DNA of 64,000 nucleotides from Minisyncoccota bacterium (lineage in GTDB: Bacteria; Patescibacteriota; Minisyncoccia; Phycocordibacterales; UBA5272). Shown here piece by piece: positions 1-64,000 of this stretch (positions are counted from its first letter, which is position 1; each line of letters begins with the position of its first letter). The notes beneath the pieces were generated by a model. That model searched no databases. It was not told where the DNA came from and saw only the letters and a program-made list of their open reading frames with translations. Position numbers and translations under genes: made by a program. Location: NCBI GenBank assembly GCA_018062965.1, contig JAGORG010000001.1:71488-135487 (forward strand). Reading direction: 5' to 3'.

Positions 1-673
1 CTGAAGTACTGTCTGGGTCGCCTACACAAAAACGACTATAAAAATAAGCCTTACGAGCCTCAAACTCCACAGCGTCAAATGGTCTTCCTCCTGCTATTAC
101 ATCTTCCGTAGCTAGTTTTGTTAAGTAATCTTCGGCACATACTCTTTGTTGAATGGTTGCTGGTAGTGATGAACGAACAAAACCTTTTACTTTTGTCGAA
201 GTGTCTGAGTATGTGTACCGAGTGTTAAGAAGTAGGTTTTTGTAAATACTCTCACTGTAAATACTTTTTTGGGCAGCAACGTCTCCAATCCAAGATTGGA
301 CAGGGCCAAGTGTTTTATTTTTAAAGTACTGCTCCGGGTTTCGCACTAAGAGCGGATCAAGCCCCGTTGCTCCAAGGACTAGATTTTTTATGTTGTCCCC
401 TGATTTTAGTATGGAGATAATAGTGAGCGCATCTCGCATTGGTATAAGAACAGTGTTGTTCACTGTTTCAATCGTTTGTTGAGCCGCAGTAATAGTTGTT
501 TGGGATGCTGTTATGGTGTCTTTTCCATACTGAAGACCCTGTCGTACGTAATCGATTAGCTGCTGTGCAATCGTCGAACAGTTAACACAGAAAGTAGTTA
601 AAGCATAAACATTGCTCGTACTTGATGTGTAAATGATACAAGTTAGAAATAGAGAAATAAATAGTTTTTTCAT
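1..673 (-). CDS. Secreted hypothetical protein, N-terminal signal peptide, 5' partial (continues beyond window start). Weak resemblance to VirB5/TrbJ-like N-terminal regions.
   Basis: Minus-strand ATG at 671-673, 9 nt downstream of the stop of the 682..1608 gene. Translated by eye: MKKLFISLFLTCIIYTSSTSNVYA... (hydrophobic signal-like N-terminus), then a Q/T-rich region. Open to the window edge, which is why it is absent from the ORF track. Confidence 0.45.
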   Translation of the reverse strand, partial: MKKLFISLFLTCIIYTSSTSNVYALTTFCVNCSTIAQQLIDYVRQGLQYGKDTITASQTTITAAQQTIETVNNTVLIPMRDALTIISILKSGDNIKNLVLGATGLDPLLVRNPEQYFKNKTLGPVQSWIGDVAAQKSIYSESIYKNLLLNTRYTYSDTSTKVKGFVRSSLPATIQQRVCAEDYLTKLATEDVIAGGRPFDAVEFEARKAYFYSRFCVGDPDSTS

Positions 674-681
674 GGTGTTCA

Positions 682-1608
682 TTATTTAAGAGTATACCCC
701 ACAGTAAAGACATACCCAGGTTCTTGTGAAGAAAATACGACACCTTGAACGTCAAAATACCCCGCAAGGTTATCATAGATGCGAAGTGTTTGAACCGTTG
801 TGTCTGGATATGAACCAACAGAAATACTTGCGCGAAGTGGATCAGATGCTGCTTTGGATAAGTTTGATACGAGATCTCTGTATTCTGCGACGCGATTAAC
901 AGCGCTTAGGTGGTATGTTGCTGCAGATAAAGGTATCGGAAGGGTGAGAAGTTTTTTTAAGCCTGCATCTATCTTTACTAACTCTTTTTCAATAAGGGTA
1001 ATATCCTCAGGGTCGTTTGTCTCTGTAAATGCTTGCATGCCAAAAGAAATATTAACAAGAGACGCTTCGTTGATAATGGTATCCAGGATAGGAGCAACAG
1101 CATTGCCGTACTTTTTCATAGCAGCTTTTGTTTCTGGTTCTGTCGTAACGATATCCTTTAGACCGTATATTGTAGGTTGCAGCTTTATCGCCTCCTCTTC
1201 TATAAGGCGGTTAATAACTTCTTGCTCAGCTTGGGCATTGTTAAGATTGTTTTTTGCTAGGTAACTTGATGTTACATAGAGGTTTTGTGAAAATGATGCT
1301 GTTAGGTTGTTTGGATCATTTAAATCTGCGATAACTTTTGGATCCGGTGTCCCCTGTGGAAGCGTTTCATCCCCTGCATTTGCGAGAACAAACTCCTTCC
1401 AGCTTATGGTTCCGTCTGTATCTGTATCAGGTATAACGTCGCGAAGAGTTGCTTCTGTAAGATTTATTTTTGTATAGCTTGGTTGAAATGGTTGTATGCC
1501 AAACCATGATGCTGGTAAAAAACCAACAAGAAGTGTTAGGCCGATAACAGAAAAAAGTATAAAGAGTTGCCTATGTTTGAAGTTTGAAGCCTGAGGTGTG
1601 GTTTCCAT
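682..1608 (-). CDS. Membrane-anchored hypothetical protein (N-terminal TM) with an EF-hand/dockerin-like DxDxDG motif
   Basis: N-terminus LFILFSVIGLTLLVGFL is a TM segment. Motif DTDTDGTISWKEF matches a Ca-binding DxDxDG loop. Co-oriented and tightly spaced with ksgA upstream. Confidence 0.6.
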   Translation of the reverse strand: METTPQASNFKHRQLFILFSVIGLTLLVGFLPASWFGIQPFQPSYTKINLTEATLRDVIPDTDTDGTISWKEFVLANAGDETLPQGTPDPKVIADLNDPNNLTASFSQNLYVTSSYLAKNNLNNAQAEQEVINRLIEEEAIKLQPTIYGLKDIVTTEPETKAAMKKYGNAVAPILDTIINEASLVNISFGMQAFTETNDPEDITLIEKELVKIDAGLKKLLTLPIPLSAATYHLSAVNRVAEYRDLVSNLSKAASDPLRASISVGSYPDTTVQTLRIYDNLAGYFDVQGVVFSSQEPGYVFTVGYTLK

Positions 1609-1659
1609 ACTATAAAGTATACGACACTACACACACTTTCTTTGGTATGTAGTTCACAG

Positions 1660-2448
1660 CTAGCAAAGTCTTTTAGATATCTGTACCCAGGTGGTGATAT
1701 CGATGTTCTCAGCTCGTTCCTTTGGGTGTATTCCAAGTTCTTCAAATAGCGCAATAATATCAATATGTAAGAAAACCTGCTTGAGATTTGAAGCTAGTAG
1801 TTTTCGTTTGTGGGCAAAACCAGCATGAATAACCTTGAAAAACATAGATTCGTGATACGTGTTATCAAAACGATGTTTAGAAATGTTGCTAATCTGTAGA
1901 ACCGCCGAGTCGACGTTTGGAATGGGGTTAAAACTTCCTCGAGAAACACGATATACAACTTTTGGCTCTCCGTATGCTTGTATGGAAAGCGACAGAAGAG
2001 ATTCTTTTCCGTCTTTTGCACATGCACGCTCAGCAACTTCTTTTTGGATGAGTACAACCATGCACGATGGTGATGCAACTTCTGCAAGGAATCGAGAAAT
2101 AATAGCCCCGGTTATATAGTATGGAATATTAGCTATGAGCTTGTACTTACCGGCCTGCAGGTTGTGTGCTTGAGGGTTAAAGGTTAAAACATCTCCTTCG
2201 ATAAGTGTTAGTCGCCCCTTCTCTAGCTCGCTGTTAAATGTCTCAGATAGCACAGGGATCAAATCACTATCTTTTTCAAGAGCAACAACATGTGCGCCCG
2301 TATCTAGAAGTGCACGTGTCAAAAACCCTTTCCCTGGACCAACCTCAAGAACGGTATCTGTGGGTGTTACATTTCCAGCTTGCACAATAGCCATTCGCGC
2401 AGGAATAGATGTGAGAAAATTTTGTCCAAGAGATTTTTTTGGTTTCAT
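1660..2448 (-). CDS. rsmA: 16S rRNA (adenine1518/1519-N6)-dimethyltransferase RsmA/KsgA
   Basis: N-terminus KKSLGQNFL...VLEVGPGKGFLT is the canonical KsgA SAM-binding signature. Length 262 aa. Confidence 0.92.
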   Translation of the reverse strand: MKPKKSLGQNFLTSIPARMAIVQAGNVTPTDTVLEVGPGKGFLTRALLDTGAHVVALEKDSDLIPVLSETFNSELEKGRLTLIEGDVLTFNPQAHNLQAGKYKLIANIPYYITGAIISRFLAEVASPSCMVVLIQKEVAERACAKDGKESLLSLSIQAYGEPKVVYRVSRGSFNPIPNVDSAVLQISNISKHRFDNTYHESMFFKVIHAGFAHKRKLLASNLKQVFLHIDIIALFEELGIHPKERAENIDITTWVQISKRLC

Positions 2449-2452
2449 GTGG

Positions 2453-4384
2453 TTAGATATAGACTATAGCACCTCCACCCTGTTTGTAGTACAGGTCATT
2501 ATGTTGTGCCACCTCCTCTGGTACATCTTCCAAGAATTCACTCGGTGCATTGATTTGCTTTTGACCAAAAATCGTTCGCAACTCCGCATAGCATAAATAC
2601 AAGTGTTTTCGTGCACGGGTTACTGCAACATAAAATAGTCTGCGCTCCTCTTCCTCTTCTTCGACGCTTCGTTTTCGGTTGCCAATGTTTTTATGGGGGA
2701 ATAAATCTTGCTCAAGTCCAACGATGAACACATGGTCAAATTCCAACCCTTTTGATGCGTGTACTGTCATAAGACGTACCCCGCCTTTGTCTTTTGTGTC
2801 ATTATCCTGATCTGATTGAAGTGCTGTTTCTTCAAGGAACTGGGTTAATACATCCATACCAACACTCTCGTCATATCGTACTGTAAGAGATACAAGTTCT
2901 CGTGCATTTTCCAATCGTTCCCTGTCTTCTGATGAACCTTCTAGCATTTCCTTTTCCATACCTGAGTCAACGATAATCATCTGCATAACATGAGATAACG
3001 GCTCAGTCGCCAATCTTTCCATAATGAGATCAAGAAACGAATACACTTTTTCTACTTTTGCAGTCGCTGCCGCTGGTATCTCCATGTTTGAAAATATCTT
3101 CGCAACAGTTGTCTTCCCTATCCCCTTTTTTGGCGTCTCAAAAACACGTTTCAGGTCTGGTTGAGATGAACGGTTTACCGCTGCGCGCAAGTAACTCATA
3201 ACATCTTTAACTTCTTTTCGTTCGAAGAACTTTGTGCCAAGGAGGTTGTACTGCACGTTTGCTCGGATGAATGATTCTTCGAGTGCTCGAGACTGGAAGT
3301 TTGCTCGATACAGAACGGCGATTTCTTCAGATGCTACGCCTTCTCCTATAAGTGTCTTACACTTCTCCGCAACCCATTCAGCCTCAGAGAGTTCATCCCA
3401 TGTGGGAACGATGTCGATAAGATCACCCTCTCCTTGAGAGGTGAAAAGATTTTTTTCTTTACGTACTGTATTTTTTTTAATTGATGTGTTTGCAAGAGTG
3501 AGAATATTTCCAGTTGATCTATAGTTTTCTTCAAGTAACACTGTATGTGTTCCAGGGAAGTCATGTTCAAAGTTCATGATATTACGTACGTTTGCTCCAC
3601 GCCAACTATAAATATTTTGATCTGTATCCCCCACTGCGCAAATATTATTGTGGTGAGGATTCACAAGTAATTTTACAAATTCATATTGTGCTCTGTTGGT
3701 ATCTTGATATTCGTCGACGTGCACATACGCAAATCGTTTCTGATACGCCGCACGCACGTCTTCGTGATTCTCAAGCATGGTCACCGTTCTACAAATAAGG
3801 TCGTCAAAATCAACAGCCTTTTGTTGCTTAAGTTCTTCTTCGTAGAGTCTCCATACATTTGCAACTACGTCCATCTGTGCACTGACCACTTTTTCTCTAT
3901 ATGTTGCTACACTCACAAAGTCACTTTTCTCGCGACTGATAATCGAGCGTATTTTTGACGGATCATGCATCTTTGGGTCTATGCCAAGTTTTTCTACTGC
4001 GTTTTTGATAATAGACAGTGAGTCACTTGAGTCAAGAATAGTTGGGTGTTTATGTAACCCAAGACGGTCGCCATATTCTGAGAGAATCATCAGTCCAAGT
4101 GAGTGAAATGTTTTGATAACAGGTGTGTGACGGTATGGGTTTTCTGTTTCTATAACACGCTCCTCTTCTAGACGGTGAACGATACGTTCGCGCATTTCTT
4201 TTGCAGCTTTGTTGGTGAATGTAACTGCGAGTATTGCACGTGGATCCGTACCTTGTTTTACGATGTGCACGATACGTTCTGTTATCGTTTTTGTTTTACC
4301 AGCTCCAGCTCCAGCCAAAATAAGAAGCGGCCCTTCTGTATGAAGAACAGCTTCTTGTTGGCGAGCGTTAAGCAAAACCGTCAT
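2453..4384 (-). CDS. uvrD: ATP-dependent DNA helicase, UvrD/PcrA/Rep family
   Basis: LNARQQEAV...LILAGAGAGKTKTITERI Walker A at the N-terminus. Superfamily 1 helicase motifs present (DEYQDTN, VGDTDQNIYSWRGA, TVHASKGLEFDHVF). Confidence 0.92.
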   Translation of the reverse strand: MTVLLNARQQEAVLHTEGPLLILAGAGAGKTKTITERIVHIVKQGTDPRAILAVTFTNKAAKEMRERIVHRLEEERVIETENPYRHTPVIKTFHSLGLMILSEYGDRLGLHKHPTILDSSDSLSIIKNAVEKLGIDPKMHDPSKIRSIISREKSDFVSVATYREKVVSAQMDVVANVWRLYEEELKQQKAVDFDDLICRTVTMLENHEDVRAAYQKRFAYVHVDEYQDTNRAQYEFVKLLVNPHHNNICAVGDTDQNIYSWRGANVRNIMNFEHDFPGTHTVLLEENYRSTGNILTLANTSIKKNTVRKEKNLFTSQGEGDLIDIVPTWDELSEAEWVAEKCKTLIGEGVASEEIAVLYRANFQSRALEESFIRANVQYNLLGTKFFERKEVKDVMSYLRAAVNRSSQPDLKRVFETPKKGIGKTTVAKIFSNMEIPAAATAKVEKVYSFLDLIMERLATEPLSHVMQMIIVDSGMEKEMLEGSSEDRERLENARELVSLTVRYDESVGMDVLTQFLEETALQSDQDNDTKDKGGVRLMTVHASKGLEFDHVFIVGLEQDLFPHKNIGNRKRSVEEEEEERRLFYVAVTRARKHLYLCYAELRTIFGQKQINAPSEFLEDVPEEVAQHNDLYYKQGGGAIVYI

Positions 4385-4415
4385 AGTAGAGTCAGTCTAC
4401 CACGGCCATATTTTT

Positions 4416-4718
4416 TTATTCAGATGAGGCGGCTCCTTCTTTAAAAGCATTGATAATCCTCTCGCGTGCAGCTATAAACACTTCCTCATAATTCGGCAAG
4501 AGGTGTTTGAGCGATGTTTCGTAGAACTCATTTCCCATTGCAACAGAGGCTTCAAGTGCTTGGAACTTCTCGTCCCCTAGTATGTGTAGTACGTCCAGTA
4601 GAAATTCTTTGTGAACACTTTTTGCAAGGCTCATCAAAATAGCGTCCCGGTCTTCTTTTGCTAAACCTCCTAGGTTTAGTTCTTGTATGAGGTCGTTGTA
4701 GATTACTTCAGGGTTCAT
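4416..4718 (-). CDS. Hypothetical small protein
   Basis: 100-aa ORF, compact spacing between uvrD and the large gene upstream. No recognisable motif. Confidence 0.5.
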   Translation of the reverse strand: MNPEVIYNDLIQELNLGGLAKEDRDAILMSLAKSVHKEFLLDVLHILGDEKFQALEASVAMGNEFYETSLKHLLPNYEEVFIAARERIINAFKEGAASSE

Positions 4719-4726
4719 AGTGTTTA

Positions 4727-7700
4727 TTATACTTGGTATGGGCTATCTTTCTTTTGTAGTTGCGAAGTAATTGCTGCCTGTACACGCTCAAAGTATTCTT
4801 TAAAAGATTCATCTTTCTTAGGTTCAACCTTTGGAAGTTCAGGTTGCACACCAAGCCCAACGCTGTCTTGTGCTTTGATAAGTGCTTTTATTGCACCACA
4901 AAGGTTGTTACGGAAGTCATACGGCACGTTGTCTACTTGAGCGTATGTCTCAGGAACCACAGCTCTTTCTGTGTCACAGTATGCTGCGTAAGGAACGTTT
5001 GCTTTCAAAGCGAGAGTGTTAAATATCGTGTCGTATGTTTGGGTATTTGTTGTAGTCTTATCTTGCGTCTTTGGGCCCATGATAAAAGGTTGTAAATATT
5101 CCTTACTGTTTGTGCGTCCAATCATGCGAGCGATATCTTTTTCTTTAGATTCGCTTACGTTTTGAAACCATTCAGGGTGATTCCACTGAGTTACTTTTGA
5201 AGGGTCTGCCGCTGTTTTTGTAGCTACTGGCGGTGTTGCTGCTGCAGAAACTTCCTTTTCTTGTTTATTTTTAAATCCAAAAACCCCTAGCATTACCGCT
5301 GCTGTTACTGCGACGGTTCCAATGGTTGTCCCAAGGACTCCCCACTTTTTGCGCACACCTTGTTCTATGTTGTTTGCCACTGCACCCGCTCGTTCTAGGT
5401 CTTTCTGAGAAGGTGGCTCTTGTCGCGGTGACTGGTTGCCGCCTGGTTGTTTGGTGTGGGTATATGTAAATGTAGGAGGAGCTTGTATGGCATTAATGTC
5501 TGGTTTTTGTAGATGTTCGTCTATAGCCTTGAAAACCTGTTCAGTTACAGCTGGTATTTCATCAATCAATTTTTGTGTACCAGAAAGAGTCTGTATGAAA
5601 CGTACAGATTTCACTCGCTTGTCATCATCAATCGCAAACGTCCCGTTGGCGCTTTCTCTAAAGAAATCTTCATATGTTTTTGCATATGAAACATAATCCT
5701 CCACGCGTCTATGTAATTGTTCAACAACATTAAGAAGATCACGCTTAATGATATTTGCGCGTATTATTTTAACCGCGTAGTGTGAGTGTGTTAATGACAG
5801 CTCTTGTAAATCTTTTTTCAATCTGTCCACCTCTTTCTGCGCCCATTCCTGAGTCTCGGCTAGTTTTTCGTATACAGCCTCAAAAGCACTCGGCATGCCA
5901 TCAGGTCCCATCTCAGGAGCTGCCTCAGGTTTTTTAGGCTCTTCTGCTTGCTTTTCTTGATTTTGTTGAGTGGTGAATGGTTCGGCTTCTTGTATTGCTT
6001 TTTCTAGTCGTTCCAGTTGGTAAGCGTCTCCAGCTGCACTATAACCACTAACTAAAGTCTCAATATTATTTCTGTCTTCTTTAGATTTAGTTGTTGTCTT
6101 GCCACTTAGTATTTTTGCAAGGGTTACTATATTCCCTTCGAGTTCGGTTTCTACACGTATGCCAGGAATATAGTTTTCATTTCCATCAAGTTCTAGTATT
6201 TTCTTGTATGCTTGCAAGAGTTTCTTGGTGCTTTCGATTTGTTCAACGCTTACAGCTAAGTTGCCATTTTTTTCTCGCATCTGGTCGATAAGTCCGCTTG
6301 CGATATATTTACTGTCCCATTCAACATACAGTTCATAAAGAGCTTTTCTGTCTTTTCTGTTTTCGTTAAAAATTTTAATAAGCTCCCCTACTGGTGGGTT
6401 AGAGAAAAACTCCTTTTTGTTATCAGGATTTGCTTTCCATTCATTTGTTGCTTCTATTCCAGCGAGCGCTTCCTCAAGAGTTAAACGAAGACTATGAGCA
6501 CCATCTTTGCTCTTAAGATAAACACGAGTCATGTCTTTGTCTTGAGAAATCGACTCAATAATCCAGTTGTGAGGTGCAGTTTTTGTTTTGTTAAGCAAGC
6601 TAATAGTGTCTCCCACCTTCAGCCCTTGCTTGTCTTCCTTCTGTTCCTGTGCAGGTTTTTCTTCTGCCTTAGGTTCTTTTTTTGGTTCAGTTACTGTCTT
6701 CTGTTCCTCTTCAGCACGTAAAGCATTTTTGTAGTAAAGATTTGTCTTGAGGATTTCTCGGAGGCTATCTATTGATAGGTTTTGTTCTTCTTTTTCACCA
6801 CCGTCTTTTTCGCGTTCAATAAAAGCAACACCGTTTTCTATTTTTGAAACAGTCCACTTTGCTATTTCAAGACTTTCTTTGTCTTGCAGTGTTATGACTT
6901 GCCCAGGTTTAATAACTCCAATATCTGGAAGGTCTTCAGCTGTTTCTGGTCTTTGTATATGTTCAGTTGGCTTGATAAAGTTACCCTTTCCTAAGTTTTG
7001 TTTCTTTCTCCACTGCGCACGAAGAATGGTGCGAGTATTTTGCTGTGGCTCTTCTTGTACAACTTCTACCTCTGCTGTTTTTGGAGATAGTGCATTTTCG
7101 TAGTACGCATTTAACCGCATGATATCTTTGATGTTTCCTGCCCCGTATGTGCGTACCTCCTCTTTTCCGTTAATTATTCGCTTCAAATGTACTCTACCGT
7201 TTTCAAGACTCTCTATTGTCCAGGTATCAACTTCCCCGGTATCAGCATTTTGAAGCAAAACCTCTTGACCAGGTTCCATATCTGGAAGATATGGTAAATC
7301 TTTTCTCGACTCTGGTCGTAGGATGTGCTCGCTTTTTTTATAAAACCCTTGTTCGTTTAGGTCTGGGTTGGTTGGGGTTTGTATAACCCCCAAATCCCCA
7401 CCCTCAGCTTTTGTTTTTTCTATTGCATCAACAAGAGCGCCTCCAAGCGAAGTGTCTGGGGTTGTTGCTGTATCTTTTGTATTTTTTTCAGCAGGTGAAG
7501 TATTTGACGTATGAACTTGAACAGGGGTAATTTGTGTCAGTTCGTTTTCTAGCGCAGAAACAAAGTCAGCCTTAGCTTCTTTGACTGTATCCGTTTCTTC
7601 ACTTTCCCCCTCTTCTACTATTTTTGATAAGCTCTTCGTTACCATAGTTTCAATGTCTGGACGCTTTATCTCTTTACCAACAAACAAAGAGTCGGTACGT

Positions 7701-8188
7701 TTACCGGAATAAATTTCTCGCTGTGTAGCCATTCTATCTGCTTCGGCACTTTTGGTCCTATCAAGTGCTCTTTGTAGATTCGCCACTTGTTTTTTAAAGT
7801 GTGTATCTAGATCGTTTTTTACAATCGTCGCGATTTGAGCATTTGGAGAGTCTGGGTCTTCTGTTATAACACTGTTTAATGCTTGGTGATATGTATCAAG
7901 TGCACTTTGTGCCCGCTCGCGTCTGTATTCCGGAGAAAGGTAGGTAAAGGTCCCCGGGGTTGGTCTAATTTTGACTCCATTTTTTGTGACTTCTTCAATT
8001 CTTTTTGCTTGAGCGATTCGTTCCTCTTTGGATGCTGGCATATCCACCATCTTGGGTGTCCCGTCAACAAAAGCCTCTTTGGGTACAGTGTCCCCACGTT
8101 TTTCTGCTGCTTTAGGTAGCGGAGGATTCATAGTTCTTGTAGCCCAGTATACGTTATTTTTCAAAGGAAATGCGAGGTTTCTCCACAT
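4727..8188 (-). CDS. Large hypothetical protein (1153 aa): E/K-rich low-complexity regions, three internal ~80-aa repeats, one TM segment near residue 930, and a Cys-containing C-terminal domain
   Basis: Repeats: ILRPESRKDLPYLPDMEPGQEVLLQNADTGEVDTWTIESLENGRVHLKRI..., IQRPETAEDLPDIGVIKPGQVITLQDKESLEIAKWTVSKIENGVAFIERE..., and KVGDTISLLNKTKTAPHNWIIESISQDKDMTRVYLKSK. TM segment WGVLGTTIGTVAVTAAVMLGVFGF. Confidence 0.7.
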   Translation of the reverse strand: MWRNLAFPLKNNVYWATRTMNPPLPKAAEKRGDTVPKEAFVDGTPKMVDMPASKEERIAQAKRIEEVTKNGVKIRPTPGTFTYLSPEYRRERAQSALDTYHQALNSVITEDPDSPNAQIATIVKNDLDTHFKKQVANLQRALDRTKSAEADRMATQREIYSGKRTDSLFVGKEIKRPDIETMVTKSLSKIVEEGESEETDTVKEAKADFVSALENELTQITPVQVHTSNTSPAEKNTKDTATTPDTSLGGALVDAIEKTKAEGGDLGVIQTPTNPDLNEQGFYKKSEHILRPESRKDLPYLPDMEPGQEVLLQNADTGEVDTWTIESLENGRVHLKRIINGKEEVRTYGAGNIKDIMRLNAYYENALSPKTAEVEVVQEEPQQNTRTILRAQWRKKQNLGKGNFIKPTEHIQRPETAEDLPDIGVIKPGQVITLQDKESLEIAKWTVSKIENGVAFIEREKDGGEKEEQNLSIDSLREILKTNLYYKNALRAEEEQKTVTEPKKEPKAEEKPAQEQKEDKQGLKVGDTISLLNKTKTAPHNWIIESISQDKDMTRVYLKSKDGAHSLRLTLEEALAGIEATNEWKANPDNKKEFFSNPPVGELIKIFNENRKDRKALYELYVEWDSKYIASGLIDQMREKNGNLAVSVEQIESTKKLLQAYKKILELDGNENYIPGIRVETELEGNIVTLAKILSGKTTTKSKEDRNNIETLVSGYSAAGDAYQLERLEKAIQEAEPFTTQQNQEKQAEEPKKPEAAPEMGPDGMPSAFEAVYEKLAETQEWAQKEVDRLKKDLQELSLTHSHYAVKIIRANIIKRDLLNVVEQLHRRVEDYVSYAKTYEDFFRESANGTFAIDDDKRVKSVRFIQTLSGTQKLIDEIPAVTEQVFKAIDEHLQKPDINAIQAPPTFTYTHTKQPGGNQSPRQEPPSQKDLERAGAVANNIEQGVRKKWGVLGTTIGTVAVTAAVMLGVFGFKNKQEKEVSAAATPPVATKTAADPSKVTQWNHPEWFQNVSESKEKDIARMIGRTNSKEYLQPFIMGPKTQDKTTTNTQTYDTIFNTLALKANVPYAAYCDTERAVVPETYAQVDNVPYDFRNNLCGAIKALIKAQDSVGLGVQPELPKVEPKKDESFKEYFERVQAAITSQLQKKDSPYQV

Positions 8189-8363
8189 GTGTACACATTT
8201 TTGTGGAGTGTGTACTTGTGGAAAAACCTAGCCCGGTATGCTAGGATAAGATAACACCAGAAAGATCTCTACCTAGCAAGGTAACATCTTGACGGGACTC
8301 TATACCGATTGTCCGATATGCCCCATATAGGGGCATTGCCCGCGCCCATGTCACAAGCCAAAA

Positions 8364-9416
8364 ATGGCTCCCCCTACTATAGTAGTAGCTAAACCCACAC
8401 AACCACTTGTATTTCATATCGTTGCCGTTGCTATCGCTTGTAGCTTTGGTATTGTTCCTGCTAGTCTAAACGCTAGTATTTTTTCAGATTTTGCCGCTCG
8501 TATTAGGTCAGCTATTTTGCCTGCACCAAAAGATATAGAAGAAGCCACCCCCACGATGTCGACAATGAATATCATGAAGCCAGTTGTTGTTGACGAAGAC
8601 GTAACACAAAGCGCCCTTGTTGATGCTTCCTCAAGTCAGGATGCTCTTCAGGTAACAACAGGTACGCTGCGTGTTTCCACCGAAGACATAGACTTTCCTT
8701 TGAATGATGAGATCAATGTGTATGAAGTAAAGAAAGGTGACACGCTTTCTGTTATCGCAAGTAAATATAAAGTTTCAAAAAACACTATTATTTGGGCAAA
8801 TGATTTGAAGTCAGAAAAGCTGACTCCCGGTACAACACTCATTATTTTGCCGATGACGGGTATCAAGCATACGATTAAAAAGGGAGATACAGTTGCAAGT
8901 CTTGCAAAGAAATACAAAGCAGACGTCGATGATATTGCAAAGTTTAACGGTATTGCAAAAGATGCAGAGCTCGCTATTGGAGACATAGTCCTTGTTCCAG
9001 ATGGTGAAATCGCAACAGTTGCTCCGCGTGTTGCGTCTACACCGTCACGTTCATACATAAAAACTGCTCCTGCCGGATTCTTTGTTCGTCCACTTGTTGG
9101 AGGAAGAAAGACACAAGGAATTCATGGAAACAATGGAGTCGATATCGCAGCCCCTCAAGGAACTTCAATCGTTGCTGCTGCAACCGGTCGTGTCATCAGC
9201 GCTCGTATTGGTGGATACAACGGTGGATACGGAAATATGGTTATTATTTCTCACGATAACGGTATCCAAACAATCTATGCCCACATGCGGGATGTGTATG
9301 CTGTAACGGGTCAAACAGTTACTCAGGGTCAGGTTATCGGTACTGTTGGAAATACAGGACGATCAACTGGACCACATCTTCACTTTGAAATTCGTGGAGC
9401 AGTGAATCCATTCTAA
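8364..9416 (+). CDS. Peptidoglycan hydrolase with two LysM domains and a C-terminal M23 peptidase domain (start may be at a downstream Met)
   Basis: LysM-like segments KKGDTLSVIASKYKVSKNTIIWAN and KKGDTVASLAKKYKADVDDIAKFN. M23 motifs HNGVDIAAPQGT...HMRDV...GNTGRSTGPHLHFEIR. Confidence 0.88.
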   Translation: MAPPTIVVAKPTQPLVFHIVAVAIACSFGIVPASLNASIFSDFAARIRSAILPAPKDIEEATPTMSTMNIMKPVVVDEDVTQSALVDASSSQDALQVTTGTLRVSTEDIDFPLNDEINVYEVKKGDTLSVIASKYKVSKNTIIWANDLKSEKLTPGTTLIILPMTGIKHTIKKGDTVASLAKKYKADVDDIAKFNGIAKDAELAIGDIVLVPDGEIATVAPRVASTPSRSYIKTAPAGFFVRPLVGGRKTQGIHGNNGVDIAAPQGTSIVAAATGRVISARIGGYNGGYGNMVIISHDNGIQTIYAHMRDVYAVTGQTVTQGQVIGTVGNTGRSTGPHLHFEIRGAVNPF

Positions 9417-9424
9417 TCTGGTTA

Positions 9425-9467
9425 AAAAGAAATCACGGGGGCCGTACGGCCCCCGTGATTTCTTTTC
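9425..9467. terminator. Bidirectional intrinsic terminator between convergent genes
   Basis: Perfect inverted repeat aaatcacgggggccg-tac-ggcccccgtgattt flanked by A and T runs. Confidence 0.7.
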
Positions 9468-9469
9468 GA

Positions 9470-11029
9470 TTACACCTTGTCTTCGTAAAGTCGTGGTCGA
9501 TATTGAAACGCTTCCAAGATGTGACGTTCTTCTACAGATGGAGAGTATTCAAGATCTGCAATAGAACGTGCAACACGAAGTACTCTGTGATATGAACGAG
9601 GAGAAAGAGCGTATTGTGTTGCTATGTTTTTCATAGAAGCAAGCGCCTGAGATGATAGTTGCGCATGAGCATCTATATCATGTGGAGGTATTTCCTTGTT
9701 TGAATGTATGTGAGAAAGTCCCAATGCTAAGAACCGCTCTCTTCCAAAAGCACGCGCTTTTTGTACGCGATCACGAATAACATCACTCCCCTCACCGACA
9801 TGAGCATGAGAAAGTGTGTCATAGTCTACATGAAGCACAGGCACCCATATATCGATACGGTCAACAATTGGACCTGAGAGTTTGCGTGCGTAGCGTTCTA
9901 TGTCTCCTCGGGTGCATGTGCAGCGTTTAACTTTACTCCCCATGTATCCGCACGGGCATGGGTTCATTGCTGCGACAACAGTACAAGATGCAGGAAATGT
10001 ATATGTTCCTTTTGCTCGTGAAACAACGATCTGCCCACCTTCGAGTGGTTCACGAAGAGATTCGATAACGCGTTTATCAAATTCTGGAAACTCATCCAAA
10101 AAAAGCACACCACGATGAGCAAGAGTAACTTCGCCAGGGCGTGGGTTTGCTCCACCACCGACAATAGAAACATAAGAAGACGTATGATGTGGGCTTCGAA
10201 AAGGCGGGTGTGTAATGATGGCTCCTCCTCCACGTGTTACAGAGTGAATACGAGTTACTTCTACTACCTCTTCTTTTGATAACGGTGGAAGTAGCCCAGT
10301 GAATGCTCGAGCAAGCATAGTCTTTCCTGTTCCGGGTGGTCCATACAAAGCTATGTTATGTCCCCCAAGAGCAGCTATCTCAAGAGCTCGTTTTGCATGT
10401 TCTTGTCCGCGGATGTCTTTGATATCAAGATAAAAATCTGGGCGAACGTATGCAACCTCTTCTTGGGGCGCAACCAGAAGTTCTCTATGTGGAGATGTGT
10501 CATCATCGAGTAGTCCATTAAAATGCTTAACCACGTCACGTAGATTGCGGCAGCCGTATATAGTAAGTCCCTCGACCAAGAGCGCTTCGCGAACATTGTC
10601 TTCTGGGATGTAGAGTGTGCGTATACCGTGCTCACGTGCAGCGCTTGCAAGTGCGAGCATACCTCGCATCGGGAGTATATCTCCAGTGAGAGAAAGCTCC
10701 CCTACAAACCATGTATCAGATGGTTCCCCTACAATTTGTTTTGTTGCAAAGAGGTACGCGAGTGTAATAGGAAGGTCAAAATATGAACCCTCTTTTTTAA
10801 CATCTGCTGGAGCGAGTGAGACAGTTACTTTATGGTTTTCTGTTTTTGGATTTCGTAGTCCAGTATTTTTAAGGGCAGCTACGATTCTGTCTTTACTCTC
10901 GTCGATTGCTTTATCTGGAAGTCCAACAATGGAAAATGAGTAGAGTCCAGGAGATACATCTACCTCGACACGAACAGGTTCACCGTGAAGGATATTAATA
11001 TACGCGCTTCGTACTGTTGTTACACTCAT
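9470..11029 (-). CDS. comM: YifB/ComM family Mg-chelatase-like AAA+ ATPase
   Basis: N-terminal Lon-protease-like region, AAA+ Walker A LYGPPGTGKTML, and a C-terminal region typical of ComM/YifB. 519 aa. Confidence 0.9.
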   Translation of the reverse strand: MSVTTVRSAYINILHGEPVRVEVDVSPGLYSFSIVGLPDKAIDESKDRIVAALKNTGLRNPKTENHKVTVSLAPADVKKEGSYFDLPITLAYLFATKQIVGEPSDTWFVGELSLTGDILPMRGMLALASAAREHGIRTLYIPEDNVREALLVEGLTIYGCRNLRDVVKHFNGLLDDDTSPHRELLVAPQEEVAYVRPDFYLDIKDIRGQEHAKRALEIAALGGHNIALYGPPGTGKTMLARAFTGLLPPLSKEEVVEVTRIHSVTRGGGAIITHPPFRSPHHTSSYVSIVGGGANPRPGEVTLAHRGVLFLDEFPEFDKRVIESLREPLEGGQIVVSRAKGTYTFPASCTVVAAMNPCPCGYMGSKVKRCTCTRGDIERYARKLSGPIVDRIDIWVPVLHVDYDTLSHAHVGEGSDVIRDRVQKARAFGRERFLALGLSHIHSNKEIPPHDIDAHAQLSSQALASMKNIATQYALSPRSYHRVLRVARSIADLEYSPSVEERHILEAFQYRPRLYEDKV

Positions 11030-11650
11030 TTATTTCAGTATACCACTGCGTAGTACGAGCAACCCTTCGGCTGTTGGTGAGATAAGCAATGTGTTTGTTC
11101 CAACAAAACCATACACTACAGTTGTAGAACCAAGTGTTCCAACGCGCATGTTTTGATTTGATTTTGTGAGGTCACTAAAAACAAACATGTCCCCTGGGTT
11201 AGGTTTAAGTATTTTCATACCAAATGATTCTGCGATATTTTCTCCAAAGAGTGCCTCGTTTCGAATGATGTAAGCAAGCACAGGAGAGTAATCACTTATG
11301 GTTATGACATATCCAGGTTCTTTCTTTTCTGTTTGTATGACAAATCGCCCAATTGCATCTTCAAGTCCAGGAAATACTCCGCGAAATGTTGTTGTGGTTG
11401 GTTGTTCTACGACTTGAGTTGGTGGAATATATGCGTCTTTTTGGAAAACATAATAGCCATACCCAAGTCCGATAAGAAGAATAACTATACCAATACCTGC
11501 TATCAAAAATGAGGCAGACTTTTTTTCTTCTGGAACGGTGTTAGTGAGTTCGCCTCCTGTTGCAGCGATTGTTGTGATGTTTGCCTCTTTGCGTTTTATC
11601 TCTTCAGAGATATCGTGTTCAAACGTTTCTATTTTAGGTGTTGCGTCCAT
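11030..11650 (-). CDS. Hypothetical single-pass membrane protein
   Basis: 206-aa ORF whose stop abuts the comM start. TM segment FLIAGIGIVILLIGLGYGYYVF. Confidence 0.55.
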   Translation of the reverse strand: MDATPKIETFEHDISEEIKRKEANITTIAATGGELTNTVPEEKKSASFLIAGIGIVILLIGLGYGYYVFQKDAYIPPTQVVEQPTTTTFRGVFPGLEDAIGRFVIQTEKKEPGYVITISDYSPVLAYIIRNEALFGENIAESFGMKILKPNPGDMFVFSDLTKSNQNMRVGTLGSTTVVYGFVGTNTLLISPTAEGLLVLRSGILK

Positions 11651-11725
11651 CTATACAGTATAGCAGGAGGTTTTTGTAGGTATAAAGAAACAGGAGCGAT
11701 GTCGTAGACATCGCTCCTGTTTCTT

Positions 11726-12331
11726 TTATTCTCCAGGAACTATTCCTAGGTTTTCATCCGAGTATTCTTCGACATGTGGCTGCTTTTTGCCGCTACGAAC
11801 TTTTTTGATCGGGCGACGAGTTCTGTAACCAATGAGGAATTTTTCAGGGTGGTCGCACATATCGATAAAGTCTTCACACGCTTCTCGAAGTTTTGTAGAA
11901 GATGATCTTCCAAAAGAAATAACTTCTACCTGCACACCAAAGTGCTCTTTGAGAAATGTTACAAGAGGCACAAAGTCTCCATCCCCTGTTGCCAGGATAA
12001 TGGTGTCTACTTTTGGTGCGAGACGTATTGCGTCCACCGCAAGTCCCACATCCCAATCTGCTTTCTTTGCTCCGCCATAAAAGATTTGAAGGTCTTTTGT
12101 TTTGGTTTCGATGCCGATTTTTGTAAGAGCTTCAAAGAATTGTGTTTCATCCCCCGCTTCTGTGGTGATTACATACGCAAGTGCACGAATGAGTTTTCGT
12201 GTCCCTACAGATTCCTTCATGATCGCTCCGAAGTTCACTTTTGAATTATAAAGATTTTTTGCACTGTGATACAGATTTTGTGTATCGATAAAAACTGCGA
12301 CGCGCTGGTCGTTGTGTTTGATAACTGACAT
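11726..12331 (-). CDS. NYN-domain (LabA/DUF88-like, PIN-related) protein
   Basis: VAVFIDTQNLYHSAKNL...IILATGDGDFVPLV matches the NYN/LabA nuclease-fold signature. Confidence 0.75.
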   Translation of the reverse strand: MSVIKHNDQRVAVFIDTQNLYHSAKNLYNSKVNFGAIMKESVGTRKLIRALAYVITTEAGDETQFFEALTKIGIETKTKDLQIFYGGAKKADWDVGLAVDAIRLAPKVDTIILATGDGDFVPLVTFLKEHFGVQVEVISFGRSSSTKLREACEDFIDMCDHPEKFLIGYRTRRPIKKVRSGKKQPHVEEYSDENLGIVPGE

Positions 12332-12445
12332 ATTGATAGGTGATAGGCACTAGTTTGTAGTTGATAGTGTATATACAAAAATGCAACAACTACTGCCTTT
12401 TTAAAATTAAAAAATAGAAACCTATAGTTAGTATAGCGTACTACT

Positions 12446-12480
12446 AAAGTAAAGAGCGCCTGTTGGCGCTCTTTACTGTT
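12446..12480 (-). terminator. Hairpin immediately 3' of rpsO
   Basis: gtaaagagcgcc-tgtt-ggcgctctttac inverted repeat adjacent to the rpsO stop. Weak T-run. Confidence 0.4.
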
Positions 12481-12482
12481 GA

Positions 12483-12746
12483 TTACTTGAGTCCGAGCTT
12501 TGTAACAACAGCTGTATATCGCTTCTTGTTACTTGCTGCTAGATACTTGAGGTGAGTTCTGCGGTCAGCAACCATTTGGATAAGTCCACGACGAGAGTGA
12601 TTATCCTTCTTGTGTGTCTTCAAATGGTTTGTGAGTTCTGTAATTTTCTTCGTCAAAAGAGACACCTGAACCTCAGGAGATCCAGTATCTTTTTCGTGAA
12701 TTTGAACGTTTTTGATGGCTGTTGCCTTTTTTCGTGCCGAAAGCAT
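12483..12746 (-). CDS. rpsO: 30S ribosomal protein S15
   Basis: 87 aa. TGSPEVQVSLLTKKITELTNHLKTHKKDNHSRRGL is the conserved S15 core. Confidence 0.95.
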   Translation of the reverse strand: MLSARKKATAIKNVQIHEKDTGSPEVQVSLLTKKITELTNHLKTHKKDNHSRRGLIQMVADRRTHLKYLAASNKKRYTAVVTKLGLK

Positions 12747-12860
12747 AGTAGTGCTATTGATTAACTATAAAATATATTGTATCACACATCTCCAGAAAAA
12801 GCAAGCCCTCTTTAGGTTTTATATATCAAGTAAGATCTTCCCAGGATAACCTTGTAAATA

Positions 12861-12888
12861 TTGACATATTTGTATATTATAGTATAAT
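12861..12888 (+). promoter_or_regulatory. Consensus sigma70-type promoter (TTGACA-16 nt-TATAAT) for the HTH/GHKL gene pair, followed by CTAG-type palindromes
   Basis: TTGACA at 12861-12866 and TATAAT at 12883-12888. Downstream inverted repeats TCTAGTTTTTACTAGA and TTCTAGAA lie before the ATG at 12968. Confidence 0.55.
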
Positions 12889-12967
12889 GCAAACTAGGAT
12901 CTAGTTTTTACTAGAACTGGGTTTCTGTACATTTACAACCTCATTGTTCTAGAAAGGACAATACATC

Positions 12968-13705
12968 ATGAGTTCAGTAAAGATCACTGGTCCGTTTGTG
13001 GACATTTTGAAGCAGTTTTCACTGGAACATCGCCTTGGTCACGGGGAAGCTGGCAATAGCGAGCGTCTCGCGGTCTTGTGTAATGTGTTGGACGCTCCGC
13101 GCTCAACAGTTGAAAACTGGTTCAAAAACGACATCACACCCACCTCTGGAAATATGCGCAAAGTTGAACTAATGCTCTCTTTGTGTGGGTATGAATCAGA
13201 AGAACGAAGAAGTTTTTCCCCGATGATTCGCCTCTTTGTTGACACACTTACCACTACGGTTTCTATTGAAGAAGCCGCCCAACAGTTGGGTGGCACTTCG
13301 GAGAATATCAAGAACTGGGTTCGCGGCACAAGTCAACCCAAAAATGTGCAAGACATCATTGCTTTCAACGACTTGCATACCAGTCAACGTGTCGCCAAAG
13401 TCAAAGAGTGGCGTCGTTGTCTTGAGGATGGTGGCTTTATTGTTGCGGTATCGAAAACCGAAGAAGTAGTTTTGGTAAAAGCAACTTCGGTTCCTGGTGA
13501 GAACGAGAAAGTCGACATGCAACAAATTGATCAAGCGATTGCTCACCAAGCGAAAGCCTTGCTTTCGATGATTCGTTCCTCTGACGTTCTTGCGAACGGC
13601 GCGAGAAAAAAAACCATCCGCCAAGCTGTCGGTTACGACGACTTGGCAAAGCTTGTTGGGGATCTTCAACGGATCTCTATGGCAGACTTCAACTTTACAA
13701 ACTGA
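12968..13705 (+). CDS. Hypothetical protein with two HTH-like segments, the upstream partner of the GHKL ATPase
   Basis: Segments LAVLCNVLDAPRSTVENWFKNDITPTSGNMRKVELML and AAQQLGGTSENIKNWVRGTSQPKNVQDII resemble XRE-type HTH (my reading, not profile-verified). GC is elevated compared with flanking genes. Confidence 0.55.
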   Translation: MSSVKITGPFVDILKQFSLEHRLGHGEAGNSERLAVLCNVLDAPRSTVENWFKNDITPTSGNMRKVELMLSLCGYESEERRSFSPMIRLFVDTLTTTVSIEEAAQQLGGTSENIKNWVRGTSQPKNVQDIIAFNDLHTSQRVAKVKEWRRCLEDGGFIVAVSKTEEVVLVKATSVPGENEKVDMQQIDQAIAHQAKALLSMIRSSDVLANGARKKTIRQAVGYDDLAKLVGDLQRISMADFNFTN

Positions 13706-13716
13706 GGAGAATAGTA

Positions 13717-15375
13717 ATGAACCAAAAGCGACAACAAGTTACATCAGCTGTACTCCGTCCCCATCGTATGGGGTTGGTGTTCAAATCTGTTGCGGATACG
13801 TACCCAACCCTCCGACTCAGCATTCAGGAGCTTATTCAGAACTCTATTGACGTTGACGCCAAAAACATCGAAGTCATCATTAACGCGCAAGGCAACTTCG
13901 TGGTTGTGCATGACAACGGTTCTGGTGCAACGAAGAATGACTTCAATCAAGCACTGCAGTCTGTCCTCAAGTCAAGCAAAGACAAAGACAAGTTCGGCCG
14001 CTTTGGTCGTGGTACCATCTCCCCACTTACAAAGTGCAGGGAGTTTACCTTTATGTCACGCGGCAGGACGGGCCCCTCCCACAGATGGACGTTCCATTGC
14101 AAGGAGATTCTGGAGTCAGAAGACTTTCCTCAGATCCCTTGCGAAGACGTTGGTTCTGGGGGTGGTCAGTGGTGGCGTACGGAAGTACAGCTCAAAGGGG
14201 TCAAGTTTTCTGAAGACGCCGTAAAATACGCGGTTAACCTTGAGGAACTAAAGAATGCCGTTCTGGCAAGCTTTGCGACCCGCATGCGCAAGCTGGGAAC
14301 TGTCGTCAGAATGGCTTATCAACCCGCAAGCGGTAAAGTGCAGGAGCTAACATTTTCTGCCAAGTCCTACGGCGGTGAGAAGCTTCCTGTATGGGTGTCA
14401 GAAGACGAAACGCCCGCTGGGAAAGTCTGCATCAGTCTTTATCTGAACACGAAAGGAACTTCGCCTATACCGATTACTATCGGGCAAACGAGTGATCCTT
14501 TCCGGGTGGACTGGAAAACCTTCTACGCTTCGGTTAACTCGTTTGCAAAACAAAACAAGCGGGTGACCTTCGATACAAGCGGTAAAGAGATCAACGACCT
14601 TTTCAGGTCCGGTCTGCTTACTGGTGAAATTGAGTGTGAGAACATCACGATTCATCCTGAACGTGAGAAGTTCGAGCGCAATGAAGCACTCGACTACTTC
14701 GTGATGATCCTCGAAGAGTGGTTTCAGAAAGTTGGTAAAGATATCTACGCACAAGCGCAGATTCGAGCAAAATCAACCCTGTACCAGGAAGCGGCGCTCG
14801 AAGCAACTAGACGCATCGAAAACCACCCGCTTGTGGCTGAGTTCCTCAAGATGGTGAAGTTTGGTACTGTTGGCAAGGGACACGCTTCGGTGAACGCAAA
14901 GCCGGTCGGTGAAGTTACTTCTTCGTCGGTCAACCTTGGTCGCGATCAAGGTAAAGGCACAAGTGTTCCTGAGGAAGGTTCTACGGTCAACGGTCCGAAC
15001 GATAAGGTCACACGGCCGGGCCAAGTCCCTCTTGTGGTCGACGGACCTGAAGGTTCCAAGCGTACGATTGTGCGCGGGGAAAGCAAAGGGCTGCGTATCG
15101 CTATCGAACCTTTCCCAGGGTTTGGTGGAGTTGAAGCGCCGCTCTTTAAGATGCAGGTGGAAGCTGGGCTTGTAATCATTAACCAGCTTGCTCCTTCCTT
15201 CAACTCTTGTGCAGACCGAGGCAAAAGCCCTTTGCATCGTTACATCGACATGGTCATTGTGGCTGCCCTGCAGTCGACGGTTGCTATGGACCCCACAAGG
15301 GTTCAGAGTGATCTCGAGCAGTACATCCGCTATACCAATACCGCTTTTTTGCGGGGTGACCAGAGAGAACTGTAA
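13717..15375 (+). CDS. GHKL-superfamily ATPase, MORC/HATPase_c_3-like (Bergerat fold) with a large C-terminal region of unknown function
   Basis: N box ELIQNSIDVDAKNIEV, G1 box VVHDNGSGATKNDF and G2 box GRFGRGTIS occur in the canonical order. About 55-58% GC in sampled 60-nt windows against about 40% in nearby host genes. Confidence 0.7.
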   Translation: MNQKRQQVTSAVLRPHRMGLVFKSVADTYPTLRLSIQELIQNSIDVDAKNIEVIINAQGNFVVVHDNGSGATKNDFNQALQSVLKSSKDKDKFGRFGRGTISPLTKCREFTFMSRGRTGPSHRWTFHCKEILESEDFPQIPCEDVGSGGGQWWRTEVQLKGVKFSEDAVKYAVNLEELKNAVLASFATRMRKLGTVVRMAYQPASGKVQELTFSAKSYGGEKLPVWVSEDETPAGKVCISLYLNTKGTSPIPITIGQTSDPFRVDWKTFYASVNSFAKQNKRVTFDTSGKEINDLFRSGLLTGEIECENITIHPEREKFERNEALDYFVMILEEWFQKVGKDIYAQAQIRAKSTLYQEAALEATRRIENHPLVAEFLKMVKFGTVGKGHASVNAKPVGEVTSSSVNLGRDQGKGTSVPEEGSTVNGPNDKVTRPGQVPLVVDGPEGSKRTIVRGESKGLRIAIEPFPGFGGVEAPLFKMQVEAGLVIINQLAPSFNSCADRGKSPLHRYIDMVIVAALQSTVAMDPTRVQSDLEQYIRYTNTAFLRGDQREL

Positions 15376-15399
15376 TCGGCGCAATGCCAGTTACCAACA

Positions 15400-15430
15400 A
15401 AACGCCAGTGCAATGCTGGCGTTTTTTTTA
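15400..15430 (+). terminator. Intrinsic terminator after the GHKL ATPase gene
   Basis: cgccagtgcaatgctggcg hairpin followed by an 8-T run. Confidence 0.7.
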
Positions 15431-15479
15431 TTTTCTACCCACACAGTATTGTGCGACATTCGTAGTACACTTTATAGTA

Positions 15480-16424
15480 ATGAACAGTCTCGGCAGTTTA
15501 AAAGCAGATTTTCTCCAATATATCGAAATCGAAAAGGGTCGCAGTGCGCTCACTGTGCGAAATTATGACCACTATCTAACGCGTTTCCTTGAATTTGTAC
15601 AAGTAGAGTCCCCTGCTGATGTAACTGAAAGCATGATGCGCGAATATCGTGTTTATTTGAACCGACATCCGGCACGCGCTGCAAAAAAAGGTCAACCAGT
15701 GGAAACACTCGATAAAAAAACACAAAACTATCACTTGATTGCTCTTCGTGCGTTTCTCAAATATATTCGTAGACGAGGTGTGCAAGGATATGACCCTGAA
15801 CGCATTGAGCTTGCAAAAACAAGTGCACGAGAGCTTGATCTCATTTCTGAAAAAGAACTCACAAACCTACTAAACGCACCAGATACGAGTACAATCGTTG
15901 GTTTGCGTGACAAGGCAATACTTGAGCTCTTTTTCTCAACCGGGCTTCGTGTGTCTGAGCTGTGCTCACTTGATAGGGATACTGACTTCCACACAAGCGA
16001 AATCTCTGTTCGTGGAAAAGGTGGCAAAATCCGTGTTGTGTTTATTTCAGAAGCAGCAGCACAAGCGGTAAAAAAATATCTACAAGCCCGTGTTGATATC
16101 GATGAAGCGATGTTTGTAGACCACTCCCCTCGTGCAGCGGCTCGCATGGTAAAAGAAGAGTCTATTCGCCTAACACCGCGTTCTATTGAGCGTATGGTAG
16201 AAAAATGTGCGACGCTCGCTGGTATTTCTAAAAAATGCACTCCGCATGTGATACGACACTCGTTTGCGACAGATCTTTTGTACAATGGTGCAGACTTGCG
16301 TACGGTGCAGATGATGCTTGGGCATGCGTCCATTGCAACGACTCAGATTTATACGAATGTGACCAACAAGTTTTTGCGCGACCAATTTGAAAAATTTCAC
16401 TCAAAGCGAGGTGCAAAGGAGTAA
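15480..16424 (+). CDS. xerD: Tyrosine site-specific recombinase (XerC/XerD-like integrase family)
   Basis: C-terminal catalytic signature HVIRHSFATDLLYNGADLRTVQMMLGHASIATTQIYTNV (R..H..R..Y). N-terminal core-binding-like region. Start placed at MNSLGSLKADF (in frame with the 15384 ORF). Confidence 0.82.
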   Translation: MNSLGSLKADFLQYIEIEKGRSALTVRNYDHYLTRFLEFVQVESPADVTESMMREYRVYLNRHPARAAKKGQPVETLDKKTQNYHLIALRAFLKYIRRRGVQGYDPERIELAKTSARELDLISEKELTNLLNAPDTSTIVGLRDKAILELFFSTGLRVSELCSLDRDTDFHTSEISVRGKGGKIRVVFISEAAAQAVKKYLQARVDIDEAMFVDHSPRAAARMVKEESIRLTPRSIERMVEKCATLAGISKKCTPHVIRHSFATDLLYNGADLRTVQMMLGHASIATTQIYTNVTNKFLRDQFEKFHSKRGAKE

Positions 16425-16536
16425 GTTGCTGATTTTTCTTGTGGTGATAGTATACGATTACGCCCGCTTTCTTTTCCGTGCTACAAGGTATAGTAGAAGG
16501 CTATGCAGTACAAACGTTTTTATGCGGAACTGTTAA

Positions 16537-16953
16537 GTGTGGCGTCCATATACACAAAGGAGATTATCTATGGATACTTCATGGTCTCACACCGTGGAAC
16601 AAATGGATGCTCTCCGTGACATTGGTCTGAAGCATCTTGATATCGTTAAAGTGTGGTCGATGTTGCCGGGGTTTGAAGAGCGGTTTGCTCTCCGGGGTAA
16701 AACTCGTCTCATGGCATTGTGTCGATTCCACAATGAAAAGACACCATCACTTCGTATTTGGCCAAAGAGTCGACGCTTTATGTGTCATGGGTGCCAGGAG
16801 ACGGGCGATGCGCTTTATCTGCTTAAAGTTTTTGAGAAATGTTGCATTGATTCAGAAGAGCTGAGACATCTTTCTCCTCTACGTCGCCAAGAAGAAGTCA
16901 TGTTCTTTAAAAATACACTTGAGAAATATCTCAGGCGTCGCATTTTTCTCTAA
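16537..16953 (+). CDS. Stand-alone CHC2 zinc-finger protein (DnaG primase N-terminal zinc-binding domain-like). Start may be the downstream Met at 16570.
   Basis: ALCRFHNEKTPSLRIWPKSRRFMCHGCQETGDALYLL matches the CPFH-EKTPSF...C-GCG zinc-finger pattern of primase N-termini. Confidence 0.6.
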   Translation: MWRPYTQRRLSMDTSWSHTVEQMDALRDIGLKHLDIVKVWSMLPGFEERFALRGKTRLMALCRFHNEKTPSLRIWPKSRRFMCHGCQETGDALYLLKVFEKCCIDSEELRHLSPLRRQEEVMFFKNTLEKYLRRRIFL

Positions 16954-16976
16954 AAGCCCATACGGGCTTTTTTTTA
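16953..16976 (+). terminator. Intrinsic terminator
   Basis: aagcccatacgggctt hairpin plus a T-run. Confidence 0.65.
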
Positions 16977-17024
16977 TTTGAAACAGATTGAAGTAGTATT
17001 GACACATGTAACATATGTATGTAG

Positions 17025-17040
17025 TGTACTAGCTAGTACA
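17025..17040. promoter_or_regulatory. Perfect 16-bp palindrome TGTACTAGCTAGTACA overlapping the putative -10 of the 17067 gene (operator-like)
   Basis: TTGACA at 16999-17004, 17-nt spacer, TAGTGT, then the palindrome. The ACTAGGA motif is shared with the 12890-12905 region. Confidence 0.45.
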
Positions 17041-17066
17041 AGTTCTTATTTACTAGGAGTTTTTCC

Positions 17067-17468
17067 ATGAACATGACCGCCACCCCCACTGAAGACGAAC
17101 TTACTCTTGTTGCAGCAAAGTTTTTCAACATGGTCACGCTGCTATTCCTTTTGGGTAAAACACCAGAAGAAATCAAGGAAATGTGTGAACACTACTTTGA
17201 TCTTGTTATGAAGCATGCTGACACAGCAAAAGTGCATGTGTTTGTTGATGAAGCAGGGCGTCAACTTAAAGAAGTGTACGTCTCTTTCTCAGATGAACAG
17301 ATGAATGCGGTCAAGGAGTCGCTTGAGTCGTTTAGCCAAAGGCACCCAAACATTCTCGCGCAAGGTGACGCCTTTTTAACAACGAGCTTTGCTCAGTTTA
17401 ACGAGGCCTATCAGTCGTCTTCAGTGCTTATTCAGTGGGTTGATCTACCAGACTTTTCTGGAATCTGA
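17067..17468 (+). CDS. Hypothetical protein
   Basis: 133-aa ORF with the promoter/operator above and an SD-like aggag before the ATG. Confidence 0.5.
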   Translation: MNMTATPTEDELTLVAAKFFNMVTLLFLLGKTPEEIKEMCEHYFDLVMKHADTAKVHVFVDEAGRQLKEVYVSFSDEQMNAVKESLESFSQRHPNILAQGDAFLTTSFAQFNEAYQSSSVLIQWVDLPDFSGI

Positions 17469-17531
17469 TACCATCTGATTTTCCAAAAAGCGTACCCATG
17501 TGCGCTTTTTTATTTTGCTATACTAAGGTGT

Positions 17532-18296
17532 ATGAAACTCATTTCTTGGAATGTAAACGGTATACGCGCAGCACATAAAAAAGGTGCGCTTGATGAGTTG
17601 TTTAAACTGAAAGCCGACATAATCGGTATTCAAGAAACGAAATGTACGCCGGACCAACTGACAGAAGCAGTCACGTCTCCAGCGGGGTATATGTCTTATT
17701 TTGATTCTGCAAAAGAGCGCAAAGGGTACTCTGGTGTTGCGGTGTACACAAAAGTGCAACCAGAAAAAGTAGAGTACGGGCTCGGAGATGATGAGTACGA
17801 CACAGAAGGTAGATGCCTCACGTTACACTTCAAAGACTTTGCATTTGTTACCTGTTATTTTCCAAACGGTGGGCGTGATGCAGAACACTTCAAGTACAAG
17901 ATTCGTTACTATGAAAAGTTTTTGGCACATGTGAAACAGCTCGAAGAAGAATATGGGAAAGTTATTTTTTGCGGGGACTTAAACGTTGCTCACAACGAAA
18001 TAGACCTTGCTCGTCCAAAAGAAAACGCCAACTCAATCGGGTTCCTCCCTGTTGAGCGTGCATGGGTTGATCGTGTTCAAGAATCTGGATTTATCGATAC
18101 GTTTCGTGCACTTCACCCTGAAACTGTCAGGTACAGTTGGTGGGATCAAAAGACAAGTTCCCGAGAGAGAAACGTTGGATGGAGAATTGATTATTTTTTT
18201 GTTAATGAAGCTCTGTTTGGAGATATTAAAAAGGCAGATATCTTGACGGATGTATATGGGAGTGATCATGCACCAGTGCTGCTTGAAATGAAATAA
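17532..18296 (+). CDS. xth: Exodeoxyribonuclease III (AP endonuclease)
   Basis: MKLISWNVNGIRA...IQETK...GDLNVAH...GSDHAP are the Xth/EEP family motifs. Confidence 0.9.
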   Translation: MKLISWNVNGIRAAHKKGALDELFKLKADIIGIQETKCTPDQLTEAVTSPAGYMSYFDSAKERKGYSGVAVYTKVQPEKVEYGLGDDEYDTEGRCLTLHFKDFAFVTCYFPNGGRDAEHFKYKIRYYEKFLAHVKQLEEEYGKVIFCGDLNVAHNEIDLARPKENANSIGFLPVERAWVDRVQESGFIDTFRALHPETVRYSWWDQKTSSRERNVGWRIDYFFVNEALFGDIKKADILTDVYGSDHAPVLLEMK

Positions 18297-18332
18297 AGAA
18301 AACGAGAGGCCGTAGGCCTCTCGTTTTCTTTA
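18297..18332. terminator. Bidirectional intrinsic terminator
   Basis: aaaacgagaggcc-gta-ggcctctcgtttt with flanking A/T runs. Confidence 0.7.
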
Positions 18333-18347
18333 TTTGTATAGGGCTTT

Positions 18348-18968
18348 CTATCGTGAAAATAGTGCTCGCAGGCTTTCAAAGTGAGCTTTGATTGCTTCTC
18401 GTAAACCTGTTGGTGGAGCAACTGGCTCTGGCTGTTTTTCTGCAACCATAGCTCGCATCATAGTTGCTTGTGCTGGCTGTGCAAGTTCTTTTTCTGCGGG
18501 TGCTGCAACTGATTCTGCATTCATCACGCTTCGTTTTTCTGAAACAGTGTTGATTTCAGTCTGAACTTGAACATCTCGCACTGTCTCTCGACATGCTTTA
18601 GTATCTGCTTCAAATGTGTCCCATGCATTTTTTCTATACTTAGTTAGAGCATCTTGGGCGTTTTTTGTTAGTGTTCTGTATTCATCAGCTGCTTCTTTCT
18701 TTGCATCATCTTGTTCATCGATATCTACGATACTCAGTGCAGCTTTTACGGCTTCCTTGCGAACATCAAGAGCTACCTTCATGGCTTCGTTGTATTCTGT
18801 GCGTGCAACACCGATTGCTGTATCACGCTTTTCTACCGCTGCCTGTTGGCATGTGGTGAAGGTTGATTGTGGGGGTGCAACAACGACAGACGTCGTGCTT
18901 GTTTGCGCGCCTGCAAATGTAGGAACAAGGAGTGCGCTTAGGAGGGTGAGTGTAAATACGGTTTTCAT
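18348..18968 (-). CDS. Secreted hypothetical protein (signal peptide)
   Basis: MKTVFTLTLLSALLVPTFAGAQT signal peptide. Mostly alpha-helical, charged. Confidence 0.6.
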   Translation of the reverse strand: MKTVFTLTLLSALLVPTFAGAQTSTTSVVVAPPQSTFTTCQQAAVEKRDTAIGVARTEYNEAMKVALDVRKEAVKAALSIVDIDEQDDAKKEAADEYRTLTKNAQDALTKYRKNAWDTFEADTKACRETVRDVQVQTEINTVSEKRSVMNAESVAAPAEKELAQPAQATMMRAMVAEKQPEPVAPPTGLREAIKAHFESLRALFSR

Positions 18969-18997
18969 ACTGGAGGGGTTAGTGGTTGTGTATGCTT

Positions 18998-19333
18998 TTA
19001 TTGTACCAGCATACTCTGGTAATCCATTTCGTTTATCCCCGATTCAAATTGTTCGACCTGAATATCAATTGCTTGGAAGTAATCCATGTCCGCCGGATGT
19101 CTAATGACTCCTGGGACCATGATTGCAACGAGGAAACAAAGTGAGGCAAGTTGAGATATGCCGAGCCATATATAGGGGGAGCGTATCGCTCGCCTAGGGA
19201 GATTACTGTACTTTACGTGCTCTGGTAATTCACGCAAAATATGTTCAAGTCCCCCACGTGGTGGCGACACGGTCTCCATATACATAGCGAGTGCTCGCTC
19301 GATTGATTCGTTGGTTGGTGTGTTAGTTTTCAT
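18998..19333 (-). CDS. Single-TM protein downstream of the ECF sigma factor, a possible anti-sigma factor
   Basis: Start overlaps the sigma gene stop (19323-19333). TM segment WLGISQLASLCFLVAIMVPGVI. Confidence 0.4.
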   Translation of the reverse strand: MKTNTPTNESIERALAMYMETVSPPRGGLEHILRELPEHVKYSNLPRRAIRSPYIWLGISQLASLCFLVAIMVPGVIRHPADMDYFQAIDIQVEQFESGINEMDYQSMLVQ

Positions 19334-19913
19334 ACAAGTGGTTGCTCAAGATACGCAATTTTTTGAGTGCGCGCTCTTTTAGTTTACGAACATGACTCTC
19401 CTCTTTGTCTAAAATAGAAGCAACTTCTTTGTGAGAAAGCTCGCTAAAATAGTGCAGACGGATAACATCTCCCTCGTCATCGCTTAGTTGCGGTAGAAAT
19501 GTTTCTATTTCCTTGGCAAGTAGGCGTATGTGCGCATCGTCTAAAATGGAAACATTTTCATCTGAAAACGTCGCCATCATTTCCTCGTCAATTTCCACAG
19601 GTTTGTGTTTTATTGAAAGGTTGATAAGGAGACGCTTTGCTATGGTGAAAAGGTACGCAAGTGGGTGTGTCTCTGGTTCGTAACGAGGCAATGCCTCGTA
19701 AAATCGCATAAATGTATCTTGGCAAATATCTTGCGTCGTCTGGACATTACGCGACCTAGAAAGAACGAATCGGTATAGCGGAGTATAGAGGTTAGTGTAG
19801 ACAAGCTCAAATGCCTCCTTATCGCCTTGTTTGGCTTTGAGGATAAGCTCTGTAAGCTTTTCTCTATCCTCCGCATCTTCTATAACACCCTTAGTGTGAT
19901 TTTGTGACAGCAT
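19323..19913 (-). CDS. RNA polymerase sigma-70 family, ECF-type sigma factor
   Basis: Region 2 FELVYTNLYTPLYRFVLSR...QDTFMRFY and region 4 LSHKEVASILDKEESHVRKLKERALKKLR. Confidence 0.85.
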   Translation of the reverse strand: MLSQNHTKGVIEDAEDREKLTELILKAKQGDKEAFELVYTNLYTPLYRFVLSRSRNVQTTQDICQDTFMRFYEALPRYEPETHPLAYLFTIAKRLLINLSIKHKPVEIDEEMMATFSDENVSILDDAHIRLLAKEIETFLPQLSDDEGDVIRLHYFSELSHKEVASILDKEESHVRKLKERALKKLRILSNHLYEN

Positions 19914-21030
19914 CTATACCAGGCAGTGTACCAGAAGCTAAATAATCAAGCATCGCCCCACCCCCAAGTGAGACGAAACCTATCTTGTTTATGGCACCGA
20001 TTTTGTGTGCCGCCGTAACCGTGTCCCCTCCTCCTATATACGTTACTGACTTCGGGCGTGTACCCATTTGCGAGAGAACATGCTCCGTTCCGTGAAGCCA
20101 TCCTTGTTCGTACAAACCAAGAGGTCCGTTCATAATAATTGTGTGAGCTTTTTCTATGTCTACATCAAGGAGAGCAAGTGTTTCCTTTCCGCAGTCTACG
20201 ATGATTCTATCCTCAGGTACTTCGTTTACCGGCACTGTTTCTCCAGTGTCCAAGACAACATCAATAGGGGTGATGATATCTGGATGGTAGATAATATCTT
20301 TTGGGATGGCGACGTCTTTATCGTAGAGACTGTTTCCGATACCTATACCGCGAGCTTTCAATATAGCGTGCACCATCGCTCCTCCTACAAACACATGTAC
20401 ACCTTGATCGAGATAGCGGTTGATAAGAGGAAGCTTTGTACTTATTTTTGCGCCTCCAATGATAAGAAGTGTTGGGAGTGGCGGAGTAAGTGCTTTGCTT
20501 AGGTGAACAAGCTCTCGTTCACATGTTGGTCCAAGGTATGAAAGTATGTATCGAGGTATCCCTGTTACGCTCGCGTGATTTCGGTGTGAAACCGAAAAAG
20601 CATCGTTGATATAGATATCTCCAAGCTCTGAGAGGCTTCGTGCAAAAGATGGCAGATTGTCAATTTCTCCTTGCCAGCACCTGATATTTTCTAAAAGAAG
20701 AGCTTCACCATACGGAATAGTTCCTAGTGTTGTTCGTACATCAGACAGGTCTGTACTTGGTGAAAAATGTACAAACGAAAGTCGTTTCATGAGTTCGTTT
20801 GCAACAATCTGTAACGACTCACCTTTTTCTCCAAAATGTGAAATGAGAATCATACGTGCACCAGCAAATGACATTTGTGTTAGAAACCCAGTAATAGCGT
20901 CTAGTCGTGATGTGTCTTCGATGATGCCGTTTGCTACGGGAAGGTTTAAATCAAGGCGAATGATTACATTTTTTTGCTTGCAGACGCTGTAGTCGCGAAG
21001 CACATGCTGTTGCCAGGAAACATTGATCAT
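19891..21030 (-). CDS. pgk: Phosphoglycerate kinase
   Basis: C-terminal IGGGDTVTAA...GGGAMLDYLASGTLPGI and N-terminal substrate-binding region. 379 aa. Confidence 0.9.
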   Translation of the reverse strand: MINVSWQQHVLRDYSVCKQKNVIIRLDLNLPVANGIIEDTSRLDAITGFLTQMSFAGARMILISHFGEKGESLQIVANELMKRLSFVHFSPSTDLSDVRTTLGTIPYGEALLLENIRCWQGEIDNLPSFARSLSELGDIYINDAFSVSHRNHASVTGIPRYILSYLGPTCERELVHLSKALTPPLPTLLIIGGAKISTKLPLINRYLDQGVHVFVGGAMVHAILKARGIGIGNSLYDKDVAIPKDIIYHPDIITPIDVVLDTGETVPVNEVPEDRIIVDCGKETLALLDVDIEKAHTIIMNGPLGLYEQGWLHGTEHVLSQMGTRPKSVTYIGGGDTVTAAHKIGAINKIGFVSLGGGAMLDYLASGTLPGIDAVTKSH

Positions 21031-21034
21031 AGTG

Positions 21035-21802
21035 TTATGCGCTCAAAGCTTCTTTGATAATAGCTGAAAAAGAGCTCACATCAGTTGATGCTCTGCCTAC
21101 TAACAAACCATCCACCCCACCCTCTTTCAAAAACTGAATCGCATTTTCTTTGTTTACGGTGCCACCGTACAAGATGCTCACCTTTTTTGCATAATCAATA
21201 CCAACTAGTGATGCGAGTGCGCGTCGCAAAGCTATTGCTACTTCGAAGCATTCTTCAACTGTTGCTGGAGTTTCTTTACCTATTGCCCACACTGGTTCGT
21301 ATGCAATAGTCAGATACGAAAATAGAGATGTATCAATATGTTCTAAGTGTGCTTTTAATTCAGCTTCTAGTTCTACCAAGTAGTTTCCGTGTTTGTCTCG
21401 CTCTTGTTCCCCAACACAGAGTATGACCTGCACACGTTCCATGAGTGCTAGTTCTAGTTTTTTAGTTATGGTTTCTGTTGTTTCTCCTTGCGCGCGGACT
21501 TCACTGTGTCCAAGTATTGAAAATAATGCTCCGCTACTTTTGAGCATTCCTGGCGTGCTTTGCCCTGTTGTTGTCCCGAGGATGGTGCCAGATATGTTTT
21601 GTGCACCTATGACTCCTTTGTTTATTTCCTTTGCGAGTCCTTGTAGATATACATCAGGTACAGCCAGATAGTATGCATCTTTATATTTGGTGAGTGTTCC
21701 TACTTTTGTGTCGAGTTTTTTTATAAAGGCGAGCGCCTCTTTGTATGTCCCAGGAAATGTTTTCCAGTTTCCAACAATCATAGGAAAAGAACGTTTTTTC
21801 AT
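21035..21802 (-). CDS. tpiA: Triosephosphate isomerase
   Basis: ILCVGEQ, AYEPVWAIGKE and YGGTVN motifs. Confidence 0.92.
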   Translation of the reverse strand: MKKRSFPMIVGNWKTFPGTYKEALAFIKKLDTKVGTLTKYKDAYYLAVPDVYLQGLAKEINKGVIGAQNISGTILGTTTGQSTPGMLKSSGALFSILGHSEVRAQGETTETITKKLELALMERVQVILCVGEQERDKHGNYLVELEAELKAHLEHIDTSLFSYLTIAYEPVWAIGKETPATVEECFEVAIALRRALASLVGIDYAKKVSILYGGTVNKENAIQFLKEGGVDGLLVGRASTDVSSFSAIIKEALSA

Positions 21803-21864
21803 GAGTAAAAGTATATCACGCTACCATACGAGACTCTTAATAACTTTCACCGCGCGTAGCATCT

Positions 21865-22878
21865 TTGGTGATAGACTTACAGGTAATGAATAACCTGATA
21901 CACACAATTCGCGCTCGTGCGCTTGAACATGCAACTGAACATGCGATGGTGTATGTAGGTATTGTGCTAGCGGCGAGCGCTTCTGTGTACGCAGGAACAT
22001 TACATACAGGTTCTGAAAATGTATCTACAATTTCTCCGCGTGTAGCCCCTATCGTTGAAACTGTTTCTCTACAAGGGTTATTTTCTCCTTCATCACCACA
22101 CGAGATAGTTTCGCAAAGAGAAGGAACTATTTCATATATAGCTATCAAACAAGGAGATGTTGTTGCATCTGGGGATGTCCTCGTTGCCTATGACATGACA
22201 GATACATATGTAGAGCGTGCTTCGCTAGAGAGAGATCTTGAAACCTACGAACAAGCATATCAGGCTTTACTAGCACAGCGGATTCAAAGAGATGTGGATG
22301 TTCAAATCCTACAAACAGAATCTCGTTTACGAAGAATACAAAAGGAATTGGTTCGTGTTGATGAAGAGATTTTTCGGGGACAAGTACGAGCTCCTTTTGG
22401 TGGTACTGTTCAAAAAGTCCTTGTAGATAGAGGCGATAGTGTTTCTCCACAAGATGTTTTGGTGGTTATGCAACCAACAAGTACGTATGAAGTGGTTGCA
22501 GCAATTGAAGATGCAAAGAAAATATCTATTGGAGATGCTGCAAATATCACACTAGCATCAGGTAAAGCTCTCCCTGTAACGGTTATCAAGAAAGAAACGG
22601 CGACACCTGATGCTTTTATCACTGTGGTCCCTCAAGAAGATGTTTCAAATAGTAAACAAGGAGATGCTGTGCGAGTGGAGGTTCTTGTCGCTACGCGTGA
22701 GCATGCTTTGACTATTCCACGTGAATATATTTCTATGTTAAATGATACGTATGGCGAAGTTCGCATCAAGCATGGTGATACATATGTAGTGAGACTTGTC
22801 GAAATTGGTGTTGTTGGAGATGACGGACAGGTTGAAGTTGTCTCGGGATTGCGGAAAGATGATGTGGTTGTAAAGTAG
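21865..22878 (+). CDS. HlyD-family membrane-fusion / efflux periplasmic adaptor-like protein
   Basis: N-terminal TM, coiled-coil middle, beta-barrel-like VRAPFGGTVQKVLVDRGDSV. Lipoyl-like GDVVASGDVLVAYD. Confidence 0.6.
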   Translation: MVIDLQVMNNLIHTIRARALEHATEHAMVYVGIVLAASASVYAGTLHTGSENVSTISPRVAPIVETVSLQGLFSPSSPHEIVSQREGTISYIAIKQGDVVASGDVLVAYDMTDTYVERASLERDLETYEQAYQALLAQRIQRDVDVQILQTESRLRRIQKELVRVDEEIFRGQVRAPFGGTVQKVLVDRGDSVSPQDVLVVMQPTSTYEVVAAIEDAKKISIGDAANITLASGKALPVTVIKKETATPDAFITVVPQEDVSNSKQGDAVRVEVLVATREHALTIPREYISMLNDTYGEVRIKHGDTYVVRLVEIGVVGDDGQVEVVSGLRKDDVVVK

Positions 22879-22914
22879 AAATCCCCCGCGCCGTAGGCGC
22901 GGGGGATTGGTTTT
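22879..22914 (+). terminator. Intrinsic terminator
   Basis: atcccccgcgcc-gta-ggcgcgggggat hairpin plus a T-run. Confidence 0.7.
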
Positions 22915-23095
22915 AAAATGTATCGGAGCCCACTTCCCATCTTCTGGTAGATCTTTGCAACCAAATACTTGCTATTTTTCAATATAATGGTATACTGTAT
23001 CTATTATCAGGTGTGTACATGTGAGTCGGCCATTGGCCGGCCATTTTTATTGAAAAAATACAAAATAATAACGATTTAGTAACCAAAATACCATT

Positions 23096-24406
23096 ATGTT
23101 AGACATTAAAGCCCTCAAAATTGCTCTCGAACAGCTCGAAGCAGAAAAGAAAATCGCTCACGAAAAAGTTGTTGATGCAGTAGAAAAGTCTCTTGCAGCG
23201 GCGTACCAAAAAGAATACGGAAAGCGCGGACAGATTGTTCGTTGTGCTATCGACTTTGAAACAGGAGAAACTCGTTTTGAACAAGTAAAAGTTGTTGTTG
23301 ATGAAACAACAGTTCGTATGCCAGTTGAAGGAGAAGACGAAAACACTCCAGAACCTATTGCAGCAGAAGGAGAAGAACTCCTTCCTCGCTACAACGAAGA
23401 ACGTCATATGTTCTTGAAAGACGCTCGTCTTTTCAAGAAAAATGCAGAACTTGGAGAAGAAATTGTTTTCCCGCTTGATAACCAGGATGACTTCGGACGT
23501 ATTGCTGCGCAAACTGCAAAGCAGGTTATCGTTCAAAAGCTTCGTGAAGCAGAACGAGAATCAATCGTTGGTGAATTCCATGACAAACAAGGAACAATCG
23601 TTTCTGGTGTTGTTCAGCGTGTTGAACGCGGTGTTGCATTTATCGACCTCGGTCGTACAACTGCAATCATGCCTATGGAAGAACAGATTCCATCAGAACG
23701 CCTCCGCCCTGGAGAACGTATCAGAGCATACCTCTTCTCTATCGAAGAAGGTTTTCGAGGGCTTTCAATCAGACTTTCACGTACACACCCAAAGTTTTTG
23801 ATCGAACTCTTTAAAAATGAAAGTGCAGAAATCGCACAAGGAACAGTAGAAATCGTAGCAGTTGCGCGCGAACCAGGTAGTCGCTCTAAGATTGCTGTTA
23901 AGTCAAACGACGAACGCGTAGACCCAATCGGAGCATGTGTTGGTCAGCGCGGTGTTCGTGTGTCTGCTATCACAGATGAGCTTTCAGGTGAAAAGATTGA
24001 TGTGATCGAATGGTCAGATGATGCTCGTCGTTTTATCGCAACAGCGCTTTCTCCTGCAAAGGCTCTTTCTATCGAACTTAACGAAGAAGATAAAAAGGCA
24101 ACAGTTACTGTTTCTGCACAGGAACAATCTCTTGCTATCGGTAAAGGCGGACAAAACGTACGTCTTGCAGCAAAGCTAACTGGATGGAAAATCGACATTA
24201 TTTCTGATGGAGCAACAATCGCAGAAGCAACAGAAGAAGGTGTTGTAACAGAAGACGCCCCTATCGTAAACGAAACACTCGAAGAAGAAGTTGATGCTGT
24301 TATTGAAGATCTTACTGTAACAGAAGAAACAGCGGTAGAAGCCGTAGCTGAAGAAACGCCTGCGGAAGTATCACCTGAAGAGGTTGCAACAGAAGACACA
24401 AAATAG
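23096..24406 (+). CDS. nusA: Transcription termination/antitermination factor NusA with acidic C-terminal tail
   Basis: NusA N-terminal domain, S1 and two KH regions (GQNVRLAAKLTGWKIDI). Confidence 0.9.
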   Translation: MLDIKALKIALEQLEAEKKIAHEKVVDAVEKSLAAAYQKEYGKRGQIVRCAIDFETGETRFEQVKVVVDETTVRMPVEGEDENTPEPIAAEGEELLPRYNEERHMFLKDARLFKKNAELGEEIVFPLDNQDDFGRIAAQTAKQVIVQKLREAERESIVGEFHDKQGTIVSGVVQRVERGVAFIDLGRTTAIMPMEEQIPSERLRPGERIRAYLFSIEEGFRGLSIRLSRTHPKFLIELFKNESAEIAQGTVEIVAVAREPGSRSKIAVKSNDERVDPIGACVGQRGVRVSAITDELSGEKIDVIEWSDDARRFIATALSPAKALSIELNEEDKKATVTVSAQEQSLAIGKGGQNVRLAAKLTGWKIDIISDGATIAEATEEGVVTEDAPIVNETLEEEVDAVIEDLTVTEETAVEAVAEETPAEVSPEEVATEDTK

Positions 24407-24438
24407 ATATCTACACTAGTAATTAATTACATATCATT

Positions 24439-24969
24439 ATGAATCTACTTCACGACATTACTCCTGGATCGAATGTTCCAAACGAAATCAATGTTATTGT
24501 TGAAATCAACAAAGGCTCAAAGAATAAATACGAGCTCGATAAAGAAACAGGTATGATCAAACTCGATCGTGTTATGCATACGTCACAAGACTTTCCATTT
24601 GATTATGGTTTTGTACCACAATCTCTATGGCATGACGGTGACCCGCTAGATGTTGTTATCGTTGCTACATATCCACTTATTCCTGGTATTTTGGTTACTG
24701 TGCGTCCTGTCGGTGTGATGGATATGATTGATGGTGGAGAAAGTGATGCAAAGATCCTAGCTGTTCCAGTTGATGACCCACGTTTTAATCATGTGCAAGA
24801 TCTTGCTGATCTAAATGCTCATACCGTGAAGGAATTTGAACACTTCTTCCTTACATACAAAAAGATTCAGAATAAAGAAGTGACTATTCCAACTATTCGT
24901 GACGCACAGGCTGCGAAAGAAGTTATCACTGAAGGACTTGCTCTCTACAAGAATTCACTCAACAAATAA
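24439..24969 (+). CDS. ppa: Inorganic pyrophosphatase (family I)
   Basis: DGDPLDVVIV and the surrounding family I PPase signature. Confidence 0.9.
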   Translation: MNLLHDITPGSNVPNEINVIVEINKGSKNKYELDKETGMIKLDRVMHTSQDFPFDYGFVPQSLWHDGDPLDVVIVATYPLIPGILVTVRPVGVMDMIDGGESDAKILAVPVDDPRFNHVQDLADLNAHTVKEFEHFFLTYKKIQNKEVTIPTIRDAQAAKEVITEGLALYKNSLNK

Positions 24970-24993
24970 TTACTCGTTTTAGGAAAGATACTC

Positions 24994-26094
24994 ATGAAAA
25001 TTAAACTAACAAAACTTCCAAAATCAGAAGTACAGCTCGATGTTGTGCTCGACGAAAAGGAATTTGCCGCATATCACGACAAGGGATTCAAACATGTTCA
25101 AGGAATGGTAGAGATTGATGGTTTCCGCAAAGGAAATGCACCAGAAAATATTATTGTCCAAAAGTACGGAGAAATGACTATCCTAGAAGAGATGGCAAAC
25201 TATGCATTGCGAGACGCATATGTTGAAGCTGTTAAAGAACACAAGCTCATCCCTGTTGCTGATCCAAAAGTAACTATCAACAAAATCGCAAAAGATAATC
25301 CACTTGAACTTACAATGATTGTTCCTGTTCTTCCTGAAGTTACGCTTCCAAAATACAAAAAGCTCGCTGAAGAAAAAGCAAAGGAACATGTCGTAGAAGA
25401 TGTGAGCGACAAAGATATCGATGATGTTATCGAAGAGCTTCGCAAGGGTCGCGTACACCAGCATGACCACGATCACAATCATGAAGGTCACGATCATCAC
25501 GATCACGAAGGGCACGATCATAGCCATGACCACGAGCATGCTCCTGTTGAAGGTGAAAAGAAAGATGTTCCCCTTCCAGAAGTTAACGATGCATTTGCGC
25601 AATCATTTGGTCCTGAATTTAATTCAGTAACTGACCTCAAAAAGAAGATTGGAGAGAATCTTAAACTTGAAAAAGAGCAAAAGACTCGTGAAAAGCGTCG
25701 TACAGCAATTGTTGATGCGCTCATCGCAGAAACAAAAGCTGATCTTCCTGATGCAATGATTGAACAAGAGCTTGATCGTATGTTTGCACAATTCAAGCAT
25801 GACATCACTCGCTTTGGTGGCACATTTGAAGACTATATGAAGCATGCAGGTAAAACTGAAGAAGAAATCCGCGCTACATGGAAAGATGATGCGGTAAAGC
25901 GTTCAATGAGTCAGCTTGTGCTTGCTGAAATCGCTCGTGCAGAAAAGATTGTCCCAACTGATGAAGAAATCGAAACAGAACTCGTTCGTCTCTTGGCTAC
26001 AGTTCAAGACGCTGATGAAGAACGCGCTCGTGCATATCTCTATCAAGCACTTTCAAACGAAAAGGTGCTTGCGTTTTTGGAGGAGAGTAAATAA
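24994..26094 (+). CDS. tig: Trigger factor (truncated/atypical, with His-rich insertion)
   Basis: N-terminal ribosome-binding domain ...DGFRKGNAPENII. Insertion HQHDHDHNHEGHDHHDHEGHDHSHDHEH at about 25440-25545. Confidence 0.8.
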   Translation: MKIKLTKLPKSEVQLDVVLDEKEFAAYHDKGFKHVQGMVEIDGFRKGNAPENIIVQKYGEMTILEEMANYALRDAYVEAVKEHKLIPVADPKVTINKIAKDNPLELTMIVPVLPEVTLPKYKKLAEEKAKEHVVEDVSDKDIDDVIEELRKGRVHQHDHDHNHEGHDHHDHEGHDHSHDHEHAPVEGEKKDVPLPEVNDAFAQSFGPEFNSVTDLKKKIGENLKLEKEQKTREKRRTAIVDALIAETKADLPDAMIEQELDRMFAQFKHDITRFGGTFEDYMKHAGKTEEEIRATWKDDAVKRSMSQLVLAEIARAEKIVPTDEEIETELVRLLATVQDADEERARAYLYQALSNEKVLAFLEESK

Positions 26095-26163
26095 CCGGAG
26101 CCAGCTGGCACAGGGCCCATCCAATATCTGCCTCGGCTGACGTGGTATAAAAATGAATAAGAT

Positions 26164-26193
26164 AAAAGCTCGACCGTCGGTCGAGCTTTTGTT
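26164..26193 (+). terminator. Intrinsic terminator after tig
   Basis: aagctcgaccg-tc-ggtcgagctt plus T-run. Confidence 0.65.
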
Positions 26194-26242
26194 ATGAAAA
26201 TAAAAAACCGCACAGTGAGGTGCGATTTTGTCGCTGTGAAGC

Positions 26243-26446
26243 TCACAGTCTGTTTGGGCTCATTTGGCCAGCACGGTACAGAAAGTACCCGTGCACAAGG
26301 ATTAGTATTCCGTAGAACGCCAATCCTGCGACCAGTGTTAACTGGTCGAAGCCCTCAGACTGAATGAAGGGCGGATAATACTGCAGGCCGTATCCAAGAA
26401 ATACGAGTACTGCGAGGCAGTACGCCGCAAGTGCAATTCTGAGCAT
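26243..26446 (-). CDS. Small 2-TM membrane peptide (67 aa), copy 1 of a duplicated gene
   Basis: SD aggagaa then ATG. Two hydrophobic helices. About 90% nt identity with 42894..43097. Confidence 0.65.
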   Translation of the reverse strand: MLRIALAAYCLAVLVFLGYGLQYYPPFIQSEGFDQLTLVAGLAFYGILILVHGYFLYRAGQMSPNRL

Positions 26447-26462
26447 GATGTTCTCCTCTGTG

Positions 26463-26518
26463 TTGTGAATGAACTGAATCTTTACAAATCCTCAAATGAA
26501 TTTGAGAACTTGATAAAG
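26463..26518. repeat. Repeat module R1 (GTTGTGAATGAAC...palindrome...TTGATAAAG) directly 5' of the 26446 gene start, followed by hairpin ggacaag-N9-cttgtcc
   Basis: One of 7 related copies. Internal inverted repeat TCCTCAAAT/TTTGAGAAC. Confidence 0.7.
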
Positions 26519-26733
26519 AGGACAAGGTAAGGAATCTTGTCCATGATGGAGGTTTCACAAACTTGCTGGCTGCAAGCTGTACAGAAACCCTTTCCCTAAG
26601 AAGATTGCCAATCATCTTCTCACCCATCTTTTCACATGCAGTAAAATGCCCTGCTTATGGTGCTCTTTCTAGCTTGGCCTTGTGCTGACCTGTCCTCGTA
26701 AGGACACCAAAATGAAGATTCTCTATGCACGAT

Positions 26734-26794
26734 TTGTGAATGAACTATTTCTCTACAAGTTCTCAAATGTTTTTTACTTGAGAACTTGATAAAG
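26734..26794. repeat. Repeat module R2 (5'-degenerate) with perfect palindrome AAGTTCTCAA-N11-TTGAGAACTT; followed by hairpin ggagaatgt...acattctcc
   Basis: No intact gene immediately downstream on the minus strand; possibly an orphan copy. Confidence 0.65.
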
Positions 26795-27042
26795 AGGAGA
26801 ATGTTCTGATCACGTGACCAGCTAACCACATTCTCCATTGCATCAATCACGCTTGAGCCGGCGGGTAGTTTCTGCGTATCTACCAGGTATGAGCAGTTGA
26901 GAGCATCTTTAGTCTTTCATGCATACTCTCTCGCAGTAGTTCTTCTTTGCCATTACAGCATCGAAGTAACTGTGCGTGGCGTTATTCGCCCTCCCCATTT
27001 ATTTATTCCACGCTGTCAGACTGGGGTTCAGCGTGTGCCAGT

Positions 27043-27393
27043 TCATGGTTTCGGGAACTTGCTTGGGTAGTTGGTGCAGCCAGTGTATCGTCCGCTTCCT
27101 TCCACCGTTCTCCATTTTCCGTTGACCAGGGTTTCCACTGTCCACCAATAGGACATGGGCCCCCATCCCATTTTTTTGTTGAATGAGAACATGAACAGCT
27201 TCCGTCCATCCGGTTCGACCTTGATGTCGTAGACACCTTTGAAGGAGTATTGGAGTCTGGGGTCGTCCTGATGAATGGTGAGATACGGGCGATCAAAACC
27301 ATATTCCATCTCTTTGTCTCCCAATGCCTCGATCTCCTCCCTGAAGTCGACCGGATTGAAACCCATTTCTACCAGCTTATTCGTGAGCGTCAT
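27043..27393 (-). CDS. Hypothetical protein (116 aa), GC-rich, divergent from TrmB-like regulator 1
   Basis: About 50% GC. No recognised motif. Confidence 0.5.
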   Translation of the reverse strand: MTLTNKLVEMGFNPVDFREEIEALGDKEMEYGFDRPYLTIHQDDPRLQYSFKGVYDIKVEPDGRKLFMFSFNKKMGWGPMSYWWTVETLVNGKWRTVEGSGRYTGCTNYPSKFPKP

Positions 27394-27607
27394 CTCTATC
27401 TCCTCAATGTGCTTTCGAATCGCCTTTGGCTTGTGCCAGTAGTGTGCTTCGAATCTGGTACCAGAATATCACGACTATACTTGACAGTAAAAAGTTAGAT
27501 TGTATTAAATTATATTTGTCGTAATAGTTATATATTTAAAGGACATTATTGTGCTCCAATATGTCGGGAAAACTTTACAAAATGTATGAAATGTGTATAC
27601 TTGAGGT

Positions 27608-28411
27608 ATGGAACTACGTAAAAACCTTTCAATTTTAGATCTTTCACGTAAGGAAGAAAAAGTGCTTTTGGCTATTATCGAAGGCTGTAGAACCCCTCTT
27701 TCTATATCAAACGAGACTAAAGTGACTCGTCCAGCTGTGTACGACATACTTCTTAAGCTAAAAAAGCGTGGATTGGTGCAGTCTAAAATAAAGGAAGGTA
27801 AAAAATCGTGGCATATCGTAGACCAACGTGAGCTTGCATCTTCTTTGTATGAAACAAAGAAAGTCTTACTCGGATTAAGTGATGGACGAGAAGAAGTGGT
27901 TGGGGTGGATGACAGCCTTATTGTGCTTCATAAAGGAAAGGAAGCGGTGAACAAAATACTTCATGAGATATTTCAATCTCGCCATCATGAACGATTCTTA
28001 GGCTTAACCGGCACCTCTCCTATTTCGGACTGGATGACCGTTATGAATGTAGACGGCATAGGCATAATCAATAGAACTATAAAGAAAAACAGTCTCATTA
28101 CCGAACTCGTTGCACCCGAGAAGTGGGTAGAAGAGCACTTTAAGGCTATGGGAAAAGAGTGGGCGGCTGACTACGAAGGTCGAACAGCATCCACTGTATA
28201 CATTGAGAAAAAATATTTTGATCACGGGGCACAGATGTTTGGTTTTAAAGACGCTTTATATCTCCTGGCGCTCGGTGATCAGCTCATTATAGAAATCCGT
28301 CACAGCGCTATTCAGAAAATGATACTTTCTATGTATGCGTTTATGAAAGATCACGGAGAGAAGATTGATGCAAATAGACTGTTACGTGAATTGATGGAAA
28401 AAGAATCTTAA
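27608..28411 (+). CDS. TrmB-family-like HTH transcriptional regulator (paralog 1)
   Basis: N-terminal pattern L..EEKVLLAIIEG..TPLSISNETKVTRPAVYDILLKLKKRGLV resembles the TrmB winged HTH. 267 aa, like the other two paralogs. Confidence 0.6.
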   Translation: MELRKNLSILDLSRKEEKVLLAIIEGCRTPLSISNETKVTRPAVYDILLKLKKRGLVQSKIKEGKKSWHIVDQRELASSLYETKKVLLGLSDGREEVVGVDDSLIVLHKGKEAVNKILHEIFQSRHHERFLGLTGTSPISDWMTVMNVDGIGIINRTIKKNSLITELVAPEKWVEEHFKAMGKEWAADYEGRTASTVYIEKKYFDHGAQMFGFKDALYLLALGDQLIIEIRHSAIQKMILSMYAFMKDHGEKIDANRLLRELMEKES

Positions 28412-28418
28412 GCAATAC

Positions 28419-28450
28419 AAAACCGGCATCGTAGATGCCGGTTTTTGTAT
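28419..28450. terminator. Bidirectional terminator
   Basis: aaaaccggcatc-gta-gatgccggtttt. Confidence 0.65.
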
Positions 28451-28487
28451 GTACTGTTGATTATAAACTATCAACCATTGACTATAT

Positions 28488-28835
28488 CTAGTGCTTTGTG
28501 TCGCAACGAATTGCAAGCATGATACCACCGATGATAGCGATATTTTTGAGAGCTGCAACGAGTTCAGTTACCTTGAAGTGAACAAGAAGTGTTGCAATCA
28601 CAGTAAACGCGATAAGTGTCCACCCAGTTTCTTTTACTTTGTATCCCCAAGCAAAAGCAAGTGCCACTGGTACTTCCACGATAATAACGAGAAGCGCAGC
28701 AAGTGTTGCTAGAGGCACATTAAGAGAATCTACAAACCCTACAGTTCCAGTAAAGTCCATAGCCTTCTGAACCCCTGCAACTACAAAGAGTAGAGCGATA
28801 AGTGAACGAGCAATCATTCCGTAATGTTTTGACAT
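28488..28835 (-). CDS. DoxX-family membrane protein
   Basis: LIALLFVVAGVQKAMDF...VEVPVALAFAWGYK is DoxX-like. Start placed at MSKHYGM rather than the ORF-track Met. Confidence 0.7.
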   Translation of the reverse strand: MSKHYGMIARSLIALLFVVAGVQKAMDFTGTVGFVDSLNVPLATLAALLVIIVEVPVALAFAWGYKVKETGWTLIAFTVIATLLVHFKVTELVAALKNIAIIGGIMLAIRCDTKH

Positions 28836-28923
28836 AAAAACGTAGAGTATAAAATACTTATAATAGCGGTGTCGCACAGTGTGCAACCCTACGCCCTCTA
28901 GTATAGCTCTTCTTCTAGCTGTA

Positions 28924-29619
28924 TTACCAGGTGGTAGCGAGTATAGATGTTAATGCAGCAACTGCGGCCGTGTCTGCTTTTAGTGTAGTTTCTGTTAATC
29001 GTAGAGATACAAAGCCTTTTTCGGCAAAAGCCCCCTCTTCCTCCTCTGTCCATCCGCCTTCAGGTCCAATCCACAGGGCGCATGTTGATATATCTGACAC
29101 AGTGTGGGTTTGTGCGCGCAAACTGGCAACAATATTCACCAACCCGCTTGTTTTTTGAAGGGCCTCATCAAATGTACAGATAGCTTCAATGATGGGTACT
29201 GTCCCCCGCCCTGATTGCTCAGCAGCTTCTGTGACGATAGCCTGCAAACGTTCCATATTAAGGTTTTTCTTTTCACTTCGCGCTGAAAGTATAGGTACTA
29301 TAGATGTAACACCAAGCTCGGTCGCCTGACGAGCAATAGTTTCAAAGGTATCTTTTTTAACAACCGCCATAACAAGAGTTATGTTAGAAGATGGAATGAT
29401 ATGTGGCTGTGTCGTTACTTGAGAGAGCGTAACTGATGTTTTTGTGTGTGAGGAAATACGATACACACTGTCTTCTCCCGCTATGTGTGGGGAAAACAAC
29501 ATAACCTCGTCACCTACTGTATATCTAAAAACATGTATCCACTGATGCACCAATTTTTTTTCCACTACAACAATCTCTTCACCAAGGGGTTTGTTTATGT
29601 AGAAGCGATGTAATCGCAT
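28924..29619 (-). CDS. rsmE: 16S rRNA (uracil1498-N3)-methyltransferase RsmE
   Basis: MRLHRFYI...GDEVMLF N-terminal PUA-like region and C-terminal SPOUT ...IGPEGGWTEEE. Confidence 0.85.
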   Translation of the reverse strand: MRLHRFYINKPLGEEIVVVEKKLVHQWIHVFRYTVGDEVMLFSPHIAGEDSVYRISSHTKTSVTLSQVTTQPHIIPSSNITLVMAVVKKDTFETIARQATELGVTSIVPILSARSEKKNLNMERLQAIVTEAAEQSGRGTVPIIEAICTFDEALQKTSGLVNIVASLRAQTHTVSDISTCALWIGPEGGWTEEEEGAFAEKGFVSLRLTETTLKADTAAVAALTSILATTW

Positions 29620-30110
29620 TACTCACTACACTACGAGTATCAAAGAGACATTGCAAGAGTGTAGAAAAGACAATCTTTATAAAGACAAATACAAACCTAT
29701 CTATATAAAAGACAGTTATCCACAGGTAAGGGCTTGCATATAAAAGACATATAAAATACAATTATGAGGTAGGTAAATGACGTTGAAATAAACCCTCCCC
29801 TGTTTAAGGGGTCACACAGATTTCTAACGACTCTTTACCCAGTATGTTCTTTCAAAAAGCGGTTCATAAAAATCATCATTCGATTGCCGCACACTCAATA
29901 CCATAGTTCGCTCTTTTATTAAGTTACCCAGGTTGTAGATAACCCATGTAGCTCAAAACTCTCGAAAATCCCCTGTATTCTGGCTGCGAAGCACCGCTTC
30001 GTATCCAGATCGCAGGGGATTTTTTTATTGTAGACCTCATATTTCATATACAAACAAATAAAAAACCGAGCGCCGTAGCGCCCGGTTGGGTTGTTGAGGG
30101 GCTAGTCCCC

Positions 30111-31352
30111 TCACTTTTTCTTTCTTTGCTGGCCCTTGCTTTTGTTCAGGTGGTTCAAAACAGCCTGATCAATGACTGCTTGGCTTGCGCCTGCTGCCTT
30201 GAGAGCCGCAGCGAGATCGGCAACGGCTTTTAATTCGCCTTGCATGAGCGCCAATTCAGTTTCAAGCCTTTTTCTTTCAGCTTCTGATCGTATTTCCTGA
30301 CGTTTTGCCTTGGCTTCCTCGATTTGTTTTTCGAGGTCTTCTTTGGTCTTCTTGGCTGGAGGGTACTTCTTGGTAAACCAATACATAATCCCACCAATTG
30401 CAAGCAAGACCGCACCCGACAAACCGATCAGAAGAGGGTATCCTAATAGACCGATTTTGTAGAGTATGAAGCTTACAAGGAACAGGCATACACCTGCAGT
30501 TGCAGCCCCTTTGGCGTAGCTCCCTGATTGTTTGTACACATGATAGCTTGCAAGGCCTACCAAAAATGCACAACCTGTCAGTATGAGCATGAGTCCGGCT
30601 TCGACCTCGTCGTATGCGAGCATGCCGCCAACAACAACCAGGATACAAGCTACCGAAACGGGCCCAAGCTTACTCAAGGCCTCGCCGACCGCAGCCTTGT
30701 TCTTGTGAGCAAAAAAACATGCAATAGCTGCAAGGATCAAGCACGCAAAGAGCGTAATGCTTTTGCTGGCAAACAGAAGAGCTGCCACAATGAGTCCACC
30801 ACCCCAGAAAATCAAGGGTTTTTGCTCGGCATGCCTGGCGACAGCTTCGCCCTGAGCTTTTGCCCAAGGTGTGGCCGTGTCCCAGGCGGCGTTTGCCCAT
30901 TTTCCTGCCGTTTCCTGCGCCTTTTCGGCTCGGTCTCGCCAGGAACTGTTGCTACCACCTTGCGGCGGCTGAGTCCCTGAGGACGTTTCGCCGTTTTTCG
31001 GGGTCACATCATCGACACTGTCAACATTCACAAACTTTCCATCGACAAAGACCCTTTTGGGGCGACTTGTGTTGGAAGATCTGGTTGTTTGTCCGCCGGA
31101 AGCAAAACTCTCTTTGATTTCCCTCCCCACCTGACGAACCTTGTTCATCAGTATGTTCACGATTGGAAACGGGAGGACTCCTGTGATAAGCAGGGCACAC
31201 GCAAGTGTTGTATCAGTTCTGCGATACATCAAGAATTGATGTATGACATAGTCAGCAACCGTATAGGTTGCAAACCAGATAGCTGCGATAGCGAGACAGA
31301 GGAGCGCAATGTGCCCCACCTTTTTCAAAATGGTTTCCATGAGGATCTCCAA
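30111..31352 (-). CDS. Polytopic hypothetical membrane protein with C-terminal coiled-coil tail, GC-rich (about 55%)
   Basis: Multiple TM segments. C-terminus EDLEKQIEEAKAKRQEIRSEAERKRLETELALMQGELKAV. Composition differs from neighbours. Confidence 0.6.
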   Translation of the reverse strand: MEILMETILKKVGHIALLCLAIAAIWFATYTVADYVIHQFLMYRRTDTTLACALLITGVLPFPIVNILMNKVRQVGREIKESFASGGQTTRSSNTSRPKRVFVDGKFVNVDSVDDVTPKNGETSSGTQPPQGGSNSSWRDRAEKAQETAGKWANAAWDTATPWAKAQGEAVARHAEQKPLIFWGGGLIVAALLFASKSITLFACLILAAIACFFAHKNKAAVGEALSKLGPVSVACILVVVGGMLAYDEVEAGLMLILTGCAFLVGLASYHVYKQSGSYAKGAATAGVCLFLVSFILYKIGLLGYPLLIGLSGAVLLAIGGIMYWFTKKYPPAKKTKEDLEKQIEEAKAKRQEIRSEAERKRLETELALMQGELKAVADLAAALKAAGASQAVIDQAVLNHLNKSKGQQRKKK

Positions 31353-31575
31353 AGGTTAAATTCAATGTTCATTATGATATAAGCATCTCTGCTCGTATCA
31401 CGGCTACTTATACTTATATAACAAAAACATACTTTTGTCAATCGTTTCACCTCAAGCATTTAATGGTATAGTGCGAATATCCAGTACGACAGAAACTCAG
31501 TATTGCTCAGTATTTTTAAAGAATTTTGTATTTGAATGTGTATTACTAGTGACTACTAATTATTGACTATCAACT

Positions 31576-32160
31576 ATGCTGATTCCAACTGTTATTGAAA
31601 AAAGCCAATTTGGCGAACGCGCCTTTGATATTTATTCACGCCTCCTCAAAGAGCGTATTATCTTTTTGAGTGATGAGGTTAATCATCACACAGCTTCTGT
31701 TGTTATTGCACAGATGCTTTTTCTTGAGTCTGAAGATCCGAAAAAGGATATTACGCTCTACATCAACTCCCCTGGTGGTGAAATCCAGTCAGGTTTGGCT
31801 ATTATCGACACTATGCACCACATCAAACCAGATGTTTCTACAGTGTGTATCGGCATGGCAGCTTCTATGGGTGCGATGATACTCTCGCAAGGTACAAAAG
31901 GTAAGCGATTTGTGCTTCCAAACGGCGAAGTGATGATTCATCAGCCACTTTCTGGTGTTGAAGGTCAGGCTTCTGATATTGAAATAAAAGCAAAACACAT
32001 CCTTAAAATTAAGGAAAAGTTGTATGCAATGCTTGCGGATGCAACAGGTAAAACAAAAGCCCAAGTTGAAAAAGATGGTGACCGTGACTATTGGATGAGT
32101 GCTGACGAAGCAAAGAAGTACGGTATCGTTGACCAGGTTCTAAAACCAAAGACAAAATAA
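31576..32160 (+). CDS. clpP: ATP-dependent Clp protease proteolytic subunit
   Basis: INSPGG...[11 protein letters not shown]...HQP are the catalytic-triad contexts. Confidence 0.95.
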
Positions 32161-32191
32161 TCCCATCCCCTAGGGATCCCATAACCTACGT

Positions 32192-33685
32192 ATGGAAAAG
32201 CTCATCATAGAAGCAGGACTCATAGCCGGCGGAGTTGGCGCTTTGGTTGGTTTCTTTGCGCGTGACTATTACGCAAAGATAAAAACAGGTAATGCAGAAC
32301 AAAAAGCAGATAGTATTTTGCTTGAAGCAAAAAAGGAGGCTCATAAAATAGAAGAAGAAGCCCTCACTCGTGCGCAAACGATACGTAGTGAGCTTGAAAA
32401 AAGCGAAGACAGGCTACAAAAACAAGAAGAGCGTATTGATAAACGCGAACAAGAGGTCGCGCGTGATCTCGAAACGCTACGAACTAAGTCCAAAGAACTA
32501 GAAACTCTTCAGGACGCTCTTGATGCACAAGAAAAAGACACAGTTCGTGCCCGCGAAGCTCTTGCAGGGATTACTCAGGAACAAGCACGTCACATGTTGT
32601 TTGAAAAAATAACTCGTGAATCTGAAGAAGACTTGAAATCTAGAATGCTCAAACTCTCTCGAGATGGAGAAGAACGCTTTATGGAGCAAGCGCGAGATAT
32701 GTTGGTAAACAACGTCTACCGTATTGCAAATGCAAACGTTTCTTCGTTTACAACGAGCACTGTTGAGATTGCAGATGAAGAGGTAAAAGGCAAAATCATC
32801 GGGAAAGAAGGACGTAATATCAAAACCTTTGAACGTCTTGCAGGTGTTGAATTGCTTGTCGATGAACATCCACAAGCAATAGTTGTATCGTGTTTTGATC
32901 CAGTTCGCCGTGCGATTGCAAAGAACGCACTCGAAATGCTCATCAAAGACGGTCGTATTCAGCCGATCAAAATAGAAGAGTATATCGAGAAAGCAAAAAA
33001 AGATATCGGTGTATTTATGAAAAAGAAAGGAGAAGAAGCAGTACTTGCGTGTGGGCTTCTTTCTATTCCAGAACCACTGATCCCTCTTATTGGTCGGCTG
33101 TATTTCCGAACAAGTTATGGACAAAATGTTCTTGATCACTCAGTTGAGATGGCACACATCGCAGGCATGCTTGCACAAGAGCTCGGTGCAGATGTGCAAG
33201 TAGCAAAAGCTGGAGCGCTTTTGCATGATATCGGAAAAGCCGTTGACCATGAGATTCAAGGTACACATGTTGAAATCGGTAGAAAGATTTTGGCAAAGTA
33301 TGGCGTGGATGAACGGGTGATACTTGCTATGCAGGCGCATCATGAAGAGTATCCATATGAAACTATCGAATCAGTGCTTGTGCAGGTTGCAGACGCAGTA
33401 AGTGGTGGACGCCCTGGCGCACGTCGAGATACTGTTGATAGGTATATTACTCGCCTTTCTGATTTAGAAGCCATTGCACTCGCATTTTCAGGCATTGAGC
33501 GTGTGTATGCACTACAAGCTGGGCGAGAAATACGTGTATTTGTTACTCCTACCCTTGTATCTGACATGCAGGCACGGGATTTGGCGCGTCAGATCGCACT
33601 TCGTATCGAACAGGAGCTTAGATATCCAGGTGAAATAAAAATAAATGTTATACGTGAGAGCCGAACGATAGAGTTTGCAAGATAA
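32192..33685 (+). CDS. rny: Ribonuclease Y
   Basis: N-terminal TM, coiled coil, KH GKIIGKEGRNIKTFERLAGV, and HD domain LLHDIGKA. Confidence 0.9.
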   Translation: MEKLIIEAGLIAGGVGALVGFFARDYYAKIKTGNAEQKADSILLEAKKEAHKIEEEALTRAQTIRSELEKSEDRLQKQEERIDKREQEVARDLETLRTKSKELETLQDALDAQEKDTVRAREALAGITQEQARHMLFEKITRESEEDLKSRMLKLSRDGEERFMEQARDMLVNNVYRIANANVSSFTTSTVEIADEEVKGKIIGKEGRNIKTFERLAGVELLVDEHPQAIVVSCFDPVRRAIAKNALEMLIKDGRIQPIKIEEYIEKAKKDIGVFMKKKGEEAVLACGLLSIPEPLIPLIGRLYFRTSYGQNVLDHSVEMAHIAGMLAQELGADVQVAKAGALLHDIGKAVDHEIQGTHVEIGRKILAKYGVDERVILAMQAHHEEYPYETIESVLVQVADAVSGGRPGARRDTVDRYITRLSDLEAIALAFSGIERVYALQAGREIRVFVTPTLVSDMQARDLARQIALRIEQELRYPGEIKINVIRESRTIEFAR

Positions 33686-33721
33686 AACAAGAAGCGCGCC
33701 CGTCGGGCGCGCTTCTTGTTT
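33684..33721 (+). terminator. Intrinsic terminator after rny
   Basis: aagaagcgcgcccg-tc-gggcgcgcttctt plus T-run. Confidence 0.7.
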
Positions 33722-33906
33722 AGACAATAGCATCTACATGTTGGTTTTGACTTTTCCACACGGTGTTGTATTATGACTTGCCAAAAAACCCAAGGAGTAT
33801 ATACTTTTTATAGCCATCACAAAGCATTCTTGCTTTGCGGTGTGAATTACAAACATCTTATCAATGTCGTGGTCCTAGGAAAACACGATATTACATTCAC
33901 AACTAT

Positions 33907-34179
33907 ATGAACAAAGTAGGCCTCGTTGAAGCAGTACACGCAGTTCTCGGTGGTACAAAGGTACAAGCTGAAGCTGTCGTAGATACAGTTTTCGATTCAA
34001 TCGTTAAGACTCTTAAGAAGGGTGACGAAGTTGCAATCGCCGGTTTCGGTAAGTTCGTAGCAAAGAAGCGTGCAGCACGCGATGCTCGTAACCCAAAGAC
34101 AGGTGAAACTGTAAAGGTTCCAGCAACAACAGTTCCAAAGTTCTCAGCCGCAAAGGCACTTAAGGATGCAGTTAAGTAA
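33907..34179 (+). CDS. hup: DNA-binding protein HU
   Basis: MNKVGLVEAV...GFGKF...RNPKTGE matches HU. Start is the internal Met of the 33835 ORF. Confidence 0.9.
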   Translation: MNKVGLVEAVHAVLGGTKVQAEAVVDTVFDSIVKTLKKGDEVAIAGFGKFVAKKRAARDARNPKTGETVKVPATTVPKFSAAKALKDAVK

Positions 34180-34226
34180 TTAACGCCATTCTCAATCAAA
34201 AACCCGCCACATGGCGGGTTTTTGAT

Positions 34227-34598
34227 TTATGCAAATCTTTCTCTTCTATAGTCTGTTCTATCAGAATCATAAAAATCACTAGTTCCTTCTATGATTGGTT
34301 TTTCTATGTCAGAGTCGTTCGCGGCTGGTAGGTTTCCATATCTTCCAAACTTTTCATCAAGGAGATGATCTTTTTGTGTTTGGAGTTCTGCTAGATCTAT
34401 ACGAGCATGTAGTAGATCTTTTGCTCGACGTTCGTTAGGTTCAGCCTTTTGCATGCCTTCAAGAGACTGAATAAAATCTTGCGCTTTCGTTATCTTATTA
34501 TTTATTTCTAGAATCTGCTCATCAAGTGGAGTAAGAGCTTCCTGTTGTGTAGGCTTAAACTCCCCCTCACCCGCAATCATTGTTTCTTTAAATTCCAT
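34227..34598 (-). CDS. Hypothetical coiled-coil protein
   Basis: 123-aa ORF with terminators on both sides. Confidence 0.5.
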   Translation of the reverse strand: MEFKETMIAGEGEFKPTQQEALTPLDEQILEINNKITKAQDFIQSLEGMQKAEPNERRAKDLLHARIDLAELQTQKDHLLDEKFGRYGNLPAANDSDIEKPIIEGTSDFYDSDRTDYRRERFA

Positions 34599-34751
34599 AT
34601 ATACAAAGTATATCTCATACTTTTGTAAAGTTGTAGGATCTGTTCAAGTACAACACGGCTGACTCATTACAGGCATGAACCGCTCCAGGTGATACATCTT
34701 CAGAATTTGAAATCCCCCAGAGAAATAATCTGGGGGATTTCAAATATTTTG

Positions 34752-34822
34752 TGCGGCGTAAGGGAATCGAACCCTTGTCCCCTGCTTGGAAGGCAGGTAT
34801 TCTACCACTAAACCAACACCGC
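34752..34822 (-). tRNA. tRNA-Gly (anticodon TCC)
   Basis: Cloverleaf folded by hand: acceptor GCGGTGT/ACGCCGC, anticodon loop CTTCCAA, T-arm GGGTTCGATTCCC. Confidence 0.85.
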
Positions 34823-34861
34823 GATAGAAGTCATTCTACTATATCTCGCTATATTTTTCCA

Positions 34862-35098
34862 CTACCTTACTTTAGTGAACCGCCCAACTGATTCCCCTGC
34901 TTCGTCGGTTAGTTTTTCTACAAAGTCCTCAAGAGGTCTGCACCAAAGTTTTTCATCGGTGAGTGCTTTGTATATAACGCATTCTTTCATGTCGAGATCT
35001 TCATGTTTCACCTGCATCTGCCCAATTCCAAGAATTTCATACTCCCCTTTGGTTTTATAATGCTGCCACACTTCCCCTGTTTTTGGTTTGCTTTCCAT
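34862..35098 (-). CDS. DUF1653-like small protein
   Basis: MESKPKTGEVWQHYKTKGEYEI...WCRPLEDF. The upstream extension in the ORF track overlaps tRNA-Pro and is rejected. Confidence 0.55.
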   Translation of the reverse strand: MESKPKTGEVWQHYKTKGEYEILGIGQMQVKHEDLDMKECVIYKALTDEKLWCRPLEDFVEKLTDEAGESVGRFTKVR

Positions 35099-35177
35099 AT
35101 ATACATAGCATACATGCAAAATCTTAAAAATGTGATAGGATATATACACGTTTCTTACGTATCGGAGTATGTAATAT

Positions 35178-35250
35178 CGGAGTGTGGTGTAACGGCTAAC
35201 ATCCTCGCTTTGGGAGCGAGTGACTCCGGGTTCGAATCCCGGCACTCCGA
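35178..35250 (+). tRNA. tRNA-Pro (anticodon TGG)
   Basis: Acceptor CGGAGTG/CACTCCG, anticodon loop TTTGGGA, T-arm CCGGGTTCGAATCCCGG. Confidence 0.85.
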
Positions 35251-35425
35251 CAAGTATATAAAGCACCCTTTGTGGGTGTTTTATATTTGTCGGGTGCAGC
35301 ACATGAACTGCTTCATGTGCGTCGGGATTCGAAAGCCGCAGCTATATTTTGCTAGCAAGCAAAATAGCGAGGAGTGGCTGATTAGTAAATCATGCCGTGA
35401 GGCCAAAGCGAGTCCTGGCAACTAA

Positions 35426-35455
35426 CAAAACCTCGTTTCATACGAGGTTTTGCTT
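35426..35455. terminator. Bidirectional terminator
   Basis: aacctcgtttcatacgaggtt hairpin with A/T flanks. Confidence 0.6.
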
Positions 35456-35844
35456 TACTCTTTATGTATATTCTCTAAAAGCTTCACTTTCCCCTCTTTT
35501 CGTAGCGGGTTGATGTATACACAAGCCAGATCTATACACCACAGTGTTTCATGTGGAACGTTTCGGTGCTTGAGATAGGTTTGAGCGCTTATGACGATTC
35601 TAGACCACTTTTTTGCTGTTAGGTTATCTTCTGGCTGAATAGCAAGATTGGCTATATCAGCAAAATCTTTGACTTTTACACTTTTAACCTCAACAAAATG
35701 CAAAGTCTGTCCTTTTTTAGCAACGATGTCTATTTCGCCGTACCGAGTAGGATAGTTTATTTCAATAATAGAAAAACCCTGTTTCATAAGAAACGCTTTT
35801 GCTATTTTCTCACCTATTTTGCCTATTTCATTGTGTTCAGCCAT
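35455..35844 (-). CDS. YraN/UPF0102-family endonuclease-like protein
   Basis: GEIDIVAKKGQTLHFVEVKS is the UPF0102 signature. Confidence 0.7.
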   Translation of the reverse strand: MAEHNEIGKIGEKIAKAFLMKQGFSIIEINYPTRYGEIDIVAKKGQTLHFVEVKSVKVKDFADIANLAIQPEDNLTAKKWSRIVISAQTYLKHRNVPHETLWCIDLACVYINPLRKEGKVKLLENIHKE

Positions 35845-36233
35845 GTATTTGATACCAGAAACGGTTTCATGTGGAACGTTTCAAATGTAAAAAGGTATTT
35901 GTTTCACGTGAAACGTTTTGTCTTATTGTCTGTACTTAACCTTTATAAAACGTCAGAGACTTCTGTAAAAGCTATATGTATCAATGCTATTTTACAATTA
36001 AGGGCAGGGGTCGTACAGTTTGCCCTCTACGTACTTTACTGTCTCTTATCCCCCATACACACAGGTTTATCCCCAGTTTTGCAAAAAATGCTTGAAAATA
36101 AAAGATTTTAGAGTGATTCAAGTATGTGTATATCTAAGACATGCAAACAACGGCGTCTTATTGTGTCCGAAAAGGGGTATATCATCTTTTAAACTGGATA
36201 TCTCTATGATAGAATAATCGAGTAAATATAGAT

Positions 36234-36304
36234 GCGGTGTTGGTTTAGTGGTAGAACACGACCTTGCCAAGGTTGAGACAGGAGTTCGATTCTCCTACGC
36301 CGCA
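36234..36304 (+). tRNA. tRNA-Gly (anticodon GCC)
   Basis: Acceptor GCGGTGT/ACGCCGC, anticodon loop TTGCCAA, T-arm GGAGTTCGATTCTCC. Confidence 0.85.
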
Positions 36305-36700
36305 CAGGAATTCAATAAAGACAAAGGCTTTATTTGTGTGTAGGAGAATCGAACTCCGAAGGTGTCTATATTTTAAAGGAGATAAGCGACTATTAAAATA
36401 AGACACTTCGAGCTGGTAACCCAGCGAGAAGATGAGAGATTCTTAGCCGTATCCGTTACACGAGAAACGTTAAGAGGGGGTCCGCCAGGATTTTCTCCCA
36501 CAAATACATTTTTGTCGTCACAAAAATGTTTCACGGTCCGCTCCTCACTGTTTTTCTTGCTAGAAAAACCCTAAAGGACTGCGGTTTCAAAAGATTGACT
36601 ACAATCTAAGAAACCGGGAGCATGTTCCGGACTTTCGAATCCTGACGCATCACACGCAGGTGTGATGCTGCGGAAGCACAATACATGCTTCGCAATATTG

Positions 36701-36772
36701 TGCTTCCGCCAGGATTCGAACCTGGAACGACGGTTCCGAAGACCGGAGTGATATCCATTTCACCACGGAAGC
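36701..36772 (-). tRNA. tRNA-Arg (anticodon TCG)
   Basis: Acceptor GCTTCCG/CGGAAGC, D-arm GTGA/TCAC, anticodon loop CTTCGGA, T-arm CCAGGTTCGAATCCTGG. One C-U mismatch closing the anticodon stem. Confidence 0.8.
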
Positions 36773-36802
36773 TTGTAGAGTAAGGTTATACTAACATAAA
36801 CC

Positions 36803-38323
36803 ATGCAAAATACCCAACAAAACACACGAGAAACTATGCAGACATTGGTTCCAAAAGAAGCGATGATGGTACTTGCTGTTCTGCAAAATGCAGGATTTGA
36901 AGCATTTTTAGTAGGGGGATGCGTCCGAGATTTGATAATGGGCAACAAGCCAAAGGATTTTGATATTACAACAAATGCAACACCAGAGCAGATTATTGCA
37001 CTGTTCCCAAAGACATTTTATGAAAACACCTACGGAACAGTAGGGGTGGTGACCTGTGGAGAAGATCTTGGTACTGTTTGTAGCGATGAAACACTTAAAA
37101 TCATTGAAGTTACACCATATCGTCTTGAAACTACATATTCAGATAATCGCCACCCAGATGAGGTTATGTGGAGTAAAGATCTTATGGATGACCTAAAACG
37201 TCGTGATTTCACATGTAACGCTATGGCCTACAATCCAATAACAGGAGAGCTCGTGGATCCATATAAAGGACAAGATGATATAAAAGACAAAGTGATTCGT
37301 GCTGTGGGCGCACCAGATCAGCGTTTCAATGAAGATGCGCTACGACTTATGCGTGCTGTGCGCTTTGTTTGCCAGCTTGATTTTGACTTGGATAGCGTTA
37401 CACGTGAAAGCATCGAGAGAAACGCTCATCTTTTGAACAACATTTCACGTGAAAGGGTGCGTGATGAGTTTATCAAGCTTGTTATGACTGATTTTCCTAT
37501 GCGCGGACTGATTCTTATGAAAGAAACAGGGCTTTTGCGGCATGTGGTTCCAGAACTTGAGCGTGGAATAGGGGTTACACAGAACCAAGCGCATATGTTT
37601 GATGTGTGGGAGCATAATCTCCGTACACTTCAGCACGCTGCAGACAAAAAGTGGCCACTACACGTGAGACTTTCTGCTATTTTCCACGATATTTCAAAGC
37701 CTGAGACAAAGCGTTTTTCAAAAGAGAAGAATGTAATTACGTTTTACGGGCATGATGTAGTAGGTGGGCGCGTTACACGTGAAATCATGGAGCGGCTCAA
37801 GTTTCCAAAGGAATTGACCGACAGAGTGTCTATGTTTGTGCGTTGGCACATGTTTTTCTCAGACACCGAACAAATAAGCATTTCTGCGGTGAGGCGTCTA
37901 ATAACGAATGTTGGCAAAGAAAACATCTGGGATCTGATAGACCTGCGTATTTGTGATCGTGTAGGGACAGGGAGACCAAAAGAAGAGCCGTACAGACTAC
38001 GTATGTATCAGTCGATGGTAGAACAGGCTCTCAAAGATCCAATCTCACTTAAGATGCTCAAAACCGACGGGAAACGTATCATGGACGTTACACAAGAAAC
38101 GCCTGGACCAAAAATCGGGTATGTTTTGCATGCGTTATTTGATGAAGTGCTTGAAAATCCAGAGAAAAACACAGAAGAGTATTTAGATGGTCGTGCGAAA
38201 GAGCTTATGAAACTCTCTGTTGAAGAGCTCAAAGCACTCGGCGAAGCAGGAAAAGAAGAAATGGAGCAGAAAAACGAGGAACAGGTGAAAGAGATTCGCA
38301 AACAATTCAAAGTAAAAGCATAA
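36803..38323 (+). CDS. cca: tRNA nucleotidyltransferase (CCA-adding enzyme / polyA polymerase family) with HD domain and K/E-rich C-terminal tail
   Basis: GGCVRDLIMG...DFDITT is the head-domain signature. HD region FHDISKPET. Confidence 0.85.
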   Translation: MQNTQQNTRETMQTLVPKEAMMVLAVLQNAGFEAFLVGGCVRDLIMGNKPKDFDITTNATPEQIIALFPKTFYENTYGTVGVVTCGEDLGTVCSDETLKIIEVTPYRLETTYSDNRHPDEVMWSKDLMDDLKRRDFTCNAMAYNPITGELVDPYKGQDDIKDKVIRAVGAPDQRFNEDALRLMRAVRFVCQLDFDLDSVTRESIERNAHLLNNISRERVRDEFIKLVMTDFPMRGLILMKETGLLRHVVPELERGIGVTQNQAHMFDVWEHNLRTLQHAADKKWPLHVRLSAIFHDISKPETKRFSKEKNVITFYGHDVVGGRVTREIMERLKFPKELTDRVSMFVRWHMFFSDTEQISISAVRRLITNVGKENIWDLIDLRICDRVGTGRPKEEPYRLRMYQSMVEQALKDPISLKMLKTDGKRIMDVTQETPGPKIGYVLHALFDEVLENPEKNTEEYLDGRAKELMKLSVEELKALGEAGKEEMEQKNEEQVKEIRKQFKVKA

Positions 38324-38388
38324 AAGACATTCAAAGGTTGAACATTGTCCTTTATAAGAGACAAAGTTGTTTCTGATATACTTTCCTC

Positions 38389-40305
38389 ATGAACTTCTCT
38401 TTGGATGATCTCCATCCACTTACATTTTCGCTTCTCAAAAAAAGGGGAGTAGAGGAAAAAGATATGATGGATTTTTTGAATCCTTCATACGAAAAGCATA
38501 TAGGGGATCCGTTTGGGATATATGGGATGGATAAGGCGGTTAGTCGTATCGTAAATGCGATTCGAAACGGTGAAAAGATTTGCGTATACAGCGATTACGA
38601 TTGCGACGGGATTCCGGGTGGGGTGCTCTTGCGAGAATTCTTTGATGGTATTGGGTACCCGGTAGATATGTATGTGCCACATCGCCACAACGAAGGGTAT
38701 GGTGTGCATATTCATGCGATAGACGCGCTTAAAGCAAAAGGGGTTACGCTTATCATCACTGTTGATTCAGGAATTACCAATATCGAAGAAGTTGCGTATG
38801 CAAAAACTGTAGGTGTTGACTTTGTTGTTACTGATCACCATTTACCAATTCATGAAGAAGGGAAGGGTCAAGTGGTCCCTGATGCTGTTGCAGTGCTTAA
38901 TTCAAAACAAGATCTCTGCACGTATCATGATGATATGTTGTGTGGTTGTGCGGTCGCATGGAAACTTGCGTGTGCGATTCTGATGAGGTTGCGTGAATTG
39001 CAAGTACGCGAAACTACGGGTTTAGATGGCACGCATACATTTTCTGCTGAAAATGTTACTCACTTTCAGCTGCCCGCTTCCGAGAGTCCATCTAAACCCG
39101 TAGTTTCGCTAGAAAATGTGATTGATATTGTTTCAAAACTTCCTGTCGGCTGGGAAAAGTGGATGCTTGATCTCGTTGGTATTTCTACTATTGCGGACAT
39201 GGTGCCACTTCAAAAAGAAAACCGCGCACTTGCTCACTATGGACTTAAGGTTTTAAGAAAAACAAAGCGCCCGGGACTTTTACATATTTTTAACGAACAG
39301 CGCATGCGAAAGGATTATCTAACCGAGGATGATATCGCGTTTACTATTGCACCCCGCATCAATGCTGCGTCTCGTATGGGCACACCGATTCAAGCGCATC
39401 ATATGTTATATGAACGTAACTCTGCGAAAGCTGAAAGCTACGCCCGAGACCTTGAGCTTTTAAACACAGAACGCAAAGCCGGAGTGAAGGATATTATTTC
39501 TACACTTTCGTTTGATCATGCGGTCTACCAAAATGATGTGATCGTAGTAGGGGATATGAGTTGGGGGCCGGGAATACTTGGACTCATCGCTCAAAACATC
39601 ATTGATGAAACAGGAAAGCCTACATTTGTATGGGGTCGAGGCGGAGCCGAGAGTTCTGAGCCTGTCGAAGAACCAAGGTCGAGGAGCGATGAGCGACGAA
39701 GAGTTCCGCAGTCAGCAGACGAAGGAACACCAGAGGTTGCCGCTAAAAAAAGTAACAACGAAGCGGTTATAAAAGGGTCATGTAGATCTCTCGGAGATGT
39801 GCATGTCGTAGAACTCATGGCGCGCGTGGGACATGACGTTCTTACTCATTGGGGTGGGCACGAAGGGGCTGGCGGATTTGCTCTCACTGTAGAAAATGTT
39901 CCACGATTGTCGGATGCATTAAATGAAGCTGTGAAGCATGTGGTGATACAAGAAATAGGGAGCCAAGAGATTGCAATTGACGCAGATTTACAGATGGACG
40001 ATGTGCACGATGTTACCTACAAAGCGATTGAGCCGCTCGCGCCATTTGGAGAGGCGAACCCAAAGCCTATATTTAGTTTTGGAAATGTAACACCACTAGC
40101 CACTAAACGATTCGGAAAGAAAAATGAGCATTTAGAAATTATTTATCCGACGACCAAAGGCGGAAAAGTAAAAGCCATCCAGTTTTTTACTAAAAGTGAA
40201 ACAGAAGAAAAAGCTGTAAAGCCCCACACACTTCTCGCTCATCTTGAAAAGAGTTACTTTGCAGGAAAGACAGAGCTGCGGTTGAGGATTGTAGACATTC
40301 GCTAA
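38389..40305 (+). CDS. recJ: Single-stranded-DNA-specific exonuclease RecJ
   Basis: DHH motifs VYSDYDCDGI...ITVDSG...TDHH, DHHA1 region, and a low-complexity insert around 39640-39760. Confidence 0.9.
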   Translation: MNFSLDDLHPLTFSLLKKRGVEEKDMMDFLNPSYEKHIGDPFGIYGMDKAVSRIVNAIRNGEKICVYSDYDCDGIPGGVLLREFFDGIGYPVDMYVPHRHNEGYGVHIHAIDALKAKGVTLIITVDSGITNIEEVAYAKTVGVDFVVTDHHLPIHEEGKGQVVPDAVAVLNSKQDLCTYHDDMLCGCAVAWKLACAILMRLRELQVRETTGLDGTHTFSAENVTHFQLPASESPSKPVVSLENVIDIVSKLPVGWEKWMLDLVGISTIADMVPLQKENRALAHYGLKVLRKTKRPGLLHIFNEQRMRKDYLTEDDIAFTIAPRINAASRMGTPIQAHHMLYERNSAKAESYARDLELLNTERKAGVKDIISTLSFDHAVYQNDVIVVGDMSWGPGILGLIAQNIIDETGKPTFVWGRGGAESSEPVEEPRSRSDERRRVPQSADEGTPEVAAKKSNNEAVIKGSCRSLGDVHVVELMARVGHDVLTHWGGHEGAGGFALTVENVPRLSDALNEAVKHVVIQEIGSQEIAIDADLQMDDVHDVTYKAIEPLAPFGEANPKPIFSFGNVTPLATKRFGKKNEHLEIIYPTTKGGKVKAIQFFTKSETEEKAVKPHTLLAHLEKSYFAGKTELRLRIVDIR

Positions 40306-40372
40306 GTTTTAAATAAAAAGAAACTGCACGTTGATGTGCAGTTCGGCCGAACTGGTTTCAGGAGTAGTGATT

Positions 40373-40651
40373 TCACCAAACCCACACACTAGTCTCACAC
40401 TCTAAACATGGCTCACTAAGAGTTCCGTTTACAGCCGGTTCAGCAGAAACCTTCCACCGCTCACCTTGCTTTTTCATGAGTTCAAAGTCTTCAGAGTTGA
40501 TAACTCCCTTGAGAATCAGTGCCCTCTCTACTCGGTCACGAGAGAAGATGGCAAAATCTCGCTGGTTTCGAACATAGAGATCTGCCATCTCATGAGTAGA
40601 CTCTCCTGTGAAAACATCAATCACGAAATAATTTATCATCTTCGTTTTCAT
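40373..40651 (-). CDS. Hypothetical small protein (92 aa), last gene of the module-2 array
   Basis: Preceded by repeat module R3 plus an SD. C-terminal CLECETS. Confidence 0.4.
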   Translation of the reverse strand: MKTKMINYFVIDVFTGESTHEMADLYVRNQRDFAIFSRDRVERALILKGVINSEDFELMKKQGERWKVSAEPAVNGTLSEPCLECETSVWVW

Positions 40652-40667
40652 TTTCTCTACTCTCCGG

Positions 40668-40735
40668 GTTGTGAATGAACTAAACTTTAAAGATTTACGA
40701 TATCATAATCATAAACCTTATAAAGTGGGCGATGT
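40668..40735. repeat. Repeat module R3 (variant spacer), followed by hairpin gggcgatgtgtttcaatcgccc
   Basis: Shares the 5' GTTGTGAATGAAC and 3' CTTATAAAG ends. The hairpin is near-identical to the one after R7. Confidence 0.65.
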
Positions 40736-40755
40736 GTTTCAATCGCCCGATCCCA

Positions 40756-41025
40756 TTAACGGGAAAGTTTGCCGCAGGCCACGCCTGCCTCGAAGAGCTT
40801 TTGGAGAAGTGCTTCGAGTGGAACCTTTCCGGTCTTGCTGGCTTCGATTGCAAGAGTGCCGATAGCCGCCAAGGCCTGGATACCAGAGTCCTTGCTTGCA
40901 AGTGGTATAAAGGCGACAACTTTTTCATCACCTTCCTTGCAGTCCCTCTCCACGTCTCTACGGCTGCCGTAATCAAAGTTGAGAGCGTGCGAGCCATCCT
41001 TCGATTGTGTTACTTGTATGTGCAC
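40756..41025 (-). CDS. Hypothetical small protein (89 aa, GTG start), GC-rich (about 55%)
   Basis: Preceded by R4 with aagggaa-N7-GTG. Overlapping alternative ORFs on both strands make the frame choice uncertain. Confidence 0.4.
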   Translation of the reverse strand: MHIQVTQSKDGSHALNFDYGSRRDVERDCKEGDEKVVAFIPLASKDSGIQALAAIGTLAIEASKTGKVPLEALLQKLFEAGVACGKLSR

Positions 41026-41041
41026 GGATATTTCCCTTCAA

Positions 41042-41098
41042 GTTGTGAATGAACTGAATCTTTACAAATCCTCAAACGAATTTGAGAACTTGATAAAG
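41042..41098. repeat. Repeat module R4, followed by hairpin gctgaagagtaacgtccttcagc
   Basis: Near-identical to R1 over 57 nt. Confidence 0.7.
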
Positions 41099-41290
41099 TG
41101 CTGAAGAGTAACGTCCTTCAGCATGACGGCGATTTCCTGACTAGGATCACGTTCCCCGAGCCTATTTTGGGATTACTGCAAAATATCAGTAGTTGTCCCA
41201 GCCACCACGCTCGAAACCGTATTCCTCAAGGAGTTTTATTGTCCTCTTGTTTCCGGTCATCAACTTTCGGTCGATCGGTGGCTCATGTTC

Positions 41291-41332
41291 TTTGAAGGTT
41301 CTCAAATATTGCTACTTAAGAACCTTATAAAG
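41291..41332. repeat. Repeat module R5 (3' half only), followed by hairpin gctgaagagtgacgtccttcagc
   Basis: Contains the palindrome half-sites GTTCTCAAAT...CTTAAGAAC and CTTATAAAG. The hairpin is near-identical to the one after R4. Confidence 0.55.
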
Positions 41333-41395
41333 TGCTGAAGAGTGACGTCCTTCAGCGTGACGGTGATTATTGAGAGGGATCACATTCCCCCAAGC

Positions 41396-41827
41396 CTACT
41401 TCGCAACCACCGCGAAATGCCAGAAGGCACCCCAGTCACCGCCCCAGCCCCAGAAGCCCATTTCCCGTTCTCCGTCAGCGTAGCTCCACAGTGCGGGGAC
41501 GCTGCCGTAGGAACGGCAGACTGGGTCTGGTGCAACGATGTGGCACTTCCTCTGCACCTCGGGGTAATTCACTCCAAAGAGCAGAAGTTCCGGGAGTGTC
41601 GCGCAACGCAGACCCTGGCGCGCGAGCTCCCCCACCACATTTTCGGAGCGGATGAGGTGTCCGAATTGATGTAGATAGGGCATTGCCACCTCACCACTAC
41701 CTTCGATCGAGTGGTTCCTTTCGGCAAACAGCTTGAGTATTATGTCTGCGTTGTTATACTTTCCAGCGAGGATCATCTCTTTCGCAGACATGTTGTAGTT
41801 GAACTGAATCATTTGAGCTTGTTCCAT
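41396..41827 (-). CDS. Hypothetical protein (143 aa), GC-rich (about 58%), paralog of 43583..44014, divergent from TrmB-like regulator 2
   Basis: Shares MEQAQ.I.F.YNM..KEMI...ATLPELLLF with the paralog. Otherwise unrecognised. Confidence 0.6.
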   Translation of the reverse strand: MEQAQMIQFNYNMSAKEMILAGKYNNADIILKLFAERNHSIEGSGEVAMPYLHQFGHLIRSENVVGELARQGLRCATLPELLLFGVNYPEVQRKCHIVAPDPVCRSYGSVPALWSYADGEREMGFWGWGGDWGAFWHFAVVAK

Positions 41828-41982
41828 TTTGAATCTCCAATCAATGTGCTTAGTTCAGAACACCTGAACTTTCTGATAACATTATGCCATTTTAAAACAC
41901 ATCTGTCAATATAAAGATGACAGTATTATATTACAAAAAGTATTGCAAATTATGAGTAATATGATATAGTGTAATATATATT
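41828..41982. promoter_or_regulatory. Divergent promoter region with two palindromes (AGTTCAGAACACCTGAACT and CTGTCA-N9-TGACAG)
   Basis: Inverted repeats at 41851-41869 and 41902-41922, between divergent start codons. Confidence 0.4.
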
Positions 41983-42786
41983 ATGACAGTTAAAAATGAA
42001 GCGTTGCTTACAAATGAGGAAAATAGCTTAGAAAATGCTCGAAAGATGCTTCTTTCATTTGGTCTTTCAGACAGTGAATCCAAGGTTTATATCTATTTAT
42101 TAGAGCGCGGAGGGGAAATCGGAGGGTCAAAGATAGCAATTGGGGCGAAGCTGCATAGACAATATGTGTATTTGGCGCTTCCGCATCTGATGCAGTTGGG
42201 ACTAGTTGAGGAAATTCCTCATGGAAAGCTCAGTAAATACAAAGCAAATGCTCCGACTGAGATAGAAAAGATTGCAAAGAAGCGAGTTGTTGAAGCAGAA
42301 GATCTCGTAAAGGAGTTACAGAAGTTTTCAAAAGTAGGACATGAGCAAGACTTTGAAGTCTATGTTGGGGACACGGCAATACAGAAATACGAGGTTAATT
42401 GGGTAAAAGGTGTCAAGGATCACGAAGAGCAGTATATTATCGGAGGAAATACGAAAGGCTTTACCGAAATGATGGGGGATGCACTTGATGAGTATTTGGT
42501 AACTGAGTCTAGAAAGAAAATAACAACGTATTATCTGGGACACACAAGCGAACGGGGATTGTGGTCAGATACGCTTCTGGCGCAGAATGATTTGCGTGCT
42601 AAGTTTTTAGATACTTTACCACTTGGCGTGTCCCACTTTGTTGTACGAAAAGGGCATGTTGCATTCTTTACGTTTCTTAAGCCATCACTTTTGTATGTGA
42701 TCAAATCCGAAGCAGTATCAGAAAACTACAAGCAATTCTTCATGATGTTGTGGGAGATGGCGAGCGACTCGGTCGCGAAGATGTGA
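41983..42786 (+). CDS. TrmB-family-like HTH transcriptional regulator (paralog 2)
   Basis: LLSFGLSDSESKVYIYLLERGGEIGGSKIAIGAKLHRQYVYLALPHLMQLGLVEEI is TrmB-type wHTH. C-terminus FFMMLWEMA is shared with paralog 3. Confidence 0.65.
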   Translation: MTVKNEALLTNEENSLENARKMLLSFGLSDSESKVYIYLLERGGEIGGSKIAIGAKLHRQYVYLALPHLMQLGLVEEIPHGKLSKYKANAPTEIEKIAKKRVVEAEDLVKELQKFSKVGHEQDFEVYVGDTAIQKYEVNWVKGVKDHEEQYIIGGNTKGFTEMMGDALDEYLVTESRKKITTYYLGHTSERGLWSDTLLAQNDLRAKFLDTLPLGVSHFVVRKGHVAFFTFLKPSLLYVIKSEAVSENYKQFFMMLWEMASDSVAKM

Positions 42787-42893
42787 ATCAGCAGATTCAT
42801 GGCTTGGCCGCAAGGAGACAGTAGTCCTAGGACGCAAGGGGATTAATTTAAAAAGAAAACCGCACATTGCTGTGTGGTTTTTTGCTGTGAAGC

Positions 42894-43097
42894 TCACAGT
42901 CTGTTTGGGCTCATTTGACCCGCACGGTACAGAAAGTACCCGTGCACAAGGATTAGTATTCCGTAGAACGCCAATCCTGCGACCAGTGTCAGATGGTCGA
43001 AGCCCTCAGAGTGAATGAAGGGCGGATAATACTGCAAGCCGTATCCAAGAAATACGAGTACGGCGATGCTGTAGAGTGCGAGCAGAATGCGAGACAT
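42894..43097 (-). CDS. Small 2-TM membrane peptide (67 aa), copy 2
   Basis: Start reassigned to MSRILL with SD ggaggaatacc-ATG. About 90% nt identity to 26243..26446 including the 3' flank. Confidence 0.65.
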   Translation of the reverse strand: MSRILLALYSIAVLVFLGYGLQYYPPFIHSEGFDHLTLVAGLAFYGILILVHGYFLYRAGQMSPNRL

Positions 43098-43113
43098 GGT
43101 ATTCCTCCGGTAG

Positions 43114-43172
43114 TTGTGAATGAACAATCTCTACAAATCCTCAAATATTTCTAGTTGAGAACTTGATAAAGA
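43114..43172. repeat. Repeat module R6, followed by hairpin cctcgacatgtgtcgagg
   Basis: GTTGTGAATGAAC...TTGATAAAG. Directly 5' of the SD of the 43097 gene. Confidence 0.7.
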
Positions 43173-43456
43173 CCTCGACATGTGTCGAGGGTGCTTGTCA
43201 TTGAACCCGAGGATCTACCGTTTAGGTTGATCGACGAGGTCTAACATTGCCTATCAAGCGGCAACGCTTGCAACCATTCAGTCACAAGAAGTGTTACATG
43301 CTCTGATTCTTCAGTTCAGATTTTCAGCACGTTTTGAGTACTTTCTTACTCGAATACATGTACCGTTAAGTTCCCATTCGTTCGGAGTTTCATTGTCCGG
43401 GGTTGTTAACTGCGACCGGTAGAGCCGACCATCTTTTGCAAGTGGATTTCTTTTTC

Positions 43457-43512
43457 GTTAGTGAACAATCTCTACAAGTTCTCAAATATTTCTACTTGAG
43501 AACTTGATAAAG
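43457..43512. repeat. Repeat module R7 (5' end degenerate), perfect palindrome CAAGTTCTCAA-N11-TTGAGAACTTG, followed by hairpin ggcgatatgtttcaatcgcc
   Basis: No intact ORF immediately downstream on the minus strand. Confidence 0.65.
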
Positions 43513-43582
43513 TAGGCGATATGTTTCAATCGCCCGGTTGAGTCCGACTTATATTCCGCGTGGACTAGAGTGCGGGTGTTGT

Positions 43583-44014
43583 TCATTTCTGAACAACGGC
43601 TAAGAACTCATCCTGTCTTAAGGAACAGTCCCCTGTGAGGACCCTCTCCTTGCCCCCACAAACTTTCCACAAGAATCCTCCTGGATATCTCCGATGGTTC
43701 ATGGGCTCCATTGTTGCAAATCTTGACAATGTAGGATTGTGCGCCGCAAAAAGAAGGAGTTCGGGCAGTGTTGCTGAACGAAGTCCTGCTCCAGCTATTT
43801 TTCCCAAAATAGCCGCCCCTTCATCCCAGCGTGTTTCCCGGCATTGGCCATAGGATTGCAAGTGAGGCAAATCTACATCAATTTCACCCGCGCCTTGAAG
43901 GACATAGTTTAAAGCATCCCTCTCCCACGTCCTATCTATGACAAGGTTTGCCTCCCCAATCATCTCTTTAATGGTCATGTTGTAGGTGAAGATGATAGCC
44001 TGAGCTTGTTCCAT
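43583..44014 (-). CDS. Hypothetical protein (143 aa), paralog of 41396..41827, divergent from TrmB-like regulator 3
   Basis: Same length and conserved blocks as the paralog. Confidence 0.6.
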   Translation of the reverse strand: MEQAQAIIFTYNMTIKEMIGEANLVIDRTWERDALNYVLQGAGEIDVDLPHLQSYGQCRETRWDEGAAILGKIAGAGLRSATLPELLLFAAHNPTLSRFATMEPMNHRRYPGGFLWKVCGGKERVLTGDCSLRQDEFLAVVQK

Positions 44015-44181
44015 TTTGTTTCCTTAATGTACATTTAGTTCGGGAACCTTTCCTGAACTTTCTGGTAATATTGTACAACTTTGAAACACATTTGTCAATC
44101 ATAAAATTGACATTATTTTATTACATTATACATTGTAAAACAATGAAAATATGGTATACTAACAATAAATAATTTGACACT
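44015..44181. promoter_or_regulatory. Divergent promoter region with palindromes (AGTTCGGGAACCTTTCCTGAACT, TGTCAAT-N6-ATTGACA)
   Basis: Inverted repeats at 44037-44059 and 44093-44112. Parallels the 41828-41982 region. Confidence 0.4.
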
Positions 44182-44976
44182 ATGGAAATTATAAAACAGA
44201 AAAAGTCTAAAAAAGAGGTAGAAAACCTGTATGTTGAGAAACTCGCGGAACTTGGTTTTTCTAAAGCGGAGAGCCTTATTTATGTATATTTATTGGAAAA
44301 AGGGTCTGAAGCGCTAGTTTCTAAGATAGCGGTCGCTACAGGTATGCATCGTCAGCAGGTGTATCTTGTACTCCCTAAGCTCGTAGAATCTGGAGTCGTT
44401 GAAGAGGTTAAAGAAGGAAAACTCACTAGATATAAAGCTAGGCCGCCGCAGAGTCTGGAAAGGGTTGTGAGGCGTAAGGTTACTCTGGCGGAAGATGTAG
44501 CTCAGGAGCTCGAGAAGATTTCAAAACTTGGTAACGAACAGGAATTTGAAGCGGTTATTGGAGAAAAAGCATATCGAGCTTACGATATAGAGCGCGCAAA
44601 AAATATGAAAGAAGGGGATGTTCAGTACATCATAGGCTCCTCCTCTGATGAATATCTGGTAGCGATGGGGGATGCGTACGAAAAGGAGTATGTTCCAATC
44701 CTTGCCTCAAAGAATGTAAAAACTTATTATATTGCGCCGGAAAGTCAAAAGTTTAGAAAGGATTATGTCAGCGAGCGTCAGCACTTCGAAGTAAGAGTTC
44801 TTTCTAAAATGAAACAGAATTCCATTACTACCATGATTCAGGGAGATAAACTTATATTCTATTCAAACGTGAAGCCGCTCAGTATCTATATTATTACGTC
44901 TAAGAAAGTTGCAGAAAGTTATAGGGAATTCTTCATGATGCTGTGGGAGATGGCAGAAGAAGCAGAAAAGAAATAA
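44182..44976 (+). CDS. TrmB-family-like HTH transcriptional regulator (paralog 3)
   Basis: YVEKLAELGFSKAESLIYVYLLEKGSEALVSKIAVATGMHRQQVYLVLPKLVESGVVEEV. C-terminus FFMMLWEMAEE. Confidence 0.65.
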   Translation: MEIIKQKKSKKEVENLYVEKLAELGFSKAESLIYVYLLEKGSEALVSKIAVATGMHRQQVYLVLPKLVESGVVEEVKEGKLTRYKARPPQSLERVVRRKVTLAEDVAQELEKISKLGNEQEFEAVIGEKAYRAYDIERAKNMKEGDVQYIIGSSSDEYLVAMGDAYEKEYVPILASKNVKTYYIAPESQKFRKDYVSERQHFEVRVLSKMKQNSITTMIQGDKLIFYSNVKPLSIYIITSKKVAESYREFFMMLWEMAEEAEKK

Positions 44977-44990
44977 TATATACTACTTAC

Positions 44991-45614
44991 ATGAAACTCA
45001 CTATTTATACTGACGGATCGTCGCGGGGGAATCCGGGGCCGGGGGGTTGGGCGGCCATTTTGGTTACTCATCAAAATGGCGAGACCACAGACCACAGAGC
45101 ACAGAACACAGAACATACGGAATACGACGAAGTGATAGAGCTTGGTGGGGCAGAACAGCATACGACAAATAATCGTATGGAACTTCTCGGGGCTATTAAA
45201 GCGTTACAAGCTGTTAGTCTTCAGCCTATAGCTGGTAGCGATACGGACTCGAATTCAGAAAAGCTACAAGCTACAAGCTACAAGCTACAATCTGTTGAAG
45301 TGTTTACCGATAGTGAATACGTAAAGAAGGGGATGAGCGTTTGGATCACAGGGTGGATTGCTAAGGGATGGAAGACGTCTACAAAGAAGCCAGTGCTCAA
45401 CCAAGACCTGTGGGAAGAACTTCATGCTGAAGAAAAGCGATTGAAAGACGCAGGGGTTGCTGTTACGTGGACATACGTGAAGGCTCATGTGGGTATCGCA
45501 CTGAATGAACGAGCGGATACTATTGCTACAAGTTGTGCGGATAGTGTTGTAGAAAATACTGCAAGTAATTTGCAACTATATCGCGGACCAAAGTCTGATT
45601 ATCCATATTTTTAA
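44991..45614 (+). CDS. rnhA: Ribonuclease HI with an internal insertion containing a heptanucleotide tandem repeat
   Basis: MKLTIYTDGSSRGNPGPGGWAAIL...TNNRMEL...TDSEYV...W..KGWK...VKAH.GI..NERAD. Start at the internal Met of the 44943 ORF. Confidence 0.85.
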   Translation: MKLTIYTDGSSRGNPGPGGWAAILVTHQNGETTDHRAQNTEHTEYDEVIELGGAEQHTTNNRMELLGAIKALQAVSLQPIAGSDTDSNSEKLQATSYKLQSVEVFTDSEYVKKGMSVWITGWIAKGWKTSTKKPVLNQDLWEELHAEEKRLKDAGVAVTWTYVKAHVGIALNERADTIATSCADSVVENTASNLQLYRGPKSDYPYF

Positions 45615-45629
45615 TCCACCTTTTGCTCT

Positions 45630-47132
45630 ATGCAGATGATACACCTACGAACAATTATTTTTGTCGTAGGTATTTTGTTTGGTATATGGGCAGGTTACGG
45701 CTCGCAGTATGCTAGCGATATAGCTCTCGTACTCGGTGCACTTTTTGTTATCCAGAGTGGTCTATGGATGTTGGGTAGCTATCTACAAAAGAATGTACTT
45801 GTACCAAGTGTGATGGCGCTATTTTCACTCGGTGTGATACTCGGTATCGTACGTGTGCAAATGGAACCCGAACCGCAAGCGCTCATATGTGAACGTGCGT
45901 GTACGATAGAAGCATACGTTGCTCGTTCGCCAGAGCAAAAAGATTCATATCAAGAACTCGTACTTGAAGTTGATGACGAACATGCACGAGTGCTCGTGCG
46001 CGCGCCACTGTATCCGGAGTATCAGATAGGGGACAGACTTTCTGTTACGGGAGTCATACGCACGCCACAGGCCATCATGCCGCACGGTGACAAACAGTTT
46101 TTTGATTATGGAGCGTATCTTCAAACACGCTCTATCGGAAGCGAAAGTTTGTATCCAAAGATAACTGTCATTGATGAAGAAGCTCACACATTCACACACC
46201 TTCTTGGTCGACTAAAAGAAGACATGGTTGCACGTATCGATAGCGCTATTGATTTACCTGCGTCATCGCTTGCATCTGGTATGTTGTTTGGAAACGCATC
46301 GATGTCAAAAGAACTCACTGAGACATTTCGTGTGGCTGGACTGTCACACATCGTTGTTCTTTCAGGATTCAATATCGCAATTATTATTTCATTTGTACTT
46401 TTGCTGTTGCGTGTTGTGCCACTGTTTGTGCGTGTGCTCATCGCATCACTTTCGGTTGTCATGTTTGTGGTGATGGTAGGAGGAGAGGCAAGTGTAATAC
46501 GTGCGACCCTCATGGCAGGAGTGTCACTACTTGCACTCGTGCTTGGGCGAGAGTATGTCGCGCGTCAGGCATTGTTTGTTTCGCTTCTATGTATCATGAT
46601 GTATGAACCGTATGCACTCTTGCACGACGTGTCGCTTCATCTTTCGTTTATCGCAACGATGGGTATCGTGTACATGAGTGGTGTACTACAAACAGTCTTG
46701 TCACGATATGTTTCATCTCGATATCTCGTTGAGATATGCGCGACAACACTCGCTGCATACATAGCTACGCTACCATACCTGATGCACACATTTGGCGTCG
46801 CATCACTCTACGCACTCTTTGCAAACATACTCGTTGTACCGTGGGTGCCTGTTGCGATGCTGCTATCATTTTTGGTAGTTGTGTTTTCTTTTATTTCGCA
46901 GACACTCACAGCTCTATGTGCGTATGTCGTGAGCATGCTCCTTGACCTGATGATAGCTGTTGCAAAGCAGGTGAGCAGTCTCCCGTATGCGTCTATTTCG
47001 GTGTCACTCTCATACAGTCAGATGATAGTTGTCTATGTTGTACTCATCTGCGTGTATCTGTATGTGAGCTCTCGTGCGAGTGATGAAACGTATCGCACAA
47101 AACCTGACGATGAAGATACCTTTATATATTAA
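45630..47132 (+). CDS. comEC: ComEC/Rec2-family membrane channel domain protein (lacks the MBL domain, which is encoded separately at 47742)
   Basis: Polytopic membrane protein with a competence-domain-like pattern (GLSHIVVLSGFNIAII). Confidence 0.7.
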   Translation: MQMIHLRTIIFVVGILFGIWAGYGSQYASDIALVLGALFVIQSGLWMLGSYLQKNVLVPSVMALFSLGVILGIVRVQMEPEPQALICERACTIEAYVARSPEQKDSYQELVLEVDDEHARVLVRAPLYPEYQIGDRLSVTGVIRTPQAIMPHGDKQFFDYGAYLQTRSIGSESLYPKITVIDEEAHTFTHLLGRLKEDMVARIDSAIDLPASSLASGMLFGNASMSKELTETFRVAGLSHIVVLSGFNIAIIISFVLLLLRVVPLFVRVLIASLSVVMFVVMVGGEASVIRATLMAGVSLLALVLGREYVARQALFVSLLCIMMYEPYALLHDVSLHLSFIATMGIVYMSGVLQTVLSRYVSSRYLVEICATTLAAYIATLPYLMHTFGVASLYALFANILVVPWVPVAMLLSFLVVVFSFISQTLTALCAYVVSMLLDLMIAVAKQVSSLPYASISVSLSYSQMIVVYVVLICVYLYVSSRASDETYRTKPDDEDTFIY

Positions 47133-47710
47133 GCTTCGAGGCGTTTAGAAATGGAGCGATACACGATGAACAAGATAGTGAGTCCGATGACGAGTGAGAT
47201 AGCTAAGAATGATGAAAGTGAAACATGTTCGCCGAACGTGTATCCGAGATAGATGATACCTGTTGCCCAGATGAGTGATGCGCTAAGAAAAATAAATGAC
47301 GTTGTATAGAGTGGTGTGCGAGACATGCCAGCTATAACAGGGATGAACGCTTTGACAGATGGAGTGAGCTTGCCGAGAAACAGCCACCAGATTCCGCGAC
47401 GAGAAAATGTGTCATGAAGTGCTGAGTGAACTTTTGAAAACGTAGCTTCGTCCATCATGAGGAGTTTGCGTGCAAGTGGTCGCTCATATTTTTTTACAAG
47501 GAGATAGGTGATGATATTTCCAACTGTGTTGCCGAGTCCTCCTGCGATGACTGCCCATGCGAAGATGAGATTTCCAGTGCTAACAAAATATCCTACGATG
47601 AGGTAGAGGATTTGAGAAGAAGGAAAATTGAAAACACCATTTGCGAGCATGAGAATAAAAATCGCAACGTATGTTCCTGAACTGATGAGTGCGTGGAGAT
47701 CCATATACAC
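47129..47710 (-). CDS. dedA: DedA/SNARE-associated family membrane protein
   Basis: GNLIFAWAVIAGGLGNTVGNIITY...ERPLARKLLMMD...RRGIWWLFLGKLTPSVKAFIPVIAG matches the DedA pattern. Confidence 0.8.
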   Translation of the reverse strand: MYMDLHALISSGTYVAIFILMLANGVFNFPSSQILYLIVGYFVSTGNLIFAWAVIAGGLGNTVGNIITYLLVKKYERPLARKLLMMDEATFSKVHSALHDTFSRRGIWWLFLGKLTPSVKAFIPVIAGMSRTPLYTTSFIFLSASLIWATGIIYLGYTFGEHVSLSSFLAISLVIGLTILFIVYRSISKRLEA

Positions 47711-47741
47711 TCAGTCTACCATTTTGAGATATCATTAGCTT

Positions 47742-48644
47742 ATGAAAGATTTCTTGGAAGAGAAATGGGAAAGCATACGAGAGATGGTTCGGTCGTATGG
47801 AAAACTTGCTAGCTCGTGTGTGTTGGTTTTTATCGCGGTGTGGTTTTTGGTGGAGAGTGCGCAGTGCTTTGTACCGCGTACACTTCGAGTGACTTTTTTT
47901 GATGTTGGACAAGGGGATGCGATTTTTGTGCAGACACCAGGAGGACACGACATGCTGATTGATGGCGGACCAAACAACAAGGTACTTGAAGGTCTCGGAA
48001 AAAAGATGAAGTACAGTGACACATCGGTTGATGTGGTGGTCGCTACACATGCGGATGCAGATCATATAACAGGACTCATTCCGGTATTTGAAAAGTACGA
48101 CGTCAGTCATGTAGTTGAGTCACCAGTGGATGGAGCATCTGCAACATTTTATGATCTTGCGCGTCATGTACAAAAAGAAGCGTCACATACTTACGTTGCA
48201 CGACGAGGAGACATAATTGATTTTGGTGACGGGGTCATCGCGCATGTGCTGTATCCGGGATCATACGTGTCACCAAAGACAGATACAAATGATGCATCAG
48301 TGTCGCTGCTACTTGTGTATGGTGAGCATTCATTTTTGCTCACAGGAGATTTGACGAGTGCGTACGAGTCACAGATAGTGCGTGATGTTGTTCCCAAGAA
48401 CGTAACCGTCTACAAAGCAGGGCATCATGGAAGCAAAACTTCAAGCAGTGAAGCACTACTCAAACGTATCAAACCAGAGTATGCAGTGATAAGTGTGGGG
48501 AAAGATAATCGGTATGGACATCCTGCGCCAGAAGCGCTCACTCGACTAGAGAAACATGCACAAGAAATACTTTCGACGATTGATCATGGAGCAATTAGTT
48601 TTGTAAGTGACGGGAGAATACTCGAAGTAGAGAGAGAAAAGTAA
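47742..48644 (+). CDS. ComEC C-terminal metallo-beta-lactamase-fold domain protein
   Basis: TFFDVGQGDAIFV...HADADHITG...GHHGSKTSS. Resembles the ComEC MBL domain as a stand-alone ORF with its own TM. Confidence 0.78.
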   Translation: MKDFLEEKWESIREMVRSYGKLASSCVLVFIAVWFLVESAQCFVPRTLRVTFFDVGQGDAIFVQTPGGHDMLIDGGPNNKVLEGLGKKMKYSDTSVDVVVATHADADHITGLIPVFEKYDVSHVVESPVDGASATFYDLARHVQKEASHTYVARRGDIIDFGDGVIAHVLYPGSYVSPKTDTNDASVSLLLVYGEHSFLLTGDLTSAYESQIVRDVVPKNVTVYKAGHHGSKTSSSEALLKRIKPEYAVISVGKDNRYGHPAPEALTRLEKHAQEILSTIDHGAISFVSDGRILEVEREK

Positions 48645-48660
48645 ATGCGAATGGATTGCA

Positions 48661-48693
48661 AAAAAAGAGCGACATCTTAGATGTCGCTCTTTC
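48661..48693. terminator. Bidirectional terminator
   Basis: agagcgacatct-tag-atgtcgctct. Confidence 0.6.
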
Positions 48694-48703
48694 AGGATTC
48701 TGA

Positions 48704-49063
48704 TCAGTAGGTGAAGAATTGATGATGGGCAACCGTGAGTATTAGTCTTGCTTTTTCTCGGGCTTCAGGTGTTTCCCATGTTCCTTCAAATACTAAAGGG
48801 GAAGTTTCCCTAAGGTTATAGAACGTCGGGCGGTGCGGCTCGTCTTTCGGGGCGACAAGAAATTTGAGAGTCCCTTCCTCCTGGTTCCATTTCCAGTGAG
48901 TAATGAGGCTGATCACTCGTTGCTCATCCACCATCTCTCCGTCACACTTCTCGTTTTGGCTATTCTGCGTTTTTTGTCCCACAACACCGTGGAACAAGAC
49001 CATATTGAAGTTCTTTTTTTCTGGATCGCTTTCTCTGAAGGTTCCATTAATAAAGATCGCCAT
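48704..49063 (-). CDS. Hypothetical protein (start placed at MAIFINGTF)
   Basis: The ORF-track extension would overlap the terminator hairpin at 49131-49170. Confidence 0.5.
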   Translation of the reverse strand: MAIFINGTFRESDPEKKNFNMVLFHGVVGQKTQNSQNEKCDGEMVDEQRVISLITHWKWNQEEGTLKFLVAPKDEPHRPTFYNLRETSPLVFEGTWETPEAREKARLILTVAHHQFFTY

Positions 49064-49187
49064 GCTGCATCCTTTTACTTTCCTGAGCAATGTGTCAGGG
49101 CTGGTTGGAATCCTATACTTTGGTGAGTAGAAAGTCAAAAGCGCGACCGAAGGTCGCGCTTTTGACTTATTGCTCATTAGAGCTTGG

Positions 49188-49391
49188 CTATAGTTTAATC
49201 TGAAGGTGAAGGCCTTTCTTCATGCAAGATGTACAGATCTTTACACGAGGACCGTTTGGAATGCGAGCCCACTGGAGGTTTGGGTACTTGCGGCGATCTC
49301 CGGCTGGGTTGAATTTTGTAGCACGAACAGAGTTGCTGTATTTTCCAACAACCTTAGAGCCTTTTTCGCACATTGGACAGATGTTTGCCAT
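49188..49391 (-). CDS. rpmB: 50S ribosomal protein L28
   Basis: ICPMCEKG...SNSVRATKF...RKYPNLQ matches the L28 pattern. Start at MANICPM. Confidence 0.75.
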   Translation of the reverse strand: MANICPMCEKGSKVVGKYSNSVRATKFNPAGDRRKYPNLQWARIPNGPRVKICTSCMKKGLHLQIKL

Positions 49392-49473
49392 AGAATTTAC
49401 GTTAGTCGTCATATCCTACCACATATACATGCGTTTCGCAACATGAAGGTCACTCGTTTGGTATACTGCTCGA

Positions 49474-50097
49474 ATGCTTGAAACACTTACCATTTCACAC
49501 GTACTATTTACGTTTCTCATTGTTATCTTCTCGATTATCCTTCACGAAATAGCTCACGGCTATGCGGCCTATATTCAAGGGGACGAAACTGCCTATCGTG
49601 CGGGTCGGTTAACCCTTAACCCACTACCTCATATCGACCCTGTTGGATCTGTGATTGTACCGTTTCTTGCGTTTTCTGTGGCGGGAACATTTTTTGGATG
49701 GGCAAAGCCTGTTCCGTATAACGTTCACAATGTGCGTGGACGGTTTGGAGAGGTGTTTGTGGCTTCAGCTGGGGTTTTGACCAACTTGGCACTTGCAATC
49801 GTTGCTGGAACCGCCTTTAAAATCTTTATGATGCAAGGATTGCTCACAGAAACGCTAGCCCAAAACATATTTACAGTTATCGCGGTCAACCTGTCACTCT
49901 TTTTGTTTAACCTCATACCTATTCCACCGTTTGACGGAATGGCTATTATCCAATCACTCTTTCCTCGTTTGCGTATTTCTTCTGCGTTTATTTACAACCC
50001 TATATACCTCATTCTCGCTATTGTGGTTGCGTCTACTATCTTTAGCGCGCTTGCACCGGTACTCTTTTCTCTTGTAAAAGACATACTTCTTTTCTAG
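49474..50097 (+). CDS. Site-2-protease-family (M50) zinc metalloprotease-like membrane protein
   Basis: HExxH LHEIAHGYAAY in the first TM region. Polytopic. Confidence 0.7.
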   Translation: MLETLTISHVLFTFLIVIFSIILHEIAHGYAAYIQGDETAYRAGRLTLNPLPHIDPVGSVIVPFLAFSVAGTFFGWAKPVPYNVHNVRGRFGEVFVASAGVLTNLALAIVAGTAFKIFMMQGLLTETLAQNIFTVIAVNLSLFLFNLIPIPPFDGMAIIQSLFPRLRISSAFIYNPIYLILAIVVASTIFSALAPVLFSLVKDILLF

Positions 50098-50159
50098 ATT
50101 AGAATAGTTTTCCCCAGGTTTGTCCTTAATAATGTCTTTTATAGGGGTATACTGTATGC

Positions 50160-50651
50160 ATGATGAAATCATCTGCAAAACAATCATCACGCACACGTTC
50201 TACGGCTTCAAAACAAAGCACGCCACGCACGCGCTCTACGCGTACGTCGCAGTCAGTCGGCTCTCGACTTGGGAGAAGTGTGAAAAAGGTTGCAAAGCAG
50301 ACATTGCGAGACATGTTGCTCTCGAAAACGTTTCATACCTCGTTTAAAGTATTGGCATGGGTCTCGCTATCTGTAGGGGTTGTGTACGGAGGATTTATTG
50401 CAGTTGATCATACGTTTGCAAATCAGGTGGTTGTTTCAAAATCTGAGATTGTACGAAGTGCAGCAAAACATATCATGCTTCCAGAAGGAGAGCCGGTAAC
50501 TGTTGTTCGTGTTCAAGATGCTGAAACTCTCAAAAAGCAACAAGGCTTTTATACCAATGTGAAAATAGGTGACTATGTCATCGTTTATCCAGATATGGTG
50601 GTTATTTATGACCTTCGTAATGACAAGATAGTCGCCACAAAGGCTCTCTAA
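50160..50651 (+). CDS. Hypothetical membrane-anchored protein with S/T/R-rich N-terminus
   Basis: TM segment VLAWVSLSVGVVYGGFIAV. Confidence 0.5.
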   Translation: MMKSSAKQSSRTRSTASKQSTPRTRSTRTSQSVGSRLGRSVKKVAKQTLRDMLLSKTFHTSFKVLAWVSLSVGVVYGGFIAVDHTFANQVVVSKSEIVRSAAKHIMLPEGEPVTVVRVQDAETLKKQQGFYTNVKIGDYVIVYPDMVVIYDLRNDKIVATKAL

Positions 50652-50735
50652 GGGTGAATCTACTCTCAAGAATCGAAGACCAGGGCTTGCAAAAAAACGA
50701 TATATTTGGTATAGTTCCAACCACTATTTACGGAT

Positions 50736-51167
50736 ATGCCAACAATCAATCAACTCGTTAAGAAGTCTCGCGCAAAGGTGATCAAGAAATCACGTTCTAT
50801 TGCTATGGGGCGCGGATTCAACGCAATCCAAAACAAGCCTAACTTTTACAATTCACCATTTAAGCGTGGTGTGTGTACAAAGGTAACAACAACAACTCCA
50901 AAGAAGCCGAACTCTGCGCTTCGAAAGATTGCCCGTGTACGCCTTACAAACGGTATGGAAGTAACAGCATACATTCCAGGAGAACAGCACAAGCTTCAGG
51001 AACACTCAGTGGTTGTACTACGCGGTGGACGTGTGAAGGACTTGGCGGGGGTACGTTATCACATTGTTCGCGGACGATTGGATGCAACAGGAGTAGATAA
51101 GCGCCGACAGGGACGATCACTCTACGGAGCAAAGCGACCAAAAGCAGGAGCTCCTGCGAAGAAGTAA
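50736..51167 (+). CDS. rpsL: 30S ribosomal protein S12 (with a short insertion)
   Basis: [10 protein letters not shown]...[10 protein letters not shown]...GGRVKDLPGVRYH. Confidence 0.95.
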
Positions 51168-51176
51168 TCTCAAAAC

Positions 51177-51210
51177 AAAAGCGGAACCGAAAGGTTCCGC
51201 TTTTGTTTTT
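51177..51210 (+). terminator. Terminator hairpin GCGGAACCGAAAGGTTCCGC (copy 1 of 3)
   Basis: Identical stem-loop also at 51696..51729 and 52021..52055. Confidence 0.7.
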
Positions 51211-51244
51211 AAAGTCTTACAACCTTTTGATATACTTCAGTTGT

Positions 51245-51676
51245 ATGCAAACAATTAAACCTTTTATTAATAACCTTAGACACGCTGGGCCTTTAGTAAT
51301 TATTTTAGCTGCACTGGCTGGGTATGTGGCGAATATGGTTTGGTACTATATTCCTTTCATTAGCAACATTTACTTTGGCGACACGGTACCTCCAACATTT
51401 GGTGCAATGCCGTTTGCTATTCTTGCTTGGTATATAGGCAACTGTATATTAAATACCATTGGGGTCGCTCTTCTCATCAACAAGAAAGGAGCGTGGAACG
51501 GTTTCTTGGTTGGTTTAATTGTTTCTCTTTTTTTCTCAGGCACAGCGTACCTTGCTTCTTATTTGGGAGCAGGAACACCACTTCCGCCTCTTGAGATTTC
51601 CCTCATTATCACTATAGGGAGTCTACTCTTTTACGCAGTTCCTTCTACTCTTATCGGATACCTACGAAAAGAGTAA
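51245..51676 (+). CDS. Hypothetical 4-TM membrane protein (paralog A) inserted between rpsL and rpsG
   Basis: C-terminus LIGYLRKE. Paralogous to the protein at 52073..52483 (C-terminus ILGYFRKD). Confidence 0.5.
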   Translation: MQTIKPFINNLRHAGPLVIILAALAGYVANMVWYYIPFISNIYFGDTVPPTFGAMPFAILAWYIGNCILNTIGVALLINKKGAWNGFLVGLIVSLFFSGTAYLASYLGAGTPLPPLEISLIITIGSLLFYAVPSTLIGYLRKE

Positions 51677-51695
51677 TCATTCAGGTTATTACTAC

Positions 51696-51729
51696 AAAAG
51701 CGGAACCGAAAGGTTCCGCTTTTGTTTTG
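51696..51729 (+). terminator. Terminator hairpin GCGGAACCGAAAGGTTCCGC (copy 2 of 3)
   Basis: Repeat of 51177..51210. Confidence 0.65.
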
Positions 51730-51768
51730 TTGGTGATAGTATTAAAGAAACTGTACAAGGAGATCTTT

Positions 51769-52014
51769 ATGGTTGCTTTTTTAAAGCAAAGAGGTGGCAA
51801 GTGGAAGTGCGTCGGTTCAAAAGAAGCGAAGCGGCGCCTTGCGGAGGCGTTGAAAAAAGAGGAGAATCACTGGAACAGTCTCACACCTGAACAGCAACAG
51901 GAGAAAAGGGGTATGTACGCCGCCTCTGCCTTAAAACTAAAGCGCGTAGTCGCAGCTCGGAGAGAATCTCTCAAAGTCGACCCCAGGTTCTATCGAACGC
52001 CGATAGATTGTTGA
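51769..52014 (+). CDS. Hypothetical small basic protein
   Basis: SD aaggag 7 nt before the ATG. 81 aa, K/R-rich. Confidence 0.5.
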   Translation: MVAFLKQRGGKWKCVGSKEAKRRLAEALKKEENHWNSLTPEQQQEKRGMYAASALKLKRVVAARRESLKVDPRFYRTPIDC

Positions 52015-52020
52015 CAGTTA

Positions 52021-52055
52021 AAAAATCGGAACCGAAAGGTTCCGCTTTTGTTTTT
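52021..52055. terminator. Terminator hairpin CGGAACCGAAAGGTTCCG (copy 3 of 3), bidirectional
   Basis: Between convergent genes. Confidence 0.65.
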
Positions 52056-52072
52056 ATAGAGTATCTACGAAC

Positions 52073-52483
52073 CTAGTCTTTTCTAAAGTATCCAAGGATT
52101 GCAGCAGGGAGGACATACTGCGCTGCTCCGTAGATGATAACAAAAAGTCCGATGAGTAGAGATGGGAGTGTTTTGTCAATCGTAGATGTGATGACATCAG
52201 AGATGGTGACGATAAAGAGAAGTGCTGCACCAATGAAAGCACCGTGTACTACGCTCTTTTTACCAATAAGTGTTGCTAAACCTACAGATTTGATGACGCT
52301 TGCTACAAGAAGTGGAAGTATTCCAAGGAAAAATGGTGCAAGCCCTGTCCATGTGGTTGTTGTTCCAGTCAAAATAATATTAAAGATATTAGACAAAAGG
52401 AACAATACAACTGCTGTTGTGATAGATGCTGTTGCAACTGATAAAAGTGACTGCTGTTTTAGGTTATGAATGAATGTTTGCAT
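52073..52483 (-). CDS. Hypothetical 4-TM membrane protein (paralog B)
   Basis: Paralog of 51245..51676. Confidence 0.5.
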   Translation of the reverse strand: MQTFIHNLKQQSLLSVATASITTAVVLFLLSNIFNIILTGTTTTWTGLAPFFLGILPLLVASVIKSVGLATLIGKKSVVHGAFIGAALLFIVTISDVITSTIDKTLPSLLIGLFVIIYGAAQYVLPAAILGYFRKD

Positions 52484-52639
52484 ATGAGTATGTTTCCAGT
52501 ATATACCGTTTTGCTTTTTCTTTATATGTATTGTAGTATAAGGCGACTTGGTAACAAGTAGAGAAGTAATTACTGAAATAACCTCTTGCAGAGTACCGTC
52601 TACTTCCGGGAACGTTTACGCAAGAACATCTATACAACA

Positions 52640-53110
52640 ATGCGACGAAAAGTTAAAAATCGAAATATGGTTAGTCCAGACGGACGCTATGACTCAACAA
52701 AAATCTCAAAGTTTATCAACTATGTGATGATTGGAGGAAAGAAATCAACAGCTCAGGAAATCGTGTACGGAGCGCTTGATGTTATTAAGGAAAAGCAAAA
52801 AGTAGAAGACCCACTAGAAGTTTTCAACCTTGCTCTCACTAACGCAGGACCTCTTACTGAAGTTCGTTCACGCCGTATCGGTGGAGCAAACTACCAGGTT
52901 CCTCGTGAAGTTCGTGAAGAACGACGCTTCATGCTCGCACTTCGTTGGATTCTCGAAGCAGCTAACTCAAAGAAGGGTAAGGCTATGAAGTTCAAGCTTG
53001 CAGACGAGCTCATCGCTGCAGCAAACAACGAAGGTTCTGCTGTGAAGAAGAAAGAAGATACTCACCGAATGGCAGAAGCCAACAAGGCGTTCGCGCACTT
53101 TGCTTGGTAA
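52640..53110 (+). CDS. rpsG: 30S ribosomal protein S7
   Basis: MRRKV..R...PD..Y.S..ISKFIN..M.GGKKS.A..IVY.A...I and the conserved S7 core. Start at the internal Met. Confidence 0.93.
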
Positions 53111-53130
53111 TTCGCTTCCGGTTCTTAATA

Positions 53131-53166
53131 CAAAAGCGCAGGTCGTAGACCTGCGCTTTTGTATTT
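53131..53166 (+). terminator. Intrinsic terminator after rpsG
   Basis: aagcgcaggtc-gta-gacctgcgctt plus T-run. Confidence 0.7.
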
Positions 53167-53227
53167 GCTAAAACGAGCTAAGTTAGCTAGTGTTTGTATC
53201 AGGTGAACTTTTAAGGAGTCGATAAAC

Positions 53228-53812
53228 ATGGAACTTCTAGCTTTTTTGGGTTGGCTTTGGTCGTGGGGCTGGAAAATTGCCCTGTGTGTTCTTGTTGCAG
53301 TTGTTCTGTTCTCCATAGTCTCTGAATTAAGGTGGCAGAAAAGGTATCGGTTCTATATCCCTCATCCAATTGATTGGCTAAGTGTCATGAATACTGAGCG
53401 GTGGGATTCGACCAGAAAACTCAAACAGCTCATGAACAGTAAGCTCAACGTAAAGCTTTTCAGGCTGTATGAAACCAAAGACTACAAGGTACTACCCTGG
53501 TATAGGTTTCTCGGTCCACATACTCCCGCTGCTTTCTACAATGACTTGGTCTGGCTTGAACAACAAGGGCTTGTTGAGTGTCGAAGAATGGTGTATGACA
53601 AAAATGGTAGAGAATGCCAAGATGTCGATTTTGCTATTCGCGATGAGCAAGGCAAAACCATTGGTTTCGACAAAGAGATGATGGGAAACTACTCTTTGCC
53701 AACGTATGAATACAAAAAAACATCATCAGGCGGCGGAATAAAAAGAAATACCGCTCACGCTCGCCAGGAAGATGGGGGGTTTTCTGGTGATTTAGAGGGC
53801 TCTCGTGCATAA
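53228..53812 (+). CDS. Hypothetical membrane-anchored protein (insert in str operon)
   Basis: W-rich N-terminal TM segment. No recognised domain. Confidence 0.5.
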   Translation: MELLAFLGWLWSWGWKIALCVLVAVVLFSIVSELRWQKRYRFYIPHPIDWLSVMNTERWDSTRKLKQLMNSKLNVKLFRLYETKDYKVLPWYRFLGPHTPAAFYNDLVWLEQQGLVECRRMVYDKNGRECQDVDFAIRDEQGKTIGFDKEMMGNYSLPTYEYKKTSSGGGIKRNTAHARQEDGGFSGDLEGSRA

Positions 53813-53850
53813 ACCAAACCGCTACTTGTAGCGGTTTTACTTTTGGGGTA
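53811..53850 (+). terminator. Repeated terminator aaaccgctacttgtagcggtttt (copy 1 of 2)
   Basis: About 44-nt segment identical to 54313..54356. Confidence 0.65.
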
Positions 53851-53887
53851 GAGTACACGTAATTTGATCTTTTTGAGGGGTTAATTC

Positions 53888-54298
53888 ATGAACACGTTTC
53901 TAATTATTCTTGTCATTCTTGTGGTCTTATGTTGCATTCCAGGTGCTTTTTTCTTAAAGAAGCACCTGATGATTCTTTCTGCGGCTAAAGAACTCGGCCT
54001 TATAGACCGTGGACTGGTAAAAAAAGAGATCTCTGAATATGGTCCTGGTGTTTGGCGTTGTTGCCTATGCAATACCCGATCGCGAGCAGGTGTTCTTAAG
54101 GAAAGTAGACGTGCTGTTAAGTGGTGCTACGTTTGTATCAGGATATATGATGGGCAAGGGGGTGGCGATGATGGCCCTGGCAGGCGAGAGGGGTTGCCCC
54201 CAGACCCTTCTCCTGAAGGGGAGCCGGCACCACCAGAAGTCGTCAAGCAAACAAGAGAAGTTTTGGAGAGGATTGGTAGGAATACCACCCCAAACTAG
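53888..54298 (+). CDS. Hypothetical TM protein with Cys-rich segment and GC-rich Pro/Gly tail
   Basis: WRCCLCNTRSR...WCYVC is a zinc-ribbon-like Cys cluster. About 58% GC. Confidence 0.5.
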   Translation: MNTFLIILVILVVLCCIPGAFFLKKHLMILSAAKELGLIDRGLVKKEISEYGPGVWRCCLCNTRSRAGVLKESRRAVKWCYVCIRIYDGQGGGDDGPGRREGLPPDPSPEGEPAPPEVVKQTREVLERIGRNTTPN

Positions 54299-54315
54299 AC
54301 TTGTCTGCTACACAT

Positions 54316-54354
54316 AAACCAAACCGCTACTTGTAGCGGTTTTACTTTTGGGGT
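54316..54354 (+). terminator. Repeated terminator aaaccgctacttgtagcggtttt (copy 2 of 2)
   Basis: Duplicate of 53811..53850. Confidence 0.65.
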
Positions 54355-54395
54355 AGTGTAAGTGGGTAAGTTCAACCAATTTGGAGATATAAACC

Positions 54396-54836
54396 ATGAA
54401 TCAACTCGTTCAACCTGCTTTTCCCGGTCTTGTGAAATTTGACGAAGATGGGGCCCCTCATCAGGTGATTGCTCCACTTGCTTCCCGCCGTCTTCTGGAA
54501 GAATGGCAAGAAACCCCGCTTCCAGCTTTCCAGGAACTGTTTTCGAAACGTGCAGGCGAAGAATTCGAGCAATATTGGCCGAAGGCAGAGTCGCTTTATC
54601 GTGAATATGGCCCTGTCTTGAGTTGTCCACTCGTTTCAGCATTTTTGTATGCCGCTGAAGACAGGCGGCTGCCGTGGTGTATTGAAGTTCTTGAACAGCA
54701 TCTGAAAGATGATCTCCACTTTCAGCACCCGGAACTTCGGGGTAGGTTGATCATCGGAGATGCCCCACAAAACCGCTCGTATCTTTTTATTGTTTACAAA
54801 ATCATCAAGGAGCTTCGTCCAAGCCTTTTCAAATGA
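54396..54836 (+). CDS. Hypothetical protein (GC about 52%)
   Basis: 146-aa ORF with a strong SD-like ggagata before the ATG. Confidence 0.5.
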   Translation: MNQLVQPAFPGLVKFDEDGAPHQVIAPLASRRLLEEWQETPLPAFQELFSKRAGEEFEQYWPKAESLYREYGPVLSCPLVSAFLYAAEDRRLPWCIEVLEQHLKDDLHFQHPELRGRLIIGDAPQNRSYLFIVYKIIKELRPSLFK

Positions 54837-54925
54837 TGTTTCATTGCCGGAACGCCGCTTTTGTGGTAGCATGTCGCTATTGCCTAAGCGGCTTTTTTAT
54901 TTCTTAAAAACACTTATTTATCACT

Positions 54926-57070
54926 ATGGCTCGCGATTATCCTCTTAATAAAACACGTAACTTTGGAGTTATTGCTCACATCGACGCTGGAAAGACAACA
55001 ACTACAGAACGTATTTTGTTTTACACCGGTGTTTCTCACAAAATCGGTGAAGTGCACGATGGTGCAACTGTGATGGACTGGATGGAACAGGAACGAGAAC
55101 GAGGTATTACTATTACCTCTGCTGCTACAACAGCGTTCTGGAACCCAACATACATGCCCGCCGCTGATGTTTCAAAGAAATGCCGCTTCAACATCATCGA
55201 CACCCCAGGTCACATCGACTTTACTATCGAAGTAAAGCGTTCTCTTCGTGTGCTTGACGGTGCGGTTGTTGTGTTTGACGGGGTTGCTGGAGTAGAGCCA
55301 CAGTCAGAAACAAACTGGAGATACGCATCGGATGCTATGGTGCCTCGTATTTGTTACATCAACAAACTCGACCGTATGGGTGCAAACTTCGACAAAGCAT
55401 ACGCGTCTATTCTCGACCGTCTTTCAAAGAAAGCAGTGCGAATGCAAATGCCAATCGGAGAAGAAGAAAACTTTGACGGTATCATCGACCTCCTCACTAT
55501 GAAGGAAATTAAGTTCACAGGGGACAAGGGTAAGGATGTGTCTTCAGTTGAAATTCCTGCTGAGCTTCTCGAAGAAGCAAAGAAGCGTCGCGCAGAAATG
55601 ATTGAAAAAATCGTTGAAACTGACGAAACACTCATGACTGAATACCTCGAAGGAAAGGAATTTTCTGTTGAAGTATTGAAGGCGGCTATTCGTAAAGCAA
55701 CAATTGCAAACGAACTCTTTCCAGTATTTTGTGGTTCATCACTCAAGAACCGCGGTGTTCAGCTCGTACTTGATGCCGTTGTTGACTACCTCCCATCTCC
55801 ACTTGATATTGCTCCTCCAAAGGGAATCGATCCAGCAACTGGCGAACAAGCTATCGTTGAGGTTTCAGATACCGCTCCATTTGCAGCGCTTGCGTTTAAG
55901 TCTATGGCTGACCCATTCGTAGGACAGCTTACATTCTTCCGTGTGTATGCTGGAACACTTGAAGCTGGTTCATATATCTATAACTCTACAAAAGAAAAGA
56001 AGGAACGTGTATCACGTATCTTGCGTATGCACGCAAACGAACGTGAAGAAGTAAAGGTTGTGTATGCTGGAGAAATCGCAGCTGCGGTAGGTCTCAAAGA
56101 TACTATCACTTCAGACACTATGTGTACTGAAGAACACCCAATCATTCTCGAACGTATTGTTATTCCAGAATCTGTGATCTCAATGCGTGTAGAACCAAAG
56201 ACAAAGGCAGACCAAGAAAAAATGGGTATCGCGCTTTCAAAGCTCGCTATCGAAGACCCAACATTCCGTGTTGCTTCAGACCCTGAAACACTCGAGACTA
56301 TCATCTCAGGTATGGGTGAACTTCACTTGGATATCATCGTTGATCGTATGAAGCGTGAGTTTAACGTAGAAGCAAATACTGGTAAGCCTCAGGTGGCATA
56401 CAAGGAAACCATCATGGGTTCTGCTTCAGGTGAAGGAAAGTATGTAAAGCAGTCCGGTGGACGTGGACAGTACGGACACGTAAAGATCAATATCCGTCCA
56501 ATTGACTACTCAATTGCAACAGAAGATCTTCCAAAGAATACAAAGCGATATGACGCATTTGAATTCGTAAACTCTCTCAAGGGAGGTGCGATTCCACAAG
56601 AATTCGTGCCAGCTGTAGAAAAAGGTCTTCGTGAATCTATGGATCGCGGTACGCTCGCTGGATTTAAGATGGTGGACGTATCATGTGAAGTGTACGACGG
56701 ATCTTTCCACGAAGTGGACTCTTCTGAAATCGCCTTTAAATTGGCTGCTGGAATGGCGCTTGCTGATGCTGTGTCAAAAGCAAAGCCTGTTATCCTCGAA
56801 CCAATCATGAAGGTGGAAATCGTTACACCAGACAAGTTCTACGGAGATATCACTGGAAACCTTTCATCAAAGCGTGGACAAATTGAAGGGATGGATGAAC
56901 GTGGACAGGACAAGGTGGTGCGCGCTATGGTTCCACTTTCTGAAATGTTCGGTTACGTGAACAATCTTCGTTCTATGACAGAAGGACGTGCGACATTTAC
57001 GATGGAATTCGGAAAGTACGATGTAGTTCCCGCAAACATTGCAAAGGATATTGCAGAAAATAAGAAGTAA
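54926..57070 (+). CDS. fusA: Elongation factor G
   Basis: [15 protein letters not shown]...DTPGHIDFT...NKLDR and full-length EF-G domain order. Confidence 0.96.
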
Positions 57071-57087
57071 TCTACTATTTCTGAATA

Positions 57088-57119
57088 GAAAAAGCGCCGC
57101 GAAGCGGCGCTTTTTTGTT
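57088..57119 (+). terminator. Intrinsic terminator after fusA
   Basis: agcgccgc-gaa-gcggcgct plus T-run. Confidence 0.7.
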
Positions 57120-57120
57120 G

Positions 57121-57333
57121 CTAACGATTGGTCGGTGCAACAGGGAAAACAAAAAGAGTAGGGTCTTCTTTTTTGAGGATATCTGTCCAGTTAAACGCCT
57201 TTTGTTCTGGTCTTTGATTAACCTCAGACCTGACTTCCCGTTTTCGTTTAGCTGCAAATCTTTTTATCTCTTCAAGATCTTGATGATATCCGTAGTCAAA
57301 AACATCAGAACTCTTCCCGTCAGATTCGTACAT
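57121..57333 (-). CDS. Hypothetical small protein (70 aa)
   Basis: ORF between fusA and tuf on the opposite strand. Weak support only. Confidence 0.3.
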   Translation of the reverse strand: MYESDGKSSDVFDYGYHQDLEEIKRFAAKRKREVRSEVNQRPEQKAFNWTDILKKEDPTLFVFPVAPTNR

Positions 57334-57473
57334 ACTTGCCTCCAGTAAGAACTAATATCCTAGACATACTAACATTTTTTATTGAGATGTTTCACCTTCT
57401 AAAATAGTTTTTTGCAAAGAGAATCATTGACATTTAGATACTTTTTACGCAGAATGGTGCCAACTGATCATTT

Positions 57474-57905
57474 TTGAAAACAGGGGGCGTCATGAATCAA
57501 ATCCACATACCCTTTTTGAACAAAGGTATACATGTCGAGGTTTCTTGGGAAATTCTAAGAGAGGTTGCTGACTTTGTTCAAAACCTGGATTGTGAGTGCA
57601 GTCCAGAAAGATTACTTGCTCGTGAGTTGAGTAGGGCGATTGAACCTTTGTGGGGTGGTGACAACTTAGGAAAAGTTGTTGTTTTCAATGCCCATGCATC
57701 TACAGGCCTTAATTACGAAGACAGAGGCAGAGAGTTTCCATTTTCTGATTGGCTTTCACAGGCGAGAGGGGATATTTTGGTTATTATGTGCTGTTTCCAG
57801 CCAAGTCTCCTTTTAACGCAAGCTGATAAGATGAGAGAAAGAGGTTTTACAAGGGCTTTCTGGACTAACCATAAAGAAACAAAGTTGATCGAATTGCCTA
57901 TATAG
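57474..57905 (+). CDS. Hypothetical protein inserted between fusA and tuf
   Basis: 143-aa ORF. SD-like gggggcg before the ATG at 57492 as alternative start. Terminator-like hairpin aacccgc...gcgggtt at about 57917-57945. Confidence 0.45.
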   Translation: MKTGGVMNQIHIPFLNKGIHVEVSWEILREVADFVQNLDCECSPERLLARELSRAIEPLWGGDNLGKVVVFNAHASTGLNYEDRGREFPFSDWLSQARGDILVIMCCFQPSLLLTQADKMRERGFTRAFWTNHKETKLIELPI

Positions 57906-58129
57906 CGCTTTCAAAACCCGCCCCCGTAAGGTTGCGGGTTTTTATTATAGGAAATAATTGCGTTTTTTTTAAAGATATGGTAAGATTGCACGTATTCGCT
58001 TAGCGTCCTGACTATATTGCTTGGCTAGGCGCGTAAGTTCAGTTTATTGTTTTGTTTACTTCATTTATTTAATATCTAATTGAGTCCAATATCTCCCACA
58101 AGGGGACGACACGACTTCTACAAAAACAT

Positions 58130-59323
58130 ATGGCAGAAAATTTCGATCGCTCTAAACCACACGTAAACGTAGGTACCATTGGTCACGTTGACCACGGAAA
58201 GACTACGCTTACAGCGGGTATTCTTAACGTACTTCACCTCAAGGACGCTACTATCAAGATGAAAGATGTTGATGACATCGACAAGGCTCCAGAAGAAAAG
58301 GCGCGTGGTATTACTATTTCGCTTTCTCACTCAGAATACTGGACAGATGCTCGTCACTACGCTCACATCGACGCTCCAGGTCACGCTGACTACATCAAGA
58401 ACATGATTACTGGTGCCGCACAGATGGACGGTGCTATTCTCGTGGTTGCTGCAACAGATGGTCCTATGCCACAAACTCGTGAACACATTCTCCTTGCAAA
58501 GCAGGTGGGTGTACCTCGAATGGTTGTGTTCCTTAACAAGTGTGACATGGTTGACGATGAAGAAATGATCATGCTCGTTGAAGAAGAAATCCGCGAACTC
58601 CTTACCAAGCAAGGGTTTGATGGTGCTAACACTCCAGTTATTCGTGGTTCAGGTCTTAAGGCTTCTGAAGCTACAGACATCAATGATCCATGGGCACAGA
58701 AGATTGTTGAACTTATGAACGCGCTTGACACTTGGATTCCAATTCCAGAACGTGACACAGCAAAGCCATTCCTTATGCCAGTTGAAGACATCTTCACTAT
58801 CGAAGGTCGTGGAACTGTGGTAACAGGACGTATCGAACGAGGAATTCTTAAGCTTAACGAAGAAATCGAAATCGTTGGTCTTAAGGATACTGTTAAGACA
58901 ACAGTTACTGGTATCGAAATGTTCAACAAGTCTCTCCCAGAAGGACAGGCTGGAGACAACGCTGGTATCCTTATCCGTGGTATCAAGAAGGAAGACATCA
59001 TGCGTGGACAGGTTCTTGCAAAGCCAGGTTCTGTAAAGCCACACACAGAATTCGAATGTGAAGTGTACATCCTTAAGAAGGAAGAAGGTGGACGTCACAC
59101 TCCATTCTTGAATGGTTACAAGCCACAGTTCTACGTACGTACAACTGACGTTACAGGAGAAGTTACACTTCCTGCTGGAACAGAAATGGTTATGCCAGGA
59201 GACACTATCAAGTTCACAGTTAAGCTCATGGCTCCTATTGCTCTTGAAGAACAAGGACGCTTCGCTATCCGTGAAGGAGGTAAGACTGTTGGTGCTGGTG
59301 TTGTTACTAAGATCATTGCGTAA
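58130..59323 (+). CDS. tuf: Elongation factor Tu
   Basis: [13 protein letters not shown]...DAPGHADY...NKCD. 397 aa. Confidence 0.97.
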
Positions 59324-59361
59324 TCTCGTTTCTCAATTAACGTTCCCAAACTATTATCTAC

Positions 59362-59751
59362 ATGGCAGAAACTGCTACAAAAACTAAAGACGCTGTAAAG
59401 GCACCTGCAAAAAAGACAACAAAAGCAAAGTCTTCTGCTGTTGAAACACAAAAGCTTCGTATTCGCGTTCGCGCATATGAAAGCAAAGTGCTCGATGCTT
59501 CTGTAAAACAGATTATCGATACTGCACGCCGCTTTGAAGCAACTATTCTCGGACCGATTCCACTTCCTACAGAAATCAAGAAGTATACGGTTAACCGTTC
59601 AACGTTCATCTACAAGAATGCTCGTGAACAGTTCGAGATGCGTGTTCACAAGCGCCTTATTGACATCATTAATCCACAGCCTAAGCTTATTGAAGCTCTT
59701 ACGAACCTATCACTACCGTCTGGTGTTGATATCGACGTAAAAATGGGCTAG
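59362..59751 (+). CDS. rpsJ: 30S ribosomal protein S10 with K/A-rich N-terminal extension
   Basis: QKLRIRVRAYESKVLD...GPIPLPT is the S10 core. Confidence 0.9.
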   Translation: MAETATKTKDAVKAPAKKTTKAKSSAVETQKLRIRVRAYESKVLDASVKQIIDTARRFEATILGPIPLPTEIKKYTVNRSTFIYKNAREQFEMRVHKRLIDIINPQPKLIEALTNLSLPSGVDIDVKMG

Positions 59752-59782
59752 TGCCGAATTCCGGTCGACTTAAACAACCTGT

Positions 59783-60385
59783 ATGAAATTTACTCTTGCA
59801 ACAAAACAACACATGACTCAGTTCTTCGCAGAAGATGGATCTGTACATCCAGCTACTGTGTTAGCTGCGTCTCCTCTTACGGTAACTGCTATCAAAACAC
59901 AGGCAACCGATGGATATGAAGCTATCCAAGTTGGTACAGGTACACAAAAGAAAGAACGTGTAGCTGCTTCAACACTTGGTCACCTTAAAGGCGTTGCTTA
60001 TAAAGCTGTGAGAGAATTCCGTACAGCACCAGGGGATCTTACTCCAGGAGCAACGATTGCATGCGATATTTTCCAGAAGGGAGATGTTGTCGCAGTATCT
60101 AGTACTTCAAAGGGTAAAGGTTTCCAAGGTGTTATGAAGCGTCACGGTATGCACGGAGGATGGCATCAGCACGGACAGAAGCACTCAATGCGAGAAATCG
60201 GTTCTATTGGTGCAACTGGTCCACAGAGAGTTTTCAAAGGTAAACGCATGGCAGGACGTATGGGTAGTGATCGTATCACACAAAAGTCAGTACAAGTACT
60301 CGACGTTGATGTTGAAAATGGTCTTATCCTCGTCAAGGGAGCAGTCGCAGGTCGTCGTGGAACACTCGTAGAAATTCGCGGCTAA
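59783..60385 (+). CDS. rplC: 50S ribosomal protein L3
   Basis: GTQKKERVAASTLGH...KGKGFQGVMKRHG. Confidence 0.95.
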   Translation: MKFTLATKQHMTQFFAEDGSVHPATVLAASPLTVTAIKTQATDGYEAIQVGTGTQKKERVAASTLGHLKGVAYKAVREFRTAPGDLTPGATIACDIFQKGDVVAVSSTSKGKGFQGVMKRHGMHGGWHQHGQKHSMREIGSIGATGPQRVFKGKRMAGRMGSDRITQKSVQVLDVDVENGLILVKGAVAGRRGTLVEIRG

Positions 60386-60394
60386 TAAACAAGT

Positions 60395-61057
60395 ATGAAA
60401 GTAAACGTCTATACAACAGAAGGAAAGGTAGCAAAAACTCTCGAACTCCCAGAGACTATTTTTGGTGCAAAGTGGAATGCAGACCTTGTATCTCAAGTTC
60501 TTTATTCTCAAGCATCAAACCGCCGCGCAGGAACTGCTCATACAAAAGATCGTTCTGAGGTAAGTGGAGGTGGAAAGAAGCCATGGAATCAGAAAGGGTC
60601 AGGACGTGCTCGTCACGGTTCATCTCGTTCTCCGATTTGGCGTCACGGTGGAGTCACATTTGGTCCACGTAATGACAAGAACTACAAGAAGACTATTCCA
60701 AAGGCAATGAAAGTGGCAGCGCTCTTTTCTATGTTGTCTGCAAAGGTTGCAGAAGGACGTGTTATCTTTGTTGATACTATCGCAGAAAATACAGGCAAGA
60801 CAAAAAATGCTGATGCAATCATGAAGAACCTCTCATCTATTGAAGGATTCAAGACACTTTGCTACAAGAAGCCAAACAATGTGTACATGACAACAAAGAA
60901 AGGTGAAGAAATGAGTAAGCGTGCTTTCCGAAATCTTCCATACATGACACTTCACAATATGGATGACCTCAACCCGCTTGATCTTGCAAATACTCGTTAC
61001 CTCGTTATCTCTGATCCAGAGGCAACTATCGAGTATCTAAGCTCAAAAGTAAAGTAA
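60395..61057 (+). CDS. rplD: 50S ribosomal protein L4
   Basis: GGGKKPWNQKGSGRARHGS is the L4 signature. Confidence 0.95.
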   Translation: MKVNVYTTEGKVAKTLELPETIFGAKWNADLVSQVLYSQASNRRAGTAHTKDRSEVSGGGKKPWNQKGSGRARHGSSRSPIWRHGGVTFGPRNDKNYKKTIPKAMKVAALFSMLSAKVAEGRVIFVDTIAENTGKTKNADAIMKNLSSIEGFKTLCYKKPNNVYMTTKKGEEMSKRAFRNLPYMTLHNMDDLNPLDLANTRYLVISDPEATIEYLSSKVK

Positions 61058-61061
61058 TTAT

Positions 61062-61379
61062 ATGGCAGCAAAGAAAACAACAACTAAAGATGTTCCAGAA
61101 GTAACAACAAGTAAGCTCATCATAGCTCCTCGTATTACTGAAAAAGCATCTGTGCAGTCAAATGCAAATGCATTTACTTTTGTTGTGGCATCACACGCTA
61201 CAAAGCTTTCACTTCGCGATGAAATCAAGAAGGAATACAAAGTAACTCCAAAAGCAATCAACATCACAAATATCCCTCGACAGTGGACATTTATCCGAGG
61301 AAAGCTTGGCCACAAGCAAGGATATAAGAAGGCGATTGTATTCCTTAAGAAAGGGGATACTATCAATCTCGCGAACTAG
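61062..61379 (+). CDS. rplW: 50S ribosomal protein L23
   Basis: ITEKAS...NAFTFVV and position between L4 and L2. Confidence 0.9.
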   Translation: MAAKKTTTKDVPEVTTSKLIIAPRITEKASVQSNANAFTFVVASHATKLSLRDEIKKEYKVTPKAINITNIPRQWTFIRGKLGHKQGYKKAIVFLKKGDTINLAN

Positions 61380-61397
61380 CCAATTAATTAAGAACGT

Positions 61398-62237
61398 ATG
61401 AAAAGTTATAAACCAACAACACCATCACGACGCAAAATGACTACGGTAACGTACCGTGGTGTTCTCACGACAAACGATCCGTACAAGCCACTTACGCGTG
61501 GATTCAAGCGTGGTGTTGGTCGTAACGCATTTGGCCGTATCACATCTCCATACAAGGGGGCAGGACACAAGCGATCATACCGCGAAATGGACTTCAAGTA
61601 TGACATCATGGATATCCCTGCAAAGGTGCAGACAGTTGAATACGATCCAAACCGATCTGGATTTATCGGACTTGTTGCATATGCAAACGGAGCAAAGCGA
61701 TACGTACTTCTCCCTAAGTCAATGACGGTTGGTAGCACATTCATTGTTTCTGAAAAAGCTGACCTTGAAGTTGGTAACCGTACACGACTTTCAAACATTC
61801 CAGTTGGTACATTTGTATACAACGTAGAAGTAAAGCCACGAGCAGGTGCAAAGCTTGTTCGTTCAGCTGGTGTGTTTGCTCAAGTTGTTGCTCACGATGG
61901 TGGGTTTACATCACTCAAGCTTCCTTCAACAGAAATCCGTAAAGTGGTAGATACATGTTTTGCTTCTATTGGTGAAGTTTCAAATGACGAATACCGCCTT
62001 CGAAATGTTGGTAAAGCTGGACGTTCTCGTCACCTTGGTCGTCGACCAAAGACACGTGCGATGGCTAAGAACCCAGTAGATCACCCATACGGTGGAGGTG
62101 AAGGTGCACAGCCTCGAGGAACTCGTCGTCCAAAGACCAAGTACGGTAAAACAACTGGAGGTCACAAGACTCGAACTCCTAAGAAATACTCAAACGTACA
62201 CATTGTGTCACGTCGAGTATCACGAAAAACCAAGTAA
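61398..62237 (+). CDS. rplB: 50S ribosomal protein L2
   Basis: GRNAFGRITSPYKGAGHKR...VDHPYGGGEG. Confidence 0.96.
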   Translation: MKSYKPTTPSRRKMTTVTYRGVLTTNDPYKPLTRGFKRGVGRNAFGRITSPYKGAGHKRSYREMDFKYDIMDIPAKVQTVEYDPNRSGFIGLVAYANGAKRYVLLPKSMTVGSTFIVSEKADLEVGNRTRLSNIPVGTFVYNVEVKPRAGAKLVRSAGVFAQVVAHDGGFTSLKLPSTEIRKVVDTCFASIGEVSNDEYRLRNVGKAGRSRHLGRRPKTRAMAKNPVDHPYGGGEGAQPRGTRRPKTKYGKTTGGHKTRTPKKYSNVHIVSRRVSRKTK

Positions 62238-62291
62238 GCGTTGACTTAAGCCGAAAAACCTGATAAAATAAGCCCCACATTAAACAATTGC

Positions 62292-62636
62292 ATGACTAGA
62301 TCACTTCACAAAGGTCCATACGTAGATGAACGAGTACTCAAAAAAGTACTTAATAAGCGCCCTGAAGATACAGGCGTTATTAAGACATGGATTCGCCGTT
62401 CAGATATCTCTCCAGAAATGGTTGGATTTACGTTTGGTGTTTACAACGGTAAGACTCACGTTGAAGTACTCGTTACTGAAGACATGGTAGGGCACAAGCT
62501 TGGTGAATTCTCTCCAACTCGCAAATTTATCCGTCACGGAGGTAAGATGCAGAAGGAAATTGACCAGAAGAAGAAAGAATCAGAAATCGCTGCTGCAAAA
62601 ACTGCAAAAGCAACAACTGATACTAAGAAGAAATAA
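62292..62636 (+). CDS. rpsS: 30S ribosomal protein S19 with K-rich C-terminal extension
   Basis: [13 protein letters not shown]...[10 protein letters not shown]...[11 protein letters not shown]. Confidence 0.92.
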
Positions 62637-62653
62637 TCAGTTTTATTTATCGT

Positions 62654-62989
62654 ATGAAAGCATCTCTCAACAACTATCGCCAAGCTCCTCGCAAAATTCG
62701 TCTTATTACGGACCTTGTTCGTGGCAAATCTGCTGACACAGCGCAGGGGATTTTGGCAACACTTATCAAGCGAGGTGCACTCCCAATCAAGAAGCTTCTT
62801 GATTCTGCTGTTGCAAATGCAGGAGTACCTGCTTCAGAACTTGTTATCAAGACTGCAACTGTAGACAAGGGGGTTGTTATCAAGCGATGGATGCCACGAG
62901 CCATGGGGCGAGCATTTCCAATCCACAAGCACACAAGCCATGTGGTAATCGAACTTGCCAAGAAAGGCGATAATACATCAGCAAAGTAA
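62654..62989 (+). CDS. rplV: 50S ribosomal protein L22
   Basis: Operon position and L22-like core ...RQAPRKIRL... Confidence 0.9.
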   Translation: MKASLNNYRQAPRKIRLITDLVRGKSADTAQGILATLIKRGALPIKKLLDSAVANAGVPASELVIKTATVDKGVVIKRWMPRAMGRAFPIHKHTSHVVIELAKKGDNTSAK

Positions 62990-62993
62990 TTTT

Positions 62994-63656
62994 ATGACAC
63001 ACGTAGTACACCCATATTCACATCGTCTTGGTATCATTCGTGACTGGAAGTCACGTTGGTTCGGCAAGAAAGACAATTTCGTAGATCATCTTCGCGCTGA
63101 CGTTCTTGTACGTGCATTCCTTACAAAGAAGCTTCGAGGTATGTACCTTGCTCTTATCGAAATCGAACGATCAGAAAAGCAGTACCGTATCATGCTCCAC
63201 ACATCACGCCCTGGTATGATTATCGGACGCGGGGGAGATGGTATCGACAAGCTCAAGGCTTCTCTTAAGAAAGAGATGGCACGACTCAAAATCATTACTC
63301 CACAGGATGTGAAGGTTGATATCGTAGAAGTAGCTAGTCCAGAAGCTGATGCTGCTATCGTTGCTGCTATGGTTGCAGAAGGTATCGAAAAGCGTCTTCC
63401 GTTCCGCCGTGTTCTTAAGATGACTATGGACAAGGTGATGGCTAACCGCGATGTACAAGGTGCTCGTATTCAAGTATCAGGTCGTCTAGGTGGAGCTGAA
63501 ATGGCTCGCCGAGAAAACATCAAGCGCGGAGGTATTCCTCTTCAGACACTTCGTGCAGATATCGACTTTGCTCGTGAAAAGGCATACATGACATACGGAG
63601 TTATCGGTATCAAGGTATGGATTTATCGAGGTATGAAGTTCGAAAAGAAAGCGTAA
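62994..63656 (+). CDS. rpsC: 30S ribosomal protein S3
   Basis: KH domain ...IERSEKQYRIMLHTSRPGMIIGRGG... and C-terminal region. Start at internal Met MTHVVHPY. Confidence 0.92.
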   Translation: MTHVVHPYSHRLGIIRDWKSRWFGKKDNFVDHLRADVLVRAFLTKKLRGMYLALIEIERSEKQYRIMLHTSRPGMIIGRGGDGIDKLKASLKKEMARLKIITPQDVKVDIVEVASPEADAAIVAAMVAEGIEKRLPFRRVLKMTMDKVMANRDVQGARIQVSGRLGGAEMARRENIKRGGIPLQTLRADIDFAREKAYMTYGVIGIKVWIYRGMKFEKKA

Positions 63657-63677
63657 TTAATTTTTTAAACCACGAGT

Positions 63678-64000
63678 ATGTTATTCCCAAAGAAAGTAAA
63701 ACACCGAAAATGGCAGACCGCACGCCTCTCAGAGGCTAAGCTCGCACGCCCTGAAACTCGTGGTATCACGGTAGCTTTTGGTTCGTTTGCACTCAAAGCA
63801 GAAACACCTGCTCGCGTTGCTTCAAATCAAATTGAATCAGCTCGTCGTGCTATGTCACGTCACGCAGGAAAGACGGCAAAGGTATGGATTCGTATTTTCC
63901 CAGATCGTCCAGTTACTAAAAAAGCTGCTGAAGTTCCTATGGGTAAAGGTAAGGGGGATCCAGATCGATACGTATTTGAAGTACGACCAGGACGAATCCT
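63678..64000 (+). CDS. rplP: 50S ribosomal protein L16 (3' partial, runs off the window)
   Basis: [17 protein letters not shown]...[13 protein letters not shown]. Confidence 0.9.

Follow-up and report, generated by a model that had tools for sequence, protein, structure and literature searches.

Two loci with repeated modules beside TrmB-family genes

The window, a 64-kb stretch of DNA from a bacterium of the candidate phyla (Patescibacteria), was compared with 12 related metagenome contigs (relatives are cited by L number) and holds two loci in which small genes on the minus strand alternate with copies of a repeated module. At locus A, the first gene of the operon (27043..27393, minus strand, 116 aa) is divergent from a TrmB-family regulator gene (27608..28411, plus strand; Pfam PF01978, E = 4.8e-08), and the last gene (26243..26446, minus strand, 67 aa) is a cargo gene for a two-helix membrane protein, as judged from its topology by eye. 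This protein has no Pfam match, and its gene region shares 86% nucleotide identity with 42878-43125 (family D1). The other locus has two further TrmB-family regulator genes on the plus strand, at 41983..42786 (TrmBL2-like fold) and 44182..44976 (Pfam PF01978, E = 6e-12). On its minus strand lie the first gene X (41396..41827, 143 aa, from a large uncharacterised family), its paralog of the same length (43583..44014, 38% identical to X), and the cargo genes at 40373..40651 (92 aa; also in L005 and L013, truncated in L003), 40756..41025 (89 aa) and 42894..43097 (a 67-aa membrane protein paralog). The modelled TrmB-family neighbour has a predicted fold that matches TrmBL2 over its full length (Foldseek E = 1.6e-13). 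An RNase Y gene is also present in the window at 32192-33685, and its L025 ortholog matches Pfam RNase_Y_N.

The window holds exactly seven module copies (R1 to R7), each of them on the minus, gene-sense strand and scoring 42.8-75.2 bits with a covariance model used without filters; nhmmer and pattern searches support this count, and the unfiltered model detected no further module in the rest of the window. The exact pattern AAGTTCTCAA-N9-13-TTGAGAACTT occurs twice in the window, compared with zero occurrences in 100 shuffles. An earlier sequence-only reading had described seven copies, confined to places beside TrmB-like regulators and distinct from a CRISPR array; the count and the rejection of CRISPR both stand, and the modules are indeed confined to TrmB-family loci, with Pfam TrmB domains in the neighbouring proteins.

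Each module is one long hairpin, termed H2, with an AU-rich helix of 17-19 bp in which a single bulged U is conserved and several of the pairs are G.U. At locus A, R1 (26462..26519, minus; type A stem with tail GUUCAUUCACAAC; cmsearch 75.2 bits) ends 15 nt 5′ of the ATG of the 67-aa gene, and R2 (26733..26795, minus; type A) has a perfect 10-bp core repeat and no intact ORF 3′ of it. At the other locus, R3 (40668..40726, minus; type B, the same structure with another stem sequence) lies 16 nt 5′ of the ATG of the 92-aa gene, R4 (41042..41099, minus; type A) 16 nt 5′ of the GTG of the 89-aa gene, and R6 (43113..43172, minus; type A) 15 nt 5′ of the ATG of the membrane protein paralog. R5 (41275..41333, minus; cmsearch 42.8 bits) is partial, with a variant stem whose compensating changes retain an 18-bp hairpin; it has no conserved tail and is followed by an ATG without a Shine-Dalgarno (SD) sequence and a truncated ORF. 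R7 (43454..43513, minus; type A) combines a perfect core repeat with a degenerate tail and, like R2, precedes no gene. Thus, of the five copies previously placed before an SD and start codon, R1, R3, R4 and R6 are so placed (15-16 nt), and R5 is not; R2 and R7 lack an intact downstream ORF, as had been noted.

The H2 hairpin is conserved as pairing on the sense strand

The base of H2 is conserved in sequence (CUUUA-U-CAAG...CUUG-UARAG), and the flanking GATAAAG and CTYTAC pair as well, extending the palindrome to 17-19 bp. On its 3′ side, H2 of the window and of the nearest relatives is followed by an unpaired tail (AUU..GUUCAUUCACAAC), which places the helix base ~31-34 nt ahead of the start codon. 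Neither the tail nor the fixed start-codon distance is kept in distant relatives (L012a, L017, L018b), and in L025 a second module abuts the ATG.

A 10-bp inverted repeat had been claimed for every copy, but a perfect DNA repeat exists only in R2 and R7. On the plus strand, R1, R4 and R6 read AATCCTCAA...TTGAGAACTT and reach full pairing only as sense-strand RNA via G.U; R3 has a different palindrome in the same place, and R5 is a third variant. Three stem-sequence types share one structure, with the arms of types A and B wholly different and their complementarity kept. When 19 distinct copies were aligned with MAFFT, pairing held in 97.8% of cells, compared with at most 60% for slid partners, and double changes occur at six pairs. 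The 25 distinct copies pooled from the window and the 12 related contigs have 97.5% of their stem positions paired, with double changes at 7 of 13 pairs; such cell counts overstate the number of independent events, since many of these copies come from closely related strains. Alignment A6 was fitted to the covariance model. An independent RNAalifold prediction gave 14 pairs, eight of them with compensatory changes, and the bulged U at column 7.

Strand preference points the same way. Each H2 has one to three G.U pairs, in whose place the other strand would have A.C mismatches. Mean minimum free energy (MFE) is -16.7 kcal/mol for the sense strand versus -9.4 kcal/mol for the antisense strand, with 20 of 21 copies favouring sense; the MFE fold of R1, for example, has 18 bp with two G.U pairs (-16.8 versus -9.0 kcal/mol). 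The covariance model likewise scores 43-75 bits sense and at most 18.5 bits antisense. Compensatory changes and G.U pairs on one strand are not what the symmetric, double-stranded operator of a dimeric regulator would predict. What is conserved in the inverted repeat is the pairing rather than the sequence, against the operator reading proposed earlier, and the pairing and strand bias fit a single-stranded structure of the sense strand. Single-stranded DNA of the same strand could equally form such hairpins, tolerant of G.T. The covariance check that had been suggested for a structured RNA has now been run, and its data favour that alternative.

A variable GC-rich hairpin precedes every H2

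A GC-rich stem-loop (H1) of 6-15 bp and variable sequence lies 0-2 nt before H2, at every copy as had been reported; across the loci it abuts H2 in every one of 27 copies, although its stem takes at least 10 unrelated sequences. All seven in the window are on the minus strand. H1 of R1 (26520..26542; GGACAAG...CUUGUCC) is 1 nt from H2, that of R2 (26796..26836; GGAGAAUGU...ACAUUCUCC) has 15 bp and is of a type also found in L012 and L024, and that of R6 (43173..43190; CCUCGAC...GUCGAGG) is followed by UCUUUAUCAA. The near-identical pairs noted before were confirmed, namely R3 (40727..40748; GGGCGAU...AUCGCCC) with R7 (43515..43534) in family D14, and R4 (41100..41122; GCUGAAGG...CUUCAGC) with R5 (41334..41356) in family D3.

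The U tract after H1 is short and itself paired within H2, and only one of the seven hairpins, that of R6, passes a scan for terminator-like structures. In the cargo-less strain L022, a strong terminator comes after a shared 3′UTR element, at the position of H1, and the L014 operon ends in H1 plus CUUUUAUCAAG with no H2. Since genes continue 3′ of H1 without a recognisable promoter, termination there would be partial at most, and the earlier suggestion that the hairpins end upstream transcripts is plausible only in a leaky form.

Promoters, terminators and strain variation

No minus-strand sigma-70-like site was found by the sigma-70 scan in any module. Near-consensus promoters do lie 5′ of the first gene in two of the three operons, at 41881..41909 (minus; TTGACA-17-CATAAT) for X and at 44070..44098 (minus; TTGACA-17-TACAAT) for the second X operon; at locus A, the scan flagged no minus-strand sigma-70 site. 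In L018, L017 and L025, a promoter match (TTGACA-17-CATAAT, -TATTGT or -GATACT) lies ~30-280 nt 5′ of the module, which is thereby inside the leader. These positions speak against the earlier view of the module as a promoter. Strong intrinsic terminators close the arrays at 40321..40344 (minus; long U tract) and, at locus A, at 26204..26229 (minus).

Between strains, the arrays differ by whole module-plus-gene units, in keeping with the cassette-like repeated units before variable small cargo genes that the sequence-only reading had described. Relative to L013, there is a 594-nt insertion in the window and a 481-nt insertion in L005, both bounded by the 5′ arm of the module, and a 14-nt repeat, CACTTTATAAGGTT, flanks the former. 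H1 and H2 types combine freely, and locus A of the window differs from L012 by a precise gene replacement between conserved non-coding flanks.

Proposed function and alternative explanations

The seven repeats are real and are most likely not promoter-operator sites; the earlier interpretation as a whole is only partly supported. They look like a two-hairpin RNA element new to description, transcribed inside mRNA and separating small, strain-variable genes; Rfam contains no match to the module, and neither an exact-pattern scan of 185,579 GTDB species genomes nor IMG/VR yielded any copies. That the module is a cis-acting RNA element on the sense (minus-strand) transcript, rather than a DNA promoter or operator, is judged reasonably probable, and it would act as mRNA punctuation in leaders and between cistrons. 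Promoter positions and predicted structure suggest that modules are transcribed, and that termination and cleavage may occur at them. One sigma-70 promoter 5′ of the first gene, itself divergent from the TrmB/TrmBL2-like regulator gene, would transcribe the whole array, with the H1-H2 unit repeated ahead of every further gene and, in some relatives, also in the first-gene leader. H1 and its short U-rich 3′ flank, (A/U)CUUUAU, would form a leaky intrinsic terminator as well as a barrier to 3′ exonucleases that protects the upstream cistron. In read-through transcripts, H2 would form and be cut in the manner of RNase III sites and/or block 5′ exonucleases at the boundary of the ribosome's footprint, and each cassette mRNA would be dosed and stabilised separately. 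RNase Y processing sites, too, can have a stabilising hairpin downstream (PMC11780869). The conserved spacers are also the joints where whole module-plus-gene units come and go between strains.

The promoter-operator cassette of the sequence-only reading, in which the module carries a promoter, its repeat binds a dimeric regulator such as the TrmB-like protein, and H1 terminates the upstream transcript, is improbable. The fixed distance to the SD and start codon, the exclusive association with TrmB-family loci, the terminator-like H1 (one copy passing the scan) and the loose likeness, by eye, of TGTARAGAT to an extended -10 are in its favour, and a weak or non-canonical promoter may lie within the module sequence. 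However, no module passes a scan that detects near-consensus promoters within a few hundred bases in the same genome, and L017, L018 and L025 already have a canonical promoter 5′ of the module. The CUUUAU 5′ arm and the candidate -10 (TARAGA) covary (ACCUUA with UAGGGG in L018), and the latter is altered in relatives to UAGGGG, UUGAGG or CAAAGG; the unlike but complementary arms of types A and B, with G.U needed on one strand only, also speak against an operator, and the module bears no relation to the palindromes (CTGTCA-N9-TGACAG) that do overlie real -35 boxes. That the modules have no function of their own, being intergenic DNA that was duplicated recently and kept uniform by gene conversion, with an incidental palindrome as the hairpin, is very improbable: several copies are near-identical in the window and among close strains, but compensatory changes keep the pairing where the TrmB gene is only 46-50% identical (L017, L018, L019, L021), three stem types converge on one structure, and H1 adjoins every H2 despite its unrelated sequences.

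Integron-like, integrase-less cassettes, in which coding-strand hairpins of single-stranded DNA meet a putative recombinase and the H1/H2 junction is the crossover, are unlikely. Whole-unit variation bounded at the H2 5′ arm, the CACTTTATAAGGTT repeat, the free association of hairpin types and the precise replacement relative to L012 would all follow, as would the bulged base, which attC sites share, and the "empty" site (H1 plus CTTTTATCAAG) that closes the cargo-less L014 operon. In contrast, no integrase, transposase or other recombinase is among the called genes of any locus, the cores are unlike RYYYAAC/GTTRRRY, the folding strand is the opposite of that in attC, H1 is too variable for a recognition site, homologous recombination between 60-nt repeats gives the same indels, and the GTDB and IMG/VR searches yielded no copies. 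Processive antitermination of the nut, boxA or put type also has a low probability; here H1 plus CUCUUUAUCAA would load Nus factors or modify RNA polymerase directly, letting it pass the terminators and Rho sites that lie inside an operon of small, poorly translated genes. In E. coli, the rrn boxA core reads CUCUUUAACAA, from which CUCUUUAUCAA differs at one of 11 positions; L018 has UUAACAA. The HK022 put RNA consists of two adjacent stem-loops, which the adjoining H1 and H2 recall, and the hairpin-then-boxA order and leader or intercistronic placement are like those of rrn and lambda nut sites. BoxA elements also shield other non-coding arrays, e.g., CRISPR, from Rho (PMC7665894). Against this, the boxA-like bases are paired in H2 under selection for pairing, whereas NusB/NusE bind single-stranded boxA, and H1 sequences are unconstrained; boxA varies between phyla, and neither the window nor the compared related loci contain rRNA.

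Comparison with known systems

The proteins encoded next to the modules resemble TrmB/TrmBL2 regulators in their TrmB winged helix (Pfam PF01978) and TrmBL2 fold match. Unlike the operators of such regulators, the module palindrome behaves as an RNA stem rather than a conserved double-stranded pair of half-sites, and candidate operators of other sequence overlap the true promoters. Like intrinsic terminators, H1 is a GC-rich stem-loop with a U-rich stretch after it, at the place where cargo-less relatives have a strong terminator, but its U tract is short and interrupted and doubles as the 5′ base of H2.

Integron attC arrays also consist of small, mostly unknown genes in the same orientation, starting close to a single imperfect hairpin repeat with an extrahelical base, and differ between strains by whole cassettes. 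The module loci, however, have neither IntI or another recombinase nor the attC core, the module folds on the coding strand and attC on the bottom strand, the repeated unit includes a second, variable hairpin, and a regulator and a first gene belong to the array itself. E. coli REP/BIME, Neisseria Correia and Yersinia ERIC elements are likewise repeated palindromic intergenic sequences; they are co-transcribed with flanking genes, and their folds in mRNA alter termination, RNase cleavage and cistron stability. Tens to hundreds of copies of them are scattered through a genome, and Correia and ERIC elements are MITE-like with terminal inverted repeats, whereas the module occupies two TrmB-linked loci per ~64 kb, always on the sense strand, in a fixed start-codon register and once per gene unit.

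Among the closest counterparts are the RNase III intercistronic hairpins (phage T7 R0.3-R1.3; the rpsO-pnp leader), which, once cleaved, leave protective stem-loops on their products. H2 differs from these in its nearly perfect helix, which is interrupted by one bulged U rather than by an internal loop, and in always having a second, GC-rich hairpin ahead of it, and its cleavage is putative. Both are stable hairpins of about two turns between cistrons or in leaders, carried on one long transcript a short distance 5′ of the next ribosome-binding site, and the length of the H2 helix falls within the 10-36 bp range of duplexes mapped for B. subtilis RNase III (PMC11780869).

Module copies and their architecture

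The same seven copies of the module, each on the minus strand, emerged from pattern searches, MAFFT, nhmmer, and an unfiltered covariance-model search: R1 (26462-26519), R2 (26733-26795), R3 (40668-40726), R4 (41042-41099), R5 (41275-41333), R6 (43113-43172), and R7 (43454-43513). The seven repeats claimed by the sequence-only reading are thus real and non-random, and the covariance model, with its filters off, detected no further copy in the 64-kb window. R2 and R7 have no gene downstream. The placement beside TrmB-like regulators also holds: neighboring plus-strand genes carry Pfam TrmB domains, and homologs of the encoded proteins bear the Patescibacteria label at NCBI. The window (~43% GC) further encodes NusA, pyrophosphatase, trigger factor, ClpP, RNase Y, HU, RecJ, and the CCA-adding enzyme. 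A CRISPR array had already been discounted, in agreement with the spacings of 271, 374, 249, 341 nt and more and the ORFs between copies; no CRISPR family reached threshold in an Rfam scan of the window. In Rfam 15, only tRNAs attained the gathering score, and at E values up to 5 nothing overlapped a module.

On the minus strand, each unit consists of a GC-rich hairpin (H1), a spacer of 0-2 nt, a second hairpin (H2) of the form CUUUAUMARG...loop...CUUGUARAG, a tail AUU(CA)GUUCAUUCACAAC, ~8 nt, and then a Shine-Dalgarno (SD) sequence and start codon. The base of H2 lies ~31-34 nt ahead of the start codon in close relatives; tail and spacing vary in distant ones, and a third hairpin in the tail, seen only in L012b and L019, is not conserved. 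RNAfold extends the H2 palindrome beyond the repeat as first described, with outer CUUUA paired to UARAG, one U bulged, and an inner stretch of 12-13 bp. The resulting helix spans 17-19 bp with a loop of 4-7 nt in the window copies, and 15-19 bp across all 21 folded copies. The 10-bp inverted repeat reported as conserved in every copy occurs in its exact form in only two; the left arm is degenerate in three, R3 has another palindrome, and R5 is a further variant. As RNA, the copies with a degenerate arm pair fully through G.U pairs (AAGUUCUCAA with UUGAGGAUUU), and the R3 stem (type B) pairs in the same columns (GGUUUAUGAU with AUCGUAAAUC).

The GC-rich hairpins beside the modules, including their near-identical pairs, were likewise recovered (repeat families D3 and D14). 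H1 comprises 6-15 bp with 4-7 G-C pairs and ends 0-2 nt before H2 in 27 of 27 modules examined; its stems represent at least 10 unrelated sequences, and H1 types combine freely with H2 types. On its 3′ side comes (A/U)CUUUAU, a brief U-rich tract (4-5 U in 8 nt) that doubles as the 5′ base of H2. Only the H1 of R6 passed a terminator scan, the U tract being weak, and the terminators at array ends have much longer U tracts. In the cargo-less locus L022, a conserved 3′UTR element precedes a strong terminator that stands at the H1 position; the operon in L014 ends in H1 plus CUUUUAUCAAG, with no H2. Because of these two loci, H1 is read as a putative weakened internal terminator or 3′-end hairpin. 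The 3′UTR element (~40 nt, CCGCACTCTAGTCCACGCGGAATATAAGTCGGACTCAACC) is itself a small hairpin, present in the window (43541-43582, minus) and in L005, L011, L012, L022, and L024, where it lies 3′ of unrelated genes, ahead of either H1 or the L022 terminator.

Other repeats and gene insertions were observed in the window. Three small genes lie between rpsL (S12) and rpsG (S7) at 50736-53110, encoding a 157-aa membrane protein, a 95-aa protein, and, on the opposite strand, a 136-aa membrane paralog; the same terminator, AAAAGCGGAACCGAAAGGTTCCGCTTTTGTTTT, follows each (51177-51214, 51696-51733, and 52022-52059). The related strain L003 has S12 directly beside S7. A 48-nt repeat, 98% identical between 53808-53855 and 54313-54360, forms a terminator-like hairpin (AAACCGCTACTTGTAGCGGTTT) 3′ of unrelated genes for 194-aa and 136-aa proteins. 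Four tRNA genes (Gly-TCC, Pro-TGG, Gly-GCC, and Arg-TCG) form a cluster at 34751-36772, interspersed with small ORFs, including a UPF0102/YraN-like gene.

Covariation and strand specificity

Modules of relatives were taken from contigs encoding close relatives of X, the 143-aa first-gene product (41396-41827 and 43583-44014, minus) (L003-L012), from metagenomes scanned with an alignment of TrmB (L013-L022), and from look-ups of TrmB homologs (L023-L026). In a MAFFT alignment of 19 distinct copies, 97.8% of cells pair in the proposed structure, versus 26-60% when the partners are slid, and six pairs show double changes; many copies come from close strains, so that such cell counts overstate independent events. 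A model-based alignment of 25 distinct copies, itself fitted to the model, gave 97.5% pairing and double changes in 7 of 13 pairs, with a covariation score above all 500 shuffles. RNAalifold independently recovered the same 14-pair helix from 25 copies, with U7 as a conserved bulge; eight of the pairs show compensatory change, among them C-G to A-U at columns 8/40. Independent changes come from the three stem types (A, B, and the R5 variant) and from the distant loci L017, L018, L019, L021, and L024, whose TrmB genes are 46-74% identical; they include changes from U-A to C-G and from A-U to G-C, and the insertion of a G-C pair. An inserted base closes the bulge in the second module of L025.

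The fold is also specific to one strand. Each hairpin contains 1-3 G.U pairs, the mean minimum free energy is -16.7 kcal/mol for the sense strand versus -9.4 kcal/mol for the antisense, with sense favored in 20 of 21 copies, and the covariance model scores 43-75 bits in sense versus at most 18.5 bits in antisense. A symmetric double-stranded DNA operator would be equal on both strands; the strands of the module differ, and it is therefore unlike such an operator. The covariance analysis that the sequence-only reading had proposed as a check for a structured RNA thus favors that alternative, which is well supported by compensatory changes and the sense-strand fold: the module is a conserved, strand-specific double hairpin.

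Promoters and the TrmBL2-like regulator

Upstream of the two X genes lie sigma-70 promoters close to consensus (TTGACA-17-CATAAT and TTGACA-17-TACAAT), with matches scoring 10-11 of 12. A scan for gene-strand sigma-70 sites (-35/-10, 16-18 nt spacing) found none within modules or between cargo genes. In related loci, promoters lie ~30 nt upstream of H1-H2 (L018, TTGACA-17-CATAAT), ~110 nt upstream of H2 (L017), and ~250 nt upstream of H1 (L025), so that in each of these loci the first-gene leader contains the module. Modules therefore occupy leaders as well as intercistronic positions, 3′ of canonical promoters. The bases of a candidate -10 element within the module (TARAGA) covary with the bases they pair with, changing to UAGGGG, UUGAGG, or CAAAGG, and no operator half-sites or hexamers are conserved as symmetric double-stranded sequence, since the arms covary. 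The interpretation of the module as a promoter-operator cassette is thus not supported, given the lack of promoters within modules, the covarying arms, the strand-specific G.U pairs, and the canonical promoters upstream. An inverted repeat beside a regulator gene need not be an operator.

Palindromes do overlap the real -35 boxes in the divergent TrmB/X regions (CTGTCA-N9-TGACAG at 41895-41925 and TGTCAA-N8-TTGACA at 44085-44112). They are unrelated to the module and are better candidate operators for the TrmBL2-like proteins; the module was rejected as a TrmB operator on the basis of this difference and because its arms are not conserved in sequence. The TrmB-like protein encoded at 41983-42786 is predicted to adopt a full-length TrmBL2-like fold, with winged helix, coiled coil, and PLD-like domain (pLDDT 86, Foldseek E = 1.6e-13); the match is to TrmBL2, a chromatin protein of archaea whose C-terminal domain is PLD-like, and not to the sugar-sensing TrmB. 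PADLOC matches of the TrmB-like proteins were dismissed as winged-helix similarity only. In the related contig L014 (775 kb), the TrmB-like gene has an unusual divergent partner (9435-9842, minus), whose product is an RNA polymerase alpha C-terminal domain standing alone (PF03118, E = 2.5e-19).

The predicted 5′ ends of X-gene mRNAs (41850-41875 and 44040-44066, minus; ~500-520 in L018; and in L014) share CAGAAAGTTCAGG, followed by a 5′-proximal hairpin whose inner sequence differs (AGUUCAG-guguu-CUGAACU versus AGUUC..GGAA..UUCC..GAACU) and which may be a 5′ stabilizer. X itself has no Pfam, NCBIfam, or PADLOC match, and AlphaFold (AF2) modeled it poorly (pLDDT 51). Among 5.8 billion proteins its close relatives form just three clusters; a profile search retrieved 2004 cluster representatives (E up to 0.001) of a large unannotated family that points to no function. 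Its members are mostly ~190-210 aa, with the domain C-terminal and a conserved GLRPATLPELLLFGA...FAVV motif.

Distribution and exchange of cargo genes

All modules of related loci lie on the strand of the operon divergent from the TrmB gene, just 5′ of a gene, and none was found outside TrmB operons in ~100 kb of flanking DNA. The cargo genes vary widely, encoding unknown proteins of 67-180 aa, a SAM methyltransferase of 224 aa, and a 371-aa product whose N-terminal hydrophobic stretch reads, by eye, as lipoprotein-like. An exact-pattern scan of 185,579 GTDB species genomes returned no module, the source genome or its close relatives evidently not being among those representatives; a lone match in a Parafilimonas MAG lacked the hairpin context and was judged to be chance. 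Nor did anything point to a phage origin: none of 15 loose-pattern matches in viral contigs (IMG/VR) and phage records exceeded 22 bits against the covariance model, no module was present in either set, and blastn was likewise empty.

In related strains these loci occupy the same two chromosomal sites, RecJ...RNase H and trigger factor...DoxX/RsmE, with variable cargo and a variable number of TrmB/first-gene pairs; the gene sets of L003, L005, L011, L013, and the window are not the same. Compared with L013, the window carries an insertion of 594 nt and L005 one of 481 nt, each starting and ending in a module 5′ arm, with the 14-nt repeat CACTTTATAAGGTT at the insertion ends. Modules are thus the boundaries of indels between strains, in a one-module-per-gene arrangement. 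Between the window array near 26-28 kb and L012, the leader is conserved up to the ATG (75%), as is a 200-nt ORF-less stretch past the stop codon (89-91%), while the gene or genes between are unrelated. These conserved flanks, together with the module-bounded indels, show that the non-coding spacers are stable and the genes exchangeable. The ~200-nt stretch (26837-27043, minus, upstream of the H1 of R2; L012 3575-3769) follows different genes in the two loci (116 versus 99 aa), and an ORF of 26-29 codons inside it is frame-shifted between them; it may be a conserved non-coding element or a remnant.

Proposed function and alternative explanations

From its placement and fold, the module probably acts in mRNA as punctuation. 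H1 would serve as a leaky terminator or 3′ barrier, and H2 as an RNase III-type target or 5′ barrier ahead of the start codon. The length of H2, which presumably lies inside the transcript, falls among those of mapped B. subtilis RNase III duplexes (10-36 bp), and RNase Y sites can have a stabilizing downstream hairpin (PMC11780869). An RNase Y gene is present in the window. The idea that anti-SD sequences in the 3′UTR ahead of H1 (CCCUCUC, CCUCC) pair with the downstream SD and are freed by processing was abandoned: SD accessibility, computed by partition function with native, no, or shuffled flank, changed in no consistent direction over 14 modules.

Several other explanations were weighed against mRNA punctuation. 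Action as a promoter-operator is quite improbable on the promoter and covariation evidence. A boxA/put-like antitermination signal has a low probability as well: the module stretch CUCUUUAUCAA (CUUUAUCAAG) differs at one of 11 positions from the boxA of E. coli, but the boxA-like bases are paired within H2, and no rRNA operon was found in the window or related loci. That a double hairpin with covarying stems is a non-functional repeat is scarcely credible.

The hairpins could instead have a role in single-stranded DNA. A recombination site of this kind, distinctly unlikely overall, is in keeping with the module-bounded indels; against it, no integrase or recombinase was found among the called genes of L003-L012, L023-L026, or the window loci, a search that covered the flanking regions. 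A broader possibility, tentative and rather unlikely, joins both roles: H1-H2 would be the joint of a hitherto unrecognized, integrase-independent Patescibacteria cassette system, in which units of H2, tail, gene, 3′UTR, and H1 are taken up, rearranged, and lost at the CACUUUAU junction, and at the same time an mRNA expression adaptor. The double hairpin would then provide terminator, processing site, and 5′ stabilizer as a universal adaptor, so that any captured gene could be expressed from a single TrmBL2-controlled promoter.

Candidate-phyla bacteria have tiny genomes with many unknown small genes, and to our knowledge almost nothing is known of their expression control. This analysis provides a covariation-supported RNA motif new to Rfam, with a ready covariance model, and two hot spots (RecJ/RNase H and trigger factor/DoxX-RsmE) where arrays of small genes, variable between strains, are headed by TrmBL2-like regulators. 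If the module is a processing, termination, or stability signal, it would let one promoter serve interchangeable cassettes in a compact and portable way; should it be a recombination joint as well, the arrays would constitute a cassette system of a new type.

Comparison with known systems

The module arrays resemble integrons in their one-repeat-per-cassette layout and in the indels of whole cassettes bounded by the repeat, yet the module does not qualify as an integron site. The attC core RYYYAAC...GTTRRRY is absent, the module ends being (A/T)CTTTAT...GTARAG, and the recombinogenic fold of attC forms on the bottom strand, antisense to the ORFs, whereas the stable fold of the module is on the ORF-sense strand. 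The left- and right-end hairpins of IS200/IS605 elements were also rejected as a model, as H1 does not resemble H2 and is hypervariable, and no TnpA is present. REP, Correia, and ERIC elements are dispersed in many copies and either orientation; here, seven copies occupy two loci in one orientation within 64 kb. The module is an intercistronic or leader stem-loop repeat whose logic comes nearest to that of T7-type RNase III sites and of transcribed repeats of the REP/Correia type.

Follow-up and report, generated by a model that had tools for sequence, protein, structure and literature searches.

Several described systems come close to the arrangement reported here. Intercistronic hairpins such as the REP/BIME elements found in enterobacterial operons and the RNase III sites that separate the early genes of phage T7 can be sites of processing or 3' or 5' stabilizers and thereby set differential expression. 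Winged helix-turn-helix (wHTH) regulators of the BrxR type, which respond to ligands, lie upstream of diverse defense systems. Integron attC arrays and integrase-less attC clusters have one promoter beside a divergent gene, followed by promoterless, unrelated foreign cassettes, some of them noncoding, divided by strand-specific, structure-conserved imperfect palindromes with an extrahelical base. Among regulators, the TrmB family, especially the short TrmBL2 proteins (~264 aa) of Thermococcales, combines an N-terminal winged HTH (PF01978) with a length of about 265 aa. We found no paper in the literature that describes regulator-led loci with two-hairpin modules like those reported here.

The window, the whole stretch of 64,000 nucleotides (64 kb) that was analyzed, comes from a Parcubacteria-type bacterium with a tiny genome and contains three such loci (26198-28411, 40314-42786, and 42850-44976). 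In each, a TrmB-HTH regulator of 264 to 267 aa on the plus strand opposes a small gene on the minus strand, behind which lie one to three repeat modules, more small genes or noncoding stretches, and a canonical terminator. A preliminary description of this DNA had placed the open reading frames (ORFs) correctly and had noted that each regulator is transcribed away from a small gene, as we find (A1, 116 aa, 27043-27393; A2, 143 aa, 41396-41827; A3, 143 aa, 43583-44014; all on the minus strand). What it called arrays of small genes are actually no more than one or two genes at each locus, together with stretches of 150 to 270 nt without a credible ORF (nc1b, 26555-26733; nc1a, 26837-27042; nc2, 41135-41289; nc3, 43191-43469; all on the minus strand). 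As a whole, its observation is partly confirmed and its interpretation partly supported. On the minus strand, intrinsic terminators end locus 1 (26204-26229; 10-bp stem and T-run) and locus 2 (40321-40344), and a terminator-like hairpin with a T-run ends locus 3 (42850-42881); repeat family D10 is common to all three.

All three regulators (regulator 1, 27608-28411, 267 aa; regulator 2, 41983-42786, 267 aa; regulator 3, 44182-44976, 264 aa; all on the plus strand) passed the Pfam TrmB cutoff of 25.6 bits (PF01978; 33.2, 38.9, and 45.7 bits, respectively), in keeping with their description as TrmB-like. Regulator 1 has a C-terminal domain behind its winged HTH, and the C-terminal FFMMLWEMA block was found, as reported, in regulators 2 and 3. 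The claim that the three are paralogs holds for regulators 2 and 3 (38% identity; E = 5e-64) but not for regulator 1, which showed no BLASTP similarity to regulator 3 and aligned with the regulator 2/3 profile over 63 HTH columns and nothing more (hhalign). Regulator 3 homologs formed at least 50 clusters among those listed at E ≤ 1e-5, all of ~250 to 280 aa, and the HRQxVY recognition helix is invariant across the regulator 2/3 family. No sequence relative of the C-terminal domain was detectable among solved structures, and scores against TrmB-, TrmBL1-, and TrmBL2-type models fell far below the cutoff.

Within the region, the cargo promoters give the best sigma-70 matches (11/12). Intergenic region 2 (41828-41982) holds the cargo promoter TTGACA-17-(TG)CATAAT (41881-41909, minus strand) and the regulator promoter TTGCAA-16-TATAGT (41943-41970, plus strand); intergenic region 3 (44015-44181) holds TTGACA-17-TACAAT (44070-44098, minus strand) and TTGTAA-16-TATACT (44133-44160, plus strand), respectively; and intergenic region 1 (27394-27607) holds the regulator promoter TTTACA-16-TATACT (27574-27601, plus strand) in addition to a cargo promoter and 5' untranslated region (5' UTR). 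The palindromes previously noted are present as described, namely, CTGTCA-N9-TGACAG over the -35 element (41903-41923) and the 5'-UTR hairpin AGTTCAG-N5-CTGAACT (41852-41870) in region 2, and TGTCAAT-N6-ATTGACA (44093-44112) in region 3, which has its own 5'-UTR hairpin at 44037-44059. The TGTCA-N8/9-TGACA palindromes, positioned over the -35 elements of near-consensus cargo promoters, are the likely operators; none was identified at the regulator 1 locus, though the same modules are used there. The -35 element, extended -10 element, palindrome, and 5'-UTR hairpin are kept in eight intergenic regions from six genomes, with region 2 conserved in the related loci L008, L013, L005, L009, and L001. 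Between loci 2 and 3 the intergenic DNA is 75 to 82% identical, whereas the regulators show just the 38% given above. Region 1 and its L007 counterpart are 75% identical over 186 nt, up to the ribosome binding site (RBS), and the first cargo gene differs.

The cargo looks foreign in composition, as had been proposed: its GC3 is 0.43 to 0.66, compared to 0.31 to 0.38 in housekeeping genes. It is also richer in GC (44 to 55%) than the regulators (40 to 41%), although not in the range of 50 to 58% first given. At locus 1, A1 (GC, 0.50; GC3, 0.64) had no match in Pfam, NCBIfam, or PADLOC and one weak PHROG match (E = 0.0065), and it falls outside the A2 family. It shares its locus with nc1a, a conserved noncoding stretch that contains no RBS-led ORF and matches L007 3575-3788 at 91% identity, with indels of 1 nt; with the noncoding payload nc1b; and with B1 (26243-26446, minus strand), a 67-aa protein with two TM helices predicted by hydropathy, from a family of five clusters only. 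At locus 2, A2 is accompanied by nc2, whose sole ORF spans 24 aa and has no good RBS, and by B2a (89 aa, 40756-41025; GC, 0.53) and B2b (92 aa, 40373-40651), both on the minus strand. Locus 3 carries A3, the noncoding payload nc3, and B3 (42894-43097, minus strand), a B1 paralog (89.6% identity) of 67 aa with two TM helices, read from an RBS-led ATG at 43097. A1's weak match aside, the small cargo proteins, for which toxin/immunity, effector, or phage-exclusion roles had been suggested as candidates, had no family in Pfam, NCBIfam, PHROGs, or PADLOC. The earlier statement that no target protein has a recognizable family does not hold for the 143-aa genes, which belong to a C-type-lectin-fold family of 2,004 representatives that includes bona fide variable proteins of diversity-generating retroelements (DGRs). 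The view that these two genes are paralogs applies to ~100 N-terminal residues (40% identity) but not to the remainder.

Comparison with relatives agreed with the proposed turnover of cargo under a conserved regulator. In Nomurabacteria and Taylorbacteria, the regulator, promoter region, and modules occupy the same chromosomal slots (rsmE-doxX-TrmB, the regulator 1 slot, which is orthologous in L007, and recJ...rnhA); the intergenic regions are 70 to 85% identical, and the cargo is different and unrelated. Cassette B is first or last depending on the genome and is found with A1, A3, other proteins, or no partner, A and B not being co-conserved. Cargo exchange does not always break at a module: the homology between nc1a and L007 begins ~10 nt past the stop codon, where there is none.

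The repeat modules occur at all three loci, as first reported, and nowhere else in the window. A covariance-model search of the 64 kb returned seven modules, 7/7 at TrmB-headed loci, and CTTTATCAAGTTCTCAA had 6 matches versus 0.46 expected, all on the minus strand. Each module consists of a variable GC-rich hairpin (hp1) that abuts hp2, a hairpin of 17 to 19 bp with one bulged U and the invariant base CUUUAU...UARAG. On the minus strand of locus 1 lie module 1a (26734-26836; hp1, 26796-26836, with a 9-bp stem; hp2, 26751-26794; tail AGTTCATTCACAA, 26734-26746; 71.3 bits), with an RNA fold of -18.1 (sense) versus -13.6 (antisense) kcal/mol, and module 1b (26463-26542; hp1, 26520-26542; hp2, 26480-26518; tail, 26463-26475; 71.6 bits), in which 33 nt separate the end of hp2 from the ATG. 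The same strand of locus 2 has module 2a (41290-41356; hp1, 41334-41356; hp2, 41290-41332; stem variant AAGGTTCTTAA/TTGAGAACCTT; 52.5 bits), module 2b (41043-41123; hp1, 41099-41123; hp2, 41060-41098; tail, 41043-41055; 71.7 bits), whose hp2 ends 34 nt ahead of a GTG start, and module 2c (40669-40748; hp1, 40727-40748; hp2, 40685-40725; tail, 40669-40681; 64.3 bits), whose hp2 stem, AAGGTTTATGAT/ATCGTAAATCTT, is fully different yet compensated and recurs in L007 and L008. Locus 3 has, again on the minus strand, module 3a (43470-43535; hp1, 43514-43535; hp2, 43470-43512; 72.8 bits) and module 3b (43114-43190; hp1, 43173-43190; hp2, 43129-43171; tail, 43114-43126; 71.2 bits), whose hp1 is the only one of the seven to pass a terminator rule.

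In the hp2 alignment, 98.8% and 98.1% of cells were paired, both sides had changed in 7/17 pairs, and no shuffle (0/500) scored as high as the real alignment in pairing or in covariation; pairing in slid controls was 27 to 58%. G·U pairs filled 46/313 cells, three unrelated stem sequences occurred, and loops ranged from 3 to 9 nt. In its compensatory changes, G·U pairs, and loop lengths, the module behaves like a hairpin in RNA of the sense strand, and the sense RNA was more stable than the antisense RNA in 17/18 instances, by ~4.5 to 13 kcal/mol. Judged from sequence, then, the module is a strand-specific sense RNA structure and not an operator. hp1 was present in 20/22 modules, belonged to at least six sequence families, and ended 0 to 1 nt before CTTTAT. 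In 13/16 cases, hp2 ended 25 to 34 nt before the start codon, whereas the upstream stop codon stood 5 to 206 nt ahead of hp1. No Rfam family matched the two-hairpin spacer, and a sigma-70 search revealed no minus-strand promoter within any module. No ORF follows four modules of the data set, of which the window contains three; therefore, a pure "translation leader" role cannot account for all copies. hp1 could be a mere weak terminator.

We propose, at about an even chance of being right, that each locus works as a platform from which exchangeable small genes are expressed under the control of its regulator. The TrmB-type winged-HTH protein, encoded divergently from the near-consensus sigma-70 promoter TTGACA-N17-TGnTAnAAT, would bind as a dimer to the TGTCA-N8/9-TGACA palindrome overlapping the -35 element and to additional copies of TGTCA close to the promoter of its own gene, repressing the cargo and itself until a ligand acts on the C-terminal domain. 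Since the modules lack promoters and a canonical terminator is found only at the locus end, the cargo would be transcribed as one polycistronic RNA, which, as the covariation indicates, would begin with a 5' hairpin and carry a standard hp1-hp2 module between payloads. Each module may serve as an RNA-level junction, processed by RNase III or RNase Y (an RNase Y gene is present within the window) and/or subject to partial termination at hp1, so that hp1 would remain to cap the 3' end of the upstream segment, whereas hp2 would cap the 5' end of the downstream segment and act as its leader; how stable the segments are, and in what ratio they are expressed, would be set in this way. The conserved 5' UTR, modules, and terminator might also provide homology anchors for cargo swapping, as the cargo differences at conserved slots suggest. 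The cargo set comprises C-type-lectin-fold binders that are orphan relatives of DGR variable proteins, small two-TM peptides, other small proteins, and conserved noncoding stretches. Judged from one recognized family among ~30 cargo proteins, it most likely serves in conflict or in interaction with a host, and this is the weakest step of the proposal.

It is possible, though unlikely, that the cargo forms toxin/immunity or toxin-antitoxin pairs (a soluble A with a membrane peptide B) whose ratio the module hairpins just tune. Two-TM peptides do close many loci (B1 and B3 in the window; L003, L005, and L008), the strong promoter and putative operator would fit tight repression, L009 has Fic/RhuM and YafQ-like genes in the vicinity of TrmB paralogs, and the regulator 3 HTH weakly matches the PADLOC defense candidate PDC-M05A (E = 3.4e-5). 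However, no cargo protein matches a toxin, antitoxin, or defense family, the A/B partners are not conserved together, and locus 2 has no membrane peptide.

We regard it as quite unlikely that the modules are single-strand recombination sites and the loci integron-like arrays or integrase-less attC clusters served by a recombinase encoded elsewhere. The loci share the features of attC arrays listed above, down to the variable terminal loop, the foreign GC content, and the shifting position of cassette B, and different hp1 families are joined to hp2 at one point, CTTTAT. Against this, the intI position holds an HTH regulator, no recombinase was found at any locus examined, and the R and L core sites (RYYYAAC/GTTRRRY) are absent; hp2, at ~40 nt, is half as long as an attC site; no module follows the last cassette; viral contigs yielded no module copies; and the set distance to the next start codon, with abundant G·U pairing, favors a role in RNA.

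Very unlikely, in our judgment, is that the loci are targets of a DGR elsewhere in the genome, with the GC-rich hairpin 39 to 47 nt past the A2 and A3 stop codons as the target-recognition hairpin. A2 and A3 (the latter at residues 3 to 127; hhalign probability, 98.7) have the C-type-lectin (CLec)-type fold, and some members of their family have verified TR/VR pairs that adjoin bAvd and RT; DGR clade 2 is, moreover, confined to Patescibacteria (PMC8144416). Yet the 64-kb window encodes no YxDD reverse transcriptase, none of the cargo genes has a template-repeat copy in it, differences between A2 and an 86%-identical homolog are spread over the whole gene rather than kept to the C-terminal variable region, A3 has a divergent C terminus and has lost that of the family, and the same hairpins also stand behind unrelated genes.

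It is highly improbable that the TrmB-like regulators bind the module palindrome itself (AGTTCTCAA half-sites), each small gene having its own regulated promoter. The module is palindromic and confined to TrmB loci, and it had been likened to the intergenic palindromes, but the resemblance amounts to AGTTC and no more and involves the transcribed 5'-UTR hairpin, not the TGTCA palindromes. Stem substitutions are compensatory up to full sequence replacement, arm spacing varies (3 to 9 nt), where pairing is imperfect the sense strand has G·U and the opposite strand A·C, the modules neither contain a sigma-70 promoter nor are followed by one, and identical modules serve loci whose regulators share nothing but the HTH. 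Finally, it is scarcely credible that we are dealing with ordinary TrmB orthologs that respond to sugars or metabolites and have incidental small neighbors, for although the regulators have the TrmB HTH, regulator 3 aligns past the HTH, at residues 13 to 230, to the TrmB and TrmBL1 models (E = 3e-5 to 3e-8, with scores far below the cutoff), and a 55%-identical homolog (P0019) lies directly upstream of tpiA-pgk, without cargo or modules, this was the one glycolytic neighborhood found, whereas at ~13/14 regulator places examined the neighbors are divergent small genes and the divergent promoter region is conserved, the proteins have ~265 rather than ~340 aa, and the window loci contain no sugar transporter or glycolytic gene.

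The platform that we propose thus differs from each described system in part. Like TrmB proteins, the regulators probably bind a palindrome as dimers, with plausible divergent autoregulation; unlike them, they belong to a CPR bacterium, have a C-terminal domain for which no sequence relative was detected among solved structures, and face variable small genes in place of sugar or glycolytic genes. A2 and A3 resemble DGR variable proteins (Mtd, TvpA, DUF1566/Lcl-C, and FGE-like) in the GLRxATLxELL motif region as well as in fold class, but they lack the family-typical N-terminal extension of 50 to 60 aa and nearby RT, Avd, and template repeat, and they stand under a TrmB-type regulator. BrxR-headed defense islands likewise place a conserved wHTH regulator and candidate operator before variable cargo; here the regulator family is another one, the cargo proteins are tiny, and no defense family was detected. 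With REP/BIME elements and the T7 RNase III sites, the modules share conserved hairpins between cistrons of what would be one transcript, but they form a two-hairpin unit, known from sequence alone, with its own base and bulged U, and they are limited to the TrmB-headed loci rather than dispersed.

The window resembles a Parcubacteria (CPR) genome, with a GC content of 43% and housekeeping genes that include tig, clpP, rny, cca, recJ, rnhA, and comEC, and its nearest relatives by DNA are Candidatus Nomurabacteria and Taylorbacteria MAGs. Three loci in it (loci 1, 2, and 3; 26198-28411, 40314-42786, and 42850-44976) share one layout, in which a plus-strand gene for a 264- to 267-aa regulator with a TrmB-type winged helix-turn-helix (HTH) (regulators 1, 2, and 3; 27608-28411, 41983-42786, and 44182-44976) is divergent from a minus-strand small gene reading away from it. 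This first cargo gene is A1 (116 aa) at locus 1 and A2 or A3 (143 aa each) at loci 2 and 3. Downstream of it, a repeat module, present one to three times, alternates with later small genes (B1, 67 aa; B2a, 89 aa; B2b, 92 aa; B3, 67 aa) or with stretches of 150 to 270 nt that hold no credible ORF, and a canonical terminator (hairpin plus T run) ends each locus. When the window was scanned for the module core, CTTTATCAAGTTCTCAA, six matches were found (0.46 expected), all on the minus strand and all within the three loci. The preliminary description of this arrangement was largely right, both in the placement of the loci and in the assignment of the regulators, which score 33 to 46 bits in Pfam.

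Read 5' to 3' on the gene strand, the module consists of a GC-rich hairpin (hp1), a second hairpin (hp2) that starts 0 to 1 nt later and has the form CUUUA-U-(12- to 14-bp stem)-loop-(stem)-UARAG, a tail, (A)GUUCAUUCACAA, and a Shine-Dalgarno sequence with the start codon. Six other genomes or metagenome contigs contributed further module instances. Pairing in hp2 was preserved in 98.8% of cells across 16 sequences (98.1% across 20 distinct sequences), both sides had changed in 7 of 17 pairs, and none of 500 shuffles matched the observed pairing or covariation score; as a control, sliding the partner by 1 to 3 columns reduced pairing to 27 to 58%. Entire stems had been swapped and were nevertheless complementary (AAGUUCUCAAA/UUUGAGGAUUU, AAGGUUUAUGAU/AUCGUAAAUCUU, and AAAGUUUCUGAA/UUCGGAAACUUU). 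G·U pairs, which would read A·C on the opposite strand, occupied 46 of 313 cells, and for 17 of 18 copies the sense RNA folded more stably than the antisense RNA, with a difference of about 4.5 to 13 kcal/mol. The hp1 hairpin was found in 20 of 22 modules and fell into at least six unrelated sequence families, always ending 0 to 1 nt upstream of CTTTAT; in one relative (locus L018), its stem was intact despite a 44-nt insertion in the loop. The distance from the end of hp2 to the next start codon was 25 to 34 nt in 13 of 16 cases, and hp1 lay 5 to 206 nt beyond the preceding stop codon.

The module had initially been read as an operator. A dimeric DNA-binding protein needs fixed spacing and conserved half-sites, so this reading fails: the stems are compensatory, the loops of hp2 vary from 3 to 9 nt, G·U pairs are present, and one module type serves loci with unrelated regulator types. 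On this comparative evidence, the module is an RNA structure and not an operator. An intrinsic terminator has a GC-rich stem that runs directly into T's; hp1 is followed by (A/T)CTTTAT, and one of its seven window copies satisfied the terminator rule of the scan, which the locus-end terminators passed. A scan of the modules for sigma-70 promoters found none, and no variant has an acceptable -35/-10 pair within hp2 or beyond it. Membership in a known RNA family was ruled out by Rfam, which returned only four tRNAs for the whole window at the gathering score and nothing relevant in 40300-44200 at an E value of ≤5, and a phage connection came down to a single chance match within a coding region among the viral contigs scanned, which the covariance model rejected. 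TrmB-headed loci account for all 7 copies in the window, which covers 64 kb of the genome, and for all 14 in relatives.

The best sigma-70 matches of the region (11/12) lie instead between the divergent genes, where they form the cargo promoters, TTGACA-17-(TG)CATAAT in region 2 (41881-41909) and TTGACA-17-TACAAT in region 3 (44070-44098); the regulator promoters read TTGYAA-16-TATAST. In an alignment of eight divergent regions from six genomes, the -35 TTGAC was invariant and the extended -10 was conserved, as were a TGTCA-N8/9-TGACA palindrome that overlaps the -35 and extra TGTCA copies near the regulator start. The same alignment revealed a 5' hairpin (AGUUCAGG...CCUGAACU) with compensated variants at the very beginning of the transcribed region, 22 to 26 nt upstream of the ATG. 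Intergenic regions 2 and 3 are 75 to 82% identical, compared with 38% for their regulators. We infer that the family of regulators 2 and 3 would share one operator specificity and repress a very strong promoter, and that the cargo RNA would be polycistronic, with a hairpin ahead of every cistron at about equal distance.

Regulators 1, 2, and 3 scored 33.2, 38.9, and 45.7 bits, respectively, against Pfam PF01978 (TrmB), above the gathering threshold of 25.6. Their description as three paralogs holds for regulators 2 and 3 (38% identity) but not for regulator 1, which is similar in the HTH only; across the regulator 2/3 family, an HRQxVY recognition helix is invariant. Full-length TrmB and TrmBL1 sugar sensors are ~340 aa long, including a sugar-binding effector domain, whereas the window regulators are 264 to 267 aa, a size in which they resemble TrmBL2. 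The NCBIfam equivalog models for TrmB and TrmBL1 gave scores of 18 to 33 bits, compared with cutoffs of 500 to 650, and single-sequence and profile searches of the C-terminal domain against solved structures in the PDB returned HTH matches only. These profile comparisons place the regulators in the TrmB HTH family but outside the sugar-sensing TrmB/TrmBL1 groups. The window contains no sugar transport or glycolytic genes, and ~13 other regulator sites adjoin small genes of no known family. The sole glycolysis-linked homolog seen, P0019 (55% identical to regulator 3; L011/L012, 4001-6689), lies directly upstream of tpiA-pgk in the same orientation, at a locus with neither divergent cargo nor modules. 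One further locus from a relative (L009, 1-4777) holds three TrmB-HTH paralogs within 5 kb, one of them followed by a RhuM/Fic-domain protein, with a YafQ-like toxin gene 3.4 kb farther along. At locus 3, the RNase H gene as listed, with a GTG start, shares 34 nt with the end of the regulator 3 gene (44943-44976); because the Pfam match begins only at residue 18, a downstream ATG (MKLTIY...) is probably the real start.

The cargo genes differ from the host in composition, with a GC content of 44 to 55% and GC3 of up to 0.66, compared with GC3 values of 0.38 to 0.42 for the regulators and 0.31 to 0.38 for housekeeping genes. The contrast reported earlier is thus real but smaller than claimed. 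The suggestion that cargo is captured under a conserved regulator was supported by comparing loci across relatives, as the same slots in L007, L008, L013, L017, and L018 carry differing cargo. L007 has the rsmE-doxX-TrmB arrangement of locus 1 and a 5' untranslated region (5'UTR) that is alike up to the ribosome binding site (RBS), followed by a gene for an A2-type 151-aa protein, a module, a 99-aa gene, a counterpart of the noncoding stretch nc1a of locus 1, and another module. L008 has kept A2 (86% identical) together with its hp1. The hp2 that comes next is of another variant, and it is followed by an 86-aa gene, then by a module and a 70-aa two-transmembrane (two-TM) peptide that is unrelated. 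The recJ...rnhA slot in L013, L017, and L018 holds one or two TrmB loci with other cargo, and a B gene is first in L017 and last in L018. Among 30 proteins compared, the only recurring cargo was the A2 family and B1/B3.

The nc1a stretch (26837-27042, matching 3575-3788 of L007) comprises ~215 nt of noncoding sequence that is 91% identical between the two loci despite dissimilar cargo on its flanks. At its 3' end lies a nested hairpin, the inner stem of which is compensated (CTGGTCAC.GTGATCAG versus CTGACTgtgtAGTCAG), and nc1a may be a small RNA payload. A 29-aa ORF within it lacks an RBS and is interrupted in L007 by a 1-nt indel; other ORFs in the noncoding payloads are short and likewise have no RBS. 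Outside the three loci, a minus-strand gene (30111-31352) with GC of 50% and GC3 of 0.51, above the host level, encodes a 413-aa multipass membrane protein that has a coiled-coil-like C-terminal tail and no Pfam family, and it may be a further acquired gene. In a Taylorbacteria locus (L003, 2880-4349), a gene for a 489-aa radical-SAM-like protein with a CxxxCxxC motif (Pfam Radical_SAM, 27 bits, slightly below the cutoff) comes 2 nt after the two-TM cargo gene.

Searches of the small cargo proteins against Pfam, NCBIfam, and PADLOC gave no match, including none to a toxin, antitoxin, or defense model, and the sole PHROGs match among them was a weak one for A1 (E = 0.0065). The preliminary description had found no family for any target protein, which proved wrong for the 143-aa genes. 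A2 and A3 have only ~100 N-terminal residues in common. A profile built from them and two homologs reached 2,004 cluster representatives, mostly of ~190 to 200 aa, and AlphaFold with 102 family sequences gave a model (pLDDT, 92) with a C-type-lectin (CLec)-like fold. The profile matched two proteins, P0055 (E = 1e-40) and P0070 (E = 2e-19), whose loci both adjoin bAvd and a reverse transcriptase (RT) and contain template/variable repeat pairs with mismatches at template adenines (18/18 and 16/17, respectively). Since members show this pattern, homology places A2 and A3 in a variable-protein family of diversity-generating retroelements (DGRs). An active DGR in the window was ruled out: the 64 kb contain no YxDD RT motif and no template-repeat copy of any cargo gene, and the differences between A2 and its 86% identical homolog run along the entire gene and are not confined to the C-terminal region. 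In A3, the C terminus typical of the family has been lost. A2 and A3 are thus predicted to be orphan binders of the DGR family, now under TrmB-type control. Extending the CLec family to other cargo was rejected by hhalign, which was negative for 26 of 30 proteins. B1 and B3, both two-TM peptides, come from a very narrow family (5 clusters).

Other features of the window deserve mention. The recJ gene (38389-40305) contains, in frame within its coding sequence, a 102-nt element (39008-39109) that occurs once in the window; in it, GCGAAACTACGGGTTTAGATGG and the reverse complement of this sequence form a perfect inverted repeat of 22 nt around a 58-nt spacer. RecJ is 638 aa here and 566 to 601 aa in relatives, and the repeat could be an in-frame palindromic insertion comparable to the Rickettsia palindromic elements. 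Trigger factor (24994-26094) matches Trigger_N (1-149) and Trigger_C (211-358) and carries a His/Asp-rich stretch, HQHDHDHNHEGHDHHDHEGHDHSHDHEH, in the usual place of the PPIase domain (about 25440-25560). The 73-nt candidate I1, described as an inverted repeat with 81% complementarity, is just tRNA-Gly TCC and GCC on opposite strands (34751-34822, minus; 36234-36305, plus).

We take as established the architecture, the RNA hairpins, the conservation of promoter and palindrome, the cargo differences at syntenic slots, and the family and fold of A2/A3. In the mechanism that we propose, the regulator would repress the cargo promoter through the TGTCA palindrome and would respond to a ligand, and the cargo would be made as one transcript. 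The hp1/hp2 junction would be processed or partly terminating, with hp1 capping the upstream RNA and hp2 both capping and leading the downstream RNA; a gene for RNase Y (32192-33685) is present in the window. Cargo might be swapped through homology of the conserved 5'UTR, junctions, and terminator. For the cargo itself we favor a role in conflict or host interaction, a conjecture and the weakest step, because cargo is strain variable and compositionally foreign, is linked to a DGR-type receptor family, and includes membrane peptides, and because L009 has Fic/RhuM and YafQ-like neighbors. Rather doubtful, in our estimation, is the full proposal that Parcubacteria possess an integrase-independent cassette system in which the two-hairpin junction, standard 5'UTR, and terminator serve as a portable expression/processing adaptor and recombination anchor, so that a platform built on a TrmB-type repressor could take in foreign small genes, DGR-derived receptors among them, express them, and exchange them, as a minimal-genome way to keep a variable conflict or host-interaction repertoire.

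CPR/Patescibacteria have tiny genomes and few regulators, and their accessory genes are mostly of unassigned function. A recurring, recognizable architecture (a regulator, a near-consensus promoter and its putative operator, RNA junctions of standard form, and cargo open to exchange) marks where variable genes lie in such genomes. It also ties stand-alone CLec-fold proteins of a DGR-target family to a transcriptional switch. The main value lies in the cassette-like behavior in CPR genomes and in the new, strongly covarying RNA junction, which is directly searchable by its covariance model. In the literature searched, we found no paper joining TrmB with CPR or Patescibacteria and none on a structured RNA motif like this one in Parcubacteria. 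Should the junction prove to act in processing or stability, it would be a natural "insulator" of compact form between cistrons; should it anchor recombination, it would provide integron-like logic without an integrase. The array is indeed similar in logic to an integron, but it fails the defining tests, since the gene lists of the fetched loci contain no IntI or recombinase (the divergent gene encodes a TrmB HTH protein) and there are no attC cores of the form RYYYAAC...GTTRRRY with an L box, the module reading CTTTAT(C)AAGTTCTCAAA...TTTGAGGATTTGTAAAG. In position, the junction resembles REP elements and T7 RNase III sites. REP/BIME elements are dispersed genome-wide and independently of context, whereas the junction is confined to TrmB-headed loci in the 64 kb and in relatives; it is a distinct, locus-restricted motif absent from Rfam. 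We rate the system as one in which two known kinds of element meet, a variable gene island headed by a regulator and an intercistronic structured RNA.

Follow-up and report, generated by a model that had tools for sequence, protein, structure and literature searches.

Accessory genes and repeated terminator-like hairpins in the str cluster of a Minisyncoccota bacterium

The canonical str operon runs rpsL-rpsG-fusA-tuf, and in E. coli it is autoregulated by S7 at the rpsL-rpsG junction. In the window analysed here (the whole stretch of DNA, 64 kb), the four genes keep this order and are held apart by hypothetical genes, the cargo considered below.

50736-51167, + strand: rpsL, ribosomal protein S12 (Pfam PF00164, E=2.9e-36)
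52640-53110, + strand: rpsG, ribosomal protein S7 (Pfam PF00177, E=6e-58)
54926-57070, + strand: fusA, EF-G (Pfam domains on called gene)
58130-59323, + strand: tuf, EF-Tu (called gene)

The spacers are exceptional in length, measuring 1472 nt (rpsL-rpsG, slot 1), 1815 nt (rpsG-fusA, slot 2) and 1059 nt (fusA-tuf, slot 3) versus medians of 56 nt (n=73), 52 nt (n=54) and 88 nt (n=25) for the same gaps in other genomes. Together they hold eight hypothetical genes, in agreement with an earlier note that described the str genes as split by three gene-bearing inserts.

Anatomy of the three slots

The core genes are accompanied by promoter-like sites, leaders and hairpins of their own.

50687-50715, + strand: rpsL promoter-like site (TTGCAA, 17 nt, TATAGT, with TG)
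52511-52539, + strand: rpsG promoter-like site (TTGCTT, 17 nt, TAGTAT)
52511-52639, + strand: the same site with the conserved 5′ leader of rpsG, GGAGTACC...GGGAAC
53127-53165, + strand: rpsG terminator hairpin, frame ACAAAAGCG...CGCTTTTGT (18-bp stem, −28.3 kcal/mol)
54854-54900, + strand: hairpin and U-run just 5′ of fusA (−23 kcal/mol)
57089-57115, + strand: fusA terminator hairpin (from hairpin folding)
57958-58129, + strand: tuf promoter-like site (TTGCGT, 17 nt, TAAGAT with TG) and conserved 5′ UTR of ~140 nt

These elements are retained across species: TTGCA and TGGTAnnAT upstream of rpsL in 7, the rpsG promoter/leader block in 9 whichever cargo lies upstream, the hairpin and U-run 5′ of fusA in 6 irrespective of the upstream cargo, and the tuf promoter/5′ UTR block in 5-6, where it lies 3′ of differing cargo. 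A strong hairpin stands 3′ of each of rpsL, rpsG and fusA. No convincing promoter was found for fusA, whose ATG lies just 34 nt past the upstream hairpin. Judged from their sequences, the hairpins probably terminate transcription and the motifs probably act as promoters.

51172-51209, + strand: hairpin copy 1 (repeat 51177-51214), the terminator of rpsL, at which the A1-A2 block has its left joint
51245-51676, + strand: A1, 143-aa four-TM protein, weakly DUF1761-like
51694-51725, + strand: hairpin copy 2, in the A1/A2 gap (14-bp stem, −23.7 kcal/mol)
51769-52014, + strand: A2, 81-aa basic protein
52022-52059, unstranded: hairpin copy 3, a bidirectional terminator shared by A2 and A3, at which the A1-A2 block has its right joint
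52073-52483, − strand: A3, 136-aa four-TM paralogue of A1

In slot 1, the two convergent four-TM paralogues, the small basic protein and the three hairpin copies that the earlier note had described are all present. A1 and A3 share 29% identity (E=6e-9), and the match of A1 to PF08570 scores 24.7 bits, under the cutoff of 31. Family searches with A2 gave no match; the gene occurs in the window genome and one other assembly only, and its 90% cluster has a single member. The hairpin GGAACCGAAAGGTTCC is found three times in the 64-kb window, always in slot 1, versus a chance expectation of 0.03. Its copies extend to 38 nt and share a 30-nt core; copy 1 has a 17-bp stem (−26.5 kcal/mol, z=−9), and copy 3 carries a single stem mismatch (T at 52026).

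53228-53812, + strand: B1, 194-aa protein with an N-terminal TM helix
53808-53855, + strand: 48-nt repeat copy 1, with the B1 stop codon, a terminator-like hairpin and a putative promoter (TTGTAG, 17 nt, TAGAGT)
53888-54298, + strand: B2, 136-aa protein with an N-terminal TM, Cys-rich, with a Gly/Pro-rich tail
54313-54360, + strand: 48-nt repeat copy 2 (from repeat comparison)
54396-54836, + strand: B3, 146-aa helical protein from an uncharacterised family of ~105 aa

B1 is an orphan gene limited to this species/genus, with 4 homologue clusters only among 5.8 billion proteins, and in the B3 family H102 and R115 are invariant. The segment that the earlier note had seen twice in slot 2 is indeed duplicated; it measures 48 nt, not 44, and its copies are 98% identical and spaced 505 nt apart.

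57121-57333, − strand: C0, 70-aa ORF, called and conserved in strains
57492-57905, + strand: C1, hypothetical protein of ~137 aa

The start of C1 is uncertain, gene callers using a TTG at 57516 that gives 129 aa, and family searches with it gave no match. Here the duplicated hairpins proposed for all three inserts are missing: the two terminators of slot 3 differ.

Cargo alleles within the species and in its relatives

Cargo differs among assemblies of the same species whose S7 or S12 protein is identical. Strains that match the window exactly over ~8 kb aligned around the insert are without precisely the 845-bp A1-hairpin-A2 block. From the site-2 protease gene (S2P, 49474-50097) to B3, every gene of L081 and L083 matches the window at 100% except for this block, which both strains lack, and their single hairpin has the left flank of copy 1 and the right flank of copy 3; the joint falls within the shared 30-nt core. 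Many strains may have lost the block, or the window lineage may have gained it. In L089, exactly 505 bp (B2 and one repeat) are gone and one 48-nt copy is left, which looks like a deletion. Duplicated terminator hairpins thus mark the sites of two cargo changes, and these precise absences, with identical flanks in the 845-bp case, bear out the proposal that repeat-bounded units behave as cassettes. A1 is missing from most strains (absent in at least 13 loci), and L094 is without A2 though A1 is present at 92% nucleotide identity (dN/dS 0.11). A3 is in every strain of the species, with 100% amino acid identity in L094.

Replacements and additions are also found. An unrelated 123-aa ORF stands in place of B2 and B3 in L090/L094, where the flanking UTRs of B3 are retained and B3 is exchanged ORF-for-ORF. 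L087/L088 have a 71-aa HTH gene inserted at 52529-52539, before rpsG, and some same-species strain has a 400-aa gene before A1. In slot 3, C0 is replaced in L083 and in L091/L092, and within the same species C0 and C1 together give way to genes of 222 and 365 aa. Between 48750 and 56000, L083 has 0 SNPs relative to the window; divergence rises to 10-16% over 56000-59000, the stretch that includes the swapped cargo, after which identity resumes. Ordinary homologous recombination exchanged the fusA-tuf cargo, and its breakpoints lie in fusA (~56000) and tuf (~59000). The two 48-nt copies of L091 do not differ from each other and both carry A where the window has C, while B1 and B2 differ 10-12% from the window; the copies have therefore undergone concerted evolution.

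Sister species (L001, L002, L136, L141, L143, L144, L147, L149) have the same three slots with unrelated cargo, and in L001 the cluster is broken after rpsG. Hairpin copies flank cargo again in two of them: L136 has an identical 30-nt hairpin three times and a 66-nt repeat bounding a 1970-bp block, and in L002 two near-identical hairpins enclose a 116-aa gene. The earlier note had held that universal presence of the same inserts in relatives, with host-like composition, would point to ancient lineage-specific genes; since the inserts are not universal and the cargo varies by species, that situation is not the one found. The bacterium has a tiny genome, and its clade consists of Paceibacteria-like CPR bacteria.

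Explanations for the turnover of cargo

The explanation that we favour, and consider probable, is a clade-specific break-up of the str operon into promoter-gene-terminator units, the gaps being hotspots of accessory-gene turnover through recombination at repeated terminators and in conserved flanking genes. The cluster would no longer be one compact operon, with gene order retained; a conserved promoter-like site of its own would serve each of rpsL, rpsG and tuf, joined by a conserved leader in the case of rpsG and tuf. The three gaps would gain, lose and exchange small units, each complete with promoter, ORF and terminator, most of whose products are membrane, secreted or orphan proteins. By one route, recombination between short identical terminator copies (the 30-nt rpsL-type core, or the 44-48-nt terminator/promoter module after B1) would add or remove precisely the block between them and keep the copies homogenised. 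By another, homologous recombination anchored in the highly conserved flanking translation genes would swap whole cargo sets between diverged strains. The general recombination machinery presumably supplies the enzyme, DNA uptake possibly feeds the process, because ComEC is encoded 4 kb upstream, and the terminator copies may first have arisen together with earlier insertions. Counting against this explanation, no read-level or circular intermediate was seen, and 30 nt of homology is at the lower limit for RecA-type exchange. Vertical descent, moreover, does not explain the identical derived hairpin in L136, whose S7 (79.5% amino acid identity) is more distant than those of L001, L002 and L143 (83-87%), which keep another stem.

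It is unlikely that the cargo consists of purely vertical, old lineage-specific genes, with terminators alike through one style and strain differences reflecting occasional slippage deletions between similar terminators. Composition fits such a history: the earlier note's figure of 52-58% GC for two slot 2 genes is not reproduced (B2 47.9%, B3 48.1%, sub-segments alone reaching ~51%), and the cargo is not GC-deviant, B2 and B3 resembling rpsL (47.9%; tuf 45.5%, window 43.3%) and A2 being highest at 50.0%. The cargo is under purifying selection (dN/dS 0.11-0.39; 0.18-0.20 for B1), which also fits the favoured explanation, clade terminators have the common frame ACAAAAGCG...CGCTTTTGT, and the B2 absence in L089 resembles a deletion. 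Part of the cargo is old and moves about within the clade: in several species slot 1 is occupied by the A1/A3 family and an EEP nuclease, relatives of A1 lying there in two other species, and B2 is present at 88% nucleotide identity in the divergent strain L091 (dN/dS 0.39). Against vertical descent stand the replacements that accompany losses within one species, and the extent of the repeats, whose 30-48 nt of identity take in the B1 stop codon and flanks outside the stem, far beyond a shared style. Between the window and L094, dS is 0.30 for A1 and 0.25 for B1 versus 0.06 for the adjacent rpsL, A3, rpsG and S2P, a 4-5-fold excess; the cargo therefore has a history separate from that of its flanks.

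Less probable still is a dedicated, integron- or att-like system in which a recombinase integrates and excises circular cassettes at terminator-like palindromes, duplicating the site. Whole hairpin copies do flank cargo in the window species (the A1-A2 block, B2), L136 and L002, the geometry is what integrating a circle through a single crossover would give, two species that differ in cargo have an identical 30-nt hairpin, and hairpins framed by AAAGCG...CGCTTT cluster in the str region (5/6 in the window). Yet no integrase lies in or beside the array, and the sole tyrosine recombinase that the 64 kb encode lies 35 kb from it, is of the Xer type and scores 114.9 bits versus the integron integrase cutoff of 265. 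The hairpins are perfect palindromes with neither extrahelical bases nor a GTTRRRY core, the two repeat families have no sequence in common and are found nowhere else in the window, and the cargo carries its own promoter-like sites. Slot 3 and the ORF-precise replacement in L090 have no duplicated site, and a metagenome search with the stem (AAAGCGGAACC, any 4-nt loop, GGTTCCGCTTT) hit unrelated single terminators in 37/40 cases. The earlier note's suggestion of repeated cassette insertion by a common mechanism is supported for the cassette-like units and not for the mechanism, dedicated insertion machinery not being found and the fusA-tuf cargo having moved by homologous recombination. A conventional mobile element (IS, MITE, prophage) or an assembly/binning artefact is very improbable. 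In L095, B2 breaks off at nt 278 and endolysin and tail-fibre genes come next, and relatives have a ~105-nt mobile-looking element 3′ of str genes; the window's inserts, by contrast, show no integrase, attC-like site, transposase, transposon ends (terminal inverted repeats), short target duplications, phage signal or PHROG/PADLOC matches, the hairpins were not found in viral contigs, and independent assemblies from ENA, JGI, NCBI and Logan show the arrangement again.

Comparison with known systems

Chromosomal hotspots, or 'flexible islets', are sites where accessory genes lie between conserved core genes. In Listeria, lmo0443-lmo0449 is a hypervariable hotspot of this kind (PMC5541211). The str slots resemble such loci in their conserved flanks, strain-variable genes and homologous recombination in the flanks (the L083 mosaic), but they lie inside one of the most conserved gene strings of bacteria and are three adjacent slots, two with terminator-copy joints. 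As in integron arrays (IntI, attI, attC hairpins), every single-gene unit has a palindromic site after it, the blocks that come and go run exactly from one site to another, and sites are near-identical within the array; unlike them, the str array has neither IntI nor attC architecture (its stems are perfect, with no extrahelical bases), its cargo has its own promoter-like sites and one opposite-strand gene, and its hairpins resemble ordinary intrinsic terminators.

Deletion, duplication and gene conversion at short direct repeats offer a further parallel, with indel ends inside 30-48-nt identical direct repeats and concerted evolution in L091, although here the repeats are functional-looking terminator (and promoter) modules and the signature surrounds different cargo in three species. 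REP/BIME palindromes likewise are short, repeated at the 3′ ends of genes and may serve as recombination or insertion points; the str hairpins, in contrast, number just 2-3 copies at this locus, with no others in the 64 kb, and no RAYT-like gene was seen in that window. Compared with the canonical str operon, gene order is retained and a conserved, structured-looking leader lies 5′ of rpsG, whereas the spacers span 1.0-1.8 kb rather than tens of nucleotides, a strong hairpin ends rpsL, rpsG and fusA, and A3 is antisense.

Anatomy and signals of the opened str cluster

The order rpsL-rpsG-fusA-tuf is a textbook conserved gene order, and ribosomal proteins serve as phylogenetic markers. The window retains this order, with rpsJ and rplC downstream of tuf on the plus strand. 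The canonical str operon is contiguous and co-transcribed from one promoter, whereas the window has long spacers, hairpins and what appear to be separate promoter blocks. Its rpsL-rpsG, rpsG-fusA and fusA-tuf spacers (slots 1, 2 and 3) measure 1472, 1815 and 1059 nt, against median gaps of 56, 52 and 88 nt in 73, 54 and 25 other genomes, the comparison set being those fetched with S7. The interruption of the str operon by hypothetical genes, described in an earlier note, is essentially confirmed. Comparable expansion is confined to the closest relatives, those with an S7 identity of about 80% or more.

Genes and repeats of the str region (source MAG locus tags for the window, KBC50_006xx; hairpin copies extended to 38 nt)
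50736-51167, plus, rpsL
51177-51214, hairpin copy 1
51245-51676, plus, A1, 143 aa, four TM helices, 39.5% GC
51696-51733, hairpin copy 2
51769-52014, plus, A2, 81 aa, basic, 50.0% GC
52022-52059, hairpin copy 3
52073-52483, minus, A3, 136 aa, four TM helices, 39.9% GC
52640-53110, plus, rpsG
53228-53812, plus, B1, 194 aa, 44.3% GC
53808-53855, 48-nt repeat
53888-54298, plus, B2, 136 aa, 47.9% GC
54313-54360, 48-nt repeat (98% identity between the two copies)
54396-54836, plus, B3, 146 aa, 48.1% GC
54926-57070, plus, fusA
57121-57333, minus, C0, 70 aa, 39.9% GC
about 57492-57905, plus, C1, start uncertain, 41.7% GC
58130-59323, plus, tuf

The same note had called the cargo GC-rich or GC-deviant; gene by gene the values span 39.5-50.0%, against 43.3% for the window, 47.9% for rpsL, 44.7% for fusA and 45.5% for tuf, and that description does not hold. 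A tRNA scan of the str region found none, and all Rfam matches there and in three relatives were below threshold and fell on terminator-like parts of sRNA models.

The slot 1 hairpin, GGAACCGAAAGGTTCC, occurs three times, always in the str region (chance expectation in the 64-kb window, 0.03). Copies 1, 2 and 3 fold at -26.5, -23.7 and -13.3 kcal/mol, begin 5, 18 and 13 nt downstream of stop codons, and are followed by TTTTGTTTT. They are predicted intrinsic (Rho-independent) terminators by their G+C-rich stem-loop, U-run and post-stop placement. The hairpin in the 48-nt repeat is weaker and its U-run is broken; because the repeat contains both this hairpin and TTGTAG, 17 nt, TAG(A/T)GT, it may be a combined terminator and promoter module. 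The stems are either perfect over 14-17 bp with a GAAA loop or 9 bp long with a CTTG loop, free of bulges. No sequence relationship links the two repeat families, and each is confined to the str region of the 64-kb window. The suggestion that duplicated hairpins surround the cargo is borne out for slots 1 and 2; the two terminators of the fusA-tuf insert differ from each other.

A frame, ACAAAAGCG...CGCTTTTGT, is common to the terminators after rpsL, rpsG and fusA, and five of the six window hairpins that carry it fall within 49.1-57.1 kb. In other species the rpsL terminator has the stem GCGCGACC...GGTCGCGC; strain L094 carries this stem and its loop in the A1-A3 interval, and so does the window at 49132-49168. 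Scanning metagenomes for the hairpin stem returned 40 matches, of which 37 are unrelated single, generic terminators and two come from further assemblies of this species. The remaining one, sister species L136 (S12 91.5% and S7 79.5% identical in amino acids), carries three copies of the identical 30-nt hairpin in its rpsL-rpsG interval, together with a 1970-bp cargo block bracketed by a 66-nt direct repeat (2236-2301 and 4206-4271). Similarly, a 116-aa gene in sister species L002 is flanked by two near-identical hairpins.

Hairpins tailed by U-runs follow rpsL, rpsG and fusA (-26.5, -28.3 and -20.2 kcal/mol). Conserved promoter-like blocks with a TGnTAnnAT-type -10 lie upstream of rpsL, rpsG and tuf in all species compared; for rpsG, the -10 block can be aligned in just the window, L002 and L149. 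Conserved leaders are also present at rpsG and tuf, and putative promoter motifs precede A1, A2, B1 and B2. The cargo position is constant: after the predicted terminator of the upstream gene and before the promoter-like block of the downstream gene.

The rpsG leader (window 52540-52639; invariant GGAGTACC ... GGGAAC) is found at the same position in L001, L002, L136, L141, L143, L144, L147 and L149, and may be an S7 autoregulatory site. Simple tandem repeats separate it from the ATG in several relatives, among them L143 with about 14 copies of TCTAATG (4085-4196); in L141 and L144 the repeats are of the CCATTAA type. At window 54854-54925, a hairpin with a U-run, conserved across species, lies only 34 nt ahead of the fusA start codon; this interval contains no Shine-Dalgarno sequence and no clear promoter, and fusA may be expressed by attenuator-like read-through or from a leaderless transcript.

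Turnover of cargo in strains and sister species

Exact look-ups with the window S7 and S12 proteins identified about 20 independent same-species assemblies. An artefact is excluded because the arrangement recurs in independent assemblies. In most strains rpsL leads directly to A3 with a single hairpin between them, and since this hairpin joins the left flank of copy 1 to the right flank of copy 3, the missing A1-hairpin-A2 block is exactly 845 bp, with its ends within the 30 nt common to the two copies. In strains L081 and L083, every gene from S2P (the site-2 protease gene, 49474-50097) to B3 is 100% identical to the window, and there are zero SNPs flanking the block. The A1-A2 difference, whether insertion or deletion, is by this comparison a recent, clean event. 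Strain L089 is without exactly 505 bp, comprising B2 and one 48-nt copy; because B2 exists in the divergent strains L091 and L092 (88% nucleotide identity), its absence would most simply be a deletion.

Replacement is also evident. In L090 and L094 an unrelated 123-aa ORF takes the place of B2 and B3, with the 5' and 3' flanking sequence of B3 kept. L094 and L100 carry a 400-aa membrane protein gene and A1, without A2, between rpsL and A3; a 71-aa HTH gene, complete with a terminator, sits as an additional insertion at the rpsG promoter of L087 and L088; slot 3 of L083 holds 222-aa and 365-aa (PG_binding_1) genes in place of C0 and C1; and in L091 and L092 fusA is followed by a TrmB-like gene.

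Upstream of S2P lies a further strain-variable slot, occupied in the window by a 157-aa ORF (48704-49177, minus strand) and in other strains by 119-, 84- or 76-aa ORFs. The hairpin at its right border (49132-49168) has the stem and loop of the A1-A3 terminator of L094 and the stem of the rpsL terminators of L002 and L143; the start of the 157-aa ORF is doubtful because the called frame runs through this hairpin. In strain L095 (8306-12125), B2 ceases to align at nt 278, beyond which lie dNMP kinase, repressor-like, endolysin and tail-fibre genes with PHROG matches. The block reflects either insertion of a prophage into slot 2 or chimerism of the contig; a scan of viral contigs with the tail-fibre protein was empty.

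Synteny with relatives, proposed as a check in the earlier note, revealed other genes in the same three slots. Sister species retain the order ComEC, VTT, Lactamase_B, S2P, rpsL, rpsG, fusA, tuf.

Slot contents in loci of sister species
L141: slot 1, 433 aa; slot 2, 76 aa; slot 3, Fasciclin, HTH and three more
L143: slot 1, EEP nuclease and four more; slot 2, 195 aa; slot 3, DUF378, PG_binding_1, MGMT-like (PF01035 DNA_binding_1) and 163 aa
L144: slot 1, two genes; slot 2, two genes; slot 3 outside the locus
L002: slot 1, 116 aa; slot 2, no clear gene; slot 3, 400 and 195 aa
L136: slot 1, 461-aa PG-binding-like, 130-aa TM and 73-aa HTH; slot 2, no clear gene; slot 3 outside the locus
L147: slot 1, A1-family gene (antisense) and EEP nuclease; slot 2, 191 aa; slot 3, TrmB-like gene after fusA, tuf outside the locus
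L149: slot 1, 183 aa and A1-family gene (antisense); slot 2, none; slot 3, PG_binding_1 and 358 aa

Shared cargo can keep to one slot, as do the EEP nuclease (L001, L143 and L147), the HTH gene (L087 and L136) and the A1 family (L147 and L149). Genes of the PG-binding family occupy slot 3 in L083, L143 and L149 but slot 1 in L136. Hence the slots are old, with turnover still under way.

Downstream of rpsG in L001 (5360-15357; S7 85% identical) there is no fusA or tuf within 10 kb; this interval holds a P-type ATPase gene, murB and others, and the str cluster is thus physically disrupted in this relative. Relatives also carry a conserved element of ~105 nt directly after rpsL, rpsG or fusA stop codons (L094 6436-6538; L144 6683-6785, 6790-6889 and 8484-8586; L002 10484-10586 and 13148-13249; L141 11226-11312; L001 5379-5449, weak), of which the window has no copy. 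Its orientation is constant, its slot varies by genome and one case is tandem. It forms a long imperfect hairpin in which 11 of 27 predicted pairs covary (5 copies), has no Rfam match, and may represent a MITE-like element or a mobile module of the 3' UTR.

Routes of exchange

SNPs between L083 and the window number 0 per 250 nt over 48750-56000, 24-40 over 56000-59000, and about 0 thereafter. The swapped fusA-tuf cargo of L083 therefore lies in a ~3-kb tract imported by homologous recombination, one breakpoint falling within fusA and the other within tuf. For the window compared with L094, dS is 0.06-0.07 for S2P, rpsL, A3 and rpsG, against 0.30 for A1 and 0.25 for B1; cargo and flanking genes differ in history. 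In L091 the 48-nt copies are mutually identical and have one common substitution relative to the window copies, with B1 and B2 10-12% diverged, a case of concerted evolution, in which exchange between the copies is ongoing. The window population is strongly mosaic. A sharp identity break was also seen near 48750 against L081, L082 and L083, which are 7-15% divergent upstream (44000-48750) and identical downstream. The best account would combine two routes: recombination at the repeated terminator modules would turn over cargo, and homologous recombination in the conserved flanking genes would also exchange it.

Insertion of small cassettes by a common mechanism, as the earlier note envisaged, survives in part: natural presence/absence alleles exist, but special machinery is not evident. 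One-orientation, promoterless cassettes read from a Pc promoter, as in an integron, do not match A3 and C0 on the opposite strand or the promoter-like motifs of A1, A2, B1 and B2. The str region encodes no IntI or any other recombinase, and the sole tyrosine recombinase in the window (15384-16424), 35 kb away, is Xer-type (226-235 bits to XerA/C/D models; 114.9 to the IntI model TIGR02249, cutoff 265). As attC sites the hairpins lack the R''/L''/L'/R' architecture, extrahelical bases and GTTRRRY core, and integron-like site-specific recombination is further opposed by unrelated repeat families with local copies only. REP/RAYT elements are disfavoured in that, within the 64-kb window, both repeats are restricted to the str region and no Y1 (RAYT) ORF was recognised. 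As for an IS, MITE or transposon, the blocks lack terminal inverted repeats and are flanked by whole terminators of 30-66 nt instead of short target-site duplications, and a transposase search of the window cargo gave no matches. A phage origin of the window inserts is likewise unsupported: PHROG searches of the cargo found nothing significant (C0 has one weak match, E=6e-4), scans of viral contigs with both repeats were empty, and the only phage-like block is that in L095.

We regard it as improbable that the terminator-like palindromes are themselves recombination sites, used by a hairpin- or structure-directed activity to integrate and excise promoter-gene-terminator cassettes, with the hairpin duplicated each time. 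The targets would then be terminators of the most highly expressed genes, and the ACAAAAGCG...CGCTTTTGT hairpins after rpsL, rpsG and fusA would be diverged scars of older events. If true, this would constitute an integrase-less, integron-like cassette platform in CPR bacteria.

The region offers a concrete, testable case in which near-invariant core genes and repeated terminators could act as homology anchors that move accessory genes between diverged strains. Hotspots between core genes are a known phenomenon; the present case differs by its location inside the str cluster and by the recurrent signature of terminator duplication. Searches of the literature found no description of str-operon interruption in CPR bacteria or of terminator-bounded cassettes. 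The implication is that a whole CPR clade has opened the str string and that small genes for membrane, secreted and orphan proteins turn over rapidly in the gaps. For ribosomal clusters of CPR genomes, binning and annotation that rely on synteny can mislead.

Cargo genes and neighbouring features

Because dN/dS is 0.11 for A1, 0.18-0.20 for B1, 0.17 for B3 and 0.39 for B2, these four ORFs are, by this measure, real coding genes. Searches of all window cargo against Pfam, NCBIfam, PHROGs and PADLOC gave nothing above threshold. A1 and A3 are paralogous, with 29% identity (E=6e-9). Tested as a longer 157-aa reading (51203-51676), A1 scores 24.7 bits to DUF1761 (PF08570; Pfam gathering cutoff 31) with 111 of 123 positions aligned, and two A1 variants have precomputed DUF1761 matches; A3 has no match to this family. 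Both are small four-TM proteins with a possible weak resemblance to DUF1761. B1 is an orphan, with 4 homologue clusters among 5.8 billion proteins. An exhaustive profile search placed B3 in a small uncharacterised helical family of about 105 aa that has no Pfam match, and its AlphaFold model (pLDDT 79) has no PDB match (best Foldseek E-value 1.6). Many cargo proteins of the clade are membrane or secreted, and a role at the cell surface is our guess; such proteins could plausibly act in surface or host interaction of episymbionts.

The B3 family (B3 and proteins P0173-P0201) has the motif LE.H...L.(F/Y)QHP..RG with invariant His and Arg, and one 1996-aa protein contains nine B3-type repeats.

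Elsewhere in the window, repeat families at 26227-26804, 41027-41368 and 41772-44100 include a 248-nt repeat (86% identity) and copies of TTGAGAACTTGATAAAG. A 2.19-kb tandem duplication in the 41-45 kb region contains a gene pair, and TrmB-like genes are also variable cargo after fusA in L091 and L147.

Duplicated genes of the 41-45 kb region
41396-41827 and 43583-44014, minus, 143-aa gene
41983-42786 and 44182-44976, plus, TrmB-like regulator

The stretch 12968-16424 is GC-rich and may be a small island; GC reaches 52-55% over about 13.8-15.3 kb, and the stretch encodes a 245-aa protein and a 552-aa protein with the look of an HSP90/histidine-kinase-type ATPase, followed by the Xer-type recombinase. 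GC also peaks over 30.5-31.0 kb and 41.2-41.8 kb.
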